Shown: positions 1 through 64,000 of the stretch, one piece after another | Position numbering within the stretch: position 1 is the stretch's first letter | Layout of the letters: each line of letters opens with the position of its first letter | DNA from: Caecitellus pseudoparvulus | Lineage: Eukaryota > Protista > Bigyra: Bicosoecida | Direction: 5' to 3' | DNA: 64,000 nt | Assembly (NCBI GenBank): GCA_965644315.1 | Contig: CBFFRQ010000018.1 | Span: forward strand, 1,240,001-1,304,000 | Translations under genes and position numbers: made by a program | Notes under the pieces: generated by a model | What the model was told of the DNA's origin: nothing | Databases searched by the model: none | What the model saw: the letters and a program-made list of their open reading frames with translations, nothing else

Positions 1-1655
1 ACAGCTCTGACAGCACAGACAGCTCGCAAGACCTGGACCACGGCAGTGACCGCACAGACACTGAAGCAGAGCCGGGCGAGGAGGCCCTGCAGGACCTGGT
101 GGCGGACATGGACGCCTTCGACGCAGCGCACCAGGGGCTGGCGCTGGAGGGCGCTGACGAGGATGGTGACGACTTGATCGACTACTCCAAGCCTGTGCCG
201 CAGGCAGGCGGCAGTGGGCAGCCCATCATGTACGAGGACTTCTTCGGCCCCCGGCCGTCGGGGGGGCGCGCCGCGTCTGCCGCTGCTGCGGGCGACTTCG
301 GGTCGGACTCCGAGGGGGATGATGACTCTGACGGCAACGCAGGCATTGCTGCGTTGGGCGGCGCGGACAGCGAGGAGGAGGACGCCATTGTGAACCACCT
401 GCACGAGGAAGGGCGGGCTGGCGACGAGGAGGGGGAGGCCAGTGACAGCGGCTCGGAGTTCGACGTGGACGATGGCGGGGCGGTGGGCACCCGCGCCGGC
501 TTGCACTTCCCCGTGCGCTCTGAGCGCCCCGCAGAGACGCCAGAGGTGCTGTCGACCTTCCAGAAACGCCAGGCTGCCCTGGCGCGGGAGGTGGCGGAGC
601 TGGAGGAGGCGGCAGTGGCGTCCAAGACGTGGGAGCTGCAGGGTGAGGTGGGCGGGAAAACGCGCCCCGTGAACAGCCTCCTGCACGCGACGCTGGACAC
701 AGAGGCGCGGCGGAAGCTGGCGCCGGTGGTCACGCCAGCCTCCACGAATGCCCTGGAGGAGCTCATCAAGCAGCGCATTCGCGACGAGGCGTGGGACGAC
801 GTGGAGCGCCGCGTGCTGGACTCTGAGGCTGCGGCACTGCAGGCGAAGAAAGACCTGCCTGACGTGTCCACGAGCGGGGACAGGGCCGGCCTGGGTGAAG
901 TGTATGCGAAGGAGTACGAGAAGCGCGTGATGGGCGTGGCGGAGGAGAGCGAGGAGAGCAAGGTGGAGGTGGAGGTGGCGGGGCTGTGGGCTGCGTTGTC
1001 GCGGAATTTGGACGCGCTGACCAACTTTCATTTCACGCCCATGCCCGCCGTGCCCGAAGCCGGCATCGCCGTCAAGCCCGGCGTGGCAGCTGTTGCCATG
1101 GAGGAGGCGCTGCCTGGCGCCGTGGCAGCTGACGCGGCCCAGGCGCCGGAGGAAGTGCACGCACCTGCGCGCGGCCACGGCAACGCGGCGGCGGAATTGA
1201 CCTCTGCGCAGCGCAAAGCCCACCGCCGCGCCGCCAAGGTGGCAGGGCGCAAGCGCCGCCGCGAGGCTGCAGCACAGGACGCCCTGCGTGCCGCCGCCGA
1301 CCCCAAGCGCGCCAAGGCCTCTGCCGACGCTCGCATGCGGGAAGACCTGGCGCGGAACAAGGCAGTGTCCCTGGCCGCTGGACGGGGCCCTGCTGCTGCC
1401 GCCGCCGCTGGTGCTGCTGGGAGGGGGCAGCTGGCTGACGTGGCGACGTCAGGTCACATCAAGTCTGGCGCCCTCTTCAGCGCCCTGCAGGCAGAGGCCC
1501 AGAGCAAGATCGCACGTGCAGCTGGCACGGCCGGCCGTGGCGCTGGTGCGGCGCCAGCTGGCAGCGCCGACGGTGCCGAGCTGCGGCGTAGCAAGAAGAA
1601 GCGCGGCAAGGGCGGCAGGGGTGCTGCCTCCAAAGCCGCTGGCCTGCGCCTGTGA
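1..1655 (+). CDS. MPP10: U3 snoRNP / SSU processome protein Mpp10 (5'-partial)
   Basis: The frame is open from position 3 to TGA 1655, so the true start lies outside the window. Mpp10 motifs are present: acidic N-terminal part with YEDFF, STFQKRQ..LE....KTWELQGEV....RPVNSLL, LEELIKQRIRDEAWDDVER, LGEVYAKEY, LDALTNFHFTP, AMEEALP..APEE, and a basic C-tail. Confidence 0.93.
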   Translation, partial: SSDSTDSSQDLDHGSDRTDTEAEPGEEALQDLVADMDAFDAAHQGLALEGADEDGDDLIDYSKPVPQAGGSGQPIMYEDFFGPRPSGGRAASAAAAGDFGSDSEGDDDSDGNAGIAALGGADSEEEDAIVNHLHEEGRAGDEEGEASDSGSEFDVDDGGAVGTRAGLHFPVRSERPAETPEVLSTFQKRQAALAREVAELEEAAVASKTWELQGEVGGKTRPVNSLLHATLDTEARRKLAPVVTPASTNALEELIKQRIRDEAWDDVERRVLDSEAAALQAKKDLPDVSTSGDRAGLGEVYAKEYEKRVMGVAEESEESKVEVEVAGLWAALSRNLDALTNFHFTPMPAVPEAGIAVKPGVAAVAMEEALPGAVAADAAQAPEEVHAPARGHGNAAAELTSAQRKAHRRAAKVAGRKRRREAAAQDALRAAADPKRAKASADARMREDLARNKAVSLAAGRGPAAAAAAGAAGRGQLADVATSGHIKSGALFSALQAEAQSKIARAAGTAGRGAGAAPAGSADGAELRRSKKKRGKGGRGAASKAAGLRL

Positions 1656-1678
1656 ATGCACAGACCCCTCCCCCCCCC

Positions 1679-2299
1679 TCACAGGGCCTGCATGTGCTCG
1701 GTGAGGAAGGTGAGGCCCTCCTCCAGGCCCTCCCCTGACGTGGCAGACATGCCCTGCACCGCCCAGGTGCGCTCCCCGAGCAGCGCCGGCAGACCCAGCT
1801 CCGCCTGCACCTCCTCTACCGCCGCCGCCGCGCCCGCGTCTGACTTGTTGGCCACCACGAGGCACGGCACGCCTTTCAGGTCCGGGGACTCTAGCACGGA
1901 AGCCAGCTCTGCTGCGGCGGCGGGGAAGCGCTCCCGGTCGGTGCTGTCCACGACGAAGATCAGGCCTTGGGTGCCGGCGAGGTGGTGGGACCAGTGCGGG
2001 CGCAGGGCTTCCTGGCCGCCCACGTCCCACACGTGCAGGGTGTAGTGCAGGAAATTGGTCGTGTCCACGTTCACAGACACTGTCGGCTCTGTCTGCACGG
2101 TCTCGCCCTTGGTCATGCGGTACAAGAGGCTGCGCAGGGAGGGGAGGGTGGCGCGTGGCGTTTCCAGTGCGAAACGCCACGCAAATCAGACAGCGCTCAC
2201 TCACGTCGTCTTCCCAGCGCCGTCCAGGCCCAGCAGCAGCACCCTGCGCTCATTGCGCTTGGTCATGGCCCGCAGGCCGCGTGACCAGCCGCTGCCCAT
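1679..2299 (-). CDS. Arf/Arl-family small GTPase, 181 aa; exons 2299-2205 and 2129-1679
   Basis: ATG at 2299 gives MGSGWS (MGxxxS myristoylation motif) ...LLLGLDGAGKT|TLLY after removing intron 2204-2130 (GTGAGT...GCGCAG, 75 nt). G-boxes GLDGAGKT, WDVGGQ, NKSD and SA are present. The spliced length of 546 nt gives 181 aa, the typical Arf size. Confidence 0.92.
2130..2204 (-). other. spliceosomal intron in Arf-family gene (75 nt)
   Basis: GTGAGT donor, pyrimidine tract and GCGCAG acceptor. Removal restores the P-loop GAGKTT in frame. Confidence 0.9.
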
Positions 2300-2402
2300 G
2301 CTGCACGCTGTGAAGCCGCCACACCACAACCCAGGCATCGCCAAGCAGCACAAGTGCCGGGAGTGTTGAATTGTGCTGGGCTCCTGTCACTGCCCCCGCC
2401 CG

Positions 2403-4424
2403 TCACAGCTTGCCCTCCGCAAAGAGAGCCCCTTGACACGAGCCCTGCGTGTCTGACGGCAGCTGGCCCTCGTAGAAAGCTCCGAAATTGGCTTGCAGCA
2501 GGGGCCAGGCGGCGTCTGCGTCAGCGCGCAGCGTCTGCAACGCAGCAGGGTCTGGGCGCATGGGCGTCAGGCGCACAGCGCGCTCCGTGACCACTGCGGC
2601 GGCCCGCAGTGTGGCGGCAGTGGCGTGCAAGTGCAGGGTGCCGGCGGACCACGGCGTGGACAGCTCCTCGCCTTGCCAAGTGTAGGTGCCGCAGAAGGCT
2701 GCGATTTCCGCACCCAGCGCCGCCGGCGCCTCCACGACGCAGCCATGGGAGACGCCAGAGCACCACAGGCCCCTGCCCCTGCGCACATCCCGCATGATGA
2801 GCGCATCCCCCAGCGGGTGCCCTGGCCTGAAGTACGGCATGTGCAAGTTGTCGTACTCCGGCACGATCATGAGCGTTTCATGGCTCAACCCGCCGCCCCG
2901 CGCTGCGAGGTACTTGCCCAGGAACTGCGTCAGCATGAGGCACAGCACAGAGGGGCTCTGCGCCACACTGCGCACGAGTCCCGTGGTGGCCGCCGCCACC
3001 CACTGCGGCATGCCGCTGTCGCCCAGGCGTGCCAGGGAGAAGGCCCGGCTGGCCAGGGCGGCGACGGGGAAGAAATTGCGGTAGCGGTGCGCCCCCGCCG
3101 GCGCGATGGAGACGACCTTGCGCACGGCGTCTGGGCAGGTCGCCGCGACGCCCTCCACGATGTACCCCCCGTAGGAGTGCCCCACCAAGTCCACGCCCCT
3201 GCCGCCGTAGGCCTGCGCCAGCTGGCGGCACAGGGCGCCGATGATAGTGATTTTGTCGTCCCAGGAGGAGGGTGGGCCGCCGCCCGCCGCGCGGTGGCTG
3301 CTGCTGAAGCCGTACTCGAAGTCGGGCAGGTCGGGGCACAGGACACGGCGGCCGGTGGCGGCGCTGACCACGGCGGCCAGGGGCGCCATGCATAAGCCTG
3401 TGGTGAGGATGCCGTGCACCAGCACGATGGGCGGTGCGCCGCGGGTGCAGGCGGGGTGTGAGTCGTACGCGTGCAGGCGGGCTGGCAGGGCGCCGCCGAC
3501 GTCCAGGAAGACGCTCGTGAAGCCAGCTGCGACAGCCGTCACTCGCCCAGCAAGGGACAGGCCTGCCAACGTGCCCTGTAACCACCCTGGTGTGGCTGCC
3601 ATGCGCATGGGCCGCAGGCCGTCCGACACATACGTGTCCTCCTTCACCGTGGCAGTCTCTGTGGAGGCTGGCGTGGAGGGTGCGGAAGCAATTTCCGCAC
3701 CACGGCCACTGCTGGCCGCCACCGCCGCCGCCGCCTGACTGCGCACAGGGCCCAGCACGCCAGGCGACATGTGCCGCACAAGGGTGTGGTCGGGCACTGG
3801 CTGCACCTTGGCCTCTGCGAAGATGCCCTCTGCAATGCCCACGCAGTCCTCCCACGCCAGGGGAGACACCCAGTGGTACGCCGCCTCACCACGCCGGAAG
3901 TCACAGGCGCTGTACAGCGCACTGACGATGCGCCGGACGCCCGACGCCGCCACCTGCAGCGGCAGTTCAAATCCACGTAGCGGATCCCCCTCCTGTGCAA
4001 GGCTGGCCTTGGTATAGAACATGATATCGGCCAGGTCTTGCAGCACCAGTGCCGGGGGCAGGGTGCAGTGGTGCAGGAGAGCACGCCAGTGCGCCCGCGC
4101 CACGGCCCGCCCCACGCCCACTGGGTGGCACTGCGGCCACTGCCTGTGTCGTGCCACGGCCTGACCCGCCGTGGAATGCAGTGCCGACTTGTGATCGTGC
4201 ACGAGGGGCAGGAGGCGCCCCGCCGCCGCACTGCGCAGGCTCAGTGCCTGGCACACCGCCGCAGCCAGCAGGCCCCCGTGCAGCAGGGGTGTGGTGGGGG
4301 TGGCAGCGGTGGGCGTTGGGCGCCTGCCGCCTGCTGGCGCAGGGCTGGGTGGGGCGCAGGTTGACGGGGGTTGCTTGCTCCCCGCTGCTGCCCAGCCAGG
4401 CTGGCGTGTCGCAGGTGAGGCCAT
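2403..4424 (-). CDS. alpha/beta-fold hydrolase (esterase/lipase-like), ~673 aa; start uncertain
   Basis: Oxyanion motif VLVHG, PDLP, nucleophile elbow LVGHSYGG, candidate acid (EYD) and His (GVSHG). The first in-frame ATG in good context (ggcATGG) is at 4424. The ORF extension to 4739 starts at TTG and looks non-coding. Confidence 0.75.
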   Translation of the reverse strand: MASPATRQPGWAAAGSKQPPSTCAPPSPAPAGGRRPTPTAATPTTPLLHGGLLAAAVCQALSLRSAAAGRLLPLVHDHKSALHSTAGQAVARHRQWPQCHPVGVGRAVARAHWRALLHHCTLPPALVLQDLADIMFYTKASLAQEGDPLRGFELPLQVAASGVRRIVSALYSACDFRRGEAAYHWVSPLAWEDCVGIAEGIFAEAKVQPVPDHTLVRHMSPGVLGPVRSQAAAAVAASSGRGAEIASAPSTPASTETATVKEDTYVSDGLRPMRMAATPGWLQGTLAGLSLAGRVTAVAAGFTSVFLDVGGALPARLHAYDSHPACTRGAPPIVLVHGILTTGLCMAPLAAVVSAATGRRVLCPDLPDFEYGFSSSHRAAGGGPPSSWDDKITIIGALCRQLAQAYGGRGVDLVGHSYGGYIVEGVAATCPDAVRKVVSIAPAGAHRYRNFFPVAALASRAFSLARLGDSGMPQWVAAATTGLVRSVAQSPSVLCLMLTQFLGKYLAARGGGLSHETLMIVPEYDNLHMPYFRPGHPLGDALIMRDVRRGRGLWCSGVSHGCVVEAPAALGAEIAAFCGTYTWQGEELSTPWSAGTLHLHATAATLRAAAVVTERAVRLTPMRPDPAALQTLRADADAAWPLLQANFGAFYEGQLPSDTQGSCQGALFAEGKL

Positions 4425-4909
4425 GCCCCCCTGTACCGTGGAGCTGATGGGGAGGGTGTGGGTAGCGAGGTAGTTGGCTGGCGTGCGTGTGGGTGGGTTT
4501 GGAATGTGGCGTGAAGCGTGCGGTGTCGCCAGGCCTCGCTCGCAGCTGGCGCCCAGCAGGGGGGCGTGATACACTGAGTGTGGCAAGGGGGAGAGTGTCT
4601 GGGTGCGCCTGCAGTGCAAGAAGCGGCACACTTGTCCGGGCTCGCACGTGTGCCAGCCGTCGCAGTCCGAGTCGCCACGGCCGTCTCCCACCACTGTCGC
4701 GACTGGAGCGGCGCAGCAGCACAAACACCACTTGCCCAAACCTCAAACACGAATCAAGGCATGCAAGGCTGTGCGAAATCTACTGCCCTCCCGCAGCAGG
4801 CCGAGCTTCTTGCACAGTGCTGGCGCACGTGCTGTGCGGAGCACGCCTTGTTGGCACAGCGACTGCGCCGCGCAAGTTCCGCTGACAAGGCGCCCCGCCT
4901 CGCGAAGCC

Positions 4910-6541
4910 ATGGCGGCGCAGCCTCCCTCCTTGACACAGCAAGGGGGGTCTGCCGCCTCCGCTGCACCTGCAGGGGGTGTGTGGGCAGCCTCCAGGGCGT
5001 CGGCTGCGGCAGCTGCGCACAGACTGCCCTCGCAGCCTCCGAGCTTTGCTCAAGCCAGCACTTCCTCCGCCACCTCTGCCAGCGGGTCGCAAGTGTACTC
5101 GCTGAAGAACAACGAGACAGGTGAGCAGAGCCACCCACCTGCTTCTGTCTGTGCGCCTGGACGCCCACTTGCTCCGGCGCCCCTTGTGGCGCAGGCACGT
5201 CGTATGAACTCGTCAAGACGCTGCGGGACTGCTTGATGGGCAAGGTGAAGGCGGCCAAGGTGTGGTTGCCGGGTGCCGACGGGGTACTGCGGGACACAGG
5301 CAAGGTGGTGGCCATCAAGATCCTGCTCAAGTCCTGCATCCAGTCGGGCACGACCATGGACTGCCGGCCCGTGCAAGAGGACCCCATGCAGGAGATGGCT
5401 GCGTTGCGGTATTTGCAAGGGCACCCCCACGTGCTGGAGCTGCTGGACCTCATGGAGGACGACGAGCACGTGTTTGAAGTGATGGAGTTCGCAGGCGGTG
5501 CGTGCTGCTGCCTCGCCCCCTGCCTCCTGCCGCAGCCTGCGCACTGCTGGCCCACCTCGCCCCTCCGCAGGCGGCGACATGTTTTCACGCGTCGCAGAAG
5601 CGCCAGGAGGGCACTTGAGCGAGGCCGAGGCGCAGCGGTACTTCTACCAGCTCATCACAGGCCTGCACTTCATGCACAGCAAGGGCGTCGTGCACCGCGA
5701 CCTGTCCCTGGAAAACGCCCTGCTAGCCGGCGACGACGTGCTCAAAATCATCGACATGGGGCTGGCCACGGAGCTGCCAGTGCCGGACCACTCGCCCATT
5801 CCGCGCCAGCGCGTGGGCAAGACGGGCTACATGTCCCCTGAGGTGTACGACCGCTCCGAGGTGCAGGACGGCCGCCTCGTGGACACCTGGTGCACCGGCA
5901 TCATGCTGTTCATCATGCTCTTCGGCGTGCCGCCCTACCGGGTGCCCTGCGCGCGCTCCTGCCGCCTGTTCGGGTTCCTGCAGAAGGGCCGCCTGCTGGA
6001 CCTCGTCAAGCACTGGGGCAAGGACGGCAACGCCAGCGTGGAGGCGAAGGACCTCGTCAGCCGCCTGCTGCACCCGCAGGCCGCCCAGCGCCTGGCCTGT
6101 GAGGACATCCTGGCACACCCCTGGCTGGCGACGTACCACGCACAGCACAAGGCGGCGGTGTTCGCCGACCCCGACTACGACGCCGTCATCCAGCGCCTGC
6201 GCCAGGCCACCATCCTGGGCCAGCGGGCGGCGGCGGAGGCTACAGCCAGCCCTGCCCACAGCCCCGCCAGCGGTGTCCTGCTGCCCATGGAGGTGCCGCC
6301 CACTGCGTCCGCCACTGCCGCTGCCGCAGCCGGGACTGCCACGGCTGGGCTTGCGGCAGTTGCGAGTGGCACCGGTGTCGGCGGGCTGCACACTGCCGCG
6401 GCGCCGGGGGCAGTGGCGGCCACTGGGCCGGCGCCCCCCACGGGCCTGGCACCCATCTCCATCCCCGTCGCAGAACCCCACACCAGCGGCGTCGTCAACT
6501 CAGAAGGCGAGGGGGAGGAGGACGACGTCAGCTTTGCGTAG
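4910..6541 (+). CDS. CAMK-group Ser/Thr protein kinase, 494 aa; exons 4910-5120, 5195-5497, 5571-6541
   Basis: Introns 5121-5194 (GTGAGC...GCGCAG) and 5498-5570 (GTGCGT...CCGCAG) join three ORFs in frame (1485 nt). Motifs: VAIK, EDPMQE (alphaC), MEFAGGGDMF, HRDLSLEN, IIDMG, GKTGYMSPE, DTWCTG, HPW. Confidence 0.9.
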
Positions 6542-6863
6542 TGTGGTGCCCTCTGTAGGGCAGGGCAGGGCGCGCCCACCAGGCGCGAAGGTGCCTGGGT
6601 CAGTCTGGGCGGTGAAGTGGCGGTGAGCGTGTGGATTTTTGGGGTGTATGTCCGCGCAATGCAACAAGTTGGCACTGAAGTTCGGCCATGTCTTGCAGGA
6701 CTGGACGATTAGGACTTGCTCTAGTGGGCTCGCAGTCAGCGAAAAACAACAGAAGGACCTTGACAAGACAAGATGCCCCCAAAAATGAATGCAATGACCC
6801 AAGTGACGCGGCGAGGGGAAAGGTGAAAGGGGCGACCAGGGAATCACCGCCAGAACCCTGCGC

Positions 6864-9207
6864 ATGGCGGTGTCCAGCGCCAAGAACCACGTGGTGGTCG
6901 TGGTGGACTTGTCGGATGCAGCTGGGCCACCAGCAGCAGAGCATGTGGCCCGCGTGTGCGAAGTGGCACAGACGGTGGTCAAGTACAAGGCGCTTTTTCA
7001 CCCCAAGAACGAAGTCGCTGTCGTGCTTGTGGGGTGCTCAGGTGAGGCACCTGCGGCGCAAGGGGCGGAGTCAGGTTGGCGTGGTGGACTGCATTTTCCG
7101 CATGGTGTGCCGCAGAGACGGCCCACGTGCTGGCCTCCAGTGCTGGATATGAGCACATCGTGACCCACCGCGCCGTGCAAACCATTGACGGAGACGCTGT
7201 GGCTGCTCTCGCCCCGGGCAGCTTGGGCCACCTGTGTGGGCAGGGGGACGTCTTGGCTGGCATCGTCGTGGGCATGATGGAGCTGGAGGCTGCCCAGCCA
7301 GCCTCTGGCCGCAAGCCGCCCAAGGAGCTCATCGTCCTGTCCCACGGCATCGGGCGTGTGGAAGGCGTGGAGCAGATCCCCAGCATCGCCACGCAGCTGG
7401 AGAAGATGAAGGTGGCCGTGACACTGCTGTGCGTGCCCCCGCCAAGCTCACCACACGCCAGGCCGGCGTCCCTGCACTGCATTGCCACCCTTCGCTCCCC
7501 CGCAGAGGCATTGCCCTCCAGCCCGACGCAGCACAAGGCACAGGCCAGGCCGCCCTGGCCGCCCTGGCCGCCTCCACGCTGCGCCCCGCCCTGCTGCGCG
7601 TTGCCGACGCCCTGGCGACGTGGACCGCCCTGACCTGTCGCCGAGGCACGGCGCGACGGGTGTTCTCAGGCGCCCTGCAGCTGGGGCCGCTGGGCATCCC
7701 AGTGCATGCGTACACGCACGTCAAGGCCACGAGTTTCCCGCCCATGAGCCGCCGGAGTCGGCTGGGCAGCGCGACGCGGCAGGTGGACCGTCTGGTGGAG
7801 TACCGTCAGCGCACGGAAGGGGGGGAGGAGGTGGTGCCGGAGGAGGAGCTGCTGCGTGCGTACGCGTACGGCAAGGACCTCCTGACGGTGGACGACGCAC
7901 AGGCAGAGGAGTTCAAGCTGGCCAGCCAGCGGGAGCTGGTCTTCCTCGCCTTCCTGCCGCGGAGTCAGCTGAGCAGGCACTGGGTGGTGGCGGGGGCTGA
8001 GATGCTGCTGCCTGACCCTGCCAGCACCCCTGCCGCCTCTGCTCTGGGCTCCCTGGCAGAGGCTCTGCACAGGCAGGAGTCAGTGGCGCTGTGCCGCTAC
8101 GTTGCACGGAAGAACGCGGCACCAGCCTTGGTGGCCCTGGTGCCAGGCGCGCCACCCCCCCTCCAAGCCCACGGCACCCCCCCTCCACCCCCGACAGCTG
8201 CGCCGCCCACGCTGTACCTGGTGCCTCTGCCTTTTGCGGAGGACATGCGGGACTTCCACTTCCCTCCCCTGCCCAGCTTGCCGCATCAGCCCAGCCAGGC
8301 GCAGCAGGCGGCAGCTGACGACCTCGTCCGCAGCCTCAGCCTGGACACCGCCGCAGCGGGGCCCGCCGCCACGCCCACGACAGCCCTGCCCAACCCTGCC
8401 CTGCTGCGTCTCGCAGACACGCTCGTCGCGAAGCACAGCGGCGCAGGCATCGACGTCGTGCCGGTGCCGCCGCAGCTGGCCCAGGAGTTGGAGCCACCGC
8501 CCCCCCTCCTGGCAGCTGCCAGCAAGCCCCTGGAAGCCTTCGCAGAGGCGTTCCCCATGCAGCACATCGGCCCGTCTAAGCGCCAGCGCGTGGAGTTCCG
8601 CACCGCCGATGCCGGCGACTTTGATGAGGCTGGTGGTGGAGCTGGTGCTGGCGCCGTCGCGGCGGGCTCTTCGGGGGGCGGTCAACTGAGCAGGGGGCAG
8701 GGCGGCGACACGCTTGCCGCGCTGGCGGGGCAGAGCGTCACCTCCATCGGGCGCCTGCAGCCCGAGGAGAACCTGAGCGCCATGTTGCAGGCGGGCCACG
8801 ACCCCGCCACGTGCCTGGCGCAGTTCATGGGCGTGGTGGAGGAGGTGGGGGCGGCGTCCGCTGGCGTGCCCAAGGCGGCACAGGCGCTGGTGTTCGTGCG
8901 CCCCATCTCAGTGCAGCACGGCGTGCCGGGCCCCTTCAATGCCCTGCTGTCCCGCCTACGGGACCAGGTGCAGAGCGGGGCGCCGCCGCCAGCCACGGCG
9001 GCGTTGTGGGGCCGCCTGCGCTCCGCGGGGGTGACGCCCATCTCACGCCTGGAGCTGCCGCAGCACGCGCAGAGCATGCCGGCACAGGAGGCAGCTGCAT
9101 TTTTCCACTCTGTGGAGCCCACGCCGTCCATGCCAGCCACCGAGGCGTCCTCTGCGCCGGGCAGCCTGCCACAGGAGGAAGACGATGACCTCGACGACTT
9201 GGCCTGA
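6864..9207 (+). CDS. KU80: Ku80 (NHEJ DNA end-binding subunit), 730 aa; exons 6864-7041, 7116-7428, 7506-9207
   Basis: Introns 7042-7115 (GTGAGG...CCGCAG) and 7429-7505 (GTGCGT...CCGCAG) give 2193 nt in frame. The vWA N-terminus has VVVVDLS, EVAVVLVG-SETAH..GYEHI and GDVLAGIVVG. The beta-barrel has RAYAYGKD, ALCRYV, LPFAEDMRDFHFPPL and PNP. A helical C-terminal domain is followed by the acidic terminus EEDDDLDDLA, like the Ku80 end. Confidence 0.88.
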
Positions 9208-9230
9208 GGGCGAGGCGGGGTCCGCCCTCC

Positions 9231-12200
9231 TCACGCGTCACTGCCAGAGAATGCATCCTCCTCGCCCTCGCCATCACTGCCGCTGTCTGCGCCGCCCCCC
9301 TCTTCGTCTTCCGCATACGTGACGGAGGTGCGCTGCCGCTTGGCGCGGGGGTGAGGCTCCTCCTCCCCCTCCTGCACCTCCACCGCCCCCACCAAGCTCT
9401 GCCGGCCGCCCTCCACCACCTCCCACAGCACGCCCCACGTCGTCAGCCGCTCCACCAACACGCCCAGCTGGGAGAAGGTGCGGCAGCCAGTCACTGCCGC
9501 GGCCCAAGACGCACGGCTCTCAGGCCAGGCAGGGTGCAAGATGCCCCGCGTGCCGCCCTCAGCCACCAGCACGCCTTCCCACGCCAGCGTGGCGGCTGAC
9601 AGGCGGGAGAGCGCCAGCGCATTCAGCGCGTTGCAGGTGCCGGGGCTGGGGCTGAGGGGTGCCAGCAGGTCACGCGGCTCTGCGCCCGGCACCGCCCCAT
9701 CCACCAAGGCGCCAGCCTCGGCTGCCGACAGCGCCAGAGCCCCGCCAGCCTCGTGTCGCACGACGGAGGCCAGGTCCTGCAGCAGGGAGGACACAGACGC
9801 CAGCACCTCTGCCGCCACGAGCTGGCCCTGGGCGGGGTCAATGTGGGCCGCCGCCGCTACACGGGCGCGCCAGATGTGCCGCCCACGAGAAGCGGCCCAC
9901 GTCCGCAGGCCCTTGCCGCTGCACAGGCGGATGTCCAGCTGCAGCAGGGCGTACTGGACGGCAGCCGCGGGGCTTGCCTCCAGGGACGCAGACGCCGCGT
10001 ACAGTGCGTGCCGCCGCGACAGCAGCACCGGCAGCGGCGGGCCCTCACCGCCCTCGCCGCCGTCAGCAGCTGGTGACCCTGCCGCGTCCTCCGCCGCCTC
10101 CACCGCCGTCGTCAACCACGCGGCGTCCTGCTCGGAAGCTGCCCAGCGCACCTGCGCCGAGGCCTGCCGCACCCCCGTGGAGGACGGCAGCACAGCCAGC
10201 GGCTTGCCCTCCTCCACGTCACTGAGGAAGCCTTCCGACAGCAGGGCGACGCTGGGCACGTACATGGACACGGCGTCCTCTGCCAGGGAGTCCCCCGTCG
10301 GCGTCCAGCGGGCGTCACAGACATACCCAGAGGCCAGGGCGTCCGCCAGGCTGCGCCACTTGGTGTTGGCGCCGCCACCCTTCTTGGCGCCCCGCCCGGC
10401 AGCCTTCTTGGAAGTTGGCTTCTTCGGCGCGGATTTAGTGGGTTTGGTCTTGGCAGGGGCGGCCTCCGCCCCCTCGCCGCCGCCCTCCTCCTCCTCCTCG
10501 TCCTCCTCTTCGCTGTCGTCGTCGTCGTCGTCGTCACCGCTGGGCGCCGCCATGGCCGCCACTGACGCCCGCACAGCCTCCAGTGCCTCCTCTTCACTGC
10601 GCCCATACGCCAGGGACAGCAAGAACAAGCGGGCTGCAGAGGCGAGGGAGCGCGCCTGCTTGGCGCCCTCCAGGTCGCTGAGCAGTGTGTTGGCATAGTG
10701 CGCGAACGCGCCGAGCTCGGGCGGCGGGACGCTGTACCCCTGCCCAGCCAAGTCCACGCTATGCAGGGCTGCGCGGAGGGCCGCCGACGAGCCGGCGTTC
10801 ACAGCCAGCGTGGGCGCCTCCAGGCCTGCCCCGTCCACATCCGCCTCCGCCAGGGCGGGTGGCTTGGAGCCGGGGCCTGCCGTGAAAGTGCGACGTGTGG
10901 AGGGCGGCATGGCAAAGGCGTCACGGGGCACTGCCTCTGCACCTCCCTGCAGCAGCGCCACAGACAGGGTTGGGTCTGCGCCCGAAAAGGCGCTGGTGGC
11001 AGCGCTCGCCTCGGCGTCCAGCACATCGTAGGTGGCGGGTGGGACGGCGTCCCCACCCGCCGTCTCCTCGCACGCCTCCACCTCCACCCCCGGGCCGAGG
11101 GCGTGCCAGAGCTGGTCTGCATCCCCCGCCGTCGCCATGGCCACGCCCCAGTCGGGCCACACCGTGCCGTCCCGCATGGCTGCCAGCAGGCGCCCGGCAG
11201 TGGAGGCGGGCACGGCTGCCTTGAGTGCACGCAGCTCCTTCGTCGCAGCCTTGTCCGCCTTGCTCGCGAGAGGCGTCTCCCAAGTGCTCAGCAGCAGAGC
11301 CAGCGCCCGGGCTGACCCTGGCTGCAGCGGGTGTGTGGCGGTGACCAGCGGTGCCAGCCCGCCGCCCCCAGCCACCTGCAAGGGCAGCGCTGCCAGCAGA
11401 GCTGCGACGCCATCCACGTCTGCACGGTCCGGCGCGCTGCCCGCCACCTGCTTCAGGGCAGGCAGCAGGCGCGCGGCGCTGCGCAGCAGCAGCAGCGTGC
11501 GGGCCACACGCACGCCACACTGTGCCGCGAGAGTGGGTGCCACGACCTCTTGCAGCAGGGTCGCTGCGAGGTGGTTGGGGCAGAAGGGCGTGTCCCGCAC
11601 CGGCCCACGCAGCAGCGGCGCTGCCAGAGGCATCTGCATGAGGGGCGGACCACGCCCCCCCAGCGCCAGGTCCGTCGTGTCCACCAGCAGGGCGCCAGAC
11701 CCGCCACTGGTGCTGGTCATGACGATCTCCTCCCCGCCGTCGTCCCCGTCGGAGGGCGCCAGCCCCGCAGCCTTGACCAGCTGCGTGGTCAAGGCAGGGT
11801 TCGCCGCCAGGGCGTCGTCCGCGCCTTCGCCAGCAGGCGCGGCAGCCGCCAGCTCGGAGCTCAGCATGGGCGTGCCGGCCGTGGCGCCACAGGTGGGCAT
11901 CCACCACACACCCCGCCCGCGCGCGTCGTGCAGCAGGGGCACGGGGCGCGTGGACACGGCGGTGACCTTGTCCCACGCCACGGACAGCAGGGCCGTGCAG
12001 GCGGCGACGCACCGCGCGGCAGCCCTCGTGTCTCGCAGCAGGGAGGCCGCCCGTCGGCGCCAGGCCGCCTCCTCCGCCTCGATGGTGGCGGACAGGACGG
12101 GGGGCGGGGGGGCGGCGGCGGTGGCCAGCACCTCCTTGGCGCCCTCCGCTGTGCACGGCAGCCAGCGCAGGGCCTCCGCCTCCGGCACGTCGGTGGGTGC

Positions 12201-15200
12201 CGTGGGGATGCTGCCCCTGCCAAACACGACGCGGGACTGCGTCAGGTGCTGGTGCTGGGTGTGGTAACGGCTGGCCATGCTGTCCCAGCTCTTGGCGGTG
12301 CGAACCTGCCTGGCCAAGTTCACCAAGTCCACCCGGCCCAAGTGAACATCAGGCACGGGCGGCACGGCCTGTGCCGCCGCCCACTCAGTCGAGCCGTCAG
12401 GCACCGCCGTGGGCGGCACCTGCAATGTGTGGTAGCGCGAGCGGCACTGGCTGCCCCAGACGTGGGCCAGGCGGCGCGCCAAGGCCAGCGTGCGCTTGGC
12501 TGCCGCGCGTGCCTTCGCCAGCGCCTCCACATCCTTGGCCAGGGCGTGCCGCACCTTGCGCAGCTTGGCGGTGTGTTGCTGCACCAGGGGCGTGTCGGTC
12601 AGGGCCTGGATGACGCGCTGCAGCGCCACTGTGCGCGTCGCGGGCGGCAGCGTGGAGAACTCGGCCGACCCCAGGTCGCGCAGGACGTCCGGCAGGGACG
12701 GCAGCTGCTGCTCCCTCTCCCGTGCCGCGTCCAGGCCAGGGGTGGCCAGTGCGCCCCCACGCGCCCCGTCGCTGGACAGCGTAGCCAGCATGCGCGCCGC
12801 CTGCAGCTCCAACGCCAGTGGCTGCACGTGCAGCATGTACTCCTGCTGGAACAGCCAGCCCAGGTCCACAGCTGCGCGGCCGATGGGCGTGCCCTCCCCG
12901 TTGAACGTGATGCAGTTGTTCCACACCAGGCGCATGTCCGCGAGGAAGCCACGCTGCTGGGTGCCGGGGTCGGCGCCCACGGGGCGAGGCGTGCCGTCTT
13001 CGTCCACACCGCCGCGGGGTGGGGCTCCCGGCGGCACAGTGGCGCTCGTGTAGTAGCCTGAAAACAGCCGCTGCTGTACAGTGGTCAAGTCCATGGGGTG
13101 CTGGATGATGTCATGGTACTCTGGCGCGTCAGGCTTGCGCACCGGGTGCAGGAACGGCTTGGCCCGGAAGTGCACCATGAGGCAGCCCAGGATGGTGGCA
13201 CAGGCAGACATGACGGGCCCCAGGGGCTCCCCTGCCGGCGTGCACACGATGCCAGGGGGATCCTGCACGCCCTGCGTCCCCTCTGCGTCCACGTGCACCT
13301 TCTTCTTCACCTTGCTGCCCGCCGTGAGCGCGGTGTGCACAGCTGCAGTCATGGCAGCCTTGGGTGCGGGGACGCCCACGCCCCACTGCCGGACATCGAA
13401 GGACAAGGCTGGGTCTGCGCCAGCGGCGCCGAGGGCGCTGCCGGGCAGCATGCCCATGACGTGTCCGTCCCTGTCCACGGCAGGGTGGCCGGCGCCCACC
13501 GTGCACTTCGCAGCTGCTGCAGCGAGGCTGGCGTCGGCACCAGCCGTCAGCTTGGCCAGGGGCACCGTGTCCCCATCCCGCACCAGCTGCACGCGCTCCT
13601 CCACCGTCGCCACGTGCTGCCGCAAGAAGCCGCGCAGGACCTCTTGCCATGTGCCCACGTGGATGACGGGCACCCGCGCAAGCGCCTTGGCCTGCAGCTC
13701 GGGGCTCAAGTCGTCAAAGGCCGTGCCAGCGTCAGGCACCTCCTGCATGGCGGCCTCGGCAGCCTTCCCCCGCAGCTTGCCCGCCGCCGCACCGGCTGCC
13801 GCGATGGTGTCCACGCAGGCGGCCTGCAGGTACCAGTGGTACAGCATGCGCATGAAAAAGGTGGGCAGGAGGGGTGCGTCGCCTCCCCTGTACCGCACTG
13901 CGTCGGCGAAGTCCGGCAGGGACACCGCCGTGAGGCCCAGGGGCACGTGGAAGAGAGTCATGAAGTGCCAAGCCGATACGAGCTGGTCTGCAGCCGCCGC
14001 CGGCAGGCCCGGCATCCACTCAGTGGCGACAGCCCCCGGCAGGCCCGCCAGCTGCAGGGTGCCCTCCACGAGCTTGGCGTCTTCCTCACTCACGGCCGCC
14101 TGGAAGGCAGGGTCTGACGGCTCCTCTGCCAACTCTGCCAGCTGCTGGAACCACTTGAAGAGGGGCGTTTCACGGGCATCCAGCGAGTCCCCCGCGTGTG
14201 GCGTGCCGGCTGCAGAGGTGACCACCAGGCGCCCCTCGGCCTTGGCTGCCGCCCGCATGCTGGACACGCGCGCATTGCGCCCCATCTCCAGCACCTTGCG
14301 CACGCCGGCGAAGGAGGTGACAGTCGTGCGGGCGTGCACGCCCACCACCGCGTCGTGGGTATCTGCGGGCTCAGGCAGGAGCCCCGCCCCCGCCTCGGCC
14401 ACGGCGGCCTGCGCAGCGGCGCGGGGATCAGCCAGGGTCGTGGCCCGGTCCCGCACTGCCCGGGCAGCGTCCCGCGCCGCCTCGTGCGCCACGCCGGATG
14501 CCTTGTCGAAGATGGACAGCTGGTCCACGACGAAGAGGCCCGCATCGCACACGACGGGGGGGAAGCTGGGCACTGAGATGACGGCGTGCGCGAAGCGGCC
14601 GCCCTTGCCGCCCAGCCCTGCCTCGGTGGGCTGCACCCATGCCCCGGCAAAAGCCGGCACGGGGGGGGGCGCCTTCACCGCCGCGTGGGTGATGTCGTCA
14701 TCGTCGTCGTCGTCGCTGCCCTCGGCGCCGCTGTCGTCACCAGCGGGCGCCGACTTGGGCGTCTCGCCAACGGGCGTGGCGGGGGGCGCGACGGGGCCGG
14801 CGCTGCCAGCCTGCTCGGTAGAGCTGCCTGCAGGCACAGGGGCCCCCGCCTGGGGCGCGGGCGGCCCGCTGGTCAGCTCCACATCCCCCGCTTCCCCAGC
14901 GTCGCCCTCTGTGTCAGGCGAGGGCAGGGGCGGCGGGGCGCCCTGCAGCATCCATGTCTGCGCCTTGGCCAGGGCGATGGCCCGGCGTGACGTCCACCGA
15001 GCCACCGTCTTGAAGAAATCCGTGGAGCTCACGCGCATGCGGGCTGCCAGCTGCGCGTACGCCGCGTGCACGATGGCCACGCAGGTGGTGAACAGCAACA
15101 GCCCCCGGCGGGCGCTGGGCTCGTACGGCGCGGCGGGCAGGCTGTCACAGGACAGCGTGGCCAGGGCGTACCAGGCCTTGTCTGTGACGGCCCACAGCAC

Positions 15201-18200
15201 CGGGCACATGGGCGTGAACTCGATGTGCAGGGCTCGCACGTTTGGAATGGCCACGGGCGTGCGCGGCCCAGACAGCACGGCGTGGTGCTCAGCCAGCACC
15301 GCCGCCGCAGCCACGTCTGGCTCACGCCAGGCGTTCCACTGCGTTCGCAGGGCACGCTCAGGCAGCAGGGCACTCCATGGCTCCGGGTTCAGCCACCCCA
15401 GGCGTTGGGCAGTGGGGGGGGGCGACGCTTGCCCCACCAGCACCTGCCGCACGGCCTCCACACGCTCCTTGGGTGTGGGGGGTGGCGGCGGCGGCACGGG
15501 GGCCACCTCCTTGGCTTGCTCGACCTGGGCAGGCGCCACCACAGCCTGCTGCGCTGGCTTGGACAGCAGCTCCATCAGCTGGCTGGCAGGCATGCCAAGG
15601 GAAGTCGCGACAGCCACCCAAATGCCCGGCAACACCCCGCCATTGGAGGCAGCTGCGGCCTGCAGGTGCGCAGCCAAGTGCCCCTGCATCTGCAGAGCCC
15701 GGAACTGCTGCTGGTGCATCTGTGCCATCAGCAGCTGCACAGCTGCCAAGTGCGGTATGCCGGCGCGCGCGGCGCCGGCCTGTGCCGCTGCCGCCAGGTG
15801 GGGGTTCTGTGCCGCAGCTGCAGTGGCTGCTGCGGGGGAGATGCTGTTGGCCACCTGCTGCAGCGCCATGCGCTGCTGCGCGACGGAGGGCGTGTCGGGG
15901 GCGACTGCTGGGGCGGGCGCGGGGGCCGCGGCACTCGCGAGGCCCGCCCAACGCTCAATGTCGCCCTTGTGGGGGGCTAAGTCCACACTGGGGTGTGACG
16001 CCTGCACCGCCTGCATCAAGGCGGGCAGCGCGAGCGCCTTGCCTGCTGCCTTGGCAGCCTGGGAAATGGCAATGACTGCCTGGCGCAGGCGAGCGGCGTC
16101 GCCGCCCTGCTCAGCCTGTGTGTCAGATGCCGAGGGCGTTTTGAGGAAGCCCGTCAGCTTCGTCTGCGTCGTGGCCGTGGCGGCAGGGCCGCTGGCTGGC
16201 GCGGCAGCGGGCTTGGGCTGCGCCTCTGGGCGCTGGTCCATGAACACGTAGTCGGGGCAGTCCAAGGCCCCCGGCAGTGCCTCCAGGAAGCAGGCCAGGC
16301 GGCTGTTGGAGAGGCCGAAGTACTCCGCGCCATTAATGGTGGAGCCGTGGCGAGCGTTGGGGTCCACGGCGCTCTGCGCTTCCCGCACGCGCTTGCCCAC
16401 TTCCTTCCAGGCCAGGCCGGCAGTGGCTTCCGAGATCTCCGTGCCTGGGTCGTCGCCGGGGGTGATGGTGAAGAGCGGGCCGTCCTCCCCGCCGTCCTTG
16501 ATCTCACACGTGTACTGTGTGCGCTTTGCGGGGTCCTTGTACGACGTGAACGTGCGCTGCAGGCGCCAGCCCACTGGGAACAGGTACTTAGAGTTGTGGA
16601 ACATGTGCACACGGTCAGGGTGCGTCACCATGCTGCCGACGGCTTGCAGCACCACGTGGGAGCCGATGCTCAGTGGCAGGGACTTGCCGGCGACCGCCTG
16701 CTTGGCCCGGGCGTGGCACTCCTCCCGCACGGGCGCGCCTGGGAAGGCCTCCACCCTCACCTTCACGCTGGCCGAGGCCCTGGACCGCTTGGGACCAGGG
16801 GCGGGCACCTCTGCCGCCTCCTCTCGAGGGCGCTTCACACCACCCTCCTTGTCTGCCCCCTCCTGTCTGCCTCCAGCGTCAACCTCAGCCGCACTGGCTG
16901 CAGGTGCTGCAGTCTGCACGGCTGGCGCCGCTGCGCTGGCTTGTGGGAAGGTCTGCAAGGTCGCTGGAAAGCCTACGTTGCGCATGGGCAGCACTACGCG
17001 CGCCGTGTGGGCGTCCGCGAGCCCCGCGAAGCGCTCCCCAGCAGGCACCAGCGTGCCATGCAGGGTGAAGTTGGGCGGCGTGTCGCCGGCGTCGCCTCCT
17101 TCGTCCACCCCGGGGGTCGTGCCGCCCACAGGCTGCGCCAGCTGCTCCATGACACCCCACAGAGATACCGTCTGCCCCGTGGAGGCATCCAGGAACGCCC
17201 AATTGTCCAGGCGCCGCATGGGCAGACCGCGACGGCGGGCGGGCACCGGCACCTGTGTCCCGCCTGCGCTGGAGCCCTCCGTCGCAGGGGTGGCCTGCCA
17301 CGGCACGTCCGGCGACTCTGCCACCACACCATCGATTTGCGCCTCGCTGAGGGGAGGAGTGCCCTCTCCGCTCTTGCCGATGCAAGCCATTGTGCTGGGC
17401 TCCGCATCTGCCTCCCCTGGCTGCCACCCGCGAATGCCGGCCAGCAGCGCAGCCACCTCTGCCGGGCAGTCATCCTGCCCCTCTGTACCGGGGGCCAAGA
17501 CATGCAGGGGCTGCAGGGCCATGGCAGCAGGCACCAAGCCGCTGCCCAGGGACAGCACTTGGCTGGAGTCGACACGCGGGTTTCCGTTTCGAGCTACGAC
17601 AGACCCGGCGATGGCCGCCAGGTCTGGCGCCGTGTTCGTCCCGAGGGCCTTCCGAAGCAGGCTAATTGTGGTGGCAGCGACGCTGGGCCTGCCGCGCTTT
17701 GACGCTCGAGCCCGCTTGCCGCGCCCGCCAGCATCCTTGCCCTTGCCCTTGCTGGAAGCCGGGCGCTTGGTGGCATAGCCTCTGCGACGTGAGGGACACG
17801 GGGTGGCACGCTGCTGCCCTCACAGCGACGTGTGCACGACACACTTTTCGACCGTCTCGCCCCTCAAATGGCGCTGGATGCGCCCCAGGACTTGCTTCTT
17901 GTTGCCGGCGATTTTGAGCTGCCGGTCTCGGAGCAAATCCGTCAGCTGCTGCAGCGTCCAGGTCTGGTACACTGACATGCGTTGGGAAGCCTGTGTTGCG
18001 CAGGGCAGGTTGTGGTGTCTGTGCTGGGCGCCTGCATGCCGCGCAGTGCACACCATCAAGTCCGTCAGCAGGGCAGAGCACTCAAATGCAGGCACGAGCG
18101 CCAGGCTGCCATGTCTGCGCGGGCGATGCCCACTCACCTCTGAGGCAGAACAGTCTTTGCCGTTCTCAGGCAAGGTTGACAGGTCCACTGCCACGGGAGG

Positions 18201-18215
18201 CGTCGGCGTCGCCAT
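9231..18215 (-). CDS. ~2,920-aa multidomain chromatin scaffold (SAP, AT-hook-like, RFTS-like, FYRN/FYRC, DDT, bromodomain, WHIM; BAZ/ACF1/MBD9-like); predicted exons 18215-18138, 17990-17845, 17781-9231
   Basis: The 2775-aa ORF contains FYRN/FYRC (FHNSKYLFPVGW..YTCEIKDGG..W..NGAEYFGL, ~16240-16690), DDT (WHFMTLFHVPLGL..SLPDF, ~13830-14030), bromodomain (PFLHPV..PEYHDIIQHPMDL..DMRLVWNNCITFN, ~12830-13215), WHIM1 (~12580-12690), WHIM2-like RPVPLLHDARGRGVW (~11900-11960) and C-terminal W...V....TFSQL. The upstream SAP ORF is in the same frame, and its stop lies inside a 63-nt GT-AG intron (17844-17782). The first exon and the 147-nt first intron are less certain. Confidence 0.8.
17782..17844 (-). 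other. predicted 63-nt intron linking the SAP exon to the chromatin-scaffold ORF
   Basis: GTGTGT donor, CTCAC branch-like sequence and GTCGCAG acceptor, matching the local CGCAG consensus. Its length is a multiple of 3 and it contains the only stop (TGA 17822-17820) separating the two same-frame ORFs. Confidence 0.7.
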
Positions 18216-19130
18216 CTTCTACAGTGTGCAATGGCAGGGAAAGCGGCAGTGCCGATTCACTGTGAACTCGTCAGCGTACAGCGCTGGCACCCCGTGTCAA
18301 TGCTGCAGGCACCGGAAGCAGGCCGTGTACAGTGTGGAAGGGGCTGTGGCAGAGGCCTGGGCGAGGGATCTGCTGCTACCAGCTCCAGGCTTCTGTGGGG
18401 AGGCCTGTCAATGAACAGGAAGGTGCAGTGTGCGGAAGTTGGTCAGGGGTTGAGCACGCTGCTGCCGAGCCTGGCTGCCAAGACAATCTGGGCGCACAAG
18501 GGGGGGGGCTGGGCAGTGCAACGACAGCGTTGTGTAAAATTGGCGCAACCCGAGGATCTGCCGCGCCCCCCTATCGGGTGCCGTCCCCGTCCCTCCCGAC
18601 GCACAGTCACCGACTTGCAGGGAGATGCAGGTTGCCGGCTTCGAAGCCCTTGCCGGCTCAACAGAGCCACGCATTGACAAGGAGCAGGATCAACGAGCCC
18701 CGTGCCATGCAGTGGACGCTGTGAAGGGGGCTTTGTGTACCCTCCTGGCATCGGGGGCAATGTCTTGCCACTGCCAGGGTTGCATGCAAGGCAGTGTATC
18801 GAGTGCTCTCAATTTCCGCAGGAGCATTGGCAGCGATCTCAGGGCGGTGCAGGCGCGGCAAACTCCGGCCTGAGTCAAAATGCGCTCGATTGAGGCATCA
18901 CTGGCGAAACATTCTACGTGCTTCTGGTCGTCCAGCCACTTTGTCCAGTTTCCCTTGCGTGCCACACTCGCAAGGTGCAAGCTTGCGCCGCTTTGAATTC
19001 CACCGCGGATACACGGGCACGACTGCAGCTGCACAGCAACGCATCTGCCCCGAATTGGCGCGCGCATGCTCCCCGAGCTAACTGGAATCTCGTGCAGGGC
19101 GTCACAGTAGACTGCCGCGGGCAGCGAAGC
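18216..19130. promoter_or_regulatory. divergent intergenic region, presumably with promoters of both the chromatin scaffold and the giant surface protein
   Basis: Lies between two head-to-head ATGs (18215 on -, 19131 on +) and is the longest non-coding gap in the window. No specific motif was identified. Confidence 0.4.
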
Positions 19131-22100
19131 ATGCTCAGGAGCAGAGTGCTGGCAGCGCTTGCTGCGTTTCTTACCGTAAGTTTCGAGGGGCAGTGCGTGG
19201 TCGGCCCGAGACGCCTCGGCACAGGTTTGATTTGTTCCATGCAGTTGTTTCTCGTGGCTAGGGCAGCAGTCATTGAGGCTTCCCTGCAGTCGGCTGTCAA
19301 GCCTTCACCGCTGGGACTGTCGGTGCCAGGTGCGTGGACATCACATGAAACACCAAGAAAGCGAAACGCCCCATCCAGAGCGTGAAGCCGATCCCCGCAG
19401 ATGCTCTCTGGAGCGCTCAGCCACAAGGTGTTGCCTCGATCTCTGCAGCTGGGCAGTGGGTTCCTGTGGATGGTATGGCTGTGGACGTCTTCACGGACTT
19501 TGGCGGGCAAATGGAGTGCACCTACTCCCTTCAATCACTCCTGGAAGCTGACCCAGCCAGCAGCGGCGGTGCAGCGTCTTCGTGGGCTCAGAACACATCT
19601 TTTGTGGCCGCACGGCTTGTGCTGAATGGCGCGCCCATCCGCCAAAGCGGGTCCCTCCTGCAAGCGGGACGGGGGGAAGTCGCTCCAACGGGGGTTCTTA
19701 CAGGCGCCTTTGCCGGAAGTGTACCAGCTGGAACGATTAAAGCCATCCTGCAATGGAAGCAGTGGGGGCGCAGTGGAGCAAGGTGGGTCACTTCCCTGCC
19801 GCCAAGCGCCAGCTCAGGTCAGCGAGGGGGGCGGAGCTTGCTCTGTCGCTTGGTGGATCAGGCGCACCAGGTCGCTCTTGCTGCGCCAACATCGCTGCGG
19901 CAGCAAACCACATGGCTGGCTGTCCCACTTGCACCCCTTGCTTGGATCCAGGGGACGACCCAACGTGTCCACCTGGCTTTCAAGCTGCACGTGCGTCCGC
20001 AGCCTGCTGCCGTCTCACTTCAGGCTGGTGCTGCTTCTCTGGCCGTGCGATTTGTCCTTGACGGCCAATCCATGGAGCATCCCGTGGTGATTAAGCGATT
20101 TTTGGGCGGGGATGCCGTGTGGGGCGCCATGGCTGGCCAGTGGTCCATCGAGTTGCCACCCGGCCACCACAACGCAAGTTTGCAGTGTCTGCTTCGAGGG
20201 ACGGGGGTGCGGGCATGGTGGCTTGACCCAACATTCATGGATGGCTATGCTACTCCCTCCACCCTGTCTGTTTCCTTCAGTCACCTTGGGGAGGGGCTCT
20301 CTGGCCTGCTTCCAAGGCCGGGCCAGCCTGAGACCCCAGCTGCGAACGGGACCACTGTGGCAACTCGGTCCATTTCCCTTCCGCGCCAGTCCTACGTGAA
20401 GGTGACGTACAACGTTGATTTGTTGCGGCTTGTGGATGCGGCGGTGGACGCATCAGCCTGGCCCCCGGGCAGCGGTGTGGAGAGTTGGGTGACCGTGGAC
20501 GGCGGCGTGCTTCCGAGCAGCATCAGTTTTGCGAGCGGCACCCTTAAAGGGGACAGGCACCTCCGCGGGCAAGCATACACTAAACTACTCCCAGGCACTC
20601 ACACGGCTGCGCTGTACATTGCGGTGACAGGCGGTGGCCCCAGCCACTGGGCTCCTTCCAACGTGCTTAGCAGCGCAGTAAGGCAGCCGAGCCTGCTGGT
20701 GTCATCCATTGATGTGGACAACGCAGCCCCAAGAGTGCATTTGGATGGTGGCGAAACCATATCAGTCGATGAAGACTCGGGTGGCACCCCTCTCAACATC
20801 CTCGTCTCTGACCCGGATACAGAATTCGAGCCACACATGCACGTCGCCACAACTGTGCAAAGTGAGAACTGCACGCTGTCCTGTCAGTCTCCTGCTAACT
20901 CAGAGGCCTACATGTCAGCGTTGCCGCATCGCGTGGAGCTCAGCGGGCCTATGAGCAGCGTGAATGAGGTTTTGGTGTCGTGCTCCTGCAGTCCGGCGTC
21001 CAACTTTCACGGAACAGCGACGGTGGAGGTCGGGGTCAGCGACTTAGGCAACGTTGGTGCGGGGGGCACACGGAACACTTCGAAGGCCCTCACCATTCAA
21101 GTTTTCTCTGTCAACGACCCTGTCTCTATTTCAGCCCCAGAAGCTGCCAGCGGCCTTGAAGGGCAGGCGGTAAGACCCCCCCCTGCCCAGGTTGTGGACG
21201 CAGACGTTGCTTGGCCCGGCAACCCCACGCAACACTTGGACAGCATGTCAGGCCAAGCGTTTTCATTGCAAGTGACAGGCCAAGGAGGAAACCTCTCGTT
21301 TACTTCCTCACAGCTATCTGCGGAGCTTTTGCTCCGCTGCTGTGCAAAGGGCTCAGCATGCGAAGGCGCGGAGGTGGTGCTCCTGTGCCCTCTGTCTGCG
21401 CAGAATGCTCTCTTGACCCAGCTCATTTTTACTCCAGCGCCTTTATCGAACTTTCGGAACCAAGTTCACGGGGTGCACTACCTGGTTCATGACTGCGACA
21501 GCACTGACACTGATGACGGTCAGGAAAGCTTGCATACGGAAGCGAGCTGCAGTCCCCTGACTTCGGCTTCTGCTTTTACTCGCCTGGAAATCTCTCCCGT
21601 AAATAACGCCCCAACGTTGCAACCCTTTAGGTTGAACGCCTCAGTGTTGAGTTTCGTAGAGCCAGAGCTGTCGTCGGGGCAGAGTGCTGCAGTGCTCCCA
21701 ATGCCGCAGGAGGGCCTTGGGCTGCAAGGTACTGCCTCAGCAGCATCGGTGGTAGTGCCACTCCCTTCAGAAGAGGCAGGAGGAAGGCATGAGCTCCTGG
21801 AAGCAATGCTTTCTGTGCAAGCTGACATTGTCCCAGTGCTCTCAGTCCAGCCTCCAGCTGTGCCTTGTGGCATCCCAACCTCTGTATCTGTTGAGTTGCC
21901 GGTGCCGAGCAGCATCCACCCAGCACAGTGTAGGTGGAATGGCCTCATAATTCCTTCATCTGCACATGAAAGGGCTGGGATTGTCAAGTGTGAAGTGCAC
22001 GCGGCGTGCCACACCAGCGAGGCTCAAGGCTCCTTGTACTTGGTGTCTGAAAACGGTGGTGTTGTATCTGCCCCCAGTCGCTTGGCAGTGCTGCAGTCGC

Positions 22101-25100
22101 TGGGCTCAGTGTTTAGCCCAAAGAACAAGGTAGTCACAACCTGCCGGTCGTCCGTCAGGCTCTGCCTGGAAGCTGCCTTCATCGCACCGGCTGCTCAGTG
22201 CCGGTGGTGGCGCGGCACTGAGCAAGCAGCGGCAGGCTTCGAAGTCACCCCCGCGCAGCCTCTGCGCGAACCTGGCTGTGCTGGAGTAGTTTGCCCCCCT
22301 CCCAGAGGAGATGGCACCCAAGAGTGTCCCTATGTTGACGAGTGGACAGTTTCGTTGCTGCCTCTTGGGGTCGACCTAGAGCTTGACCCAGTATCTGTGC
22401 TGCGCCTGGCTCCGTCTCTTCTGTCGCAGCCTCTGGATCCTGTCGCAGTGTGTGCTGACGCCCCAAACACCATTTTCCTGCAACTCCTTGCATCCATTTC
22501 CGGCGGCGTCTTGCAAGGCAGCTGCTTGGTGAATGGACTGAGAACAGTAGTGAGCCTGAATGCCGGCGGCGATTCCCTTGCCTGCCAAGTGCCGCCCATG
22601 CCAATTGGCCAGCACACCGTCTCGGTCTCTGTCAGCTTCGACGAGTGGAAGGCGTCTCCTGTGAATGTCACACTCGTCTCCAGTGCTTGCTTTGAAGAAT
22701 CTCTGCACCAGGACCATGTGTTCCTGTCTGATGCGGCCACCGAGGTTGCCCTGCCGTACCCCAGTGAATGGCAGCAAGCCGCAGGTCATGTGTGGACTTG
22801 CAAGTGGTACTATCAAGCTGCTCAAGTCGGCGAGAGCGTGGGAGTCGGGGACTTTAATAGTGTTATTTGTGCAGCACCTCAAGCCTTACCGCTTGGTGGG
22901 CTGGTTGTCCGGCTGGCCTCAAACGCAGCAGGGCTCCACTACATTGCGCAGGTGCAGCGCTTTTCCCACCCAAAGGTTGCTTCTGCCCAGTGGAAGGCTT
23001 CAAACACCAGCGAAGGGCTGTTGCTCCATGGATGGAGCTTTTGGGATGGCCCTGCACCGTCTTGTCGTGCTGCTGGCCAGGCTGTTGTTCCCATGGAGTG
23101 GTTGTCTCCCTCCAGTGCATTTTGCTTCTTGCCCCGGCAGGTGCCAGGAGCTGGCGGGCCCGAAGTCTCTGGCGATGGGCACACATGGACCCCTCTCTCA
23201 AGTGTATTTGGTATTTCGAAGCACAACATCACTGCAGAGATTGGGGAAGTTGAACAGAGGGGCTCAAACCTGGATGTGACCTTCCTCGTCGCGGCTAGCA
23301 GCTGGGCTGGAGTTTCCTTTTGGTGCGAGGTTGGCGACACTGTTACGCAGGCAACACAAGCTGGGCACACAAAGGTAATGTGTGCACTTCATCAAAGAGA
23401 GACGGAGCAGGTAGCGAAGGTGTACGCCTTGCTGCCTGGCGGCGCCACGCAGGCGCTTGCTGAGTTCGTGGTGCCTGCGCTGGACGCCGCTGGGCGTTTC
23501 GGCCAGGTGGCGCAGCAGCGCACACAGTGGGACTCGCAACCATGCAGGATGGAGGACTCAACCCTTGGGAGGGTGTCCGCTTTCGCAAGACACATGTGCT
23601 CTTCGAACTTGACTCATAGGGTGACCACTGCAAGTGAAGGGCGACTGCCACGCCCTGCCGAGTGGCCCAACGCCACCGACAGTCCAGAGGAAGAAAGTGG
23701 AGAGAGCAACATTGAAGCAAGCCTTCGCCCCCTTGACATGCCATCCACAGTGCTTCGTGGGGCCGTTCTCCGCATACAGGTGGTCGCTGAGCATGGGGTG
23801 CACGGCGTGTCATGTGAGCTGGGCAACGCAGCTGCGGCAGTGCGAGCCACAAGCTCAGGCTCCTTCTGCACCTTTGCTCCAGCACAAGTGAGAGCATTGC
23901 ACGGGGAGGAGGCACTGTACATCACAGATGGTACTGTGAGGAGTTTGGCCGGAGCCTTGCGAGTCTTGCCAGAGCCACGGTTTGAGGGCATCCAACTTCT
24001 GCAGAGTGGCATGGCGTTGCTCGTCGGCCAGGACATCCCAGAGGGAATCCCCTTGTCATGTTCTCTTACATTCGGGCCGCAGCATGCTCTCATTCCGCTG
24101 AACTCTACAGCCGCGATGTGTCCGATTCGCGTGGCAGCAGGGCAGGTTGTCAACGCGAGGGTGTGCACTGCTGGTTCGACGTGGTGTACCTTCGTGGCCT
24201 TGCAAGTGTCCTCAGCCCTCCCTGCATTTGCTTCAGTGCACCCAAGCTTACCCCCAGCCAGCCAGCCGCACCCATGGTTTGTTCCGGACACATGGCACCC
24301 CTACGCCTCTCTAAAGGTGTCCTCCAATGATGAATCCGTGTCTCTGCTCGGGCAGGAACCACTGGCGAGCACTGGTGTCTCGTTCACAGGCTCTGGTAGC
24401 TCTGAGAGACTTGACCCCACCTTTGTGCGAGTCGTTGCCCAGCCGGCGATCGAAGGTGGGGTCTTGCTTGCGGGCATTTGGGCCGCTGAGACTTCACGGG
24501 TGACTTCCTGTGGCATGGGAGGCGTGGTCGGCCAGCTGGTGCATGAACACCCTGGACAGTACGCGTGCACCATACAGCCCGTGCCCCAGTCTACGAATGG
24601 GACCGAGGGTGCTTTCATTGAGCTGGATTTGATTTCGCTGAACGGCAGCCGATTGAAGACTGTCCTTGCGGAGGTTCACGTCCTTCCAGCATTTGAACCC
24701 CAGCTGCTTGCCAGCGAGTCAAGGGATGTTGTGGTGCGGTGCCCCAACTGCGAGATCTTTGCGACTGTTCACTGCCTTGTAAATGATGTGCTCATGGTGG
24801 AGCCCACGGCTGTCGGCCCAGATGCAATTGTATGTGGACCCATGCCCGAGGAAGGTCGACACAGGGTGCAGCTTGTCCTAGGAAGTTGGACACACCCTAT
24901 ATCCATGCTTGTGGAAGCAAATGCCCGCCCTGCACAGGCTCCCTTGAAGAACATGTCACCTCCCCCCCTTGTCGCTTGGGCCCGCGTTCACGGAGCAGCT
25001 GCAGAAGTGCCGTTGCACCTTGACATTTCTGGGTTTTTCCCACTCAAAACGGAACTCATTTGTAGGATCGCAAACGGGTCCATCCCCGCTCGGCTCACTT

Positions 25101-28100
25101 CGCAACACTCTGCCTTCTGCATGTTACCTGGGCTTCCCCCTGGAACGCATTCCTTGGAGGTGGCGGAGCTCGGCGCAGCAGATGCACTCCTGCTGATGAA
25201 CGTCACCGTCTCTGAAGCGCTTCAATGCTCTCCACAAGTGTCCAGCCTCCTCGCTGCCACAGAGGACAGCATCCCGTTGAAAGGCGGGACCTGCCACAGT
25301 CTCTCTCATTGCCTGATCAACGGTAGGCGGGTTTCCGTTCGCCCGACACGCCTGGGTCTTGGCTGCGACCTGCCTCAGGCGATGCTCGCACCTGGCCACC
25401 TAAGCCTCGTTCTTGTGCCTTTGTCTAAGTGGGACAGCATCAGCACCTTCGACATTATGGTGTTGGTGAGACCATCACTGAGCTCTTGGTTCGCCCAGAG
25501 CTCAGGCGCAAACGAGAGTTCAGCAATTTTCAAAATTGAGGGTAGTCAGTTTCAGATGCAGCTCTGGTGCGTCGGGAACATGCGCGACCGCTCTGCTGTG
25601 CAGTCCCTCAATCAAACTCACAGCACTTGCAGTTTGCCACCTGCGAGTCAATATGGGGAACTCTGTATAGAGAGTTGGCAAGGATCCCGTTTGCATTGCT
25701 TTTCCTCGCGAATTTCGTTGAATGTGCCAGGTGCTGCTGTGACCACAACGCACGCTTGGAGTGGAGTTGCCTCATCCATTTCAGTTCGACTCCTGGAGCC
25801 TGTCAGCGGTCCTGTAGAGGTGTTCGTCGGCGATTCAACGCGGAGCCATTGCTTGAATGAGTCTCCTGCGTTCGTCACCTGCCGCGTGATGTGGGGCGGA
25901 ACTGGAGGCACTCCAGTGCACGTAGTGCACCAAGAATCTGGCATTTTGCTCGGAAGAAGCACCGTGGAGTTTGTCCAAGCGCCGGTTGCAAGAGCGACTC
26001 CCCTGCTTGCACATTCTCCAGGCATGTTCAAAGTCTGTTGCGGGCACGTAGATACCCACCTGCCTTTGTCCGTCCATGTCGGCCTGTTCCCCGTGCTGAT
26101 CATAGGGATGCGGGACTCGTGTCTTGTGCTGCAAAGCGCAGACGACCTGGGCATTGGGGTGGTGAATGTGACCCTCTCACTCCCGACGCAGCCGACAGTG
26201 CAGGTCATTGGGAGCCTTGACTTCGTTGCCCGGCCACGGGTTTCTCTAGTGCGCCGTCATATAGTCGCTGGGCTTGGCAGCGCAGTTCCCCTCAAGAGCA
26301 CGTCGCCGCTCTCTGAGGAGCTACTATGCGAGGTATCGCTGGAGTCCTTCCCATTCTCTGCGCACGTGAGCCCTTTGAGACTGTGCTCAATTCCTGCAAG
26401 TGCGACGCCACCTGCTGTCTTCAGTGTGCGAGTCATCGATTCACTGGGGCAGCAGCACGTGATCGGAGGGGAACTGGCGGTCCGGGTGCAGCTGGTTGCC
26501 CCACCTGCAGTGTTCGTTCGAGGCGGCACATTGATGCTCGAGGGGAGTACTTCCATAGAGCTGGCAGGAACACGGCTACACCTGCTGACAAGCTGCACTC
26601 TGACTGGGCAAGGCAGCGACATGGAGTCGACCGTCGCTGTCGCAGGCTCCAGCACAACAAGCGCAAGGTGCAGTTTCAGTGAAATTCCGCCAGGTGTGTT
26701 CAGTCTTAGTGTGGCTGCTGGCGAGTGGACGCAGGCTATTGGAGAAGTCTCTATCCTCCCAATGATGAGGGTGGAGCGCGTTGTGTCTGACGTCGTCCCT
26801 GCAGGCAGACCTTTGCGGGTGGAGCTGCAAGGCTCCGGCTTTCGACCCGAGTCACCGCTGCATTGCAAGTTGAGCGGCCATCTGTCAGCAGCAGTGTATA
26901 AGAACTCGACAGTCATGGAGTGCATTCTCCCAGCGGTCTCCCTGACCGGAGGCCCTGCTTTTTCCGTGTGGACTGACGGGCTCCTCGATGCTCTGTGGGA
27001 AGGGGAGCTGGCGGTGGTGCAGCCATTCTTGCAAAGCTGCACAATTTTTCAGGCGGGCAGGCATTCTCATGCACTCCGCAAGTTTGTGCTTGGCACCAAT
27101 GGCTCCCTTGGGTTGGATCCTGCTTTGCTTGCTTGCCCGGCGGGTGCACCAGAGCACGCCGAAGGCACACTTGAAGAGACGAGCGTGTGGTGTGAGGCAG
27201 TGCGACCGCGACACGATGCCTGCGTGATGGTTTCCACTTTGAGACTCTGCTGCCAGTCCGAGGTTCATGTGCTTGACCCTGTCCTGACACATACCGAGCC
27301 GCCCTTCCTGGAGGCTGGGCAGCTCACTTCTGTGACTCTGCATGGCGGGCCGTTTTTCCCCGAGGCCTCATACAGCTGCTTTCAAAAGAATGGGGTGGCA
27401 GGAAAGGGTGAATTTCTTTCTTCAAGCATGTTGTCATGCAACTTTGCTTCGAATGACTCACACAGTGACTTTGTGGGGATTAGGTGGGCTTTGAACAAAA
27501 CTCAGGTCCTCTCCATTGGTGTCCTGCACCCACTGCAACTGAGGCGTGCAGAGCCCCTCCCACTCCTTGCTGGCCTGGCAGCCGAGTTGCCAATCCCAGT
27601 TTCAGGCCTAAGTTCCATACCTAATCAGGTGCTTTGTCAGGTCAATGGGCCGGCTAGCCGTGCCCGTGTGGCGCTGCGCCCTGATGCTCTTGTGCTCTGC
27701 CACCTTCCACCGCTTTCGGCCGGGAACCACACCGTTAACGTCGTGCAAAGCAGCGCTAAAGCGACACTTGCAGTGCCGATTCTTGCGGAAGAAGGACCCT
27801 GGGCCCAAGTGCTCATGAATGAAGGGTCTTGGCGTGTGTCAGTTTCTGCCGAGTCGCGCGTTCAGCTGACAGCATGTACATGGGTTGGATCACAGCGAAC
27901 GTACTCATCACACCTCTGGGACACGGGGTGCGTTTCCCCTCCATCCGCGCGTCAGTCGCCTCCCCAGAGCGTTCTCGTGACAACATCGTCGGGTCAAGTG
28001 GTGCCCCTTGCACTTCCATCGAAGGGGCCTAGCCTGGAGCGTCCCATGTCCCGGCTGGAAGCCACATGGTCACGCCCGCTGGTTTTGGTTGTATCGCACG

Positions 28101-31100
28101 CTGGCTTGGTCTCCATGCCGCTGAACTTGGAGTACGGGAGCATTGACACCCCATGCTCTCTATACGTGAAAAGCTCGAATGCGACGAAGCAATTTCCAGG
28201 CAAAGTTGCTGTGGAGGGATCGGCTCAGGTGGTGTGCGAGGTCACCGTCGGGCATCTGGCACCACCCGCTGGGGTGGCCACGCTGGCCTGGGGAGCTTTC
28301 CGCCGAGATGTCACGCTGCTGGGTGCACCACGGATCTCGACATGTCATGTCAGGTGGATTGATGGCACCCTGATCGTGCACGGGGCCGGGTTTTTGCCCG
28401 AGCACCAACTAGTGTGTGAATCTGCAGGCCAGCGAGTGGGTGCCATTGTCCACTCAGCACACCATGTGTCTTGTCGGATGGATTGGAGCCCCCATACTCC
28501 CAAACCACTGCAGCTTTTGGCTGGGAATGCGGCTTTGATGGTCCCTGACTGCGTTCCTACGCCTGACGCTGACGGCGTTCCTGCTGTTGGCGTGTTAAAG
28601 GCCGCGACCTCAGCGCCGCCGCCCGCGGTCCTTGCCAGCATTTCGCCAGAGTCAATCAGCGCTGGCCAAGCCCAAGACATCTTATGCACGGGACTGGGAC
28701 TTCAAAAGATCGATAGCTGCCTCGTAAATGGAAAGGATGTGCCGACAATGGTCTTGAACGCATCGACGGTGCTGTGCTCGTTGGCTGTTCCAGCTCCCCA
28801 AAATGCTTCGCTTCAGCTTCGCACTCTTGAGGGCTTCAAGACCCCTGCGGTGCAAGTCCATGTGACACCTAGGCCGCAACTTGTGCATGGGAAGCATGCT
28901 AGCCAGTCAGTTGTGGCGTTGCTGGGCACGAATCTGCGGAGAGAATGCGCAGAGGCGTGTGTCGTGGGTGGCCAGCCAGCGCCAGCGCGCTGGATAAACT
29001 CTTCCGCGGTGGAGTGCAGAGTTCCTCAATCGCTTTTTTGTGTCCCTAAAAATGTGTCACTGACCCCGTGCTTGCATGCAGGCCATGTGGAAATCCGCGA
29101 TGTACCCGTTGCTTGCCATCCCCCCCGATCGCTTCTTGCGCAAGTTGGCAAAGCTGTGGATGTTGAGATCCCCGAGTCTGGTCTGCATGTGCGCTGCTGG
29201 CTGCTTGACGCCCGCACACAAATCGAGATTTTGCACAACGGCACGCACTGCACTTTCGTACCTTCGGTGCCAGGGCAGTTTGAAGTGGCGGCAGAGACAC
29301 ATGCTGGGAGGCTGCTGAGAGTGACCGTGTTCGTTCTTGACCACGGCTCCTTACAGACGTTCAAGCAACGGCGACTGACACCTCATCACCACACGCAAAA
29401 TTTGACCTCAGACATTTCCCATGTCCCTGCATTTGCGAAGATGTCTTGCTTCGTTGGGGGTCTCCGCGTGTACACAGACAGGCAAGGCGGCACAGCCAGC
29501 TGCACTATACCCCCCTCCCTGCCCCCTGGGAAACAGATAGTCAAGTTATTTGCTGACCAGTTCCTTGTAGCGCAGAGCACTGTACACTTCCTCCCTGCTC
29601 TCACTTTGCAAAGCAACGAGGTGCGAGGGCGCCCAGGCCTTCCAGCCGTCCTTGGCGTGTCAAATGCGGCGGCGCTTGCAGGAGGTCAGTGCGTGTGGTC
29701 CTCGGGGCACGTGTCGGACTTTGTTCCAGTCAATGCCACCCACGCGTGGTGCATGGTTCCAAGGACAGAATCGAATGGGTCGGTTGTGTCGCTGGCGTGG
29801 CAGGGGGTCCCGTTGGAGGTCGGCGCTGCCCGCTTGCGACTTGACGCTCCCCCCCCTACGGCGAAATTGGTCCCATCAGCTGGACCACTTCACAAGGAAA
29901 TGACCATTCAAGTTGATTTGGATCTTCCAGATGTAGTTTCTCCGACGACGGTCCTTCGCTGCGTGGTCGGCAGTGCGAGGGTGCCAGCCGTGAGGGGCCC
30001 AGCAGGCAGCGTCCTTTGCCAAGTACCAGCAAGTGCAGTATCCCGCACAATCCCAGTCGCAGTGGAAGCACCACAAGTGTCCCCTATGTGGAGATCGGAG
30101 AAGCTCACGTTTTTGTACACTCAGCAAGTGCGGATTCTGAGCCTTGCTCCGGCTGCAGTGCCAAGAGGACGTGCGATCGGGCTGCTTGTGAGCCTAGACG
30201 GGGAGGCATCCAATAATGTGGCTGCCTGCAAGATTGGAAGACTGGAAACCCGCAAAGTGATTCCTGTCAGTTCCAATGTTATTCAGTGTTTTGTGACCCT
30301 GCTGCAGCGACCAGGGACAGTGAATGTGTCAGTGTTGCTCCTGGACGGGACAGAAAGCACACCTGCACTGCTCTCTGTTCATCCTGACCTGCACATTGAT
30401 TCTCTGCACCCTCGCCTGGTTCAAAGTCCTGCTTCCAATGCGTCGGTGCAACTTCGAGGTTCCGGGTTCTCAAGCTGGTTGCACCCTCGTTGTGCTGTGG
30501 ATGGGGTGAACACAGCGGGCATGGTGTCCTCAGACACGTTCCTCACGTGTATGCTCCCCCCCCTGCGCGCAGGGAACTACAATCTCTCGGTCACCTTTTT
30601 CGGTGTCGTCGAGGTCCATGCAGGGTCATTCCGTGTCGCTCCGATGGTGAACGTTGGGCATGTAGACTCGAAGGTTCTTGCACGTGGCGAATCACTGTCC
30701 GTCACGCTTGAGGGCGCCGGAGCATGTGACCCGCCAGTTCAAGGCCGATGGGCACCTATGTCATCAAATCATCAGAAAGAGACTGTGCTTTGCGAAGCAG
30801 GCGAGTCATGTGCAGTCGTGCGGTGCCCGTCACCCTCCAAGTCACATGGTTTGCACAGCCTGCAAGTTTCCCTGGACGGAGGAATTTCGTGGAGTCAGTC
30901 CAGTCCCGACGTGCGAGTTGTCAGCAAGATGGAAATTGTGAAGGTCAACCCCTCAGTATTTCCGGTTGGATTTGACGGATATCTGAGCTTCCACGTTCAG
31001 AAGCGACTCGTACCGGGCACTGTGCAGCTTGCGGCAGCAATCGAGGCTCACAATGTGACCTATACGAATTGCTCATGGACTCAAGCAAGCACACTGAGCT

Positions 31101-34100
31101 GCAGCGCTCCAGCTCTTTCTGTGGGTGAACACGAAGTCTGGCTGGCAGATGGGCGGTCCCGATTGTCAACGCTATCGACACTGGTTGTGGCATCACCGAC
31201 TTGGCTATCCGCCTTTTCACCGAAGTCGGGCCCCATGAGGGGTGGGACCTTAGTTTCGTTGCAAGGGCAGGGGCTTCCACCTGAATTGGACTATGTTTGC
31301 ATGTTCGGGCAGCAAAAGAGTCATGCATGGCCCGTACCTGATGGCGGGCTTGCCTGTCGCACGCCAGCAACAGTCGTGCCAGGTGCGGTTTCTTTCCGTT
31401 TGCAGGTTGCAGGTGCGACGGGCACCAGCCCGGGTAACTTTACTTTCATGCAAGAGCCCATTCTTGAGAGTGTCCTTCCATCAGAAGTCCCAGCCGGGAC
31501 CGACACTGAGGTTTCGTTCTCCCTGCACCCGGTCCTGGGCAATTTGCCACCAGAAGCCGCATGCGTTGTGCTTTCTGAGACCCGGACAGCCCTTTTCGCT
31601 GCTGCGCTTCGCACCACCAGGGGGGGGACGTTCACCTGCCGGCTGCAGGCCACCACACTGCAAGGGGTGCAGCCTGGTACGTTTATCTGGCTCGCTGTGG
31701 CTCTGAATGGTCTTGACATCAGCACGTCAAGGCAAGCACTCCGTGTTGTGCAGCGTCCTCGACTGGTGCGGCTACAACCTGCAATTGGGCCAGTCAGCGG
31801 TGGGACTGCTGTCCTTTTACGGGGGTACTTCTTTTCTCCCCGCATGGCAGCTTGTTGCAGGTTTGGGAACTCTTCTGCTGTGCAAGCTCTTTTTCTGTCG
31901 AGGGAGAGAGTTCAGTGTACGACGCCCTCCCTACTGTCACTGGGAGTCTTGCCTGTGTTCTTTGCAACAGACTGCTCGGTATATGAGGACTCAGGTCTTC
32001 GATTTGAGTCGCATGAGCGACTGCGTCTCGGCCAAGCAACCCCGGCCTTGCTTCACACAGCAGGAGGGACGCGGGTGTTGGTCACTGGTTCGAGGTTCTC
32101 TCAAGACGCGGACATCCAGTGTCGCTTCGGCCAGCAACTCGTACCGGCTGTCTTTCAGTCTGAGTCCGCCGTTGTATGCACGAGTCCGGTTGCGTTGGAG
32201 GGCCCCTCGAACATCTCCGTGTCTCTGAACGGCGTGGACTTCAGCCCTCCACTTGACGTGCGTGTTCACCGCCAGGTTACTATCTCCGCGGTGGATCCGT
32301 CCACTGTGTCTTGCTGGGGTGGAACACCGCTCACTTTGCGTGGTACTGGCTTTCTGAACGTGTCGACCCTCTCCTGTTCTGTGTTCGGCCGCCGCATGCC
32401 GGCGACGTTCATCAGCCCCGAAGCCATTTCTTGCTCCACACCTGCAAACAGCATGTGCAGCTCTTCACAAGGACAGGTTCAGGTGACCTTGAATGGCGTA
32501 GACTTTTTCGGTTCTGCCACAGCTGTGCGCTTTGTACCTCTCCCCAGCATTTCCTTTGTGGAGCCGGTGCGGGTGCTGTCGGGGTCCAAGCTTACAATCA
32601 GGGGCTCGGACATGCTGTCGGGAACACGCCTTACCTGTGTCTTCGTCAATGAGGATTGCTCCGACTGCCCACGGCAAGCCAAGTTTGAAGCGGTAGTTTT
32701 TTCAGTGTCCGTGTGCCAGTGCCTTGGCACTCCAGACGCACCCGGCACATACACCGTCCAGCTGACACTTAACGGCCACGACTCCAGTGCCCACGATGTC
32801 GTTCACTTTGGAAGGCACGAAGCCATGGTGCAAGTGCTGCCTCACTTTGACATCCAAGATGTCCAGCCGCGAGCGGGGTCTATCCATGGTGGAGAACTCG
32901 TAAGAATTCGGTACCATGTGGCCGCCACCAGCCCCGACCACTTGCCTTTATCATGCATGTTTGGGAAGGCCCGCGTGCCGGCCAGAAGTTTAGAGACTGG
33001 GCTGGTAGCTTGCCTCACTCCTTCTGTCTCCGGGGCGCAGAACACCTCCCTGCAGCTTGCTGTGCAAGGGGGTCCACTGCTCCCAAACCGGCTGTCATTC
33101 GAGTACTTCGCCCCCCCTACACCTGTGCACATCTTTCCCACCTTTGGAACTGTATCTGGCGGAACTGAGCTTGAGGGTCGCACCATGGATACGAAGGTGC
33201 CGTTGGTTGCTTGCCTTTTTCGAAGGCTGAGGGATGGCCGGGTGTTGTCAAGGGTGCCCGCAAGTGTCAATGGCACGTGCTTGACGCCCCCCCTGACCTC
33301 CACCAGCTCGTCCAGTTCGATGGACGTGCTTGTCACTCCAGTACTGGCCGATGGATCAACAACGACATCGACTGCGACCCGCTTTTCATATGTCGCTGCC
33401 CCGTTCTGCACGCACGTCAGCCCCTCTCACATCCCTGAGTCAGCAGAGGTTTCATGGGTGGTTCGAGGTCGCAACCTGCCCTTCTCAGATTCCTTGACTT
33501 GCATCTTGTACCCCAGCACCACAATTGGGGGAAAGCACGGTCTTTTTGAACCCCCTATCCGATTGAATGCTACCTGGCGCTCCGCGCAGCGCGTAGACTG
33601 TGCCCCGCACAGAAGCGGAGCGCCTGGTGTTTACCAGCTGGAAATCGAATGGAAACACCGAACAGCAACGTGTAATAGCTTCAGGGTATCCATTTACCAA
33701 GCTGCACACGTCCTCGGGGTGGCGCCTGCTTCCGTTTCAGCTGTAGGTGGCACAGCTGTGTCTGTCGTAGGCAGTGGTTTCTCCAGCACTGCTCACGAGC
33801 TCCGATTGGAAACTCAAGCGACAAGAAACAAGCTGAAGCCACTGCTCCCAACCATTGTCTGTAACTTTGGACTCTCACGGGTGCCGGGCGTGCTGGTTTC
33901 AGACGCAGAGGTTCTCTGCACTTCGCCCATACTGCCAGCGGGCCAGGTGAACCTGAGCCTTTCCCTGCTTGAACATGAAGCGCCTTTGCCTGCCAGCACA
34001 CTGACAGTTTTAGCTCCAGTGACCCTCTCCCATGTTTCCCCTGGGGTCGGCCCACTGGGTGAGGAGTTCAACGTGTCCGTCCACGGCCCGTTTGAAGGAT

Positions 34101-37100
34101 TTCGAGACCCGTTTTGCGAAGTGACAGGGCAGCTACGAAGGCCAGGGTTTCCCGTGAACGATTCGGTTGTAGTGTGTACTATCCTAGGGCCACAAAATGC
34201 GTTTCAGAAGCCAAACGCAGGGTACTTGCGAGTGGCAGTATCCATTGTGGACGCGCTCTCGGGTGCCCGGTCAGACGAGGTCCAGGTCACGCTGGTACAA
34301 CCACCATTCCTGGGCCACATACTTCCTCAAGCGCCTTTTCTCAGCGATGTGCAAGACTTTCACGTCATCGGTAGTGGATTTCTGGCCACAGGATTTGAAA
34401 AGTGCTGGTGGAGACTGCCTGGTACAAACCAGACTGTTCAGCAGCCAGCTCAGGTGGTTTCCAGTTCTGCGGTGAGGTGCTCAGCGATCCCCTTACAGCA
34501 GATGTGGCCAGAAGCCAAGAAGCTGAGAGTGTTGGTCACCAGTCTGCCCAAAGTCTTCTTAGCTTGGGAGCGCTCCCTCCTCGTCAGCTTTGTCCATTCT
34601 CCCTCGTTGAGCGGCGTGCAGCCTCAGTTCGTGGCCAGTTCAATGCGCTCTACCATTCGGATTGTCGGAACTCACTTCCTTACTTCGCCAGGGATGCTCT
34701 GTGAGGTGGGGCCCCATAAAATGCCTGTCACCCTTCTGTCAAGCGTCGAGGCCCAGTGCGAAGTGCCCCCTCTGCAGGCTGGGCAGCATAGCGTCTCATT
34801 GCTGACGCAGTCAACTGAAGTCAGCTGCGTGGACTGCACTGTGCATGCGGTGAATGTACCCCCAGTATTGTCCGTGGCCCCCACTTCCATACATGTTGGA
34901 TCGGAGGTGGATGTGCAGCTGACTACGGCTGTTCCTGTGGATTCGAGGCTGCATCGCCACCTTCGCTGCATGGTTGCTGGAATTGCGCATCAGCTCATCA
35001 GCATCAACGCCAGCCAACTACTGTGCAAGGTACAGCTTGATTCCATTCATGTCGGTCAAGTCAGGGCAGCATTGTCGGTCGAGGGGGGTCGCGAGCTGGC
35101 GAGTCCTGCTTTCATCCAAGTGTTTCAAGAACCAGTGCCTTTACGTGTCCATCCCCAGTTTGTGCAAGGACTTTCAGCAGACCTTGTGCTCCAAGGAGCA
35201 TTCCCAGTCGCAAGTTCTCTTTCGCTAGTGTTTTTGGACAGTCGCCAGGCTCATGAGTGTGTGCGGAACGGGCTTCACTCAGTCGCGTGCCGCGTAACCC
35301 GCACTTTGCCGGGGACTGCCCAGTTCTGCGTGTCGTTGAATAGGGGTGCTCAGTGCAGCTTGAACAAACTCACAGTCCATGTCGTAGGTGTCCCCACTGT
35401 TTTCGCTCTGCACCCGGGGCGTGGGCCAGTGACAGGGGGCACGAAGGTTCAGGTCCAAGGGCGAAACCTCCCTGTTGGCGCTCCGTGCCAGTGCTTGTTC
35501 GGGGAGCTTCCATCCCCTTGTTTCATCATTGCAGCAGATAGTGCTTGGTGCAGTAGTGCCCGTCGATTGGAAGCCTCAACAGTGCCCGTTAGCGTGCTTG
35601 TGAGGGGTGCTCGCGCTGAAGCTGGGGCATTGAACTTCTCGTACTTCGTACCCCCCTCTATCCCCACCCCTTTACTCGTCACCGCAACACCACCACTAGC
35701 CCACCACGGTTCCCGGGCAAGCGTGATTGTGCAAGTGCCGACCGGCCTGGACAGCGATGGTGCAGTTTGCAGCATGGGGCAGCACAAGGCCGCCGCTACA
35801 CTGCTCAACTCGTCTCACATACTGTGTGAGCTTCCCTCAAACGCTCCCATCGGATCTTCACGCCTTCCTGTGCAAGTTATTTTCGATGACATCGTGGTCA
35901 CAGCCCCTTTGGCGTACTTTGACGTGAGAAGCGTGCCCCGCATCCACAGCACTCATCCAAGCGTGTTGCATGCTGACAACGCACAGAGACTTTCTGTGCA
36001 CGGGGCGGGCTTCCTGCCTGGGACAGTGATTCAGTGCGAGGTCGGGGACTACGCCGGTCCAGCACAGTACGTGAGTGAGTCCCGTGCAGTTTGTCTCCTC
36101 CCGCCTCTGCGAGCTGGGGAGTACTTGCTGCGGGTGCGACTTGGGCATGCAGTCTCTCTTCCAGCAGATTTCATAGTGCGGGTCGTTGCTCCACCTAGAG
36201 TTCTTCAAGTTAGGCCGAGGTCTGGGCCACATGCAGGTGGCACTCGTGTCATTGTGCAAGGGAGGAACTTCCTTGGAAGCAACGCCGTGTGGTGTCATTT
36301 CGGGGTCCAGAGAGTGCCAGCCGTTCGTGTGGCATCTGACACCGAAGTGCACTGTCTGGCCCCACCAGTGGCCCTTCCAAGTACGGTCCAATTCTGCATG
36401 TCGTTTGACAATGACACTTGCCTTGCATCTACGACGCCCTTCTCTTACTATTCGCCGCCCCGAGTGTGGAGTTTGCACCCTCAAGTTTTCTTGCGGGGGC
36501 GCCCGGCCTCTGTCTTTGTACACGGAGAGGCCTTCGACCAGACGATTGGCCTTGCGTCCTCTGATGCAATCCTTTGCCGAGTCGGCAACCAAACCTTTCC
36601 AGCCCAGCTTCTTGCTGCGACCCGTCTTGAGTGCCTGGTCCAAGGCCTTGCCGAGGGCAAGCATGCTCTGGACATTTCTCTGAATGGGCTCGATTTTCTT
36701 CACTCCGGTGGTTTTGTGTCAGTGTATGCAGCTGTGGAAGTTCAAAGTGTGTGGCCAGGATCTGGCCCAGCACTTCCGGGTGGCACCCAAGTCACCCTCT
36801 CTGGGCGGAACTTCCCGAGCTCTGCGCTGGTGCTGTGCAGGTTTGGAGATGCCGACGTCAGAAGTGTCGTCGTGGACAGTACTCGGATGCTCTGTGAGGC
36901 GCCCCCTCAAGCCCCGGGCGCAGTGCCGATCCTCGTGTCTGTGAACACGGTGGACTTCGTCGACACCGGTTTTTCGTTCACCTACACGCCCGCCGTCAGC
37001 GTGGAGGGTCTGTTCCCGAAGAGTGGTTTGCTCCTCGGACAAGCTCCAGTCTTTGTCCGCGGGTCCAACTTCCTCAACTCAACGTCGTTGGCATGCTCCA

Positions 37101-40100
37101 TGTCGAGCGGAGCGGCTCAAGTGAAGGCGCGGGCATTCTTTGTAAACCCCAGCCTGGTCGTGTGCATGACCCCATCGCGAGTTGCGGGGGTTCAAGTCTC
37201 ATCGCAAGCTTCTAGTGTCGTGCTGGAAGTATCCAACAATGGGCGGGACTTCTCCAGCAACGGTCAGCAGTTCAAGTACCTCAGTGCTTGCCCTCCAGGA
37301 CATTACTGTCCACACGCAACAGTGCTGCCAGCGCCAAACGGCACGTTTGCCGAAGGATTTGGGAACTTCAACTTCACACTGTGTCCTCCTGGGACCTTTC
37401 AGCCCCAGCCGGCTCAGCCTGCTTGTCTTCCCTGCCCGGTCGGCTACTTTTGCCCCGACTTTGGCATGGCACAGCCGCTTCCTTGTAAAGCCGGCCATGT
37501 TTGTGATGAGTTGGGCCTCAGTGACTTGACGTCACCTTGCCCTCCAGGTTTTTGGTGCCCACGGGGAACGAAGGGCTCGGTCGAAGGCAGCATGCAAGGG
37601 CCAGCGCCTTCCACCGGACTGAATTCGGTTTGGGCGCTGAATGCTGAGTTCGGGGAGACCTCCTTCAACGCCACTGCTCGGGCGTGGAACATCTCTCCCC
37701 GCGCATATCCAGAGGATGGAAAGTTTAGGGTTGAGCACCCTCCTTTCTCCTTCTCCGCTTCTGGAGACGGGCACTCTGAGCTCCCGTTGCTTGCGGAGCG
37801 TCCACTGCCATGCCCCATGGGGCAGTATTGCCGCGCAGGGGTGGCAACGAATGTCTCGGTCCCTGGAAACTTTTCTTCCCCCCAGCCGTGCTTTAGTGGG
37901 TTCTTTTGCCCTCGATCATCGCATACCCCCGAAGGCTCTGGGCCATGCCCGTCGGGGTTCTTCTGTCCTACTCAAACAGAGGCTGTGCTGTGCCCGGTCG
38001 CACACCAGTGCCCTGGCGTCGGAAACACAGCCCCGACGCCATGCCCCCCTGGAACGTACAACCCGCTCCGCCAGCAAAGCAATTGTACACTGTGCCCACT
38101 TGGACACGTTTGCCCATCGGAAGCCATGTCGCAGCCCAAGCTGTGCCCCCCTGGCTTTGTCTGCGATTCGAAAGGCTTGCCAGCCCCTGTGGTGCTCTGT
38201 CCGGCTGGCTTCTTTTGTGAAGAGGGAACGCTGAGCAGGAACACAAACTTTAGCATCCCGGAAGACCCGATGAAACCGCCATTCATCGGCCCGCCCATTC
38301 CAGAGTTTAATAATGCGAGCAAGGATGTCAGGGGGCTTGTAGGCGAGGATCCCCACGTTGAGGCTCTCCGCATGCGAGTTGTTCAGGAGTACGTGGTTTT
38401 TGCTGACCCACAACATTCCCCAACGGGATCCACTGTCGGTGCGACGCTTGCGGCGTTTAGCAACGCGCAGCTGAAGCCCTTGCCTTGCCCGCTTGGCACG
38501 TTTTGCCTGGGTGGAGTGCAGCACGCCACGACCACACCCTGGATCCCCCAGACCCCGGAAGGCGCAGTGGCCCCCCAACCTTGTGTCGAAGGCCGGTACT
38601 GCAGGTATGCCACTCCTTCGGCGGGTGGCACGGGTCCCTGCTTTGCTGGGCACTACTGCCCGCCGCAGGCAAGCTACCCCACGCAGGCCGCCCTCGGCAC
38701 GTTTGCAGCGGGGCAGTTCAACGTCGCACCAACTCTGTGCTTTCCAGGGACATATGCGCCCCTACTTGGCCATGCGGGGTGTTTGCCGTGTCCAGCAGGC
38801 TTTTCATGTGAAGGGTATGGCACCTACGAGCCGAAAGTGTGCCCCCACGGCACGTACCGTAGCGCACAGGACTCAGTGTCTTGCAAGATTTGCCCCAGGG
38901 GAACGTTTACCCCCCACACTGGAGTGACAACTGTGACAGATTGTGAGCCATGTCCTCAGGGCCGGATTTGCGGTCTGGCAGAAATGTTTGACTTGACCAG
39001 CCAGTCCGGTCCATGCCCCGAGGGCCACACTTGCGGTGAGAGGACAACTCAAGCAAAAATGTTCGATCACGAATGCCCAGCTGGGCACTACTGTTACGAA
39101 GAAACCCGAACAGATGAGCAAATGGACCTAATGTGTGAACCGGGCCACTTTTGTTCTCGAAAGACCAAAGGCTTTCTCCGGAACCGGAACAAGTGCAGCG
39201 TCGGGCAGTTTTGCCCACAAGGCACGGCAGAAGGTTTCAACAAGGAAACAAGGTGCCCTCGCGGCACGAGCTCACGAGCCGGTTCGGAGAGTGTTTTGGA
39301 CTGCGAAGTCCTCCCAACCAGCATCTGTGACAAGGTCGAGGATGGGCGGTACTACCCAAGCCACGCGTACACATTTCAAGGCGACCGTGTCCTCATCGCA
39401 GACAGCCTCCGGGAAGTCGAGGCACTTGCTGTGCTGAACCCCATCAACGAATCAAGTAGTGATGCTTACTGGAGAAACGACACCTTGGAGGTCCTGCGAG
39501 TCTGCCCTCCCACTGTTCCGCTCGCTCTCCGGCAAGTGGGTGAAAGGGGGCCAGCCACCGGTCACAACATAACGTTATTCGGGTTCAACTTCCCGACTCT
39601 CCCAGGAGCTCTTGTCTGCCTTTGGGAGGGGAAGCTGACGTACCTCGACGGGTACCAAAGGCCATTCAAGCACCGGACCTTGGCTCGGGCAGAGTCGGAG
39701 TTCGTGTGCCACTGCCCAACCCCTCGCTTGATTGGCACAAATGTGGATGTGGGAGGATACGTTGAAGCCAATGTGACACTGCAGATGGTCGGGGGATCCC
39801 CAACAGGCGCTGTTCGCGCCGAAGTTCCGGTTGTTTTGGATCCTACTCTCGGGGTGAACGCCACCGATGCCCTTGTGCGAGCTGCATACGGCAGTTGCGA
39901 GCTGCAAGCAGGGGAAGGCCAGCCTGCAGCAGGACATGACCTGAATCGATGGTTCGAGCTGCGGGGGTTGTCCATGGCAAAGCTATCGTTTGACTTTGCG
40001 CACCTTCCGGAGGAGTTTGTGTACGGCGAGCACTTTACCATCGCCATTTACGTGGATCAAAGTGTCTGCACAGACGCACGCTGCGATGTGACGCGAACTC

Positions 40101-43100
40101 TCATTCCTAACACTCCTGAGACGGAGCACCTCCTGGAGACCACTCCGTGCAAGCACCCAGTCGAGCTTCCCCGATGGTTCATCGACCCTTCAGTGCCAAA
40201 GAACCAAGCTTTTAGCATCAGCGTCACGGCTCTGGAGGACGTCAAGATTCACATCGAGGCGCACATCCTGTATGGGCTGTTCCTCCCCATGGCCCCACAG
40301 CTCGTGAACACGACGACCGTGCAGGTGATGAGCCCGTCCAGGGCAAACATGACGTTTGGGCTTCGCAGCCCAGCAGTGAGGGAGCTCCCCACCGTCTTGT
40401 CATCTCAACGGAAGCGTGTGCCTGTTGAGTACTCTTTCATGGTCAGCTTTTCGCGAGACTACATGGACAGCATCATCACTCCACTGAACCTACCGCCCCG
40501 CTTTCGGGACACTGAGCGGGGCAGGGTCCTGGTGGACTTCGATGCACGAACGGTAGAGGCAACGACACCCTGGATTACAGACCCTGAGAGTGATGTCAGG
40601 GAAGGTCCGGAGTACTGGGAGAAGCCAAGTGGCGACATCCTACACAACATTGCCAAGTACAGGGAGGTGTGGCATGAGACCATTGACCTCGGAAACGGCG
40701 AGGCAGCGTACCAGTGGTCGAGAATGGTTCTCCCCTACATGCCGTTCTTCTCCAGCTGCAAGGGATTCGACAATCATATCCCTTTGTTTGCTTTGCTGGA
40801 GGACGATGCTTGCGAGCTTCCTGACCCCGATGATGGCCTGCTGTCTGAAGAGCGGTACAACTTCCCACCAATGCCGCACCCTGATGACACGTATGTCGCT
40901 GGGCCAATGGAGGTGTTCCAGTCCCCGATCGCTGACGTGTGCAGCCGCACACTGCAGTGCCGGTTCGAAGAGAACCTGCAAGCTGCCGACATTCGAGAGC
41001 GCTGGTTCGAAGTTCCCGGAGACACCGCTCTCTTTGAGATTCTGCGCAGTCCTGTGTCATTGGAGGACTTCTACAAGAATGGCGACTTGCTCGACTCGCT
41101 GCTGTTGTCGCAAGGCATCGATGTCTTTGTGCCTGTGTCCGTGGACAGGTCTGCGGCAGAGGAGCTGAAGGGGGACTGCACAACTCTGTGCTTCCCCCGG
41201 TCCATGACCCTCGACATTCCATACTACCAAGTGAACTACAACGAGAAGCGCATCTTAGCAGCTACATTGGTCCTGGAGGACTTCGATAGAGACTCTTCTA
41301 ACTCGGCATATGAGTTGTCCGTTGCGTTTTACCCTCTTGGCTGGCTAGATCTGGTCATCGCCTTTGCGTTCAACGTCGAGACGTTCATTGTTCTGTTTGT
41401 GGTGATTGGATTGCTGAGTCTGGCTGCAACGACCATTTACTGGTCCTTGAACCGCCTGCTCACGCGGCAGGCCGACCCACCACAGTTCAGATTCTTCCAC
41501 ATGCTTAGTGTCGTGGTCCCGCCGCCGACGCTGGGCATCACCTTGGCACTCGTCCCTCTGGCAATTGTGCTGGCTATCCTCTTTTTCATTCTGCGTGGAG
41601 ACGAGCTGTTCTTTTCTGTGACTGTGCTGGACAGCAACTCAGCGTGGTTTTTAGACGGTGTCGTTGGGCACTGGATGCAGAGCAAAGTGGACATTCGCCT
41701 CAAGGACCAGTACCGCCGCGGGCGAATGGGGCTGGGATTCTTGACCATAGCGATGTTCATGATGGTGCTCAGTGCCCGCATTTACATCCCCAAGCCGGTC
41801 TCTGTGAAAGAGCAGAGGCTAGCACAAGCCTCCAGGTACAACGAGCAGGTCAGCACTTGGTTGCCCACCTTCTGGAAGCGCTCAAACTTCATCTTTTGCT
41901 CGTTGATGTTCAGCTTCTTTCTTGTGCTCATCACAGAGTTCTCGTTCTGGGAGGGGTTCGGGGACTACATCTGGTACATCATTTTCATCTACAAGTTTGT
42001 GGACATCGCTGCAGGCGTCATTCTGGAGAGCCAGCTGCAAGATTCCTTACTGTTGACACCCTTCGGAGCCGCCTTTGGCATCATCCAAGCTTTGGTCACG
42101 CTGGGTAGTGATGACTTCCAGGACTTTGTCATCGTGTACTTTATTGAGTTCGGCCTCATGATTGCCGACCGTGTGTACATCGGACCAGGTCTGGACGCTG
42201 TCATTGACTGGCTGGTCGATACAGCGACGTCCATGCACCGGAGAGTCTTGGATATGATTCAGTCAGTGACAGCTCTGACCCTCCAGCAAGAAGTCGCGCG
42301 TGAAGAGCGGCAGGCCAAGGGCTTGCTTGCCCCTGAGCCCCCTCCCGTCGAGGAGGGCTCTGAGGAGACGGTGGAGCCCATCGTTGACGCTTTCGCAGGC
42401 TACTCGATGGAAGTCGTGTCCTTGTTTTTCAACCCCGTTTTGATCCTCATGATGATTGCGTTCCGCGATGAGATGGGCATTCCAGAGCTGTATGGCATCA
42501 AGGCTCAAGACATGGAGTACTACTTCTGGTTCTCGGTCGTGATCCTCTTCTTCCAGCTTGCATGCGACATGTTCCTTCACAACGTCTTGGAGCTGTTCCA
42601 TGGGTGGAAGATCCACGACTACTTGGTGTTCGTCCGCTTCCACTTCAACGAGCGCAGGGTGCGGTGGGTTGGCATGGACGACCAGTACGATGAAGCCCTG
42701 GATGAAGGCATCCGCACACTTCACCAAATGGGCTTTTCCTCTCAGTACTATTTTATGTCCTTCATTCATGTCACGGGCATGGTTCTGGTGGTCCTGGGAA
42801 TCGAGGCCATGATGAGGGTGAGCTACAACTTCTTCGGCGACCCTGCCACACTGTTGCTGGTTCCGTTCTTGTGGCTGCTTATGACGGCCCTGCAGTTCAT
42901 TGCAGTTTTCCTGGCAGACAAATTCGGGCTCTGGTCTGTGAAGCGCTCGTCAGGGACTGGCATGGCGGATGCGGGAGACGGCGACTGGGGCATTCCAAGC
43001 TTGTCAGAGCTGATGAACTTGCAACGCCGCAAGAAGGGCAGTTCATACAGCTCGTGGCAGATGAACGCAAAGCTGTCTTCAGACACTTTTAGGTTTAAGT

Positions 43101-43954
43101 TTCTGGACTACAATCGTGCCTGGTTGGTTTACCATTTACCAGAAATCCTGACTCCACGCACTGTGCAACGAGCACGGCCACGGCTCATTGCTCAGTTTGC
43201 GCGCATGCTCGGGCTTCTCGACGAAGGCGGGCAGGAGCTGAGTGGGGAAGAGGACGGGGGGCCGGAACGCAAGTTTGGAAACGTGGCACTCTCGGGATCA
43301 GACCGGGCTGTTCTCCGGTGGTGGCTGAATACTGCCCGCCGCAGGCTTGCCATGAGGGGAGCGGCAGCGCCGATCATTCGTCGCTCCATAGCCAAGGAAC
43401 GGGCACGACACGCCGAAGCAGTGGACGTCTTGATGGGCTTTTCCATGGATCAAATGGATCACATGTTCCAAGCAGCATACCCAGACATGGAGGAGCTGGA
43501 TTTAGTGGCTTGGAAGTCCTTCTTTGCGCAGAGACAGACCTACAAGGCTGTGCCGAAGGGGTCGGCTCCAGCCGGTGACAGCGAGCTGTTGATGGCTGAC
43601 ATGCTGGACAGCCAGGAACAGCAAGTTTCCAGATTTGGACCAGTCTTCCTGTCTCCAACGTCAAAGCGCTTGCTGCTTGTGTGGTACAACCAGGCGCGCA
43701 TGTCGCTGAGAAGACGCTCGGGGAGAAGGCAGGTTGTGCGACGCACGGCGCAAGCCCAGCCTGCCCTCCACGAAGAGCATGAGGACACCCCTGAGTGGGC
43801 TAAAGGGCCCTTGCAATTGAGTCCAGCGACAGCTGCTCTCGCCCGCAAGTGGCTGCAGCTGGCACGCTTCCGCAGAAGTGCCCCGCAACGACGCACCGAC
43901 GGGCGAGGAGTCGCGCCCTCTGGCACTCGCTCAGCATCAAGGCGGAATGCTTGA
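19131..43954 (+). CDS. giant (~8,227 aa) secretory-pathway multipass membrane protein with cadherin-like, IPT/TIG and GCC2/GCC3 Cys-rich repeats; exons 19131-19175, 19245-19329, 19401-43954
   Basis: Introns 19176-19244 (GTAAGT...ATGCAG) and 19330-19400 (GTGCGT...CCGCAG) add a signal peptide MLRSRVLAALAAFLTLFLVARA|AV in frame to the stop-free 8190-codon ORF. IPT motifs include PxSGPxxGGTxVxxxGxNF..CxFG..CxxP..VSxNGxDF. CPxGxYC repeats and ~11 hydrophobic segments lie near the C-terminus. Confidence 0.9.
21820..37285 (+). repeat. protein-level tandem array of IPT/TIG-like domains (~90 aa each, roughly 50-55 units by length)
   Basis: Recurrent P..G...GGT.v...G.gF....C.fg.....a...s...v.C..P....G...v.vs.nG pattern. 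It is clear from ~29850 onward and degenerate upstream. No DNA-level identity between units is visible. Confidence 0.75.
37285..39310 (+). repeat. GCC2/GCC3 (ephrin-receptor-like) cysteine-rich repeat array
   Basis: Many CPxG[HFYT][YF]C(P) units, e.g. CPPGHYCP, CPVGYFCP, CPPGFWCP, CPSGFFCP, CPAGFFC, CPAGHYC, CSVGQFCP. Two non-Cys inserts interrupt the array (~37570-37800, ~38230-38480). Confidence 0.85.
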
Positions 43955-44027
43955 ACCATGGCAAGCGGCACCTCAGCATGCCTTCAGAGGACACTCCTCA
44001 CTTTCACAATGCATTGGCACAACCAAA

Positions 44028-47000
44028 CTAGTTAGAAGTCTGGCAAAGCAGTGCAGCGCCACGTCGGGTCCACTTTTGGGGCGTGTCGTCCTCGCTGATG
44101 GGCAAGCTGATGTCGAGGACGAAGTTGGTGCTATGCCCGGTTGTGCTCAGCACTCCATGCCGACTGGCAGTCTTGTACGTTGGGCACACGTACACATGTG
44201 TGGAGGGGGGGGCGTACCTTGGCACCCCTGAACCAGCCTTGCTTTCTGCCTCCTTGCCCTCCTCCGCAGAGCCACCAGCCTCGAACACGGCCGGCCTCAG
44301 CCACAGCATGGGCAAAGGCGACAGCAATTCTTGGGGCCTCTGATCGACCAGGACACACTCGACAGGATCCCAAGCTGCCCCCTCCAAGAACAGCCCATGC
44401 ACGAAAGCCCCGTCAGGCGGCGCAGATGTTCCACTGTGTGGGGATGTGCTAGTCTGCACCTCGAAGTCAAAGTAAACCGCATCGATGGGCACGGTGTACT
44501 TGCGGGCGAAATTCTGCAGCGTCCCAGTCAAGAACGACTGCGTGAAGAAGAAGCCGGAAATCCAAAAGCTCGCTGGCGGCCCGTCCCGCACCCACTCGGC
44601 GAAGAATGCCACCCGTTGCAGCAAATCTTCAACCCACGAGCCAAGCGGCTTCATGCTGGGATAAGCGACTCTGTGCCACGCTTCCGGCACACGCCCCGTT
44701 GAAAGGCTGTCCGCCAACTCTTCAAGGTCCCCTCCCATGAGGATGATTCCGCGCAGCGCATCTTGCAAGGAGAGCAAGGTGCTGCGCACTTCCCTAATCA
44801 AGCCATTGAAACGACCTAACTCCTGCAGCAAGACGGTGTTCATGCTTTGCTCGTGCTGTACAGGGTGATCCCGCTCCACTGCCTCAACATCAAACTCTGA
44901 GGGGAGGCGCTCCAAGATGCTGGCAGCTGTGGACACAAGCGGGTCCTCCTGCTGAGCATGCTCAACGCCACTTGCGTGCTCATTCTTTCCTTCACTTGCT
45001 GAACTTGCCGGTGCAGGCTGAATGGACTTCTGCTGAGAGGCCTTCCGCGGCTGTAGCTGAAGTCCAGCCTGCAGAATGGACCTGCTCTCGTTGACAGCGT
45101 TGGTGATGGCCGCATTGGGATGCAAGCCAAACAGCTCTGGCTCATCGTTGCGTGGAAGCGACTGAATGTACTCAATATACGTCTCCAGTGGCCCATCTGG
45201 AGGCGCGAAGTAGATACCAGAGTCGGAAAACTTGAATCCATCCTCCATGATGTCTGGGTTCAGCACAGAGCTCAGTGTCGCGTGCAGCAAACGCCGGTCC
45301 TTGTCGTCGGTAACCCTGCCGCCGTAGTTGCACTCTGCGATGAGGTAGTGCAGCGCTGCATAGGGAACAACCCACCGGCGAGAGGAAGACTCCGCACCGC
45401 CCATGACAGAGCTGCCCCCGTCGCCAGTAGCAACACTTCGAGCTCCATGGACAGGTGTGGCTGGGGAGGGCGTGCCAGGTTTCGCAGCGCTATCTGAGCT
45501 CACCAGAGCCCACATTGGCGTCATGTCGTCCAAGAACATTTTTAGCTGGGATGCAGAGATGGCCAGGTCTGACGCCGCAAATTCGTACGGGATGTTCCAT
45601 CCCAGCGGCCCAAATGCCCTGCGCTCCAAGACACAAGCATGGAAGAAACACAGTCCAAACAGAAGCTTGCGGAAGGGGGGCCCTTGAGAGCAGCTGTTCA
45701 GGTACTCATCAGTGAGAGTGGTGAAGGAGCCCAGGAGATTGTTGCGCACACCCTTCGGTGGTTCCAGGATCATCTTCACGCCGCGCTGAAGGACTGGAAC
45801 GGGGAACTCTGGCGCGGGCTTGGACGTCAGCCACAAGCGGAAGGTGGGTTCCATGGTTTCGGCATCAAAGCTCTCTACCAGCCTCTCGAGCGAGGGCATC
45901 CAGCTCTTGGCCAGGTGACAGTTCTGCAAACAGACCCACTTACCTGTGGAATCCTTCGCGGTGCGGATGGCTTCCTCTGCGATGGCACCCTGCCCCTGCC
46001 CCAAGGAGATGATCTCCAACTGTTTCGCCATGCCCTGCGTCTCGGCAAACTTCAGAAGCTCGGTCATCGGGTCCGCTCCGGGGGAAAGAACGAATACCAG
46101 GGGAACGTCAGGTGCACTGTCCTTGTAAGACGCCGCAAGGTCGAGCGGGGACATGTCCACGAACTCCTTCCCGAGAGTTTCAGCGATGAGGTCTTGCAGG
46201 GCAGGCACCAGCTTGTCTGGGCGGAGGCACCTGATGAGAATGGCATGCTCCAGCATCGTCAGCTCAGACCACTTGCGGTGTCCCTTCTTGGTCACCGAGT
46301 AGGAGTACGCCCCATCTCCATTCACGCCAGTCCCAATCAACGCCTCAGCTAAAGATTGAGCAGCTGGGGGGACAGCAGCACGCCTGGCATGTGAAACACC
46401 ACCATACCGTACGTTTGCAGCAGAGGTGGGCACCCCTCGATGCCCCCGCTTGCCCCCACCAGCCCCTTGCCTCGTCAAGGCTTGCACGTAAGCAGAGGCG
46501 GGGCCGACAATGTGGCGGTGGCCGCCAAGGCTGATGCCGTCCAGCTCACGAGGAAACCACCTCGCGCTGTCCACTGGGTCGTTTGTCCCGCCGCCAGCCC
46601 CTGCTGGGCCACTCAGCATGGAGGAGGCAAACGAATCCACGCGAGGCAGCGCGGCGCCCCCCCCTGCAACTGACTTGGCAGGCCCCCCGTGCATGCCGGA
46701 GGCAAGCGTTGAAGCCCCAATGCTGGCAGCGGAGGTCATGCCACGGCCTGCACCCCCTTTCATGCTGCCCAGCGTGCTGCCCAAGCCTGACCGCGCGGTC
46801 GAGCCCATGCCAGATGCCGTGCCATCATCGTCCATCGCGGATGCTGGTAGGAGCACATTCATAAGGGCATCAGAGGGCTTGTCGCTGCTGGCAACATCTC
46901 TCCAAATGGCCATGCGAGTCTTAAAATCCTCCACCAACCCTTCGAAGCCAGGCAGGCTTGCTGCGTCCAGAAAGTTACGCCAGGCTTCATCTGACAACCA

Positions 47001-50000
47001 CACCTGCTCTTCAGCCTCTTCGTCCTCCATCTCGCTTACAACTTGAACGTCTAGGGTGACGTCTGACCCAGCCAGCAAGTCTCGCACCCCAGGCTCGCTG
47101 GTGAAGCCGCCTTCGCCAGAAGCACCGCGCGGGGATGTGCTGGGCAGCTTGCGCTGGGCGGTTGCGGCCGCGGCAGCTTGGGCGACAGGGTTCCCTTCGC
47201 TCAGGGAAATGGAGGTGGCACCTGACAGCAAGAAGCGGATGTGCTCGGGGGGCGTGTTCGTCTCTGTCTCCAAAATGCGCAAGGTCATGAGCAACGATAG
47301 GAGCAACTTGTGCTTCTCAAACAGAGAGCGGCACACGTTGCGGTACAGGAGCAGAGTAAAGGTGTTCACAATGCCGGCGAGGCGCAGGGGCAGCTTGCGC
47401 TTGCTCACTGTCGTGCGCTCAAGGGCCACTTGAAACAAGCGGGTGAACCACTGCAGTGAGAACTGGTACATGGGGTCAAGCTTGGACAGGGACACGATAG
47501 TGAAGTACAGGGTCGCTGCTCGCCGAGCGACGGGCACGTACTCCATACGCAGGGCACGGACGCGCTTGTCTGAGCGCCTTCCTTGCTCCAGCTCCTCCTC
47601 CGCCTGCAAGCTGATGGCTTGGCTTGCTTGCAGCGTGGCAATGAGCTCCTCGTTGTCCAGCAGGTTGTCTCCTGCGCTGGACAACTCGGAAAGCACTCGC
47701 TCCTCGGTCTCTGAGACCTTTGCAGTTGCTTGAGCGATCTGTTTGATGCTCGCTCGGCGCTGATTCTCGATCTCCTTCGCTTCGTGCTGCACCACTGTGC
47801 CGAGGAGCTGGTCAGTAAGCCCTGCTGGGGTGGCTGAGAAGTTCAGCAAGTTCACTTTCACCCGAGCCTCCGGCGCAAAGTGTGGGTTTGGAAGCTTAGT
47901 CGTCATGAAGAGCCGGAAAGACTCGTTGTACTCGACAGTGTTATCCCCCAGCCGGATGACTTTCACACCGCCGGCCATGTGCTCCCGCCGCTCGAGCAGC
48001 GGCTTCAGCACCCCCACGAGTGTCTCGCCGACTCCCTCCACCAGCACATGGTGGCCATACGACACGGCAGCTTCCATGGTGCGGCTCAAATTGGACGTGC
48101 TTGGCTTCACAACAATGAGCGAGCCAGGCAGGACAATGTCGCGATTGCCACGAGCTCGCAGTCTGCCGATGACCCCCGACGCCCCCGCGGAACCAGCGGG
48201 GGTCCGGCCGGAGCCAGATGTCTTCGACTCCTCCACTGCCTCTGCTTCTGCCTTGGCGGCCTCCATGGCGGCCAACTCCCGGCTCCGAATCCAGGCATTG
48301 GCTTGCTCCTGAGGGTCGATCAGCAGGGGCCACAAGCTGGAGGCATCCATCATGAGGGCATTGTCGATGGACGCCGGGTCATCTGGCAGCCCCTGAGCCT
48401 TCCACTTTTGGATCACTGCATCATTGCCCAGCACACTCACCAGAGAAAACGCCGGCTGGCCGCCTTCATCCGCGGCTCCTGCTGCCGTGCACGTCAGAGG
48501 GACAGCGTGCTGCACACAGGCGGCTAGCCACTGCTGAGTGGCCTGGGACCTGTACTCCGCACTGAACGGCCCCAAGTACGCAACGACTGCCGCTGCAAGA
48601 AGGGCATCTCCGGTGAGGTGCTGGTACCTTGCCTGCTCCTCTACAGTCCGGCGCCGCCAGCGGTCGCGCTGCCCGCCTAAGGAAGCGATGAGGATCTTCG
48701 CATTCGCTTGCTGTGTCAAACACTGCTGCATGCCAGCTTCCAGACGCGCTTTCTCGTCGTTGGCATCACGAAGCTGTGCGAGCAGTGTGGCGAGCTTTGC
48801 CTCAAGTTCCTGCAGCATGGCTTGCTTCTCTGCCAAGGCCGCCTTTTTGACACGCAGGGCAGCCTGCGCATCTTCCACTGCACGCTCCTTGGGGGCGACC
48901 ACCTTCACAGTGTCGTGGTATCCAACCACCGCATGCAGCCAGCGGCAAAGGCCTGCAGCCGCGACCGACGACGACCGGACGATCTCAGGCGTGAAGTTAG
49001 GGTCTGCCAGCAACGGCCGCAAAGGCTCGACAATGCGGTCTGTCAAGCTCTTCATCTTGAAAGTGAGCAGCGTCTTCACAAAATTTGACTTGGACAGCAG
49101 GTTCTTCTTGGCCGCAACCCAGTAGGAAGGCTTACCGTCTGTTCCCTTAATGGGTGCTTGCTTCTTGATAATGCACACGCCCTTCATCACATTTTTCACT
49201 GCCTCTGGTGGGTGCTTCAGCGACTTGACCTCCACAATGTCTTGCTTGTTCAGCCCCTTCAGGGCCTGGGTGGCCTCTTCCAGCAGGGGCTTTGCGTGGT
49301 CAAGCTCTGCTTGGCACTCTGCCATCATGGCCTCGGCTGCATCCGCCTCTGCCGTGAGTCGCTGTTCTTCGGCCACCACAACAGCGCGCTCTCGATCCAC
49401 TTCAGCCTGCTGTACCTCGATGGCGGCCATGGCTCGGTCAGTGCGGGCTCGGCTTGCCTCAAGCTCTGGCTGCAATTCCTCGACCTTTCGCTGCAACGTA
49501 GTTGCGACTGCCTCCGCATTGTCCACTGCTGCCACACCTTTGGCGTACTTGTCTTGGTCCTTGCTCACCGCTGCACGGCGAGATCGCAGCAGGCCTTGGT
49601 ACAGTTTGAGGAACTGAAGGAACATGGTTGGGGTCACGTAGTTGTGCCTTCCCGTCTCTGCTCTCATGGACGAAGTGAGGGCGGACGAGACTGAGTGCGC
49701 GCTGACGGCAACTGGGACAACCTTGCCCATGTCCTCTGGCGCGACGACGCCGCCGTCCACAAGCACCTTGTTGGCCACTGACGTGAGAGCTTGGTTTGGC
49801 CAAGGGAAGAACCAATCGATGTACGTGCAGTTAACCAGCGAGGGGAAGTTGCGCAGGCGATCCCGGAAGGCCTTGCCCACAGGGGAGAAGGCAAGTACGA
49901 CATGCAAGTTTCGCCGGCAAGCCTTCACAAAGTAGGAAAACACATCAGCTCGTGTCAACACCACGTCAGCTGTGGAGGGGGCTTCGACGTCGCCCTCGGC

Positions 50001-53000
50001 TTCGGCCTGAGCTCGCTCAGCGATTGCAGCCTTGGTGGCAGCATCCTGGCAGTCGGTAATGACTGTTGTTTTGTCTTCCTCGTTGAAGAGTCCAGGCACC
50101 TCCCCTGCGTTCATGATGTTGTTCACGTCTTCCATCATGGCGTCACTGGAGATATCTGCGTCGCTCAGCAGCAGCACCTGGGGCTTGTTCTGCACACCAG
50201 CCAACGTCATGACTTCCCGCAGGTCATCCCGCCACTCAGTGAAGCCATAGGTGCTGGCGCTGGACAAACTGAACACAGACTGCCCTTGCGTAAAGGCGGC
50301 GAGGCGGGTCAAGCAGCGTCGCCCACTGCCGCCTACGCCTACCAGGAGCGCGTGGCCGGCAGTTTGGGCAAGGCGCCGCGCGATGCGGACAACGTGGTCC
50401 CGGGCCATGCCAAACAGGACGATATCCATGCTCTGCTTGACGGTGCCGTTGTACTGGTCCAGGCTCGAGCGAAGGGCGTGCAGCAGAGCCGCATCTGACT
50501 GTGCCTGGGCGTACTTCCCTGCCGAGTCGCCTTCAAAGAAGTTCCCGAACGCAAGGGAGTTCGAGGCAGACCCATCCTCGGCAAAGGGTGCGCCAACCGC
50601 CGCTGCTGTGGCGGCGTCGTGATCACGCCGCAAAGGTAGCAGCGCTGAGGGTGCTTCCTTGCTCTCGCCGTGCATGTCGGCCTTTCCGTCCCCGGCGTCT
50701 GGGGTGGCCCAGTCATCAGCGAACGCGAAGGGCTGTGTCCCCCGCTTGCACTTAAAGGACGTCGGCATGCTCTCCAGCTTCTTTGCGATGGAGTCCATGC
50801 GGCTCTTGTCCGAAGCAGAGAGCTGCGCTTCGATATCCGCATCGGTCACTACGATAGGGGCGCTGACTTCTGTGGGCTCGGCCGCCTCACCACCTTCATC
50901 AATGCGCACGTGCTTCTCTGCAGTAAGCGCCTTCTCGGCTTGAGCACGCTCGGTCGCTTTGGCCCACGAGCGCTCCTTCAACTCGTCCAGCTCCCGTTCA
51001 AGAGACGCGCGCTCGGCTGCCGCAGCCGCGGCGGCCTCCTCTGCCTTGCGCTCCTTCGCTCGAGTATCAGAGGAACTGTCATAGAAACCCTGGAGCGCTC
51101 GAGTCCAAGACACTCCAGTAAACGCCTTGATTTCGTCCACGACGAGGTCGTGGAACCACTGCACATCGTGCATGTCCACCAAGCGGTCACTGAACACCCT
51201 GAACAACTCGTGGCCAACCAAGCGAATGAGGTGTTCCGGCTCGCGCATATCACGCGGGGTCGCTGCCACGGTGCCTTCGAAGACTGCAGACAAGTCCCGA
51301 AGGTTGAACGTGTAGTGGGACTTTGCAGGCGTTGGGCGCAGGTGCTTCTGCAGTGTGGCGTAGATCTGCACGGCGGCAGAGACAAGCTTCGGGGCCACTT
51401 GCATCACGGCAGGGGCAGCCCCTCGAGGGGAGGTCGCACCCGTACCAGCGCCGGCAGCGGCTGTGGGGCTTGACGCCAGTGCAACCCCAGCGAGGCTATC
51501 TGCCACTGATGCACCGGTCAGGAACCAGCGGGAAATGGAGCCAAAAATGCGGCGCAAGGAAGTCTCATCAAAGGGAACACATGAAATCATGTTGAAGTGC
51601 CGCAGGTATCGCTGGGTAACCTCGCTGCGACTTCCACTCGACAAGCCCATGCCTGCCACGAACTGCGTGTCCACCACCCGCCTGAACGGCTTGCCACGGG
51701 AGCGGAAACCGTACCACCCGCCGTGGTCCATCCACTGTCGCAGTAACTCAATAGGAGGCTGTGCACCGTATTCTTCTTTCTCTGGCATGTTCAGATCATC
51801 CACAAACACCACAGCCGTTCGGCCCAGGCTGAGGCCATACACGCCTGCTCTGCGCTTGGACATGGCGCCATCAATGATGTCTTGCGTGGCAGCAGCCGTC
51901 GTTCGCGCAGAGAAGCGCAGCGGCACTGCCTGGTACCGCTCCTTCGCCAGTTTGCCCAGCATGTGCTGGATGCTGACGCTCTTTCCTGTGCCAGTTGGGC
52001 CGACGGCCAGCACATGCACTCCGTGCCTCACGAGAGCCTGCATGATCGTGCTTTGCCTGACTGTGTCCACGGTCGGCACAACGATGTCGCTGTAAGGAAT
52101 GCCCGGGCGAATTGAGAACAAGGGCACACGGGCACCGCCGCTGCGGGGGGAAGAGGCGCCGCTGCTGCCCCCAGCCGGCATCCAAGGCTGCCACTTGATG
52201 GGGCCTGTGGACACGGAGCCTCCAGGGCCCTGTCCCGGCGGGGCGGCGGTCAGGGCAGCATCCGCGCCAGCAGCTGAAGTTGCTGCCAGCTGCAAGGAAC
52301 TCGGCGCGCCCGCGCTGGGGGCCTCCTTGGAGCTGCCTTCGGACGGCCTAGCGCCCATATCCAGCACGAAGTCAAAGACGCTCGCATCATCGACATCGGG
52401 GAAGCGCAGCTTCGACGTGCGGACTCCAACCTGAGGGCTGATCAAATCAAAAGCGTCACCAGCTGAAAGCAATTCGTACCTGGTAAAGGCAGCCTCAGGT
52501 ACTTCTACACTGGCTGGGAGGACGAGGGCACCTTGCTTGACACCAGCAGCATCCAACGCAGCGCCCAGCGCTGCAAAGGAGGCATCCATGCGCTGCTGCA
52601 AATCATGCAGCGTGTGTGAGCGGGGAGGGGGCTTGACATACGAAACTTCGTCGGGAACACTGTCCCCGGCCAGCAGCGCCCGCAGCAGTGTGTCAAAGCC
52701 AGGGCGAGACTCAGCGCCAAGCGCACCACCCACTGACCACACCAGCGCGAATACCACCATCGCTTCGAGCTTCTCACGCACAGCCACATCTTCCTTGGCT
52801 TTTGCTGCAGCGGCGCGGCGTGCCGCGACATCTTGAGCAGCTGCGCTCTGGATGCTCTGGCTGTGGGTGTCAGGGCCCGAGGCCAAGGAGGCTGACACCG
52901 CGGCGCGCCCAGCGGCCGTTGCCGCCGCTTCGTTCAACGCAGCTGTCTCGAACATGTGCACCCATTCCTCCCGCATCAATGCGCCCAGCAGCCTCAAGAA

Positions 53001-56000
53001 GGCGCCAGTCAACCCAGGGACAGTGGACGTGACATAGTTTTGCTTCTCTGTGCCGCGCACATACGCTAGGCAATGCGGCAGAAGCCAGTCGGCAGCGTCC
53101 TGCAGGAAGTCCCCATGGTCCAAGCGCATGCTGCTAGGCAGCGCTGCGACCCATGATGCGACCAATGGACGCCAGCCCAACTGGTGAGGCTCCATGTACA
53201 CCATTCCGCAGCGGGACACTGTGGCTGGGGACGCAGCCACGAGGTCTTGCACCTCGAACATCATCCGCATCTCATTCGTCAGGCGAATGACCTCACCGCT
53301 CTGCAAGCACAACTTCTTGTTGTCATCCAGCACCGTGTTCATGTTCTCGATCCACACTGCGTCCACTGGCCCGTCGCACATGACCCACTTTGCCTCCTGC
53401 CCCACGTCCCTGGCCGCCATGCGGACGGCCAGCGAGAGAACGCCATCTGTCCAGTCACCAGTGTTCACATCATCCTGGCCGTACAAATCCTCCACTGCAA
53501 GGGCCTTGGGGTTCAGCACCCGCATGCGCACGTGGCTGTACCTGCGGATTTCAGCTGGCGGCACCGCTAGCTTCATGGGCACTTCTGGCGCCCCCTCCAC
53601 CTCGGGCATGCCGCGCAGCATGCCACTCCCAGACGAGCCCACGCTGCGAGAGCGCTCAGGGCTGAGATCGACGCTGTGGTCGCGAGAAGCGTCGTCAGCA
53701 GCGAGGGCTTCAGTCTCCGCGGCGCGCTGGGCATCAGCCAATAAGTTCAACGCCCGAGCAAGGGTGCGCACGACTGTCGTTTTTCCCGCGCCGGTGTGGC
53801 CCACTAGCATCATCCCGTGCCGGACCGAAGTCGTGTCGTACAGCTGGCTGGCTTTCTGCAGCAGGACCGGGACAGCCTGCAGGCGGTGCTTGGCGACTGC
53901 CTGCAGCAACGCTCCCTGCAAGCCGTGGTCCTCTTGCGCCGGCAGCGTCGCTCGGGGGAAGAGGTCACCCACGATGCCATTGAACAGCGGCAGGTCTTGC
54001 TCCAGGAACTTGGGAAGGTTGACGTCCAGAATGGCCTTCAGGACGAGCTCCTCCTCAGCCCACGCCAGCTGGCGCTTGAGAGCAGCCGCCGCGACGAGAA
54101 TGGCCTTCACTGCTCGCATGCCGTAGTCGTAATGCTTCTGCGAGGACAGCTGCTCGGAGGCGAGGCGGAGGACCTGCACAATCTTACGGGACATGTCGCG
54201 TGCTGACTCAAAGCCGTACGAATACAGCATGATTTCCGCGATCATGGCGTAGTCTGGCACCATCATCGCACATGGACGGAAGAGTGCCTTCAAGTTGTCC
54301 GGCAGCTCAGAGCGACCAGCGTACCCAGGGTTCATGGTGATGAACACGTTGCACGAGGGGCGCAGGTTCAAGCTGGTGCCTTCAAAGACGAAGCGCTTGG
54401 CACCCTCTCGCTTGCCCTTCTGGATGGTCAGGATCTGCTGGGCGATGACGGACAGCACTTCCAGCTCAATGCGGTTGAACTCGTCGAAACACGCCCAGGC
54501 ACCACATGATGCCAGCCCCTTGAAGAGCTTGGCCATGCTGCTGGTGTTCATGCGCTCCGAACAGTTGTACACGACGCACTGCACTGCCAAGGCCTTGGCC
54601 AGGTCCTTTGTGGACTCTGTCTTGCCTGTGCCTGCAGGGCCTTCGGGAGCGCCACCGTACAGCAGGTGCACCGCCCCCATCAGTGTTCGATAACACCTGT
54701 CGGTCAAGGGGGTGATGACCAGTCTTGACGAATTTCCAAGGTACTCCCAAGCATAGTACGCAGTCGCGTTGACGATGCGCACTGGCATGCTCGGCGGCTC
54801 CTCAAGCGAAAGAGTCGCGACGACTGGGGCGGACCCCAACGTGACGCCGCCACTGCCGACAGCAGCACCTTTGCCTTGGCCGCCCTTTCGGCGTCGCTGG
54901 CTCGGTGAGGATGGGCCTGCAGCCATGGCGGCGGCGTTCCCGGCCCCCACCGTGGCGCCATCATCACCACGCCACTCAGGGTCCCCAGACCAGTAGTACC
55001 GGAGCTGCGAGAACCATTCAAAGTCGTTCACATCGTGGACCTTTTTCGACACCATCTCATCCACGACGTCCCTTGCATGCACGTTGGTCGTGGTGAGGCA
55101 CGTTAGCGTCATGCGCTGCAGTGGCTTCAGGCCACTCTGCCGCACGAGTGCAACAATGTTCAGGAGTTGCTCGTTAAGCTTGTCGCGGTACGCTGCCAGC
55201 GGAGCAACGTCCACCTCCACCTGCGACGCGGGGTCGCTGTTGTCCGCTGACCGCACACTGGCAGCGACGATGGGCTCCTCATCAGACCTGGCAGAGCCGA
55301 TGGACCTCCCACTCGCAGAACGGCGAAGGGAAGCTGGCCTGGGCATTTGAGGGGGGCGGTCTCCTGCAACCCGTGCCTTGCTTGGCTTTCGAGGCAGCTT
55401 GGCTCCAGGCTGGCTCCCAGCACTTTGGCCTGCAGCGCCCTGTGCCGGGTGAGCCGGAGGCAGCATGCGCCCGGAGGAGTCGGTGCGCATCATGGAGCGG
55501 CTGGAGCGCCTGCGCACCATGCCCTTGACCGCGATGCCAGTGTCTTGTGCAGCACCCGCTGGCACAGGCCCGCTACCTCCACGGCCCGTCAAGCCACCTT
55601 CCTCAGACGCCCCGCCAGACAGCACGCTGTCGCCCCCAGAGCGCATGGCTTCCTCCATCTGCCGCCGGACCTCCCGGGCCCGGCGACGCTCAGCGGCCTT
55701 CTCTGCCACCCAAGCAGCGACGTTAGCTTCGTGGCGCTCCTTCATGCGCCTCAGCGCGCCCTCGACATGGTGAGTCCAGAACACGGCATCGACCGCCAGC
55801 ACAATTTGGCCTGGCCACTCCAAGAACAGCTGCTCCCGCTTCTCAGGCTCTGCCGCATACGCTCGAATGGACCGGCCCATGATGGCTTTCAGTGTGGAGC
55901 GCATGGCGTCCTCCAGGTCTGTCATCCACAGCTCTACGTTCCCCTTGCGGTTGCCCCTGTTGGGATCCACGGGGGCATCCAGGCGGACCACCTCCTTTTC

Positions 56001-59000
56001 CTTGCTGACCATGGCGACGATTTCACACTTGGGGAACTGTCGCTTTTGGGCAGGAGCTCCGTCTTCCCCACCCTCCCCGTCACCTTCGTCGTCCTCCTCG
56101 TCGTCTTCCGAGACGTAGCCATCTAGTTCTTTGAACTCAATGCGATCAATGCCTTCGAATGACTTGTTCAAGTGTGGCTGCACTCGACGGGGGTCCTTCG
56201 TCTCTGCAAGGATTTCCAGCAGCTCCTCATTGGAAAGGAAGTAGAAGCGAGGGAACTGGCCCCGCTTCATCTCCAAATACTTGTTCAGGCCTCGCTGCAC
56301 TGTCTCAAGGCGCTGAGCTGCGTTTTGGAGCGTGCTGAGCAGCTTGGAGTCAGCCAAGTTCTCCACCAGCGACGGCTCCGCTGCGACGCCGCGCATGAGC
56401 TCACGCCACACCTTGTCCACCACCCTGAAAACTCGACCTTGTTCCGGCATCTGCCGCATGATGTCCTTGCTGCCAAAGATGGGCTCCAGGTACCGCCAAG
56501 AGCGCTGCACATTCATCCACACCTCCAGCAAGTTGGTGGCGTCCAGCAACATGCTCTCGAAGCGACGGGTGTCCTCCAGGATGTTGACGATGTATGGAGA
56601 AGTCAGGAGGTTCTGCGTCTTGACCAGCTGGTCGTCCAGCAGGGCTTGGATGACGTCCACACCCTTGATGATGGCGACGTCTGGGCTCTTGGGGTACGGC
56701 ATGAGGGACAGGGACACCGCGCGAAGCTCGCCCACCATGCTTTGCAGCGACGCATTCAGTGCGTGCTGCTTGGAAGCGATCAGCGCGACCTCTTGCACGT
56801 CGTCCATGTGATTCTTAACGCCGTGGTTGATCAAGTCGTTCAGGCAGAAGTCCCGCTGCTCCTCCAGCGGGTCGAAGGGCTTACCGTTGAAGTCGTCCAG
56901 GCGGTCTGCCACGTCTTGCCAGTGCTCGGGCTGCATGACGTCCTTGGCGCCGAGGGCCTCCACGACGGGGAGGATCTCCCTGAAGCCAGTGAGCTTCTTG
57001 CGCAGCGAAGTGGCCACCTCCAAAGGCTTCTCGGCACCCAGCTCTGCAAAGGCCTTGATGAGTCCGTTCGCACCTGCGTGCCAAGCGGTGACCTTGCTCA
57101 CCATCTCTTTCGTGTCAATTTCGCTGAAGGGGTTCTCAGTCCACTTCACAGCCTTGTCGTCCAACTCGTTCACAACCGACCACAGACGGTAGAAGGGCTG
57201 GAAGTCATGCTTCACGCGCTCAAGGGTGGTGAAGTCTGACAGTGGTTGTTCAAAGATGCGCTCTCGCTCGTTGAAGTCTGTGGCTCGGGCTGTTGACTCG
57301 ATCAGCTGATCCTGCAAGGACAGCGCCTCCTCGGCGACTTTGTCGAACGCCGCCTTGTCAGTGACTTCCAGCTCCTCCCCGCCTTTCTCGTAGAATTCCA
57401 ACACGCGGCCAGGCAGCTGAGCCACCTGCTTCTCAAAGGCAGCTTTTTCAACCTCCAGCTCAGCCACAAGCTTGTCGCTCTCCAAGTCGAGGTGTGCCAA
57501 GGCAGCACCAGCCTGCTCCATGATGCGGCTGGGCCACGTTCGGAGGTACAGCAGCGCACGCACCACTTGCTTGGGGATGTCCCGTTCATCCCGGTCAAAC
57601 TCGCCCAGTGAAGTCAAACGCCGCCACGTCTCGATGGACAGCGCCTCCAGACCTGACACGAGGCCGTCCAGCGCCTCCAGCACTGCCCGCATACGTTCCA
57701 CACCCCGGGCATTGGATGGCTTCAGCTTCAGCCGAGCGAGTAGTTCGGCGTACTTCTCGTCCACCTCCACTGCTACGCGAGCGCAGTCACGCACAATGAT
57801 CTTTGCCATGGCTGTCGTCAACTCCCTCGCCCTCTTCGTGAGCACAGCCTTTACGTGCGAGGTGTCGACGGCGAACAGTCCGAACGAAACGTGGTCGTCA
57901 GAGAGTCGCGCGATTTCTTGGCTTGCCCGCCAGAACCGGCGGATTTCGCGGCGCTCGTCCTTTGCGCGCTTCTTCTTTGGCCGGCCTGCTTCATCGTACG
58001 TCAAGTGAGCTGCCCACTTGGGGACGTACGGCAGCTGCCACTGCCGCAGTGGAACCTCATCGCCTTCACTGGCAGCCTCCATCTCGCCGAAGCCCATGCC
58101 GTCACCGTGCATGCCGAAGTCGTCGTCGGAGGCGCTTGCTGCAAGAGCGTGCTGTCGGGCGGCCACCGCAGCTGCCTCTGCGGCCCGCTTAGCCCGACGC
58201 TCAGACATGGCAGCTGCCCGTTGCTCCTCCTGGGCACTATCTGCGGGGTACAGCTCGTCGCCTGGTCCCGAGCCCGGTGTGACGGCTAGGACAGCAGGGG
58301 GCAGCGTGGCTTCCGTTTCATCACCCTCATCCACAGGCAGAGTCGCTGCGAGATGAGGCGACGTCGCACCGGACAGCATGGCCGCACGGGCGGCCTGGGC
58401 AACGTGGGCAGCGGCAAACAGGGCCTCCATGTCTTGCTCTTCGTCTGACGTCTCTTCCTCTGTCTCCCACTCGTCCTCGCCGCGGACGACAGCTGAGCGC
58501 AAGGGGCCGATGTGCACCGCGGAAGGGTCTGCTTCAGCCTGGCGTCGCCGGAGACCAGAGAGGGCAGACGGGAAGGCTGAGGCTTCACGAGATCCCAGTC
58601 CGTCGTCGTCTCCTTCCTCAGCGGGGGCACCGAGGTCCCACTCCGTGAGCACAGGGGGGCGGCGCCGTACAGACAAGCCACGGGTCAAGTCAGCGCCACG
58701 GAGGCTGAGAAGCCACGCAAAGCGGCCGTAGACATTGGCCAAAGCGTTGGGACGAACCATTTCCGCAGCCACCATCTGGCTGATGGCTGCACGTGCGGCC
58801 TCCATACGGGTTTCCACGGGCACGGCGCTGGGCGGTACGGTGGACAGGTGCTGCCTGCTTGTGGCGAGCTTGTCGGTGAGGTATTCATGCGCTGCCCGCA
58901 GCTCCACAGCAGCAGGGTGCCACTGCTGCATATCTTCAATGGCCGATGACAGGGGGCCTGCCGACGGCCGAGGCCGTCCTTGCAGCAGCTTGCGCACGTT

Positions 59001-62000
59001 GCGATCGCGGTGCAGGTTTGGCATGGACGAGACCCCCGATGCCATCAGCAAGCGCGCTGCGCGTGCGCTGGCCAAGCTGCTTCCAGCTGCTCCAGCATCA
59101 GCGGCCTCCGCCTTTGCCTTTGCCTCAGCTTCAGCCCGCTTGACTTCGTCCTCCACTGCGGCGGTGAGGCGCTGTACCCAGGAAGCCTGGTCGTGCTGCG
59201 CGGCAACGATGTGACGCTGCAAGACATCGGAGAATTGGGCCGGCAGCGGGGTGGGCAGCTGGCGCGTAAGGGGCAGCAGTGGCGCCTCTTCGAAAGGCAT
59301 GAGGGTAAGAAGGGCAGGCTCCACACTGGTCAGAGAAGCCGCGGCGTCGCCCATTCTTCGCAACACTCGCAGCAGTGTCGTCTCCACCTCAGCTGCCGTA
59401 GGAGAGAACTGCACGGAATGAGCAGCCAGCTTGGCATCCGCGGGCAAGGCCAGCCTCAAAGGCGGTGCGGCGTACACGTGCAAGCCAGCCGGCAGGACGT
59501 CACTGCGCACCGGGCGGGTGGCTGCGCTGGCAGCAGTGGCACCTTCACGTGCCCCTGGCACGTACGCACTGGGACCGCCCTCCGTGTGTTCCTTGCCGGT
59601 GTAGCCAGGCAGGTGGTGAGGGGCGTGCAGGCGAAGCGCCACGGCCGTGTGGGTGGTGTACTTGGCGGCAGCGTCTGCGAGCTGCCCGACGTCCATGGGG
59701 TCAATCCACACTTCAGGATCCTGGCTAGATTCAGCCACGCCAGGCAAGGTGAGCTTGGCAGCGCCTGCGACAGGGGACACTGCCGGCGAGGCCTTGGGGA
59801 ATGCTGCGTCCTCTGCAGGGCTCGCATCGGCTTGCGTCGGACGCCCGAAGAAGCCACCGAGTGTGGGGCCTTCAAACACGACCCCCTTCAGAGCGGTAGG
59901 CACGAGAGTGATGGTGAACAGGGACGGCTTGTGGGACACCGCCTCGGCTCGCGGGGGCTGTGCGATGGCGTACTTGCCCACCAGAGACTCGTCGCGAAAG
60001 TCCAAGCGGGCATCTGGGCGCGAGCCGATTCGGTCATCCTCATCGTCGCTCACATCGCCAGGCATCAGCACGGGGGGAACTGGTTGGGGGACGCCCCACA
60101 AGGCAGCAGCTGGCGAGCGACCGCCCCTGAGGGGGTAGTTCAGCAACAACATACTTGAAATCGCATGGCCAGATGGCTGCGCTGGCGGCGGCTTGGCGAC
60201 CCCACCGAGCAGGCCATCCATCAAGTGCTCGTACTCTGCTGCGGTTCGCAGAACGACATGGCCTGCGGAGCGGTGCGTGCTGGCGCCATGGTGGCCTGGG
60301 TGGACACCATACAGGGTGTCGCAAACTGCACGGGCAGCATCCTCCAACGAAGCAGCCCCCCTCGCTCCTGGCACGCTTTGATTTGGAGGCAAGCGTGCAG
60401 CCTGCAGCAGCTGCAGCGCAGAGCCCTGCACCTGCTGCAAGTCGCCGTGCTGCGCTGGAACAATAGAAGTGTCCCGACCTGCTGCAAGAGCGGTGGCAAA
60501 GGCCCCCTGTCTACCAGCCGGGTGAGCAGATGCTTGCACTGCAGCAGCATGTGCTTCGGCTGCCTCGCGCAGCTGTGAGCCCAGAAGCGCCGTGGCCACG
60601 TGCCCCACCAGTGCCCCCGCGTGGTAGCCATGCCGGGTGTTCAAGGCAGTGGCGTGCAGGGAAGCAGCAGCTGTGAAGGCACGGTACGCCTGCAGGGCAC
60701 TGTCCACATCCTGTGCTCGCTCTTCGCGATCGGCAAACACCAGCGTGGCCGTGTCACGCACGGCCCCCGTTTCACACACGCCGGCAAGCATGGAGATAAA
60801 CGAGTCGATGGAGGCTGACGTCAGTGTTCGCAGCTGCGCTGTCATGAACAACTGAATACGGCGCAGCATGTCTGATAGAGGGCTTGCCTCGTACAGCGAC
60901 TGGCTGCGCATGTACAGGTTGTACACGTTGTGCACGGAGTCGTGCAGCTCTGCGACGAACTTCACGCGCCAATCTTCCCGGAGGTCTGCGAGGAGTTCAG
61001 CAGAAGCTGCCGCTTGCCGGCGTTCAAATGTGGCGAGGGACATGGGCCACACGGGTTCCTCCCCCAACAGCTCCAGGTAATCCACCCCCTTCAAGCAAGC
61101 AAACACATCCTCCTCGTCCAGCGAGGCGCCTGTGTGCTCGGACCTGGACGATGGCTGTGGGTTTGTCACCACCAAAGCTGGCGCGTCAGTCCCGAGAGAC
61201 GCTGCGGAAGCAGACGCCCCCATGCCGTCCTCCCCCGCAGCGCCGCCTCGCACGGCGAAGCGGCGCCGCATGTGCTTGCGGGCACGCTCGCGCTGCAATG
61301 CCTCGTGCTCAGGCGACGCACCTGCTCCGGAAGTAGCGGAGCCCAGCCACGTGTCAGCAAAGCGGCGCCGTTTCGACAGGAAGCGCGTGTGAAAGAGGCG
61401 AGCGAGCCAGTAGGAGGGCAGCCACACTGGCGCAGTGGACACAGCTAGCGTCTCCTCCAGCGCCATCATGGCCTGGGCAAAGGGAATGCGGGCAGCATCG
61501 CCGTGTGCGAAGCCTTCCAACACACTGGGTGTCACCTCCACCTGCCCGAACACGGGCGCAGGCGGCACGGGAACAGGCCGAGGCAAGCGCAGCGCAACGT
61601 GGGCCCTGCGCTTTGCTGGATCCACGAGTCGGTACGTGTGCTGAGCAAGCTTCATGGTGAAGGCGAATTCATCCCGCACCTCCTGCATGGTGCGTGAGAC
61701 CAGCTGCTCGTGGCGCTCCAACGTGGGCAGTGGGTTGGACGCCCTGACAGCTTTGCGGAGAATGCCGGCCTGCACCTCCTCAGACAGAGGAGCAAGCACG
61801 TCGGGCGTTGACGGCTGCCCCTCCAGGAAGTGGACATATCGAAGAGCTGCTTTGGCTGCCTCGCGCCGGGCAGCAGCTGCTGCCCGGCGCGCGAAGAACG
61901 CCTCGAAAGACTCTGCGGCGAATCGCAGGTTCAGACGCCGCACCCAGCGCTTCGGCAGCTTCCCAGGCAAGTGCAGAACACCATCTTTGTACCATTCGGA

Positions 62001-64000
62001 CTCCTGCTGCTTGCGAGCTTGGAGGTCCTCGGGGCGTGGCTGCATGACGTCGCCGCCGACGCCTTGGTAAGCCTCGACAGGGGGCACCATGGCTGGGCGC
62101 AAGTGTGACGTGGAGGGCGCCTGACTGCCCTTCGACACCGCCTCTCGCAGCTCGCCCTCCGTACCTTCCTCCAGTGTGCTGCCTTCTGCCACTCGTGTCA
62201 AGTCTGATAGCTTGGAGGCGTGGGACTGCACAGCAGCGCGCAGAGATGCGGTGGGCAGGAAGACGACGTGGTACAGCTCGGCCTGCTCGTCAAAGTCAGT
62301 GACGACGACGGGAGACCACACCCACTTGCCTCCTGAGAAGATGGGCGAATAAGCCAATGGCCCCTCCACGTGCACGACGTGGGGTGCCTCTGCCTCCTCA
62401 GACTCCTTGCCACCCTCCTCTCCCTGCAAGGCGACAGTGGACCTGACAAAGGGGGGGGTGGACAGCCACTCTTCGGGGGTGGCTGTCTCATACTCCTCGT
62501 TGTCAAACACCTGCAGAGGCAGCTCTGACAGGTCCAAGCGCAGGAACAGCGGGTCAGCCACCGACGCAGGGACGTCGGACACGGCAGGCCACTCGGCATC
62601 ATCCGCCCCAGTCACGAGTACGGTGCGGCCGGTGAGGATGTCCCCAGTCAGGGAGTCAGCGTCGTCGTCGCCACCCTTGCCCTCTGTGCCCGAGGCCTTG
62701 GCGCGGCTGCGGGCAGCAGCGGCCTCCACCCTGGCTTTGTGGGCAGCCGCGGCGGTGGTGCCGATGAGGCTGGCGTCCTCTACTGTGAAGGTGGCCTTCC
62801 CTCCCCGCTTGATGCTTACCCCTGCAATGGGCTCAACGCCGAAGGTGGCAGAGCGGTCATGAGCATGCACCGCTGCAGCACCCACTGCAGGACTGGACCT
62901 GATGGCCAGCGCTGCGACTTTCGCGAGGAGATCCTTCGCAGCGCACAGGACGCTCGCAGAAGGAGCAGGCTCGGGGGACAGCAGCTTGGAGTTGGACGGG
63001 GTGAGGCGGGAGGCGGGGCCCAGCCCTGCCGCTCCGATGATGGTGGTCAGCTCCATCATGCTGATGTCTGAGGTCGCCTGGTCCTCGGCAGCCGCCTCTG
63101 CAGCCTTGCGCTGCTTCAGCGTTGCGTCCAGGCGCAGGGAAGCGGTGGTGCCCAGGAGCCCGATGAGTGGGGAGGACGCCGAGGGAGTGAAGAGGGGGTC
63201 TGCAGCGAACGCCGCCAACAACGCCTCTTCCTCCGCACTGACAGCCGGCGCTGCGCCCTTGCCTTCCCCTTCCTCCAAGTGGAACCTCACGTGGCTCTCA
63301 GGCTCGGACGCAGGCTCCCCCGCCTGAGCCAGCACCCTGCGCATGCTCAGCCCCTCAATGCCTGCCAGCGACAGGGCGGCGTGGTCGGGAACGGCCTGCA
63401 CCTGCGACCCCAGGCTGCCTGCGCTTGACAGCGCCGCGATGACGGCCGCTGCGTTCTTGGCCGCTGAGCGGGAGGAGCCATCCCGCGGCACATGGGTGGG
63501 CAGGCGGCGCACAGTCAAGGGCGTGCGGCGGAGGGACTCCCGCACACACAGCAGGCGGTCGAGCCCCACTGCGGCAGCAGAGTCCCGCAGGCCCGGGAGC
63601 TTGGCTTCGCCCCGAGCGGCGCCGGGAGCAGCGGACTTGCGTTCACGGGCGGCATTGCGCTTGCGAGCCACGCGCCCGCCTGCCGTCTCCAGCAGGGCCG
63701 TGAAGAGGCGGGCTGAGAGAATGCCCAGGGAGAGAGAGAAGTTGCCGCCCACACGCTCAGAGGGAGTGGGCAGGTATGGCGTCGTGCCAGGCGGCACATG
63801 CACGACGATGGAGGTGTCTGGAGCCGCCCGGTTCACTTCCCGCCCGGACGGGGACAAGGCGCGTGCCGTCGCCTGCGCGGTGGCTGCCGCGCTGCGCTCA
63901 GCGGATACTGCTGTGCTAGCACGGGTCTTGATGGCGCCAGGCTCGATCTCCACCGCGACCCGGGCGCCTGCGTCGGTTGCCAGGCCGGCTGCTGCCTGGG
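44028..64000 (-). CDS. DNAH1: axonemal inner-arm (single-headed) dynein heavy chain, DNAH1-like, >6,650 aa (5'-partial)
   Basis: The frame is open to the window end. Linker motifs: VQRSWRYLEPIF and FPRFYFLSNEELLEIL. P-loops: AAA1 GPAGTGKT, AAA2 GHTGAGKT, AAA3 GPTGTGKS, AAA4 GVGGSGR. Also present: stalk/MTBD, AAA5 WPLLIDPQ, AAA6 ISLGQGQG and C-terminal GVLSTTGHSTNFV...W..RGAALLCQ. The DNAH1-type tail motifs LPLQVFDNEEYETATPEEW and WVRRLNLRFAAE support the subfamily, which is less certain than the family. Confidence 0.9.
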   Translation of the reverse strand, partial: QAAAGLATDAGARVAVEIEPGAIKTRASTAVSAERSAAATAQATARALSPSGREVNRAAPDTSIVVHVPPGTTPYLPTPSERVGGNFSLSLGILSARLFTALLETAGGRVARKRNAARERKSAAPGAARGEAKLPGLRDSAAAVGLDRLLCVRESLRRTPLTVRRLPTHVPRDGSSRSAAKNAAAVIAALSSAGSLGSQVQAVPDHAALSLAGIEGLSMRRVLAQAGEPASEPESHVRFHLEEGEGKGAAPAVSAEEEALLAAFAADPLFTPSASSPLIGLLGTTASLRLDATLKQRKAAEAAAEDQATSDISMMELTTIIGAAGLGPASRLTPSNSKLLSPEPAPSASVLCAAKDLLAKVAALAIRSSPAVGAAAVHAHDRSATFGVEPIAGVSIKRGGKATFTVEDASLIGTTAAAAHKARVEAAAARSRAKASGTEGKGGDDDADSLTGDILTGRTVLVTGADDAEWPAVSDVPASVADPLFLRLDLSELPLQVFDNEEYETATPEEWLSTPPFVRSTVALQGEEGGKESEEAEAPHVVHVEGPLAYSPIFSGGKWVWSPVVVTDFDEQAELYHVVFLPTASLRAAVQSHASKLSDLTRVAEGSTLEEGTEGELREAVSKGSQAPSTSHLRPAMVPPVEAYQGVGGDVMQPRPEDLQARKQQESEWYKDGVLHLPGKLPKRWVRRLNLRFAAESFEAFFARRAAAAARREAAKAALRYVHFLEGQPSTPDVLAPLSEEVQAGILRKAVRASNPLPTLERHEQLVSRTMQEVRDEFAFTMKLAQHTYRLVDPAKRRAHVALRLPRPVPVPPAPVFGQVEVTPSVLEGFAHGDAARIPFAQAMMALEETLAVSTAPVWLPSYWLARLFHTRFLSKRRRFADTWLGSATSGAGASPEHEALQRERARKHMRRRFAVRGGAAGEDGMGASASAASLGTDAPALVVTNPQPSSRSEHTGASLDEEDVFACLKGVDYLELLGEEPVWPMSLATFERRQAAASAELLADLREDWRVKFVAELHDSVHNVYNLYMRSQSLYEASPLSDMLRRIQLFMTAQLRTLTSASIDSFISMLAGVCETGAVRDTATLVFADREERAQDVDSALQAYRAFTAAASLHATALNTRHGYHAGALVGHVATALLGSQLREAAEAHAAAVQASAHPAGRQGAFATALAAGRDTSIVPAQHGDLQQVQGSALQLLQAARLPPNQSVPGARGAASLEDAARAVCDTLYGVHPGHHGASTHRSAGHVVLRTAAEYEHLMDGLLGGVAKPPPAQPSGHAISSMLLLNYPLRGGRSPAAALWGVPQPVPPVLMPGDVSDDEDDRIGSRPDARLDFRDESLVGKYAIAQPPRAEAVSHKPSLFTITLVPTALKGVVFEGPTLGGFFGRPTQADASPAEDAAFPKASPAVSPVAGAAKLTLPGVAESSQDPEVWIDPMDVGQLADAAAKYTTHTAVALRLHAPHHLPGYTGKEHTEGGPSAYVPGAREGATAASAATRPVRSDVLPAGLHVYAAPPLRLALPADAKLAAHSVQFSPTAAEVETTLLRVLRRMGDAAASLTSVEPALLTLMPFEEAPLLPLTRQLPTPLPAQFSDVLQRHIVAAQHDQASWVQRLTAAVEDEVKRAEAEAKAKAEAADAGAAGSSLASARAARLLMASGVSSMPNLHRDRNVRKLLQGRPRPSAGPLSSAIEDMQQWHPAAVELRAAHEYLTDKLATSRQHLSTVPPSAVPVETRMEAARAAISQMVAAEMVRPNALANVYGRFAWLLSLRGADLTRGLSVRRRPPVLTEWDLGAPAEEGDDDGLGSREASAFPSALSGLRRRQAEADPSAVHIGPLRSAVVRGEDEWETEEETSDEEQDMEALFAAAHVAQAARAAMLSGATSPHLAATLPVDEGDETEATLPPAVLAVTPGSGPGDELYPADSAQEEQRAAAMSERRAKRAAEAAAVAARQHALAASASDDDFGMHGDGMGFGEMEAASEGDEVPLRQWQLPYVPKWAAHLTYDEAGRPKKKRAKDERREIRRFWRASQEIARLSDDHVSFGLFAVDTSHVKAVLTKRARELTTAMAKIIVRDCARVAVEVDEKYAELLARLKLKPSNARGVERMRAVLEALDGLVSGLEALSIETWRRLTSLGEFDRDERDIPKQVVRALLYLRTWPSRIMEQAGAALAHLDLESDKLVAELEVEKAAFEKQVAQLPGRVLEFYEKGGEELEVTDKAAFDKVAEEALSLQDQLIESTARATDFNERERIFEQPLSDFTTLERVKHDFQPFYRLWSVVNELDDKAVKWTENPFSEIDTKEMVSKVTAWHAGANGLIKAFAELGAEKPLEVATSLRKKLTGFREILPVVEALGAKDVMQPEHWQDVADRLDDFNGKPFDPLEEQRDFCLNDLINHGVKNHMDDVQEVALIASKQHALNASLQSMVGELRAVSLSLMPYPKSPDVAIIKGVDVIQALLDDQLVKTQNLLTSPYIVNILEDTRRFESMLLDATNLLEVWMNVQRSWRYLEPIFGSKDIMRQMPEQGRVFRVVDKVWRELMRGVAAEPSLVENLADSKLLSTLQNAAQRLETVQRGLNKYLEMKRGQFPRFYFLSNEELLEILAETKDPRRVQPHLNKSFEGIDRIEFKELDGYVSEDDEEDDEGDGEGGEDGAPAQKRQFPKCEIVAMVSKEKEVVRLDAPVDPNRGNRKGNVELWMTDLEDAMRSTLKAIMGRSIRAYAAEPEKREQLFLEWPGQIVLAVDAVFWTHHVEGALRRMKERHEANVAAWVAEKAAERRRAREVRRQMEEAMRSGGDSVLSGGASEEGGLTGRGGSGPVPAGAAQDTGIAVKGMVRRRSSRSMMRTDSSGRMLPPAHPAQGAAGQSAGSQPGAKLPRKPSKARVAGDRPPQMPRPASLRRSASGRSIGSARSDEEPIVAASVRSADNSDPASQVEVDVAPLAAYRDKLNEQLLNIVALVRQSGLKPLQRMTLTCLTTTNVHARDVVDEMVSKKVHDVNDFEWFSQLRYYWSGDPEWRGDDGATVGAGNAAAMAAGPSSPSQRRRKGGQGKGAAVGSGGVTLGSAPVVATLSLEEPPSMPVRIVNATAYYAWEYLGNSSRLVITPLTDRCYRTLMGAVHLLYGGAPEGPAGTGKTESTKDLAKALAVQCVVYNCSERMNTSSMAKLFKGLASCGAWACFDEFNRIELEVLSVIAQQILTIQKGKREGAKRFVFEGTSLNLRPSCNVFITMNPGYAGRSELPDNLKALFRPCAMMVPDYAMIAEIMLYSYGFESARDMSRKIVQVLRLASEQLSSQKHYDYGMRAVKAILVAAAALKRQLAWAEEELVLKAILDVNLPKFLEQDLPLFNGIVGDLFPRATLPAQEDHGLQGALLQAVAKHRLQAVPVLLQKASQLYDTTSVRHGMMLVGHTGAGKTTVVRTLARALNLLADAQRAAETEALAADDASRDHSVDLSPERSRSVGSSGSGMLRGMPEVEGAPEVPMKLAVPPAEIRRYSHVRMRVLNPKALAVEDLYGQDDVNTGDWTDGVLSLAVRMAARDVGQEAKWVMCDGPVDAVWIENMNTVLDDNKKLCLQSGEVIRLTNEMRMMFEVQDLVAASPATVSRCGMVYMEPHQLGWRPLVASWVAALPSSMRLDHGDFLQDAADWLLPHCLAYVRGTEKQNYVTSTVPGLTGAFLRLLGALMREEWVHMFETAALNEAAATAAGRAAVSASLASGPDTHSQSIQSAAAQDVAARRAAAAKAKEDVAVREKLEAMVVFALVWSVGGALGAESRPGFDTLLRALLAGDSVPDEVSYVKPPPRSHTLHDLQQRMDASFAALGAALDAAGVKQGALVLPASVEVPEAAFTRYELLSAGDAFDLISPQVGVRTSKLRFPDVDDASVFDFVLDMGARPSEGSSKEAPSAGAPSSLQLAATSAAGADAALTAAPPGQGPGGSVSTGPIKWQPWMPAGGSSGASSPRSGGARVPLFSIRPGIPYSDIVVPTVDTVRQSTIMQALVRHGVHVLAVGPTGTGKSVSIQHMLGKLAKERYQAVPLRFSARTTAAATQDIIDGAMSKRRAGVYGLSLGRTAVVFVDDLNMPEKEEYGAQPPIELLRQWMDHGGWYGFRSRGKPFRRVVDTQFVAGMGLSSGSRSEVTQRYLRHFNMISCVPFDETSLRRIFGSISRWFLTGASVADSLAGVALASSPTAAAGAGTGATSPRGAAPAVMQVAPKLVSAAVQIYATLQKHLRPTPAKSHYTFNLRDLSAVFEGTVAATPRDMREPEHLIRLVGHELFRVFSDRLVDMHDVQWFHDLVVDEIKAFTGVSWTRALQGFYDSSSDTRAKERKAEEAAAAAAAERASLERELDELKERSWAKATERAQAEKALTAEKHVRIDEGGEAAEPTEVSAPIVVTDADIEAQLSASDKSRMDSIAKKLESMPTSFKCKRGTQPFAFADDWATPDAGDGKADMHGESKEAPSALLPLRRDHDAATAAAVGAPFAEDGSASNSLAFGNFFEGDSAGKYAQAQSDAALLHALRSSLDQYNGTVKQSMDIVLFGMARDHVVRIARRLAQTAGHALLVGVGGSGRRCLTRLAAFTQGQSVFSLSSASTYGFTEWRDDLREVMTLAGVQNKPQVLLLSDADISSDAMMEDVNNIMNAGEVPGLFNEEDKTTVITDCQDAATKAAIAERAQAEAEGDVEAPSTADVVLTRADVFSYFVKACRRNLHVVLAFSPVGKAFRDRLRNFPSLVNCTYIDWFFPWPNQALTSVANKVLVDGGVVAPEDMGKVVPVAVSAHSVSSALTSSMRAETGRHNYVTPTMFLQFLKLYQGLLRSRRAAVSKDQDKYAKGVAAVDNAEAVATTLQRKVEELQPELEASRARTDRAMAAIEVQQAEVDRERAVVVAEEQRLTAEADAAEAMMAECQAELDHAKPLLEEATQALKGLNKQDIVEVKSLKHPPEAVKNVMKGVCIIKKQAPIKGTDGKPSYWVAAKKNLLSKSNFVKTLLTFKMKSLTDRIVEPLRPLLADPNFTPEIVRSSSVAAAGLCRWLHAVVGYHDTVKVVAPKERAVEDAQAALRVKKAALAEKQAMLQELEAKLATLLAQLRDANDEKARLEAGMQQCLTQQANAKILIASLGGQRDRWRRRTVEEQARYQHLTGDALLAAAVVAYLGPFSAEYRSQATQQWLAACVQHAVPLTCTAAGAADEGGQPAFSLVSVLGNDAVIQKWKAQGLPDDPASIDNALMMDASSLWPLLIDPQEQANAWIRSRELAAMEAAKAEAEAVEESKTSGSGRTPAGSAGASGVIGRLRARGNRDIVLPGSLIVVKPSTSNLSRTMEAAVSYGHHVLVEGVGETLVGVLKPLLERREHMAGGVKVIRLGDNTVEYNESFRLFMTTKLPNPHFAPEARVKVNLLNFSATPAGLTDQLLGTVVQHEAKEIENQRRASIKQIAQATAKVSETEERVLSELSSAGDNLLDNEELIATLQASQAISLQAEEELEQGRRSDKRVRALRMEYVPVARRAATLYFTIVSLSKLDPMYQFSLQWFTRLFQVALERTTVSKRKLPLRLAGIVNTFTLLLYRNVCRSLFEKHKLLLSLLMTLRILETETNTPPEHIRFLLSGATSISLSEGNPVAQAAAAATAQRKLPSTSPRGASGEGGFTSEPGVRDLLAGSDVTLDVQVVSEMEDEEAEEQVWLSDEAWRNFLDAASLPGFEGLVEDFKTRMAIWRDVASSDKPSDALMNVLLPASAMDDDGTASGMGSTARSGLGSTLGSMKGGAGRGMTSAASIGASTLASGMHGGPAKSVAGGGAALPRVDSFASSMLSGPAGAGGGTNDPVDSARWFPRELDGISLGGHRHIVGPASAYVQALTRQGAGGGKRGHRGVPTSAANVRYGGVSHARRAAVPPAAQSLAEALIGTGVNGDGAYSYSVTKKGHRKWSELTMLEHAILIRCLRPDKLVPALQDLIAETLGKEFVDMSPLDLAASYKDSAPDVPLVFVLSPGADPMTELLKFAETQGMAKQLEIISLGQGQGAIAEEAIRTAKDSTGKWVCLQNCHLAKSWMPSLERLVESFDAETMEPTFRLWLTSKPAPEFPVPVLQRGVKMILEPPKGVRNNLLGSFTTLTDEYLNSCSQGPPFRKLLFGLCFFHACVLERRAFGPLGWNIPYEFAASDLAISASQLKMFLDDMTPMWALVSSDSAAKPGTPSPATPVHGARSVATGDGGSSVMGGAESSSRRWVVPYAALHYLIAECNYGGRVTDDKDRRLLHATLSSVLNPDIMEDGFKFSDSGIYFAPPDGPLETYIEYIQSLPRNDEPELFGLHPNAAITNAVNESRSILQAGLQLQPRKASQQKSIQPAPASSASEGKNEHASGVEHAQQEDPLVSTAASILERLPSEFDVEAVERDHPVQHEQSMNTVLLQELGRFNGLIREVRSTLLSLQDALRGIILMGGDLEELADSLSTGRVPEAWHRVAYPSMKPLGSWVEDLLQRVAFFAEWVRDGPPASFWISGFFFTQSFLTGTLQNFARKYTVPIDAVYFDFEVQTSTSPHSGTSAPPDGAFVHGLFLEGAAWDPVECVLVDQRPQELLSPLPMLWLRPAVFEAGGSAEEGKEAESKAGSGVPRYAPPSTHVYVCPTYKTASRHGVLSTTGHSTNFVLDISLPISEDDTPQKWTRRGAALLCQTSN

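What the first reader, a model, noticed from the sequence alone, without database searches (positions are those of the whole stretch)
19131..43954. An 8,200-aa surface filament fused to an unrecognised ~11-TM module: possible giant sensor/receptor
Seen: signal peptide, three-repeat head, cadherin-like units, ~50-55 IPT/TIG-like units, GCC Cys repeats, ~600 aa of non-repetitive ectodomain, ~11 TM segments and a ~340-aa cytoplasmic tail, nearly all in one 24.5-kb exon. Known: IPT arrays occur in fibrocystin/PKHD1L1 and plexins, which are single-pass; GCC-repeat plus multipass combinations occur in apicomplexan/ciliate CRMP-type proteins. I do not recognise this full combination. Inference: at ~4 nm per Ig-like unit the ectodomain could project on the order of 200 nm. 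It may act as a tethered antenna (prey contact or flow sensing) coupled to a channel- or transporter-like membrane module.
Basis: partly seen in the sequence, partly recalled or inferred. Interest (0 to 1): 0.8.

Follow-up and report, generated by a model that had tools for sequence, protein, structure and literature searches.

The report
Giant TIG-stalk receptor, TMEM16-like membrane domain
This is a real gene for an 8,200-residue cell-surface protein of a marine protist. It belongs to a widespread, unstudied eukaryotic family that joins a very long rod of Ig-like domains to an 11-helix membrane domain, whose predicted shape is closest, though only weakly, to the TMEM16/OSCA family of ion channels and lipid scramblases.

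Summary
An unbroken 24,573-base ORF (19382-43954, +) encodes 8,190 aa:
- 45 detectable IPT/TIG units, with room for about 11 more
- about 26 CPxGxxC (ephrin-receptor-like) motifs
- a 669-aa membrane-proximal ectodomain
- 11 TM helices and a 340-aa tail

A 45-base first exon (19131-19175), with GTAAGT...CAG intron borders, supplies a likely signal peptide.

The combination is not unique. The membrane module defines a large unnamed family: 1,852 cluster representatives, 18 of the best 150 at 4,000 aa or more. Members occur in oomycetes, Cafeteria, Cantina, brown algae, Bigelowiella and the jakobid Andalucia, and all are annotated hypothetical. Aphanomyces XP_008870714 aligns collinearly over 3,400 aa.

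This genome has two members from two deep clades. The scan has already followed up the other one, on contig C31 (s1-652542).

Most likely it is a long-reach contact or force sensor. Expression and function are untested.

The parts
19131..19175 (+). Exon 1: start codon and the N-terminal 15 residues of a likely signal peptide (MLRSRVLAALAAFLT)
   Evidence: Read by eye. It is followed by a GTAAGT donor. No in-frame ATG with a hydrophobic N-terminus exists inside the large ORF. No RNA evidence.
19176..19378 (+). Putative 203-base intron (GTAAGT...CAG), phase 0
   Evidence: 19379 is the only acceptor that keeps the frame. 5 of the listed strain differences fall in these 203 bases.
19379..43954 (+). 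Exon 2: the whole remaining coding sequence, including the stop codon
   Evidence: Uninterrupted ORF of 8,190 codons from 19382. Collinear with Aphanomyces XP_008870714 over 3,400 aa.
19382..20707 (+). N-terminal head (residues 1-442), no recognised domain
   Evidence: No Pfam hit and no internal repeat by BLAST. Residues 70-698 match the N-termini of two other giants, P0031 and P0052, at 20-24% identity, E about 1e-22.
20708..21829 (+). Residues 443-816, with three VNDxP-like linker motifs. The 'cadherin-like' reading is unverified.
   Evidence: Only Big_9 at E 0.33. Motifs seen.
21830..37312 (+). IPT/TIG stalk: 45 detected units of about 93 aa (residues 817-5977), with gaps that could hold about 11 more
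   Evidence: Pfam TIG E 2.5e-34 and 4.9e-98, TIG_plexin 1.9e-7. Self-profile.
37283..39331 (+). Cys-rich region with about 26 CPxGxxC motifs (GCC2/GCC3, ephrin-receptor-like), residues 5968-6650
   Evidence: Pfam Ephrin_rec_like E 1.1e-11, 4 stretches. Motifs and Cys density.
39332..41338 (+). Membrane-proximal, non-repetitive ectodomain (residues 6651-7319). Its last 200-450 aa are conserved across the family.
   Evidence: No Pfam hit. The Atlas feature search gives only weak beta-sandwich leads, PPC/CARDB. BLAST collinearity with all family members starts at residues 6860-7120.
41339..42931 (+). 11-TM domain (residues 7320-7850). TM2-TM11 resemble the 10-TM core of TMEM16/OSCA.
42590..42751 (+). 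Cytoplasmic TM9-TM10 loop, the most conserved stretch of the family (HGWK...RYRF...RW...FSSQYY)
   Evidence: Invariant R7758, W7762, S7786 and Q7788 in 71 sequences.
42932..43951 (+). 340-aa cytoplasmic tail with three basic Trp-helix motifs (43274-43357, 43634-43717, 43805-43876)
   Evidence: The motifs are conserved in the family alignments. Coordinates.

Best explanation
The locus is one gene: a 45-base exon and a 24.6-kb exon. It encodes a giant type-I-like multipass surface protein.

Shown:
- It belongs to a large, unnamed eukaryotic family with a fixed plan: a variable head, a long IPT/TIG stalk, GCC2/GCC3 Cys repeats, a conserved membrane-proximal domain, a conserved 11-TM domain, and a tail with three basic Trp helices.
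- The family splits into two deep clades, and this genome has one gene of each.

Inferred:
- The ectodomain projects far from the cell, about 180-220 nm if each Ig-like unit spans about 4 nm.
- The odd number of TM helices puts the tail in the cytoplasm.
- TM1 is an added helix, like TM0 of OSCA/TMEM63. TM2-TM11 adopt a TMEM16/OSCA-like 10-TM core.

Most likely mechanism: binding or pulling at the distal end is passed through the membrane-proximal domain to the 10-TM core. The core answers by opening an ion or lipid pathway, or by moving the highly conserved cytoplasmic TM9-TM10 loop and tail. The protein would then be a long-reach contact or force sensor.
For: Gene and frame:
- ORF.
- No indels, and half of the sampled differences synonymous, in diverged strains.
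- The same synteny with the dynein gene on an independent metagenome scaffold.

Family:
- 36-47% identity hits in Chrysoparadoxa, Ectocarpus and Discosporangium.
- 1,852 representatives at E<=1e-3 and 514 at E<=1e-30, with the module at the C-terminus of proteins up to 7,926 aa.
- Named members: Aphanomyces, Albugo, Bigelowiella, Cantina, Pythium, Thraustotheca, Cafeteria, Andalucia.
- Collinear alignment over 2,600-3,400 aa at 32-36% identity.
- Cantina Trinity transcripts of up to 5,327 aa carry stalk and module in one ORF.
- Two clades with 99% local support; only two copies in this genome.

Fold:
- AF2 pLDDT 85, pTM 0.85, 11 TM helices.
- In the full search of 48,161 chains, 9 of the top 21 rows are TMEM16/OSCA/TMEM63/Ist2.
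- Three of the four wide-search OSCA/TMEM63 alignments start earlier, at model residues 32-36, so they include TM1, as expected if TM1 corresponds to TM0. OSCA3.1 and the second-look OSCA1.2 row start at 70 and 52.
Against: - There is no RNA evidence for this organism; all runs that hold the locus are DNA contigs.
- hhalign of the family profile against this genome's own OSCA and anoctamin paralogs gives 0.2% probability, the same as reversed-sequence nulls. The OSCA-versus-anoctamin control gives 75%.
- Pfam RSN1_7TM and Anoctamin models do not hit the locus.
- Foldseek finds nothing.
- No member of the family has been studied, so the function is inference only.
Confidence: 0.5

Rival explanations
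1. The protein is a structural surface protein: an adhesin or an anchor for the cell coat, scales or flagellar hairs. The TIG rod is a spacer or tether, and the 11-TM domain serves only as a strong anchor and oligomerisation platform, with no channel or signalling activity.
For: The ectodomain is built entirely of adhesion-type modules. TM1 and TM11 are not conserved in sequence, and few polar residues are conserved inside the membrane. There is no sequence link to any channel family.
Against: A plain anchor would not need an 11-TM domain conserved from jakobids to stramenopiles. Nor would it need an invariant cytoplasmic loop (R7758, W7762, S7786, Q7788) and three conserved tail motifs.
Confidence: 0.22
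2. The protein is a CRMP-like contact sensor. Like apicomplexan and ciliate cysteine repeat modular proteins, it would detect contact with a prey, host or surface and trigger regulated exocytosis (extrusome discharge), possibly as a heterodimer of the two paralogous clades.
For: It shares the plan of GCC2/GCC3-type Cys repeats plus a multipass domain with N-out/C-in topology. CRMPs act as A/B heterodimers through their TM domains (PMC9815656) and are proposed contact sensors for rhoptry or mucocyst release (PMC9670195). Here two deep clades co-occur in one genome.
Against: CRMPs are described with 9 (Apicomplexa) or 5 (Tetrahymena) TM helices, not 11 (PMC9670195, PMC9815656). No named relative found here is apicomplexan or ciliate. 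The earlier follow-up of the paralog also reported no CRMP kinship (s1-652542). No CRMP sequence was available for a direct test.
Confidence: 0.12
3. The long ORF is not one functional gene. It would be several genes or a decaying relic that happens to stay open, or the TM module is expressed separately from the stalk.
For: There is no transcript evidence for this organism. A prokaryotic gene caller on a metagenome copy called only the last 1,552 aa.
Against: 8,190 stop-free codons cannot arise by chance. No indels appear in strains 1.5-2% diverged, and there is an excess of synonymous changes. Relatives keep the same order of parts over 3,400 aa, and Cantina transcripts join stalk and module.
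Confidence: 0.04

Closest known systems
Uncharacterised giant 'IPT/TIG domain-containing' proteins of oomycetes and other protists (Aphanomyces invadans XP_008870714/H310_07159, 7,478 aa; Albugo laibachii CCA22724, 7,926 aa; Cafeteria KAA0165573; Andalucia ANDGO_00679)
   Same: Same order of parts: TIG stalk, GCC repeats, membrane-proximal domain, 11-TM module, and a tail with three Trp-helix motifs. Identity is 32-36% over 2,600-3,400 collinear residues.
   Different: The number of TIG units and the head vary. This protein lacks the four tail cysteines (CxxC...CxxC) that most members keep. None of these proteins has a known function.
TMEM16 / OSCA / TMEM63 / TMC channel-scramblase superfamily (TCS; PMC11534332)
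   Same: The predicted TM2-TM11 align collinearly with their TM1-TM10. The extra N-terminal helix and the N-out/C-in, 11-TM topology match OSCA/TMEM63. A long helix, TM7 here, runs on into the cytoplasm.
   Different: No detectable sequence or profile similarity. No OSCA-type cytoplasmic domain between TM2 and TM3. No N-terminal cytosolic domain; a roughly 7,300-aa ectodomain sits there instead. Activity is unknown.
Apicomplexan/ciliate cysteine repeat modular proteins (CRMPs)
   Same: A large ectodomain with ephrin-receptor-like Cys repeats, a multipass C-terminal domain, and two paralogous lineages per genome.
   Different: CRMPs have 9 or 5 TM helices, Kringle/EGF/MAR modules and no TIG stalk. 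Homology of the membrane domains was not testable here, and no alveolate CRMP appeared among the named hits.
Polycystin-1 (PKD1) and adhesion GPCRs
   Same: A giant Ig-like-repeat ectodomain on a multipass domain (11 TM in PKD1), thought to turn contact or force into a signal.
Fibrocystin/PKHD1L1 and plexins
   Same: Arrays of IPT/TIG domains on the cell surface.
   Different: Those are single-pass proteins with G8/PbH1 or Sema/PSI and GAP domains. None of these is found here.

Membership tests
Unnamed TIG-stalk / GCC / 11-TM giant receptor family | C-terminal 11-TM module with the HGWK...RYRF...RW and FSSQYY loop motifs | tested here: met
   36-47% identity to family members. It scores within a profile that finds 1,852 representatives. 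Invariant columns.
Unnamed TIG-stalk / GCC / 11-TM giant receptor family | IPT/TIG array followed by GCC2/GCC3 repeats, N-terminal to the module | tested here: met
   Pfam; 45 units. The same Pfam pair is recorded for the relatives P0119 and P0182.
Unnamed TIG-stalk / GCC / 11-TM giant receptor family | Collinearity with other members beyond the membrane module | tested here: met
   Query residues 4780-8179 against Aphanomyces 4213-7452 at 33% identity; similar for P0013, P0019, P0036 and P0063.
Unnamed TIG-stalk / GCC / 11-TM giant receptor family | Cytoplasmic tail with three FGPV...W...ARR-type helices | tested here: met
   Motifs at residues 7965-7992, 8085-8112 and 8142-8165 align with the family consensus.
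TMEM16/OSCA/TMEM63/TMC superfamily | Ten-helix core fold in the same order and topology | tested here: inconclusive
TMEM16/OSCA/TMEM63/TMC superfamily | Sequence or profile similarity (Pfam Anoctamin PF04547, RSN1_7TM PF02714) | tested here: not met
   hhalign gives 0.2% probability, equal to the reversed nulls, while the OSCA-versus-anoctamin control gives 75%. No Pfam hit in any of 71 members. Genome-wide PF02714 and PF04547 searches hit other loci, not this one.
TMEM16/OSCA/TMEM63/TMC superfamily | Dimeric assembly (TMEM16, OSCA, TMC) | tested here: inconclusive
   The homodimer prediction returned no verdict.
TMEM16/OSCA/TMEM63/TMC superfamily | Ion conduction or lipid scrambling through a TM3-TM7 groove; acidic Ca2+ site on TM6-TM8 (TMEM16) | not testable with these tools
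   Conserved E7665, D7729 and E7737 lie on the equivalent helices TM8 and TM9. No model coordinates were available to check their geometry.
CRMP (cysteine repeat modular proteins) | Ephrin-receptor-like/GCC Cys repeats in the ectodomain | tested here: met
   Pfam PF07699, E 1.1e-11.
CRMP (cysteine repeat modular proteins) | Conserved core of two EGF-like domains plus 9 TM helices, homologous to Plasmodium/Toxoplasma CRMPs (PMC9815656) | not testable with these tools
   There are 11 helices here, not 9, and no EGF hit in Pfam. No CRMP sequence or model was available for comparison, and no named hit is apicomplexan.
Polycystin-1 / adhesion GPCR | GAIN/GPS site, PLAT and PKD_channel domains, or a 7TM core | tested here: not met
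Fibrocystin / plexin | Single-pass membrane anchor with G8/PbH1 or Sema/PSI domains | tested here: not met
   Eleven TM helices. Only TIG, TIG_plexin and Ephrin_rec_like are found.

The most novel reading that the evidence does not exclude
The 11-TM module is a very divergent, previously unrecognised branch of the TMEM16/OSCA/TMEM63/TMC superfamily, permanently fused to a roughly 200-nm extracellular filament. That would make it a tether and a force-gated channel or scramblase in a single polypeptide. It would be ancient and widespread in free-living protists, with two paralogous clades that may pair.
Probability: 0.2. Interest if true: 0.85.

Novelty: new variant of a known kind. Interest (0 to 1): 0.6.

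Why it matters
How unicellular eukaryotes outside animals and plants sense touch, prey or surfaces is largely unknown. This family is large and old. It reaches from a jakobid to stramenopiles and Rhizaria, holds some of the longest proteins in these genomes, and has no studied member.

If its membrane domain really is a TMEM16/OSCA-type channel or scramblase, the family would be a natural case of a gating tether built into the channel protein itself. It would add a new branch to a superfamily central to mechanosensation in plants and animals.

Oomycete members, in plant and fish pathogens, offer tractable systems to test a role in zoospore contact sensing.

Tried and rejected
- Pfam on the last 1,357 aa, on six sub-segments and on all 71 family TM domains gave no consistent family. 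There were only single-member chance-level hits such as Meckelin, CSG2 and ZIP.
- PDB sequence searches with the protein and with the family profile found nothing.
- Foldseek against PDB found nothing at E<=1e-3, with either the 901-aa model (pLDDT 62) or the 571-aa model. The Atlas shape search with the long model gave only noise.
- hhalign against OSCA and anoctamin paralogs of the same genome was negative.
- The homodimer prediction for TM2-TM11 returned no verdict. It is not evidence either way.
- The word-based protein searches saturated at 8,000 candidates and returned few hits. The search from the Andalucia member added only two relatives.
- RNA evidence: no RNA run holds the locus. The four runs laid were all DNA contigs, so the intron and expression remain untested.
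- BLAST of the head against itself found no triplication.
- Literature searches by accession and by domain combination found no paper on this family.
- Polycystin-1, adhesion GPCR, fibrocystin and plexin were considered and rejected, because their defining domains are absent.
- The spliced model (exon 1 joined to exon 2) was not assembled or searched. All searches used the large exon by reference.
Full report
**1. The observation**

The window holds an open frame of 8,190 codons at 19382-43954 on the + strand. It sits between a 2,775-codon ORF and a 6,641-codon ORF, both on the other strand.

The large ORF has no in-frame ATG followed by a hydrophobic N-terminus. An ATG at 19131 opens 15 codons (MLRSRVLAALAAFLT) that end exactly at a GTAAGT donor. 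The only phase-0, in-frame CAG acceptor places the second exon at 19379. It rests on my reading of the sequence only.

Pfam confirms the ectodomain modules:
- IPT/TIG at E 2.5e-34 and 4.9e-98, and TIG_plexin.
- Ephrin_rec_like at E 1.1e-11.

A profile built from the protein's own units finds 45 TIG-like units of about 93 aa between residues 817 and 5977. The gaps between them add up to about 1,080 aa, enough for about 11 more diverged units. The estimate of 50-55 is therefore fair.

Residues 5968-6650 carry about 26 CPxGxxC motifs. Residues 6651-7319 have no Pfam hit. Hydropathy and AF2 both give 11 TM helices between residues 7320 and 7850. The tail is 340 aa.

Two details were not verified:
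- The 'three-repeat head' shows no self-similarity by BLAST even at E 50.
- The 'cadherin-like units' give only Big_9 at E 0.33. Three VNDxP-like linkers can be seen by eye.

**2. Is it a real, single gene?**

No RNA run holds the locus. The four runs I laid on 18800-24700 are DNA contigs. They include marine metagenomes and other isolates that differ by 87-122 substitutions in 5.9 kb, without a single indel. Of the 30 listed coding differences, 15 are synonymous and 16 lie at third codon positions. This is what purifying selection on this frame predicts.

An independent metagenome scaffold carries a 99% identical copy with the same dynein heavy-chain gene downstream.

In the relative Cantina marsupialis, Trinity transcripts encode up to 5,327 aa with stalk and membrane module in one ORF.

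**3. What it belongs to**

The membrane module alone finds 36-47% identical proteins, all unnamed, in Chrysoparadoxa, Ectocarpus and Discosporangium.

A 13-sequence profile of module plus tail was searched against 1.84 billion cluster representatives:
- 1,852 proteins at E<=1e-3 and 514 at E<=1e-30.
- Among the best 150, 18 are 4,000 aa or longer, the longest 7,926 aa.
- In these long proteins the module lies at the C-terminal end.

Named members, every one 'hypothetical' or named only after TIG or ephrin-receptor-like domains:
- Aphanomyces invadans XP_008870714 (7,478 aa)
- Albugo laibachii CCA22724 (7,926 aa)
- Pythium, Thraustotheca, Cafeteria, Cantina
- Bigelowiella natans
- the jakobid Andalucia godoyi, annotated after a Guillardia protein

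BLAST shows collinear similarity far beyond the membrane part. One example is residues 4780-8179 against Aphanomyces 4213-7452 at 33% identity. Even the head (residues 70-698) matches the N-termini of two metagenomic giants.

So the 'full combination' is a conserved family plan, not a peculiarity of this organism. Papers searched by accession and by domain combination do not mention it.

This genome has exactly two members: this gene and an 11,595-codon gene on contig C31. A FastTree of 72 membrane domains places them in two deep clades, each with 99% local support. Each clade also holds oomycete and Cantina sequences. This points to an old duplication; the root is a midpoint root and is not tested.

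The scan has already followed up the C31 gene (s1-652542). It came to the same family-level view.

**4. The membrane domain**

With 71 family sequences, AF2 gives a confident model: mean pLDDT 85, pTM 0.85. It shows 11 TM helices. One 52-residue helix (TM7) continues into the cytoplasm.

With the ectodomain outside, the odd helix count puts the tail inside, and the basic loops fit that orientation.

Conservation is concentrated at the membrane borders and in the cytoplasmic TM9-TM10 loop (HGWK...RYRF...RW...FSSQYY, with invariant R7758, W7762, S7786 and Q7788). Conserved acidic residues lie at E7665 (start of TM8) and at D7729 and E7737 (TM9). TM1 and TM11 are variable.

Sequence methods see no known family:
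- Pfam on all 71 members.
- PDB sequence profile.
- Foldseek.

Full structural alignment does give a consistent signal.
- In the second look at Foldseek's 990 best chains, the top 14 rows are all TMEM16, OSCA or Ist2. Z runs from 9.1 to 5.9, and nhTMEM16 aligns 207 residues at 4.6 A.
- The alignments are collinear over model residues 59-568, that is TM2-TM11 against TM1-TM10.
- Three of the four wide-search alignments to the 11-TM OSCA/TMEM63 proteins start earlier (residues 32-36) and include TM1, as expected if TM1 matches their TM0. OSCA3.1 and the second-look OSCA1.2 row start later, at 70 and 52.

Against this:
- hhalign of the family profile against alignments of this genome's own 11 OSCA-like and 6 anoctamin paralogs gives 0.2% probability. 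That is no better than reversed-sequence nulls. The OSCA-versus-anoctamin positive control reaches 75%.

I put the chance of a true TMEM16/OSCA-type fold at roughly one half, and the chance of common descent lower. This differs from the earlier follow-up of the paralog, which reported that the membrane domain resembles nothing solved.

**5. How it most likely works**

Shown: a secreted-type N-terminus, a very long rod of Ig-like domains, Cys-rich repeats, a conserved membrane-proximal domain, a conserved 11-TM domain, and a conserved cytoplasmic loop and tail.

Inferred: the rod holds a distal binding head up to about 200 nm from the membrane. Binding or pulling is passed to the 10-TM core. 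The core either opens an ion or lipid pathway, as TMEM16/OSCA/TMEM63 proteins do (PMC11534332), or shifts the conserved cytoplasmic loop and the three basic Trp helices to signal inside the cell.

Rivals:
- A purely structural adhesin or coat anchor. This is hard to square with the deep conservation of the cytoplasmic parts.
- A CRMP-like trigger of regulated secretion. The plan and the two-paralog pattern are similar, and CRMPs act as TM-domain heterodimers in contact-triggered rhoptry release (PMC9815656, PMC9670195). But CRMPs have 9 or 5 helices, and I could not test homology.
- A non-gene. This is very unlikely.

A homodimer prediction gave no verdict.

**6. Verdict**

It is a new member of a widespread but unstudied family, best described as a new variant of the giant multipass adhesion or sensor receptors.

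Expression, location and activity remain untested.

Noticed in passing
window 44028-63953 (-): A 6,641-codon ORF converges on the giant gene with only 73 bases between the two stop codons. Its syntenic copy on a metagenome scaffold carries dynein heavy-chain Pfam domains (DHC_N2, AAA_6, AAA_7, MT and others).
   Followed up: partly
window 1-18000 versus 18000-58000: There is a sharp composition step: about 70% GC upstream against about 58% across the giant gene. GC3 is 0.62 for the giant gene, 0.72 for the dynein gene and 0.84 for the 2,775-codon ORF at 9231-17558. Within the giant gene, GC3 rises to 0.71 over the bin that holds most of the membrane domain.
   Followed up: partly
G000:C31:580875-615659 (-) (L002-L007): This is the paralog, an 11,595-codon open frame. 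It has a thrombospondin-type WxxW...C motif near its N-terminus, the same 11-TM module at 25-33% identity, and a much longer, coiled-looking tail. A 100% identical fragment (P0037) is in ENA.
   Followed up: partly
G000, many contigs (e.g. C20:153520-157477, C36:21416-22849, C57:185744-187117): This 30.6-Mb genome holds at least 11 OSCA/RSN1_7TM-like and at least 6 anoctamin-like open frames. One OSCA-like gene and one anoctamin gene sit side by side on C20.
   Followed up: partly
family alignment A1/A2, tail region (window about 43360-43630): Most family members keep four cysteines in the tail (CExCLS...TLCLxC), which could be a zinc knuckle. This protein has lost all four.
   Followed up: no
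P0176 and P0173: Fragments of the family are deposited under Symbiodinium names; one is 49% identical to this protein. They may be contaminants from a stramenopile or true dinoflagellate members. This was not resolved.
   Followed up: no
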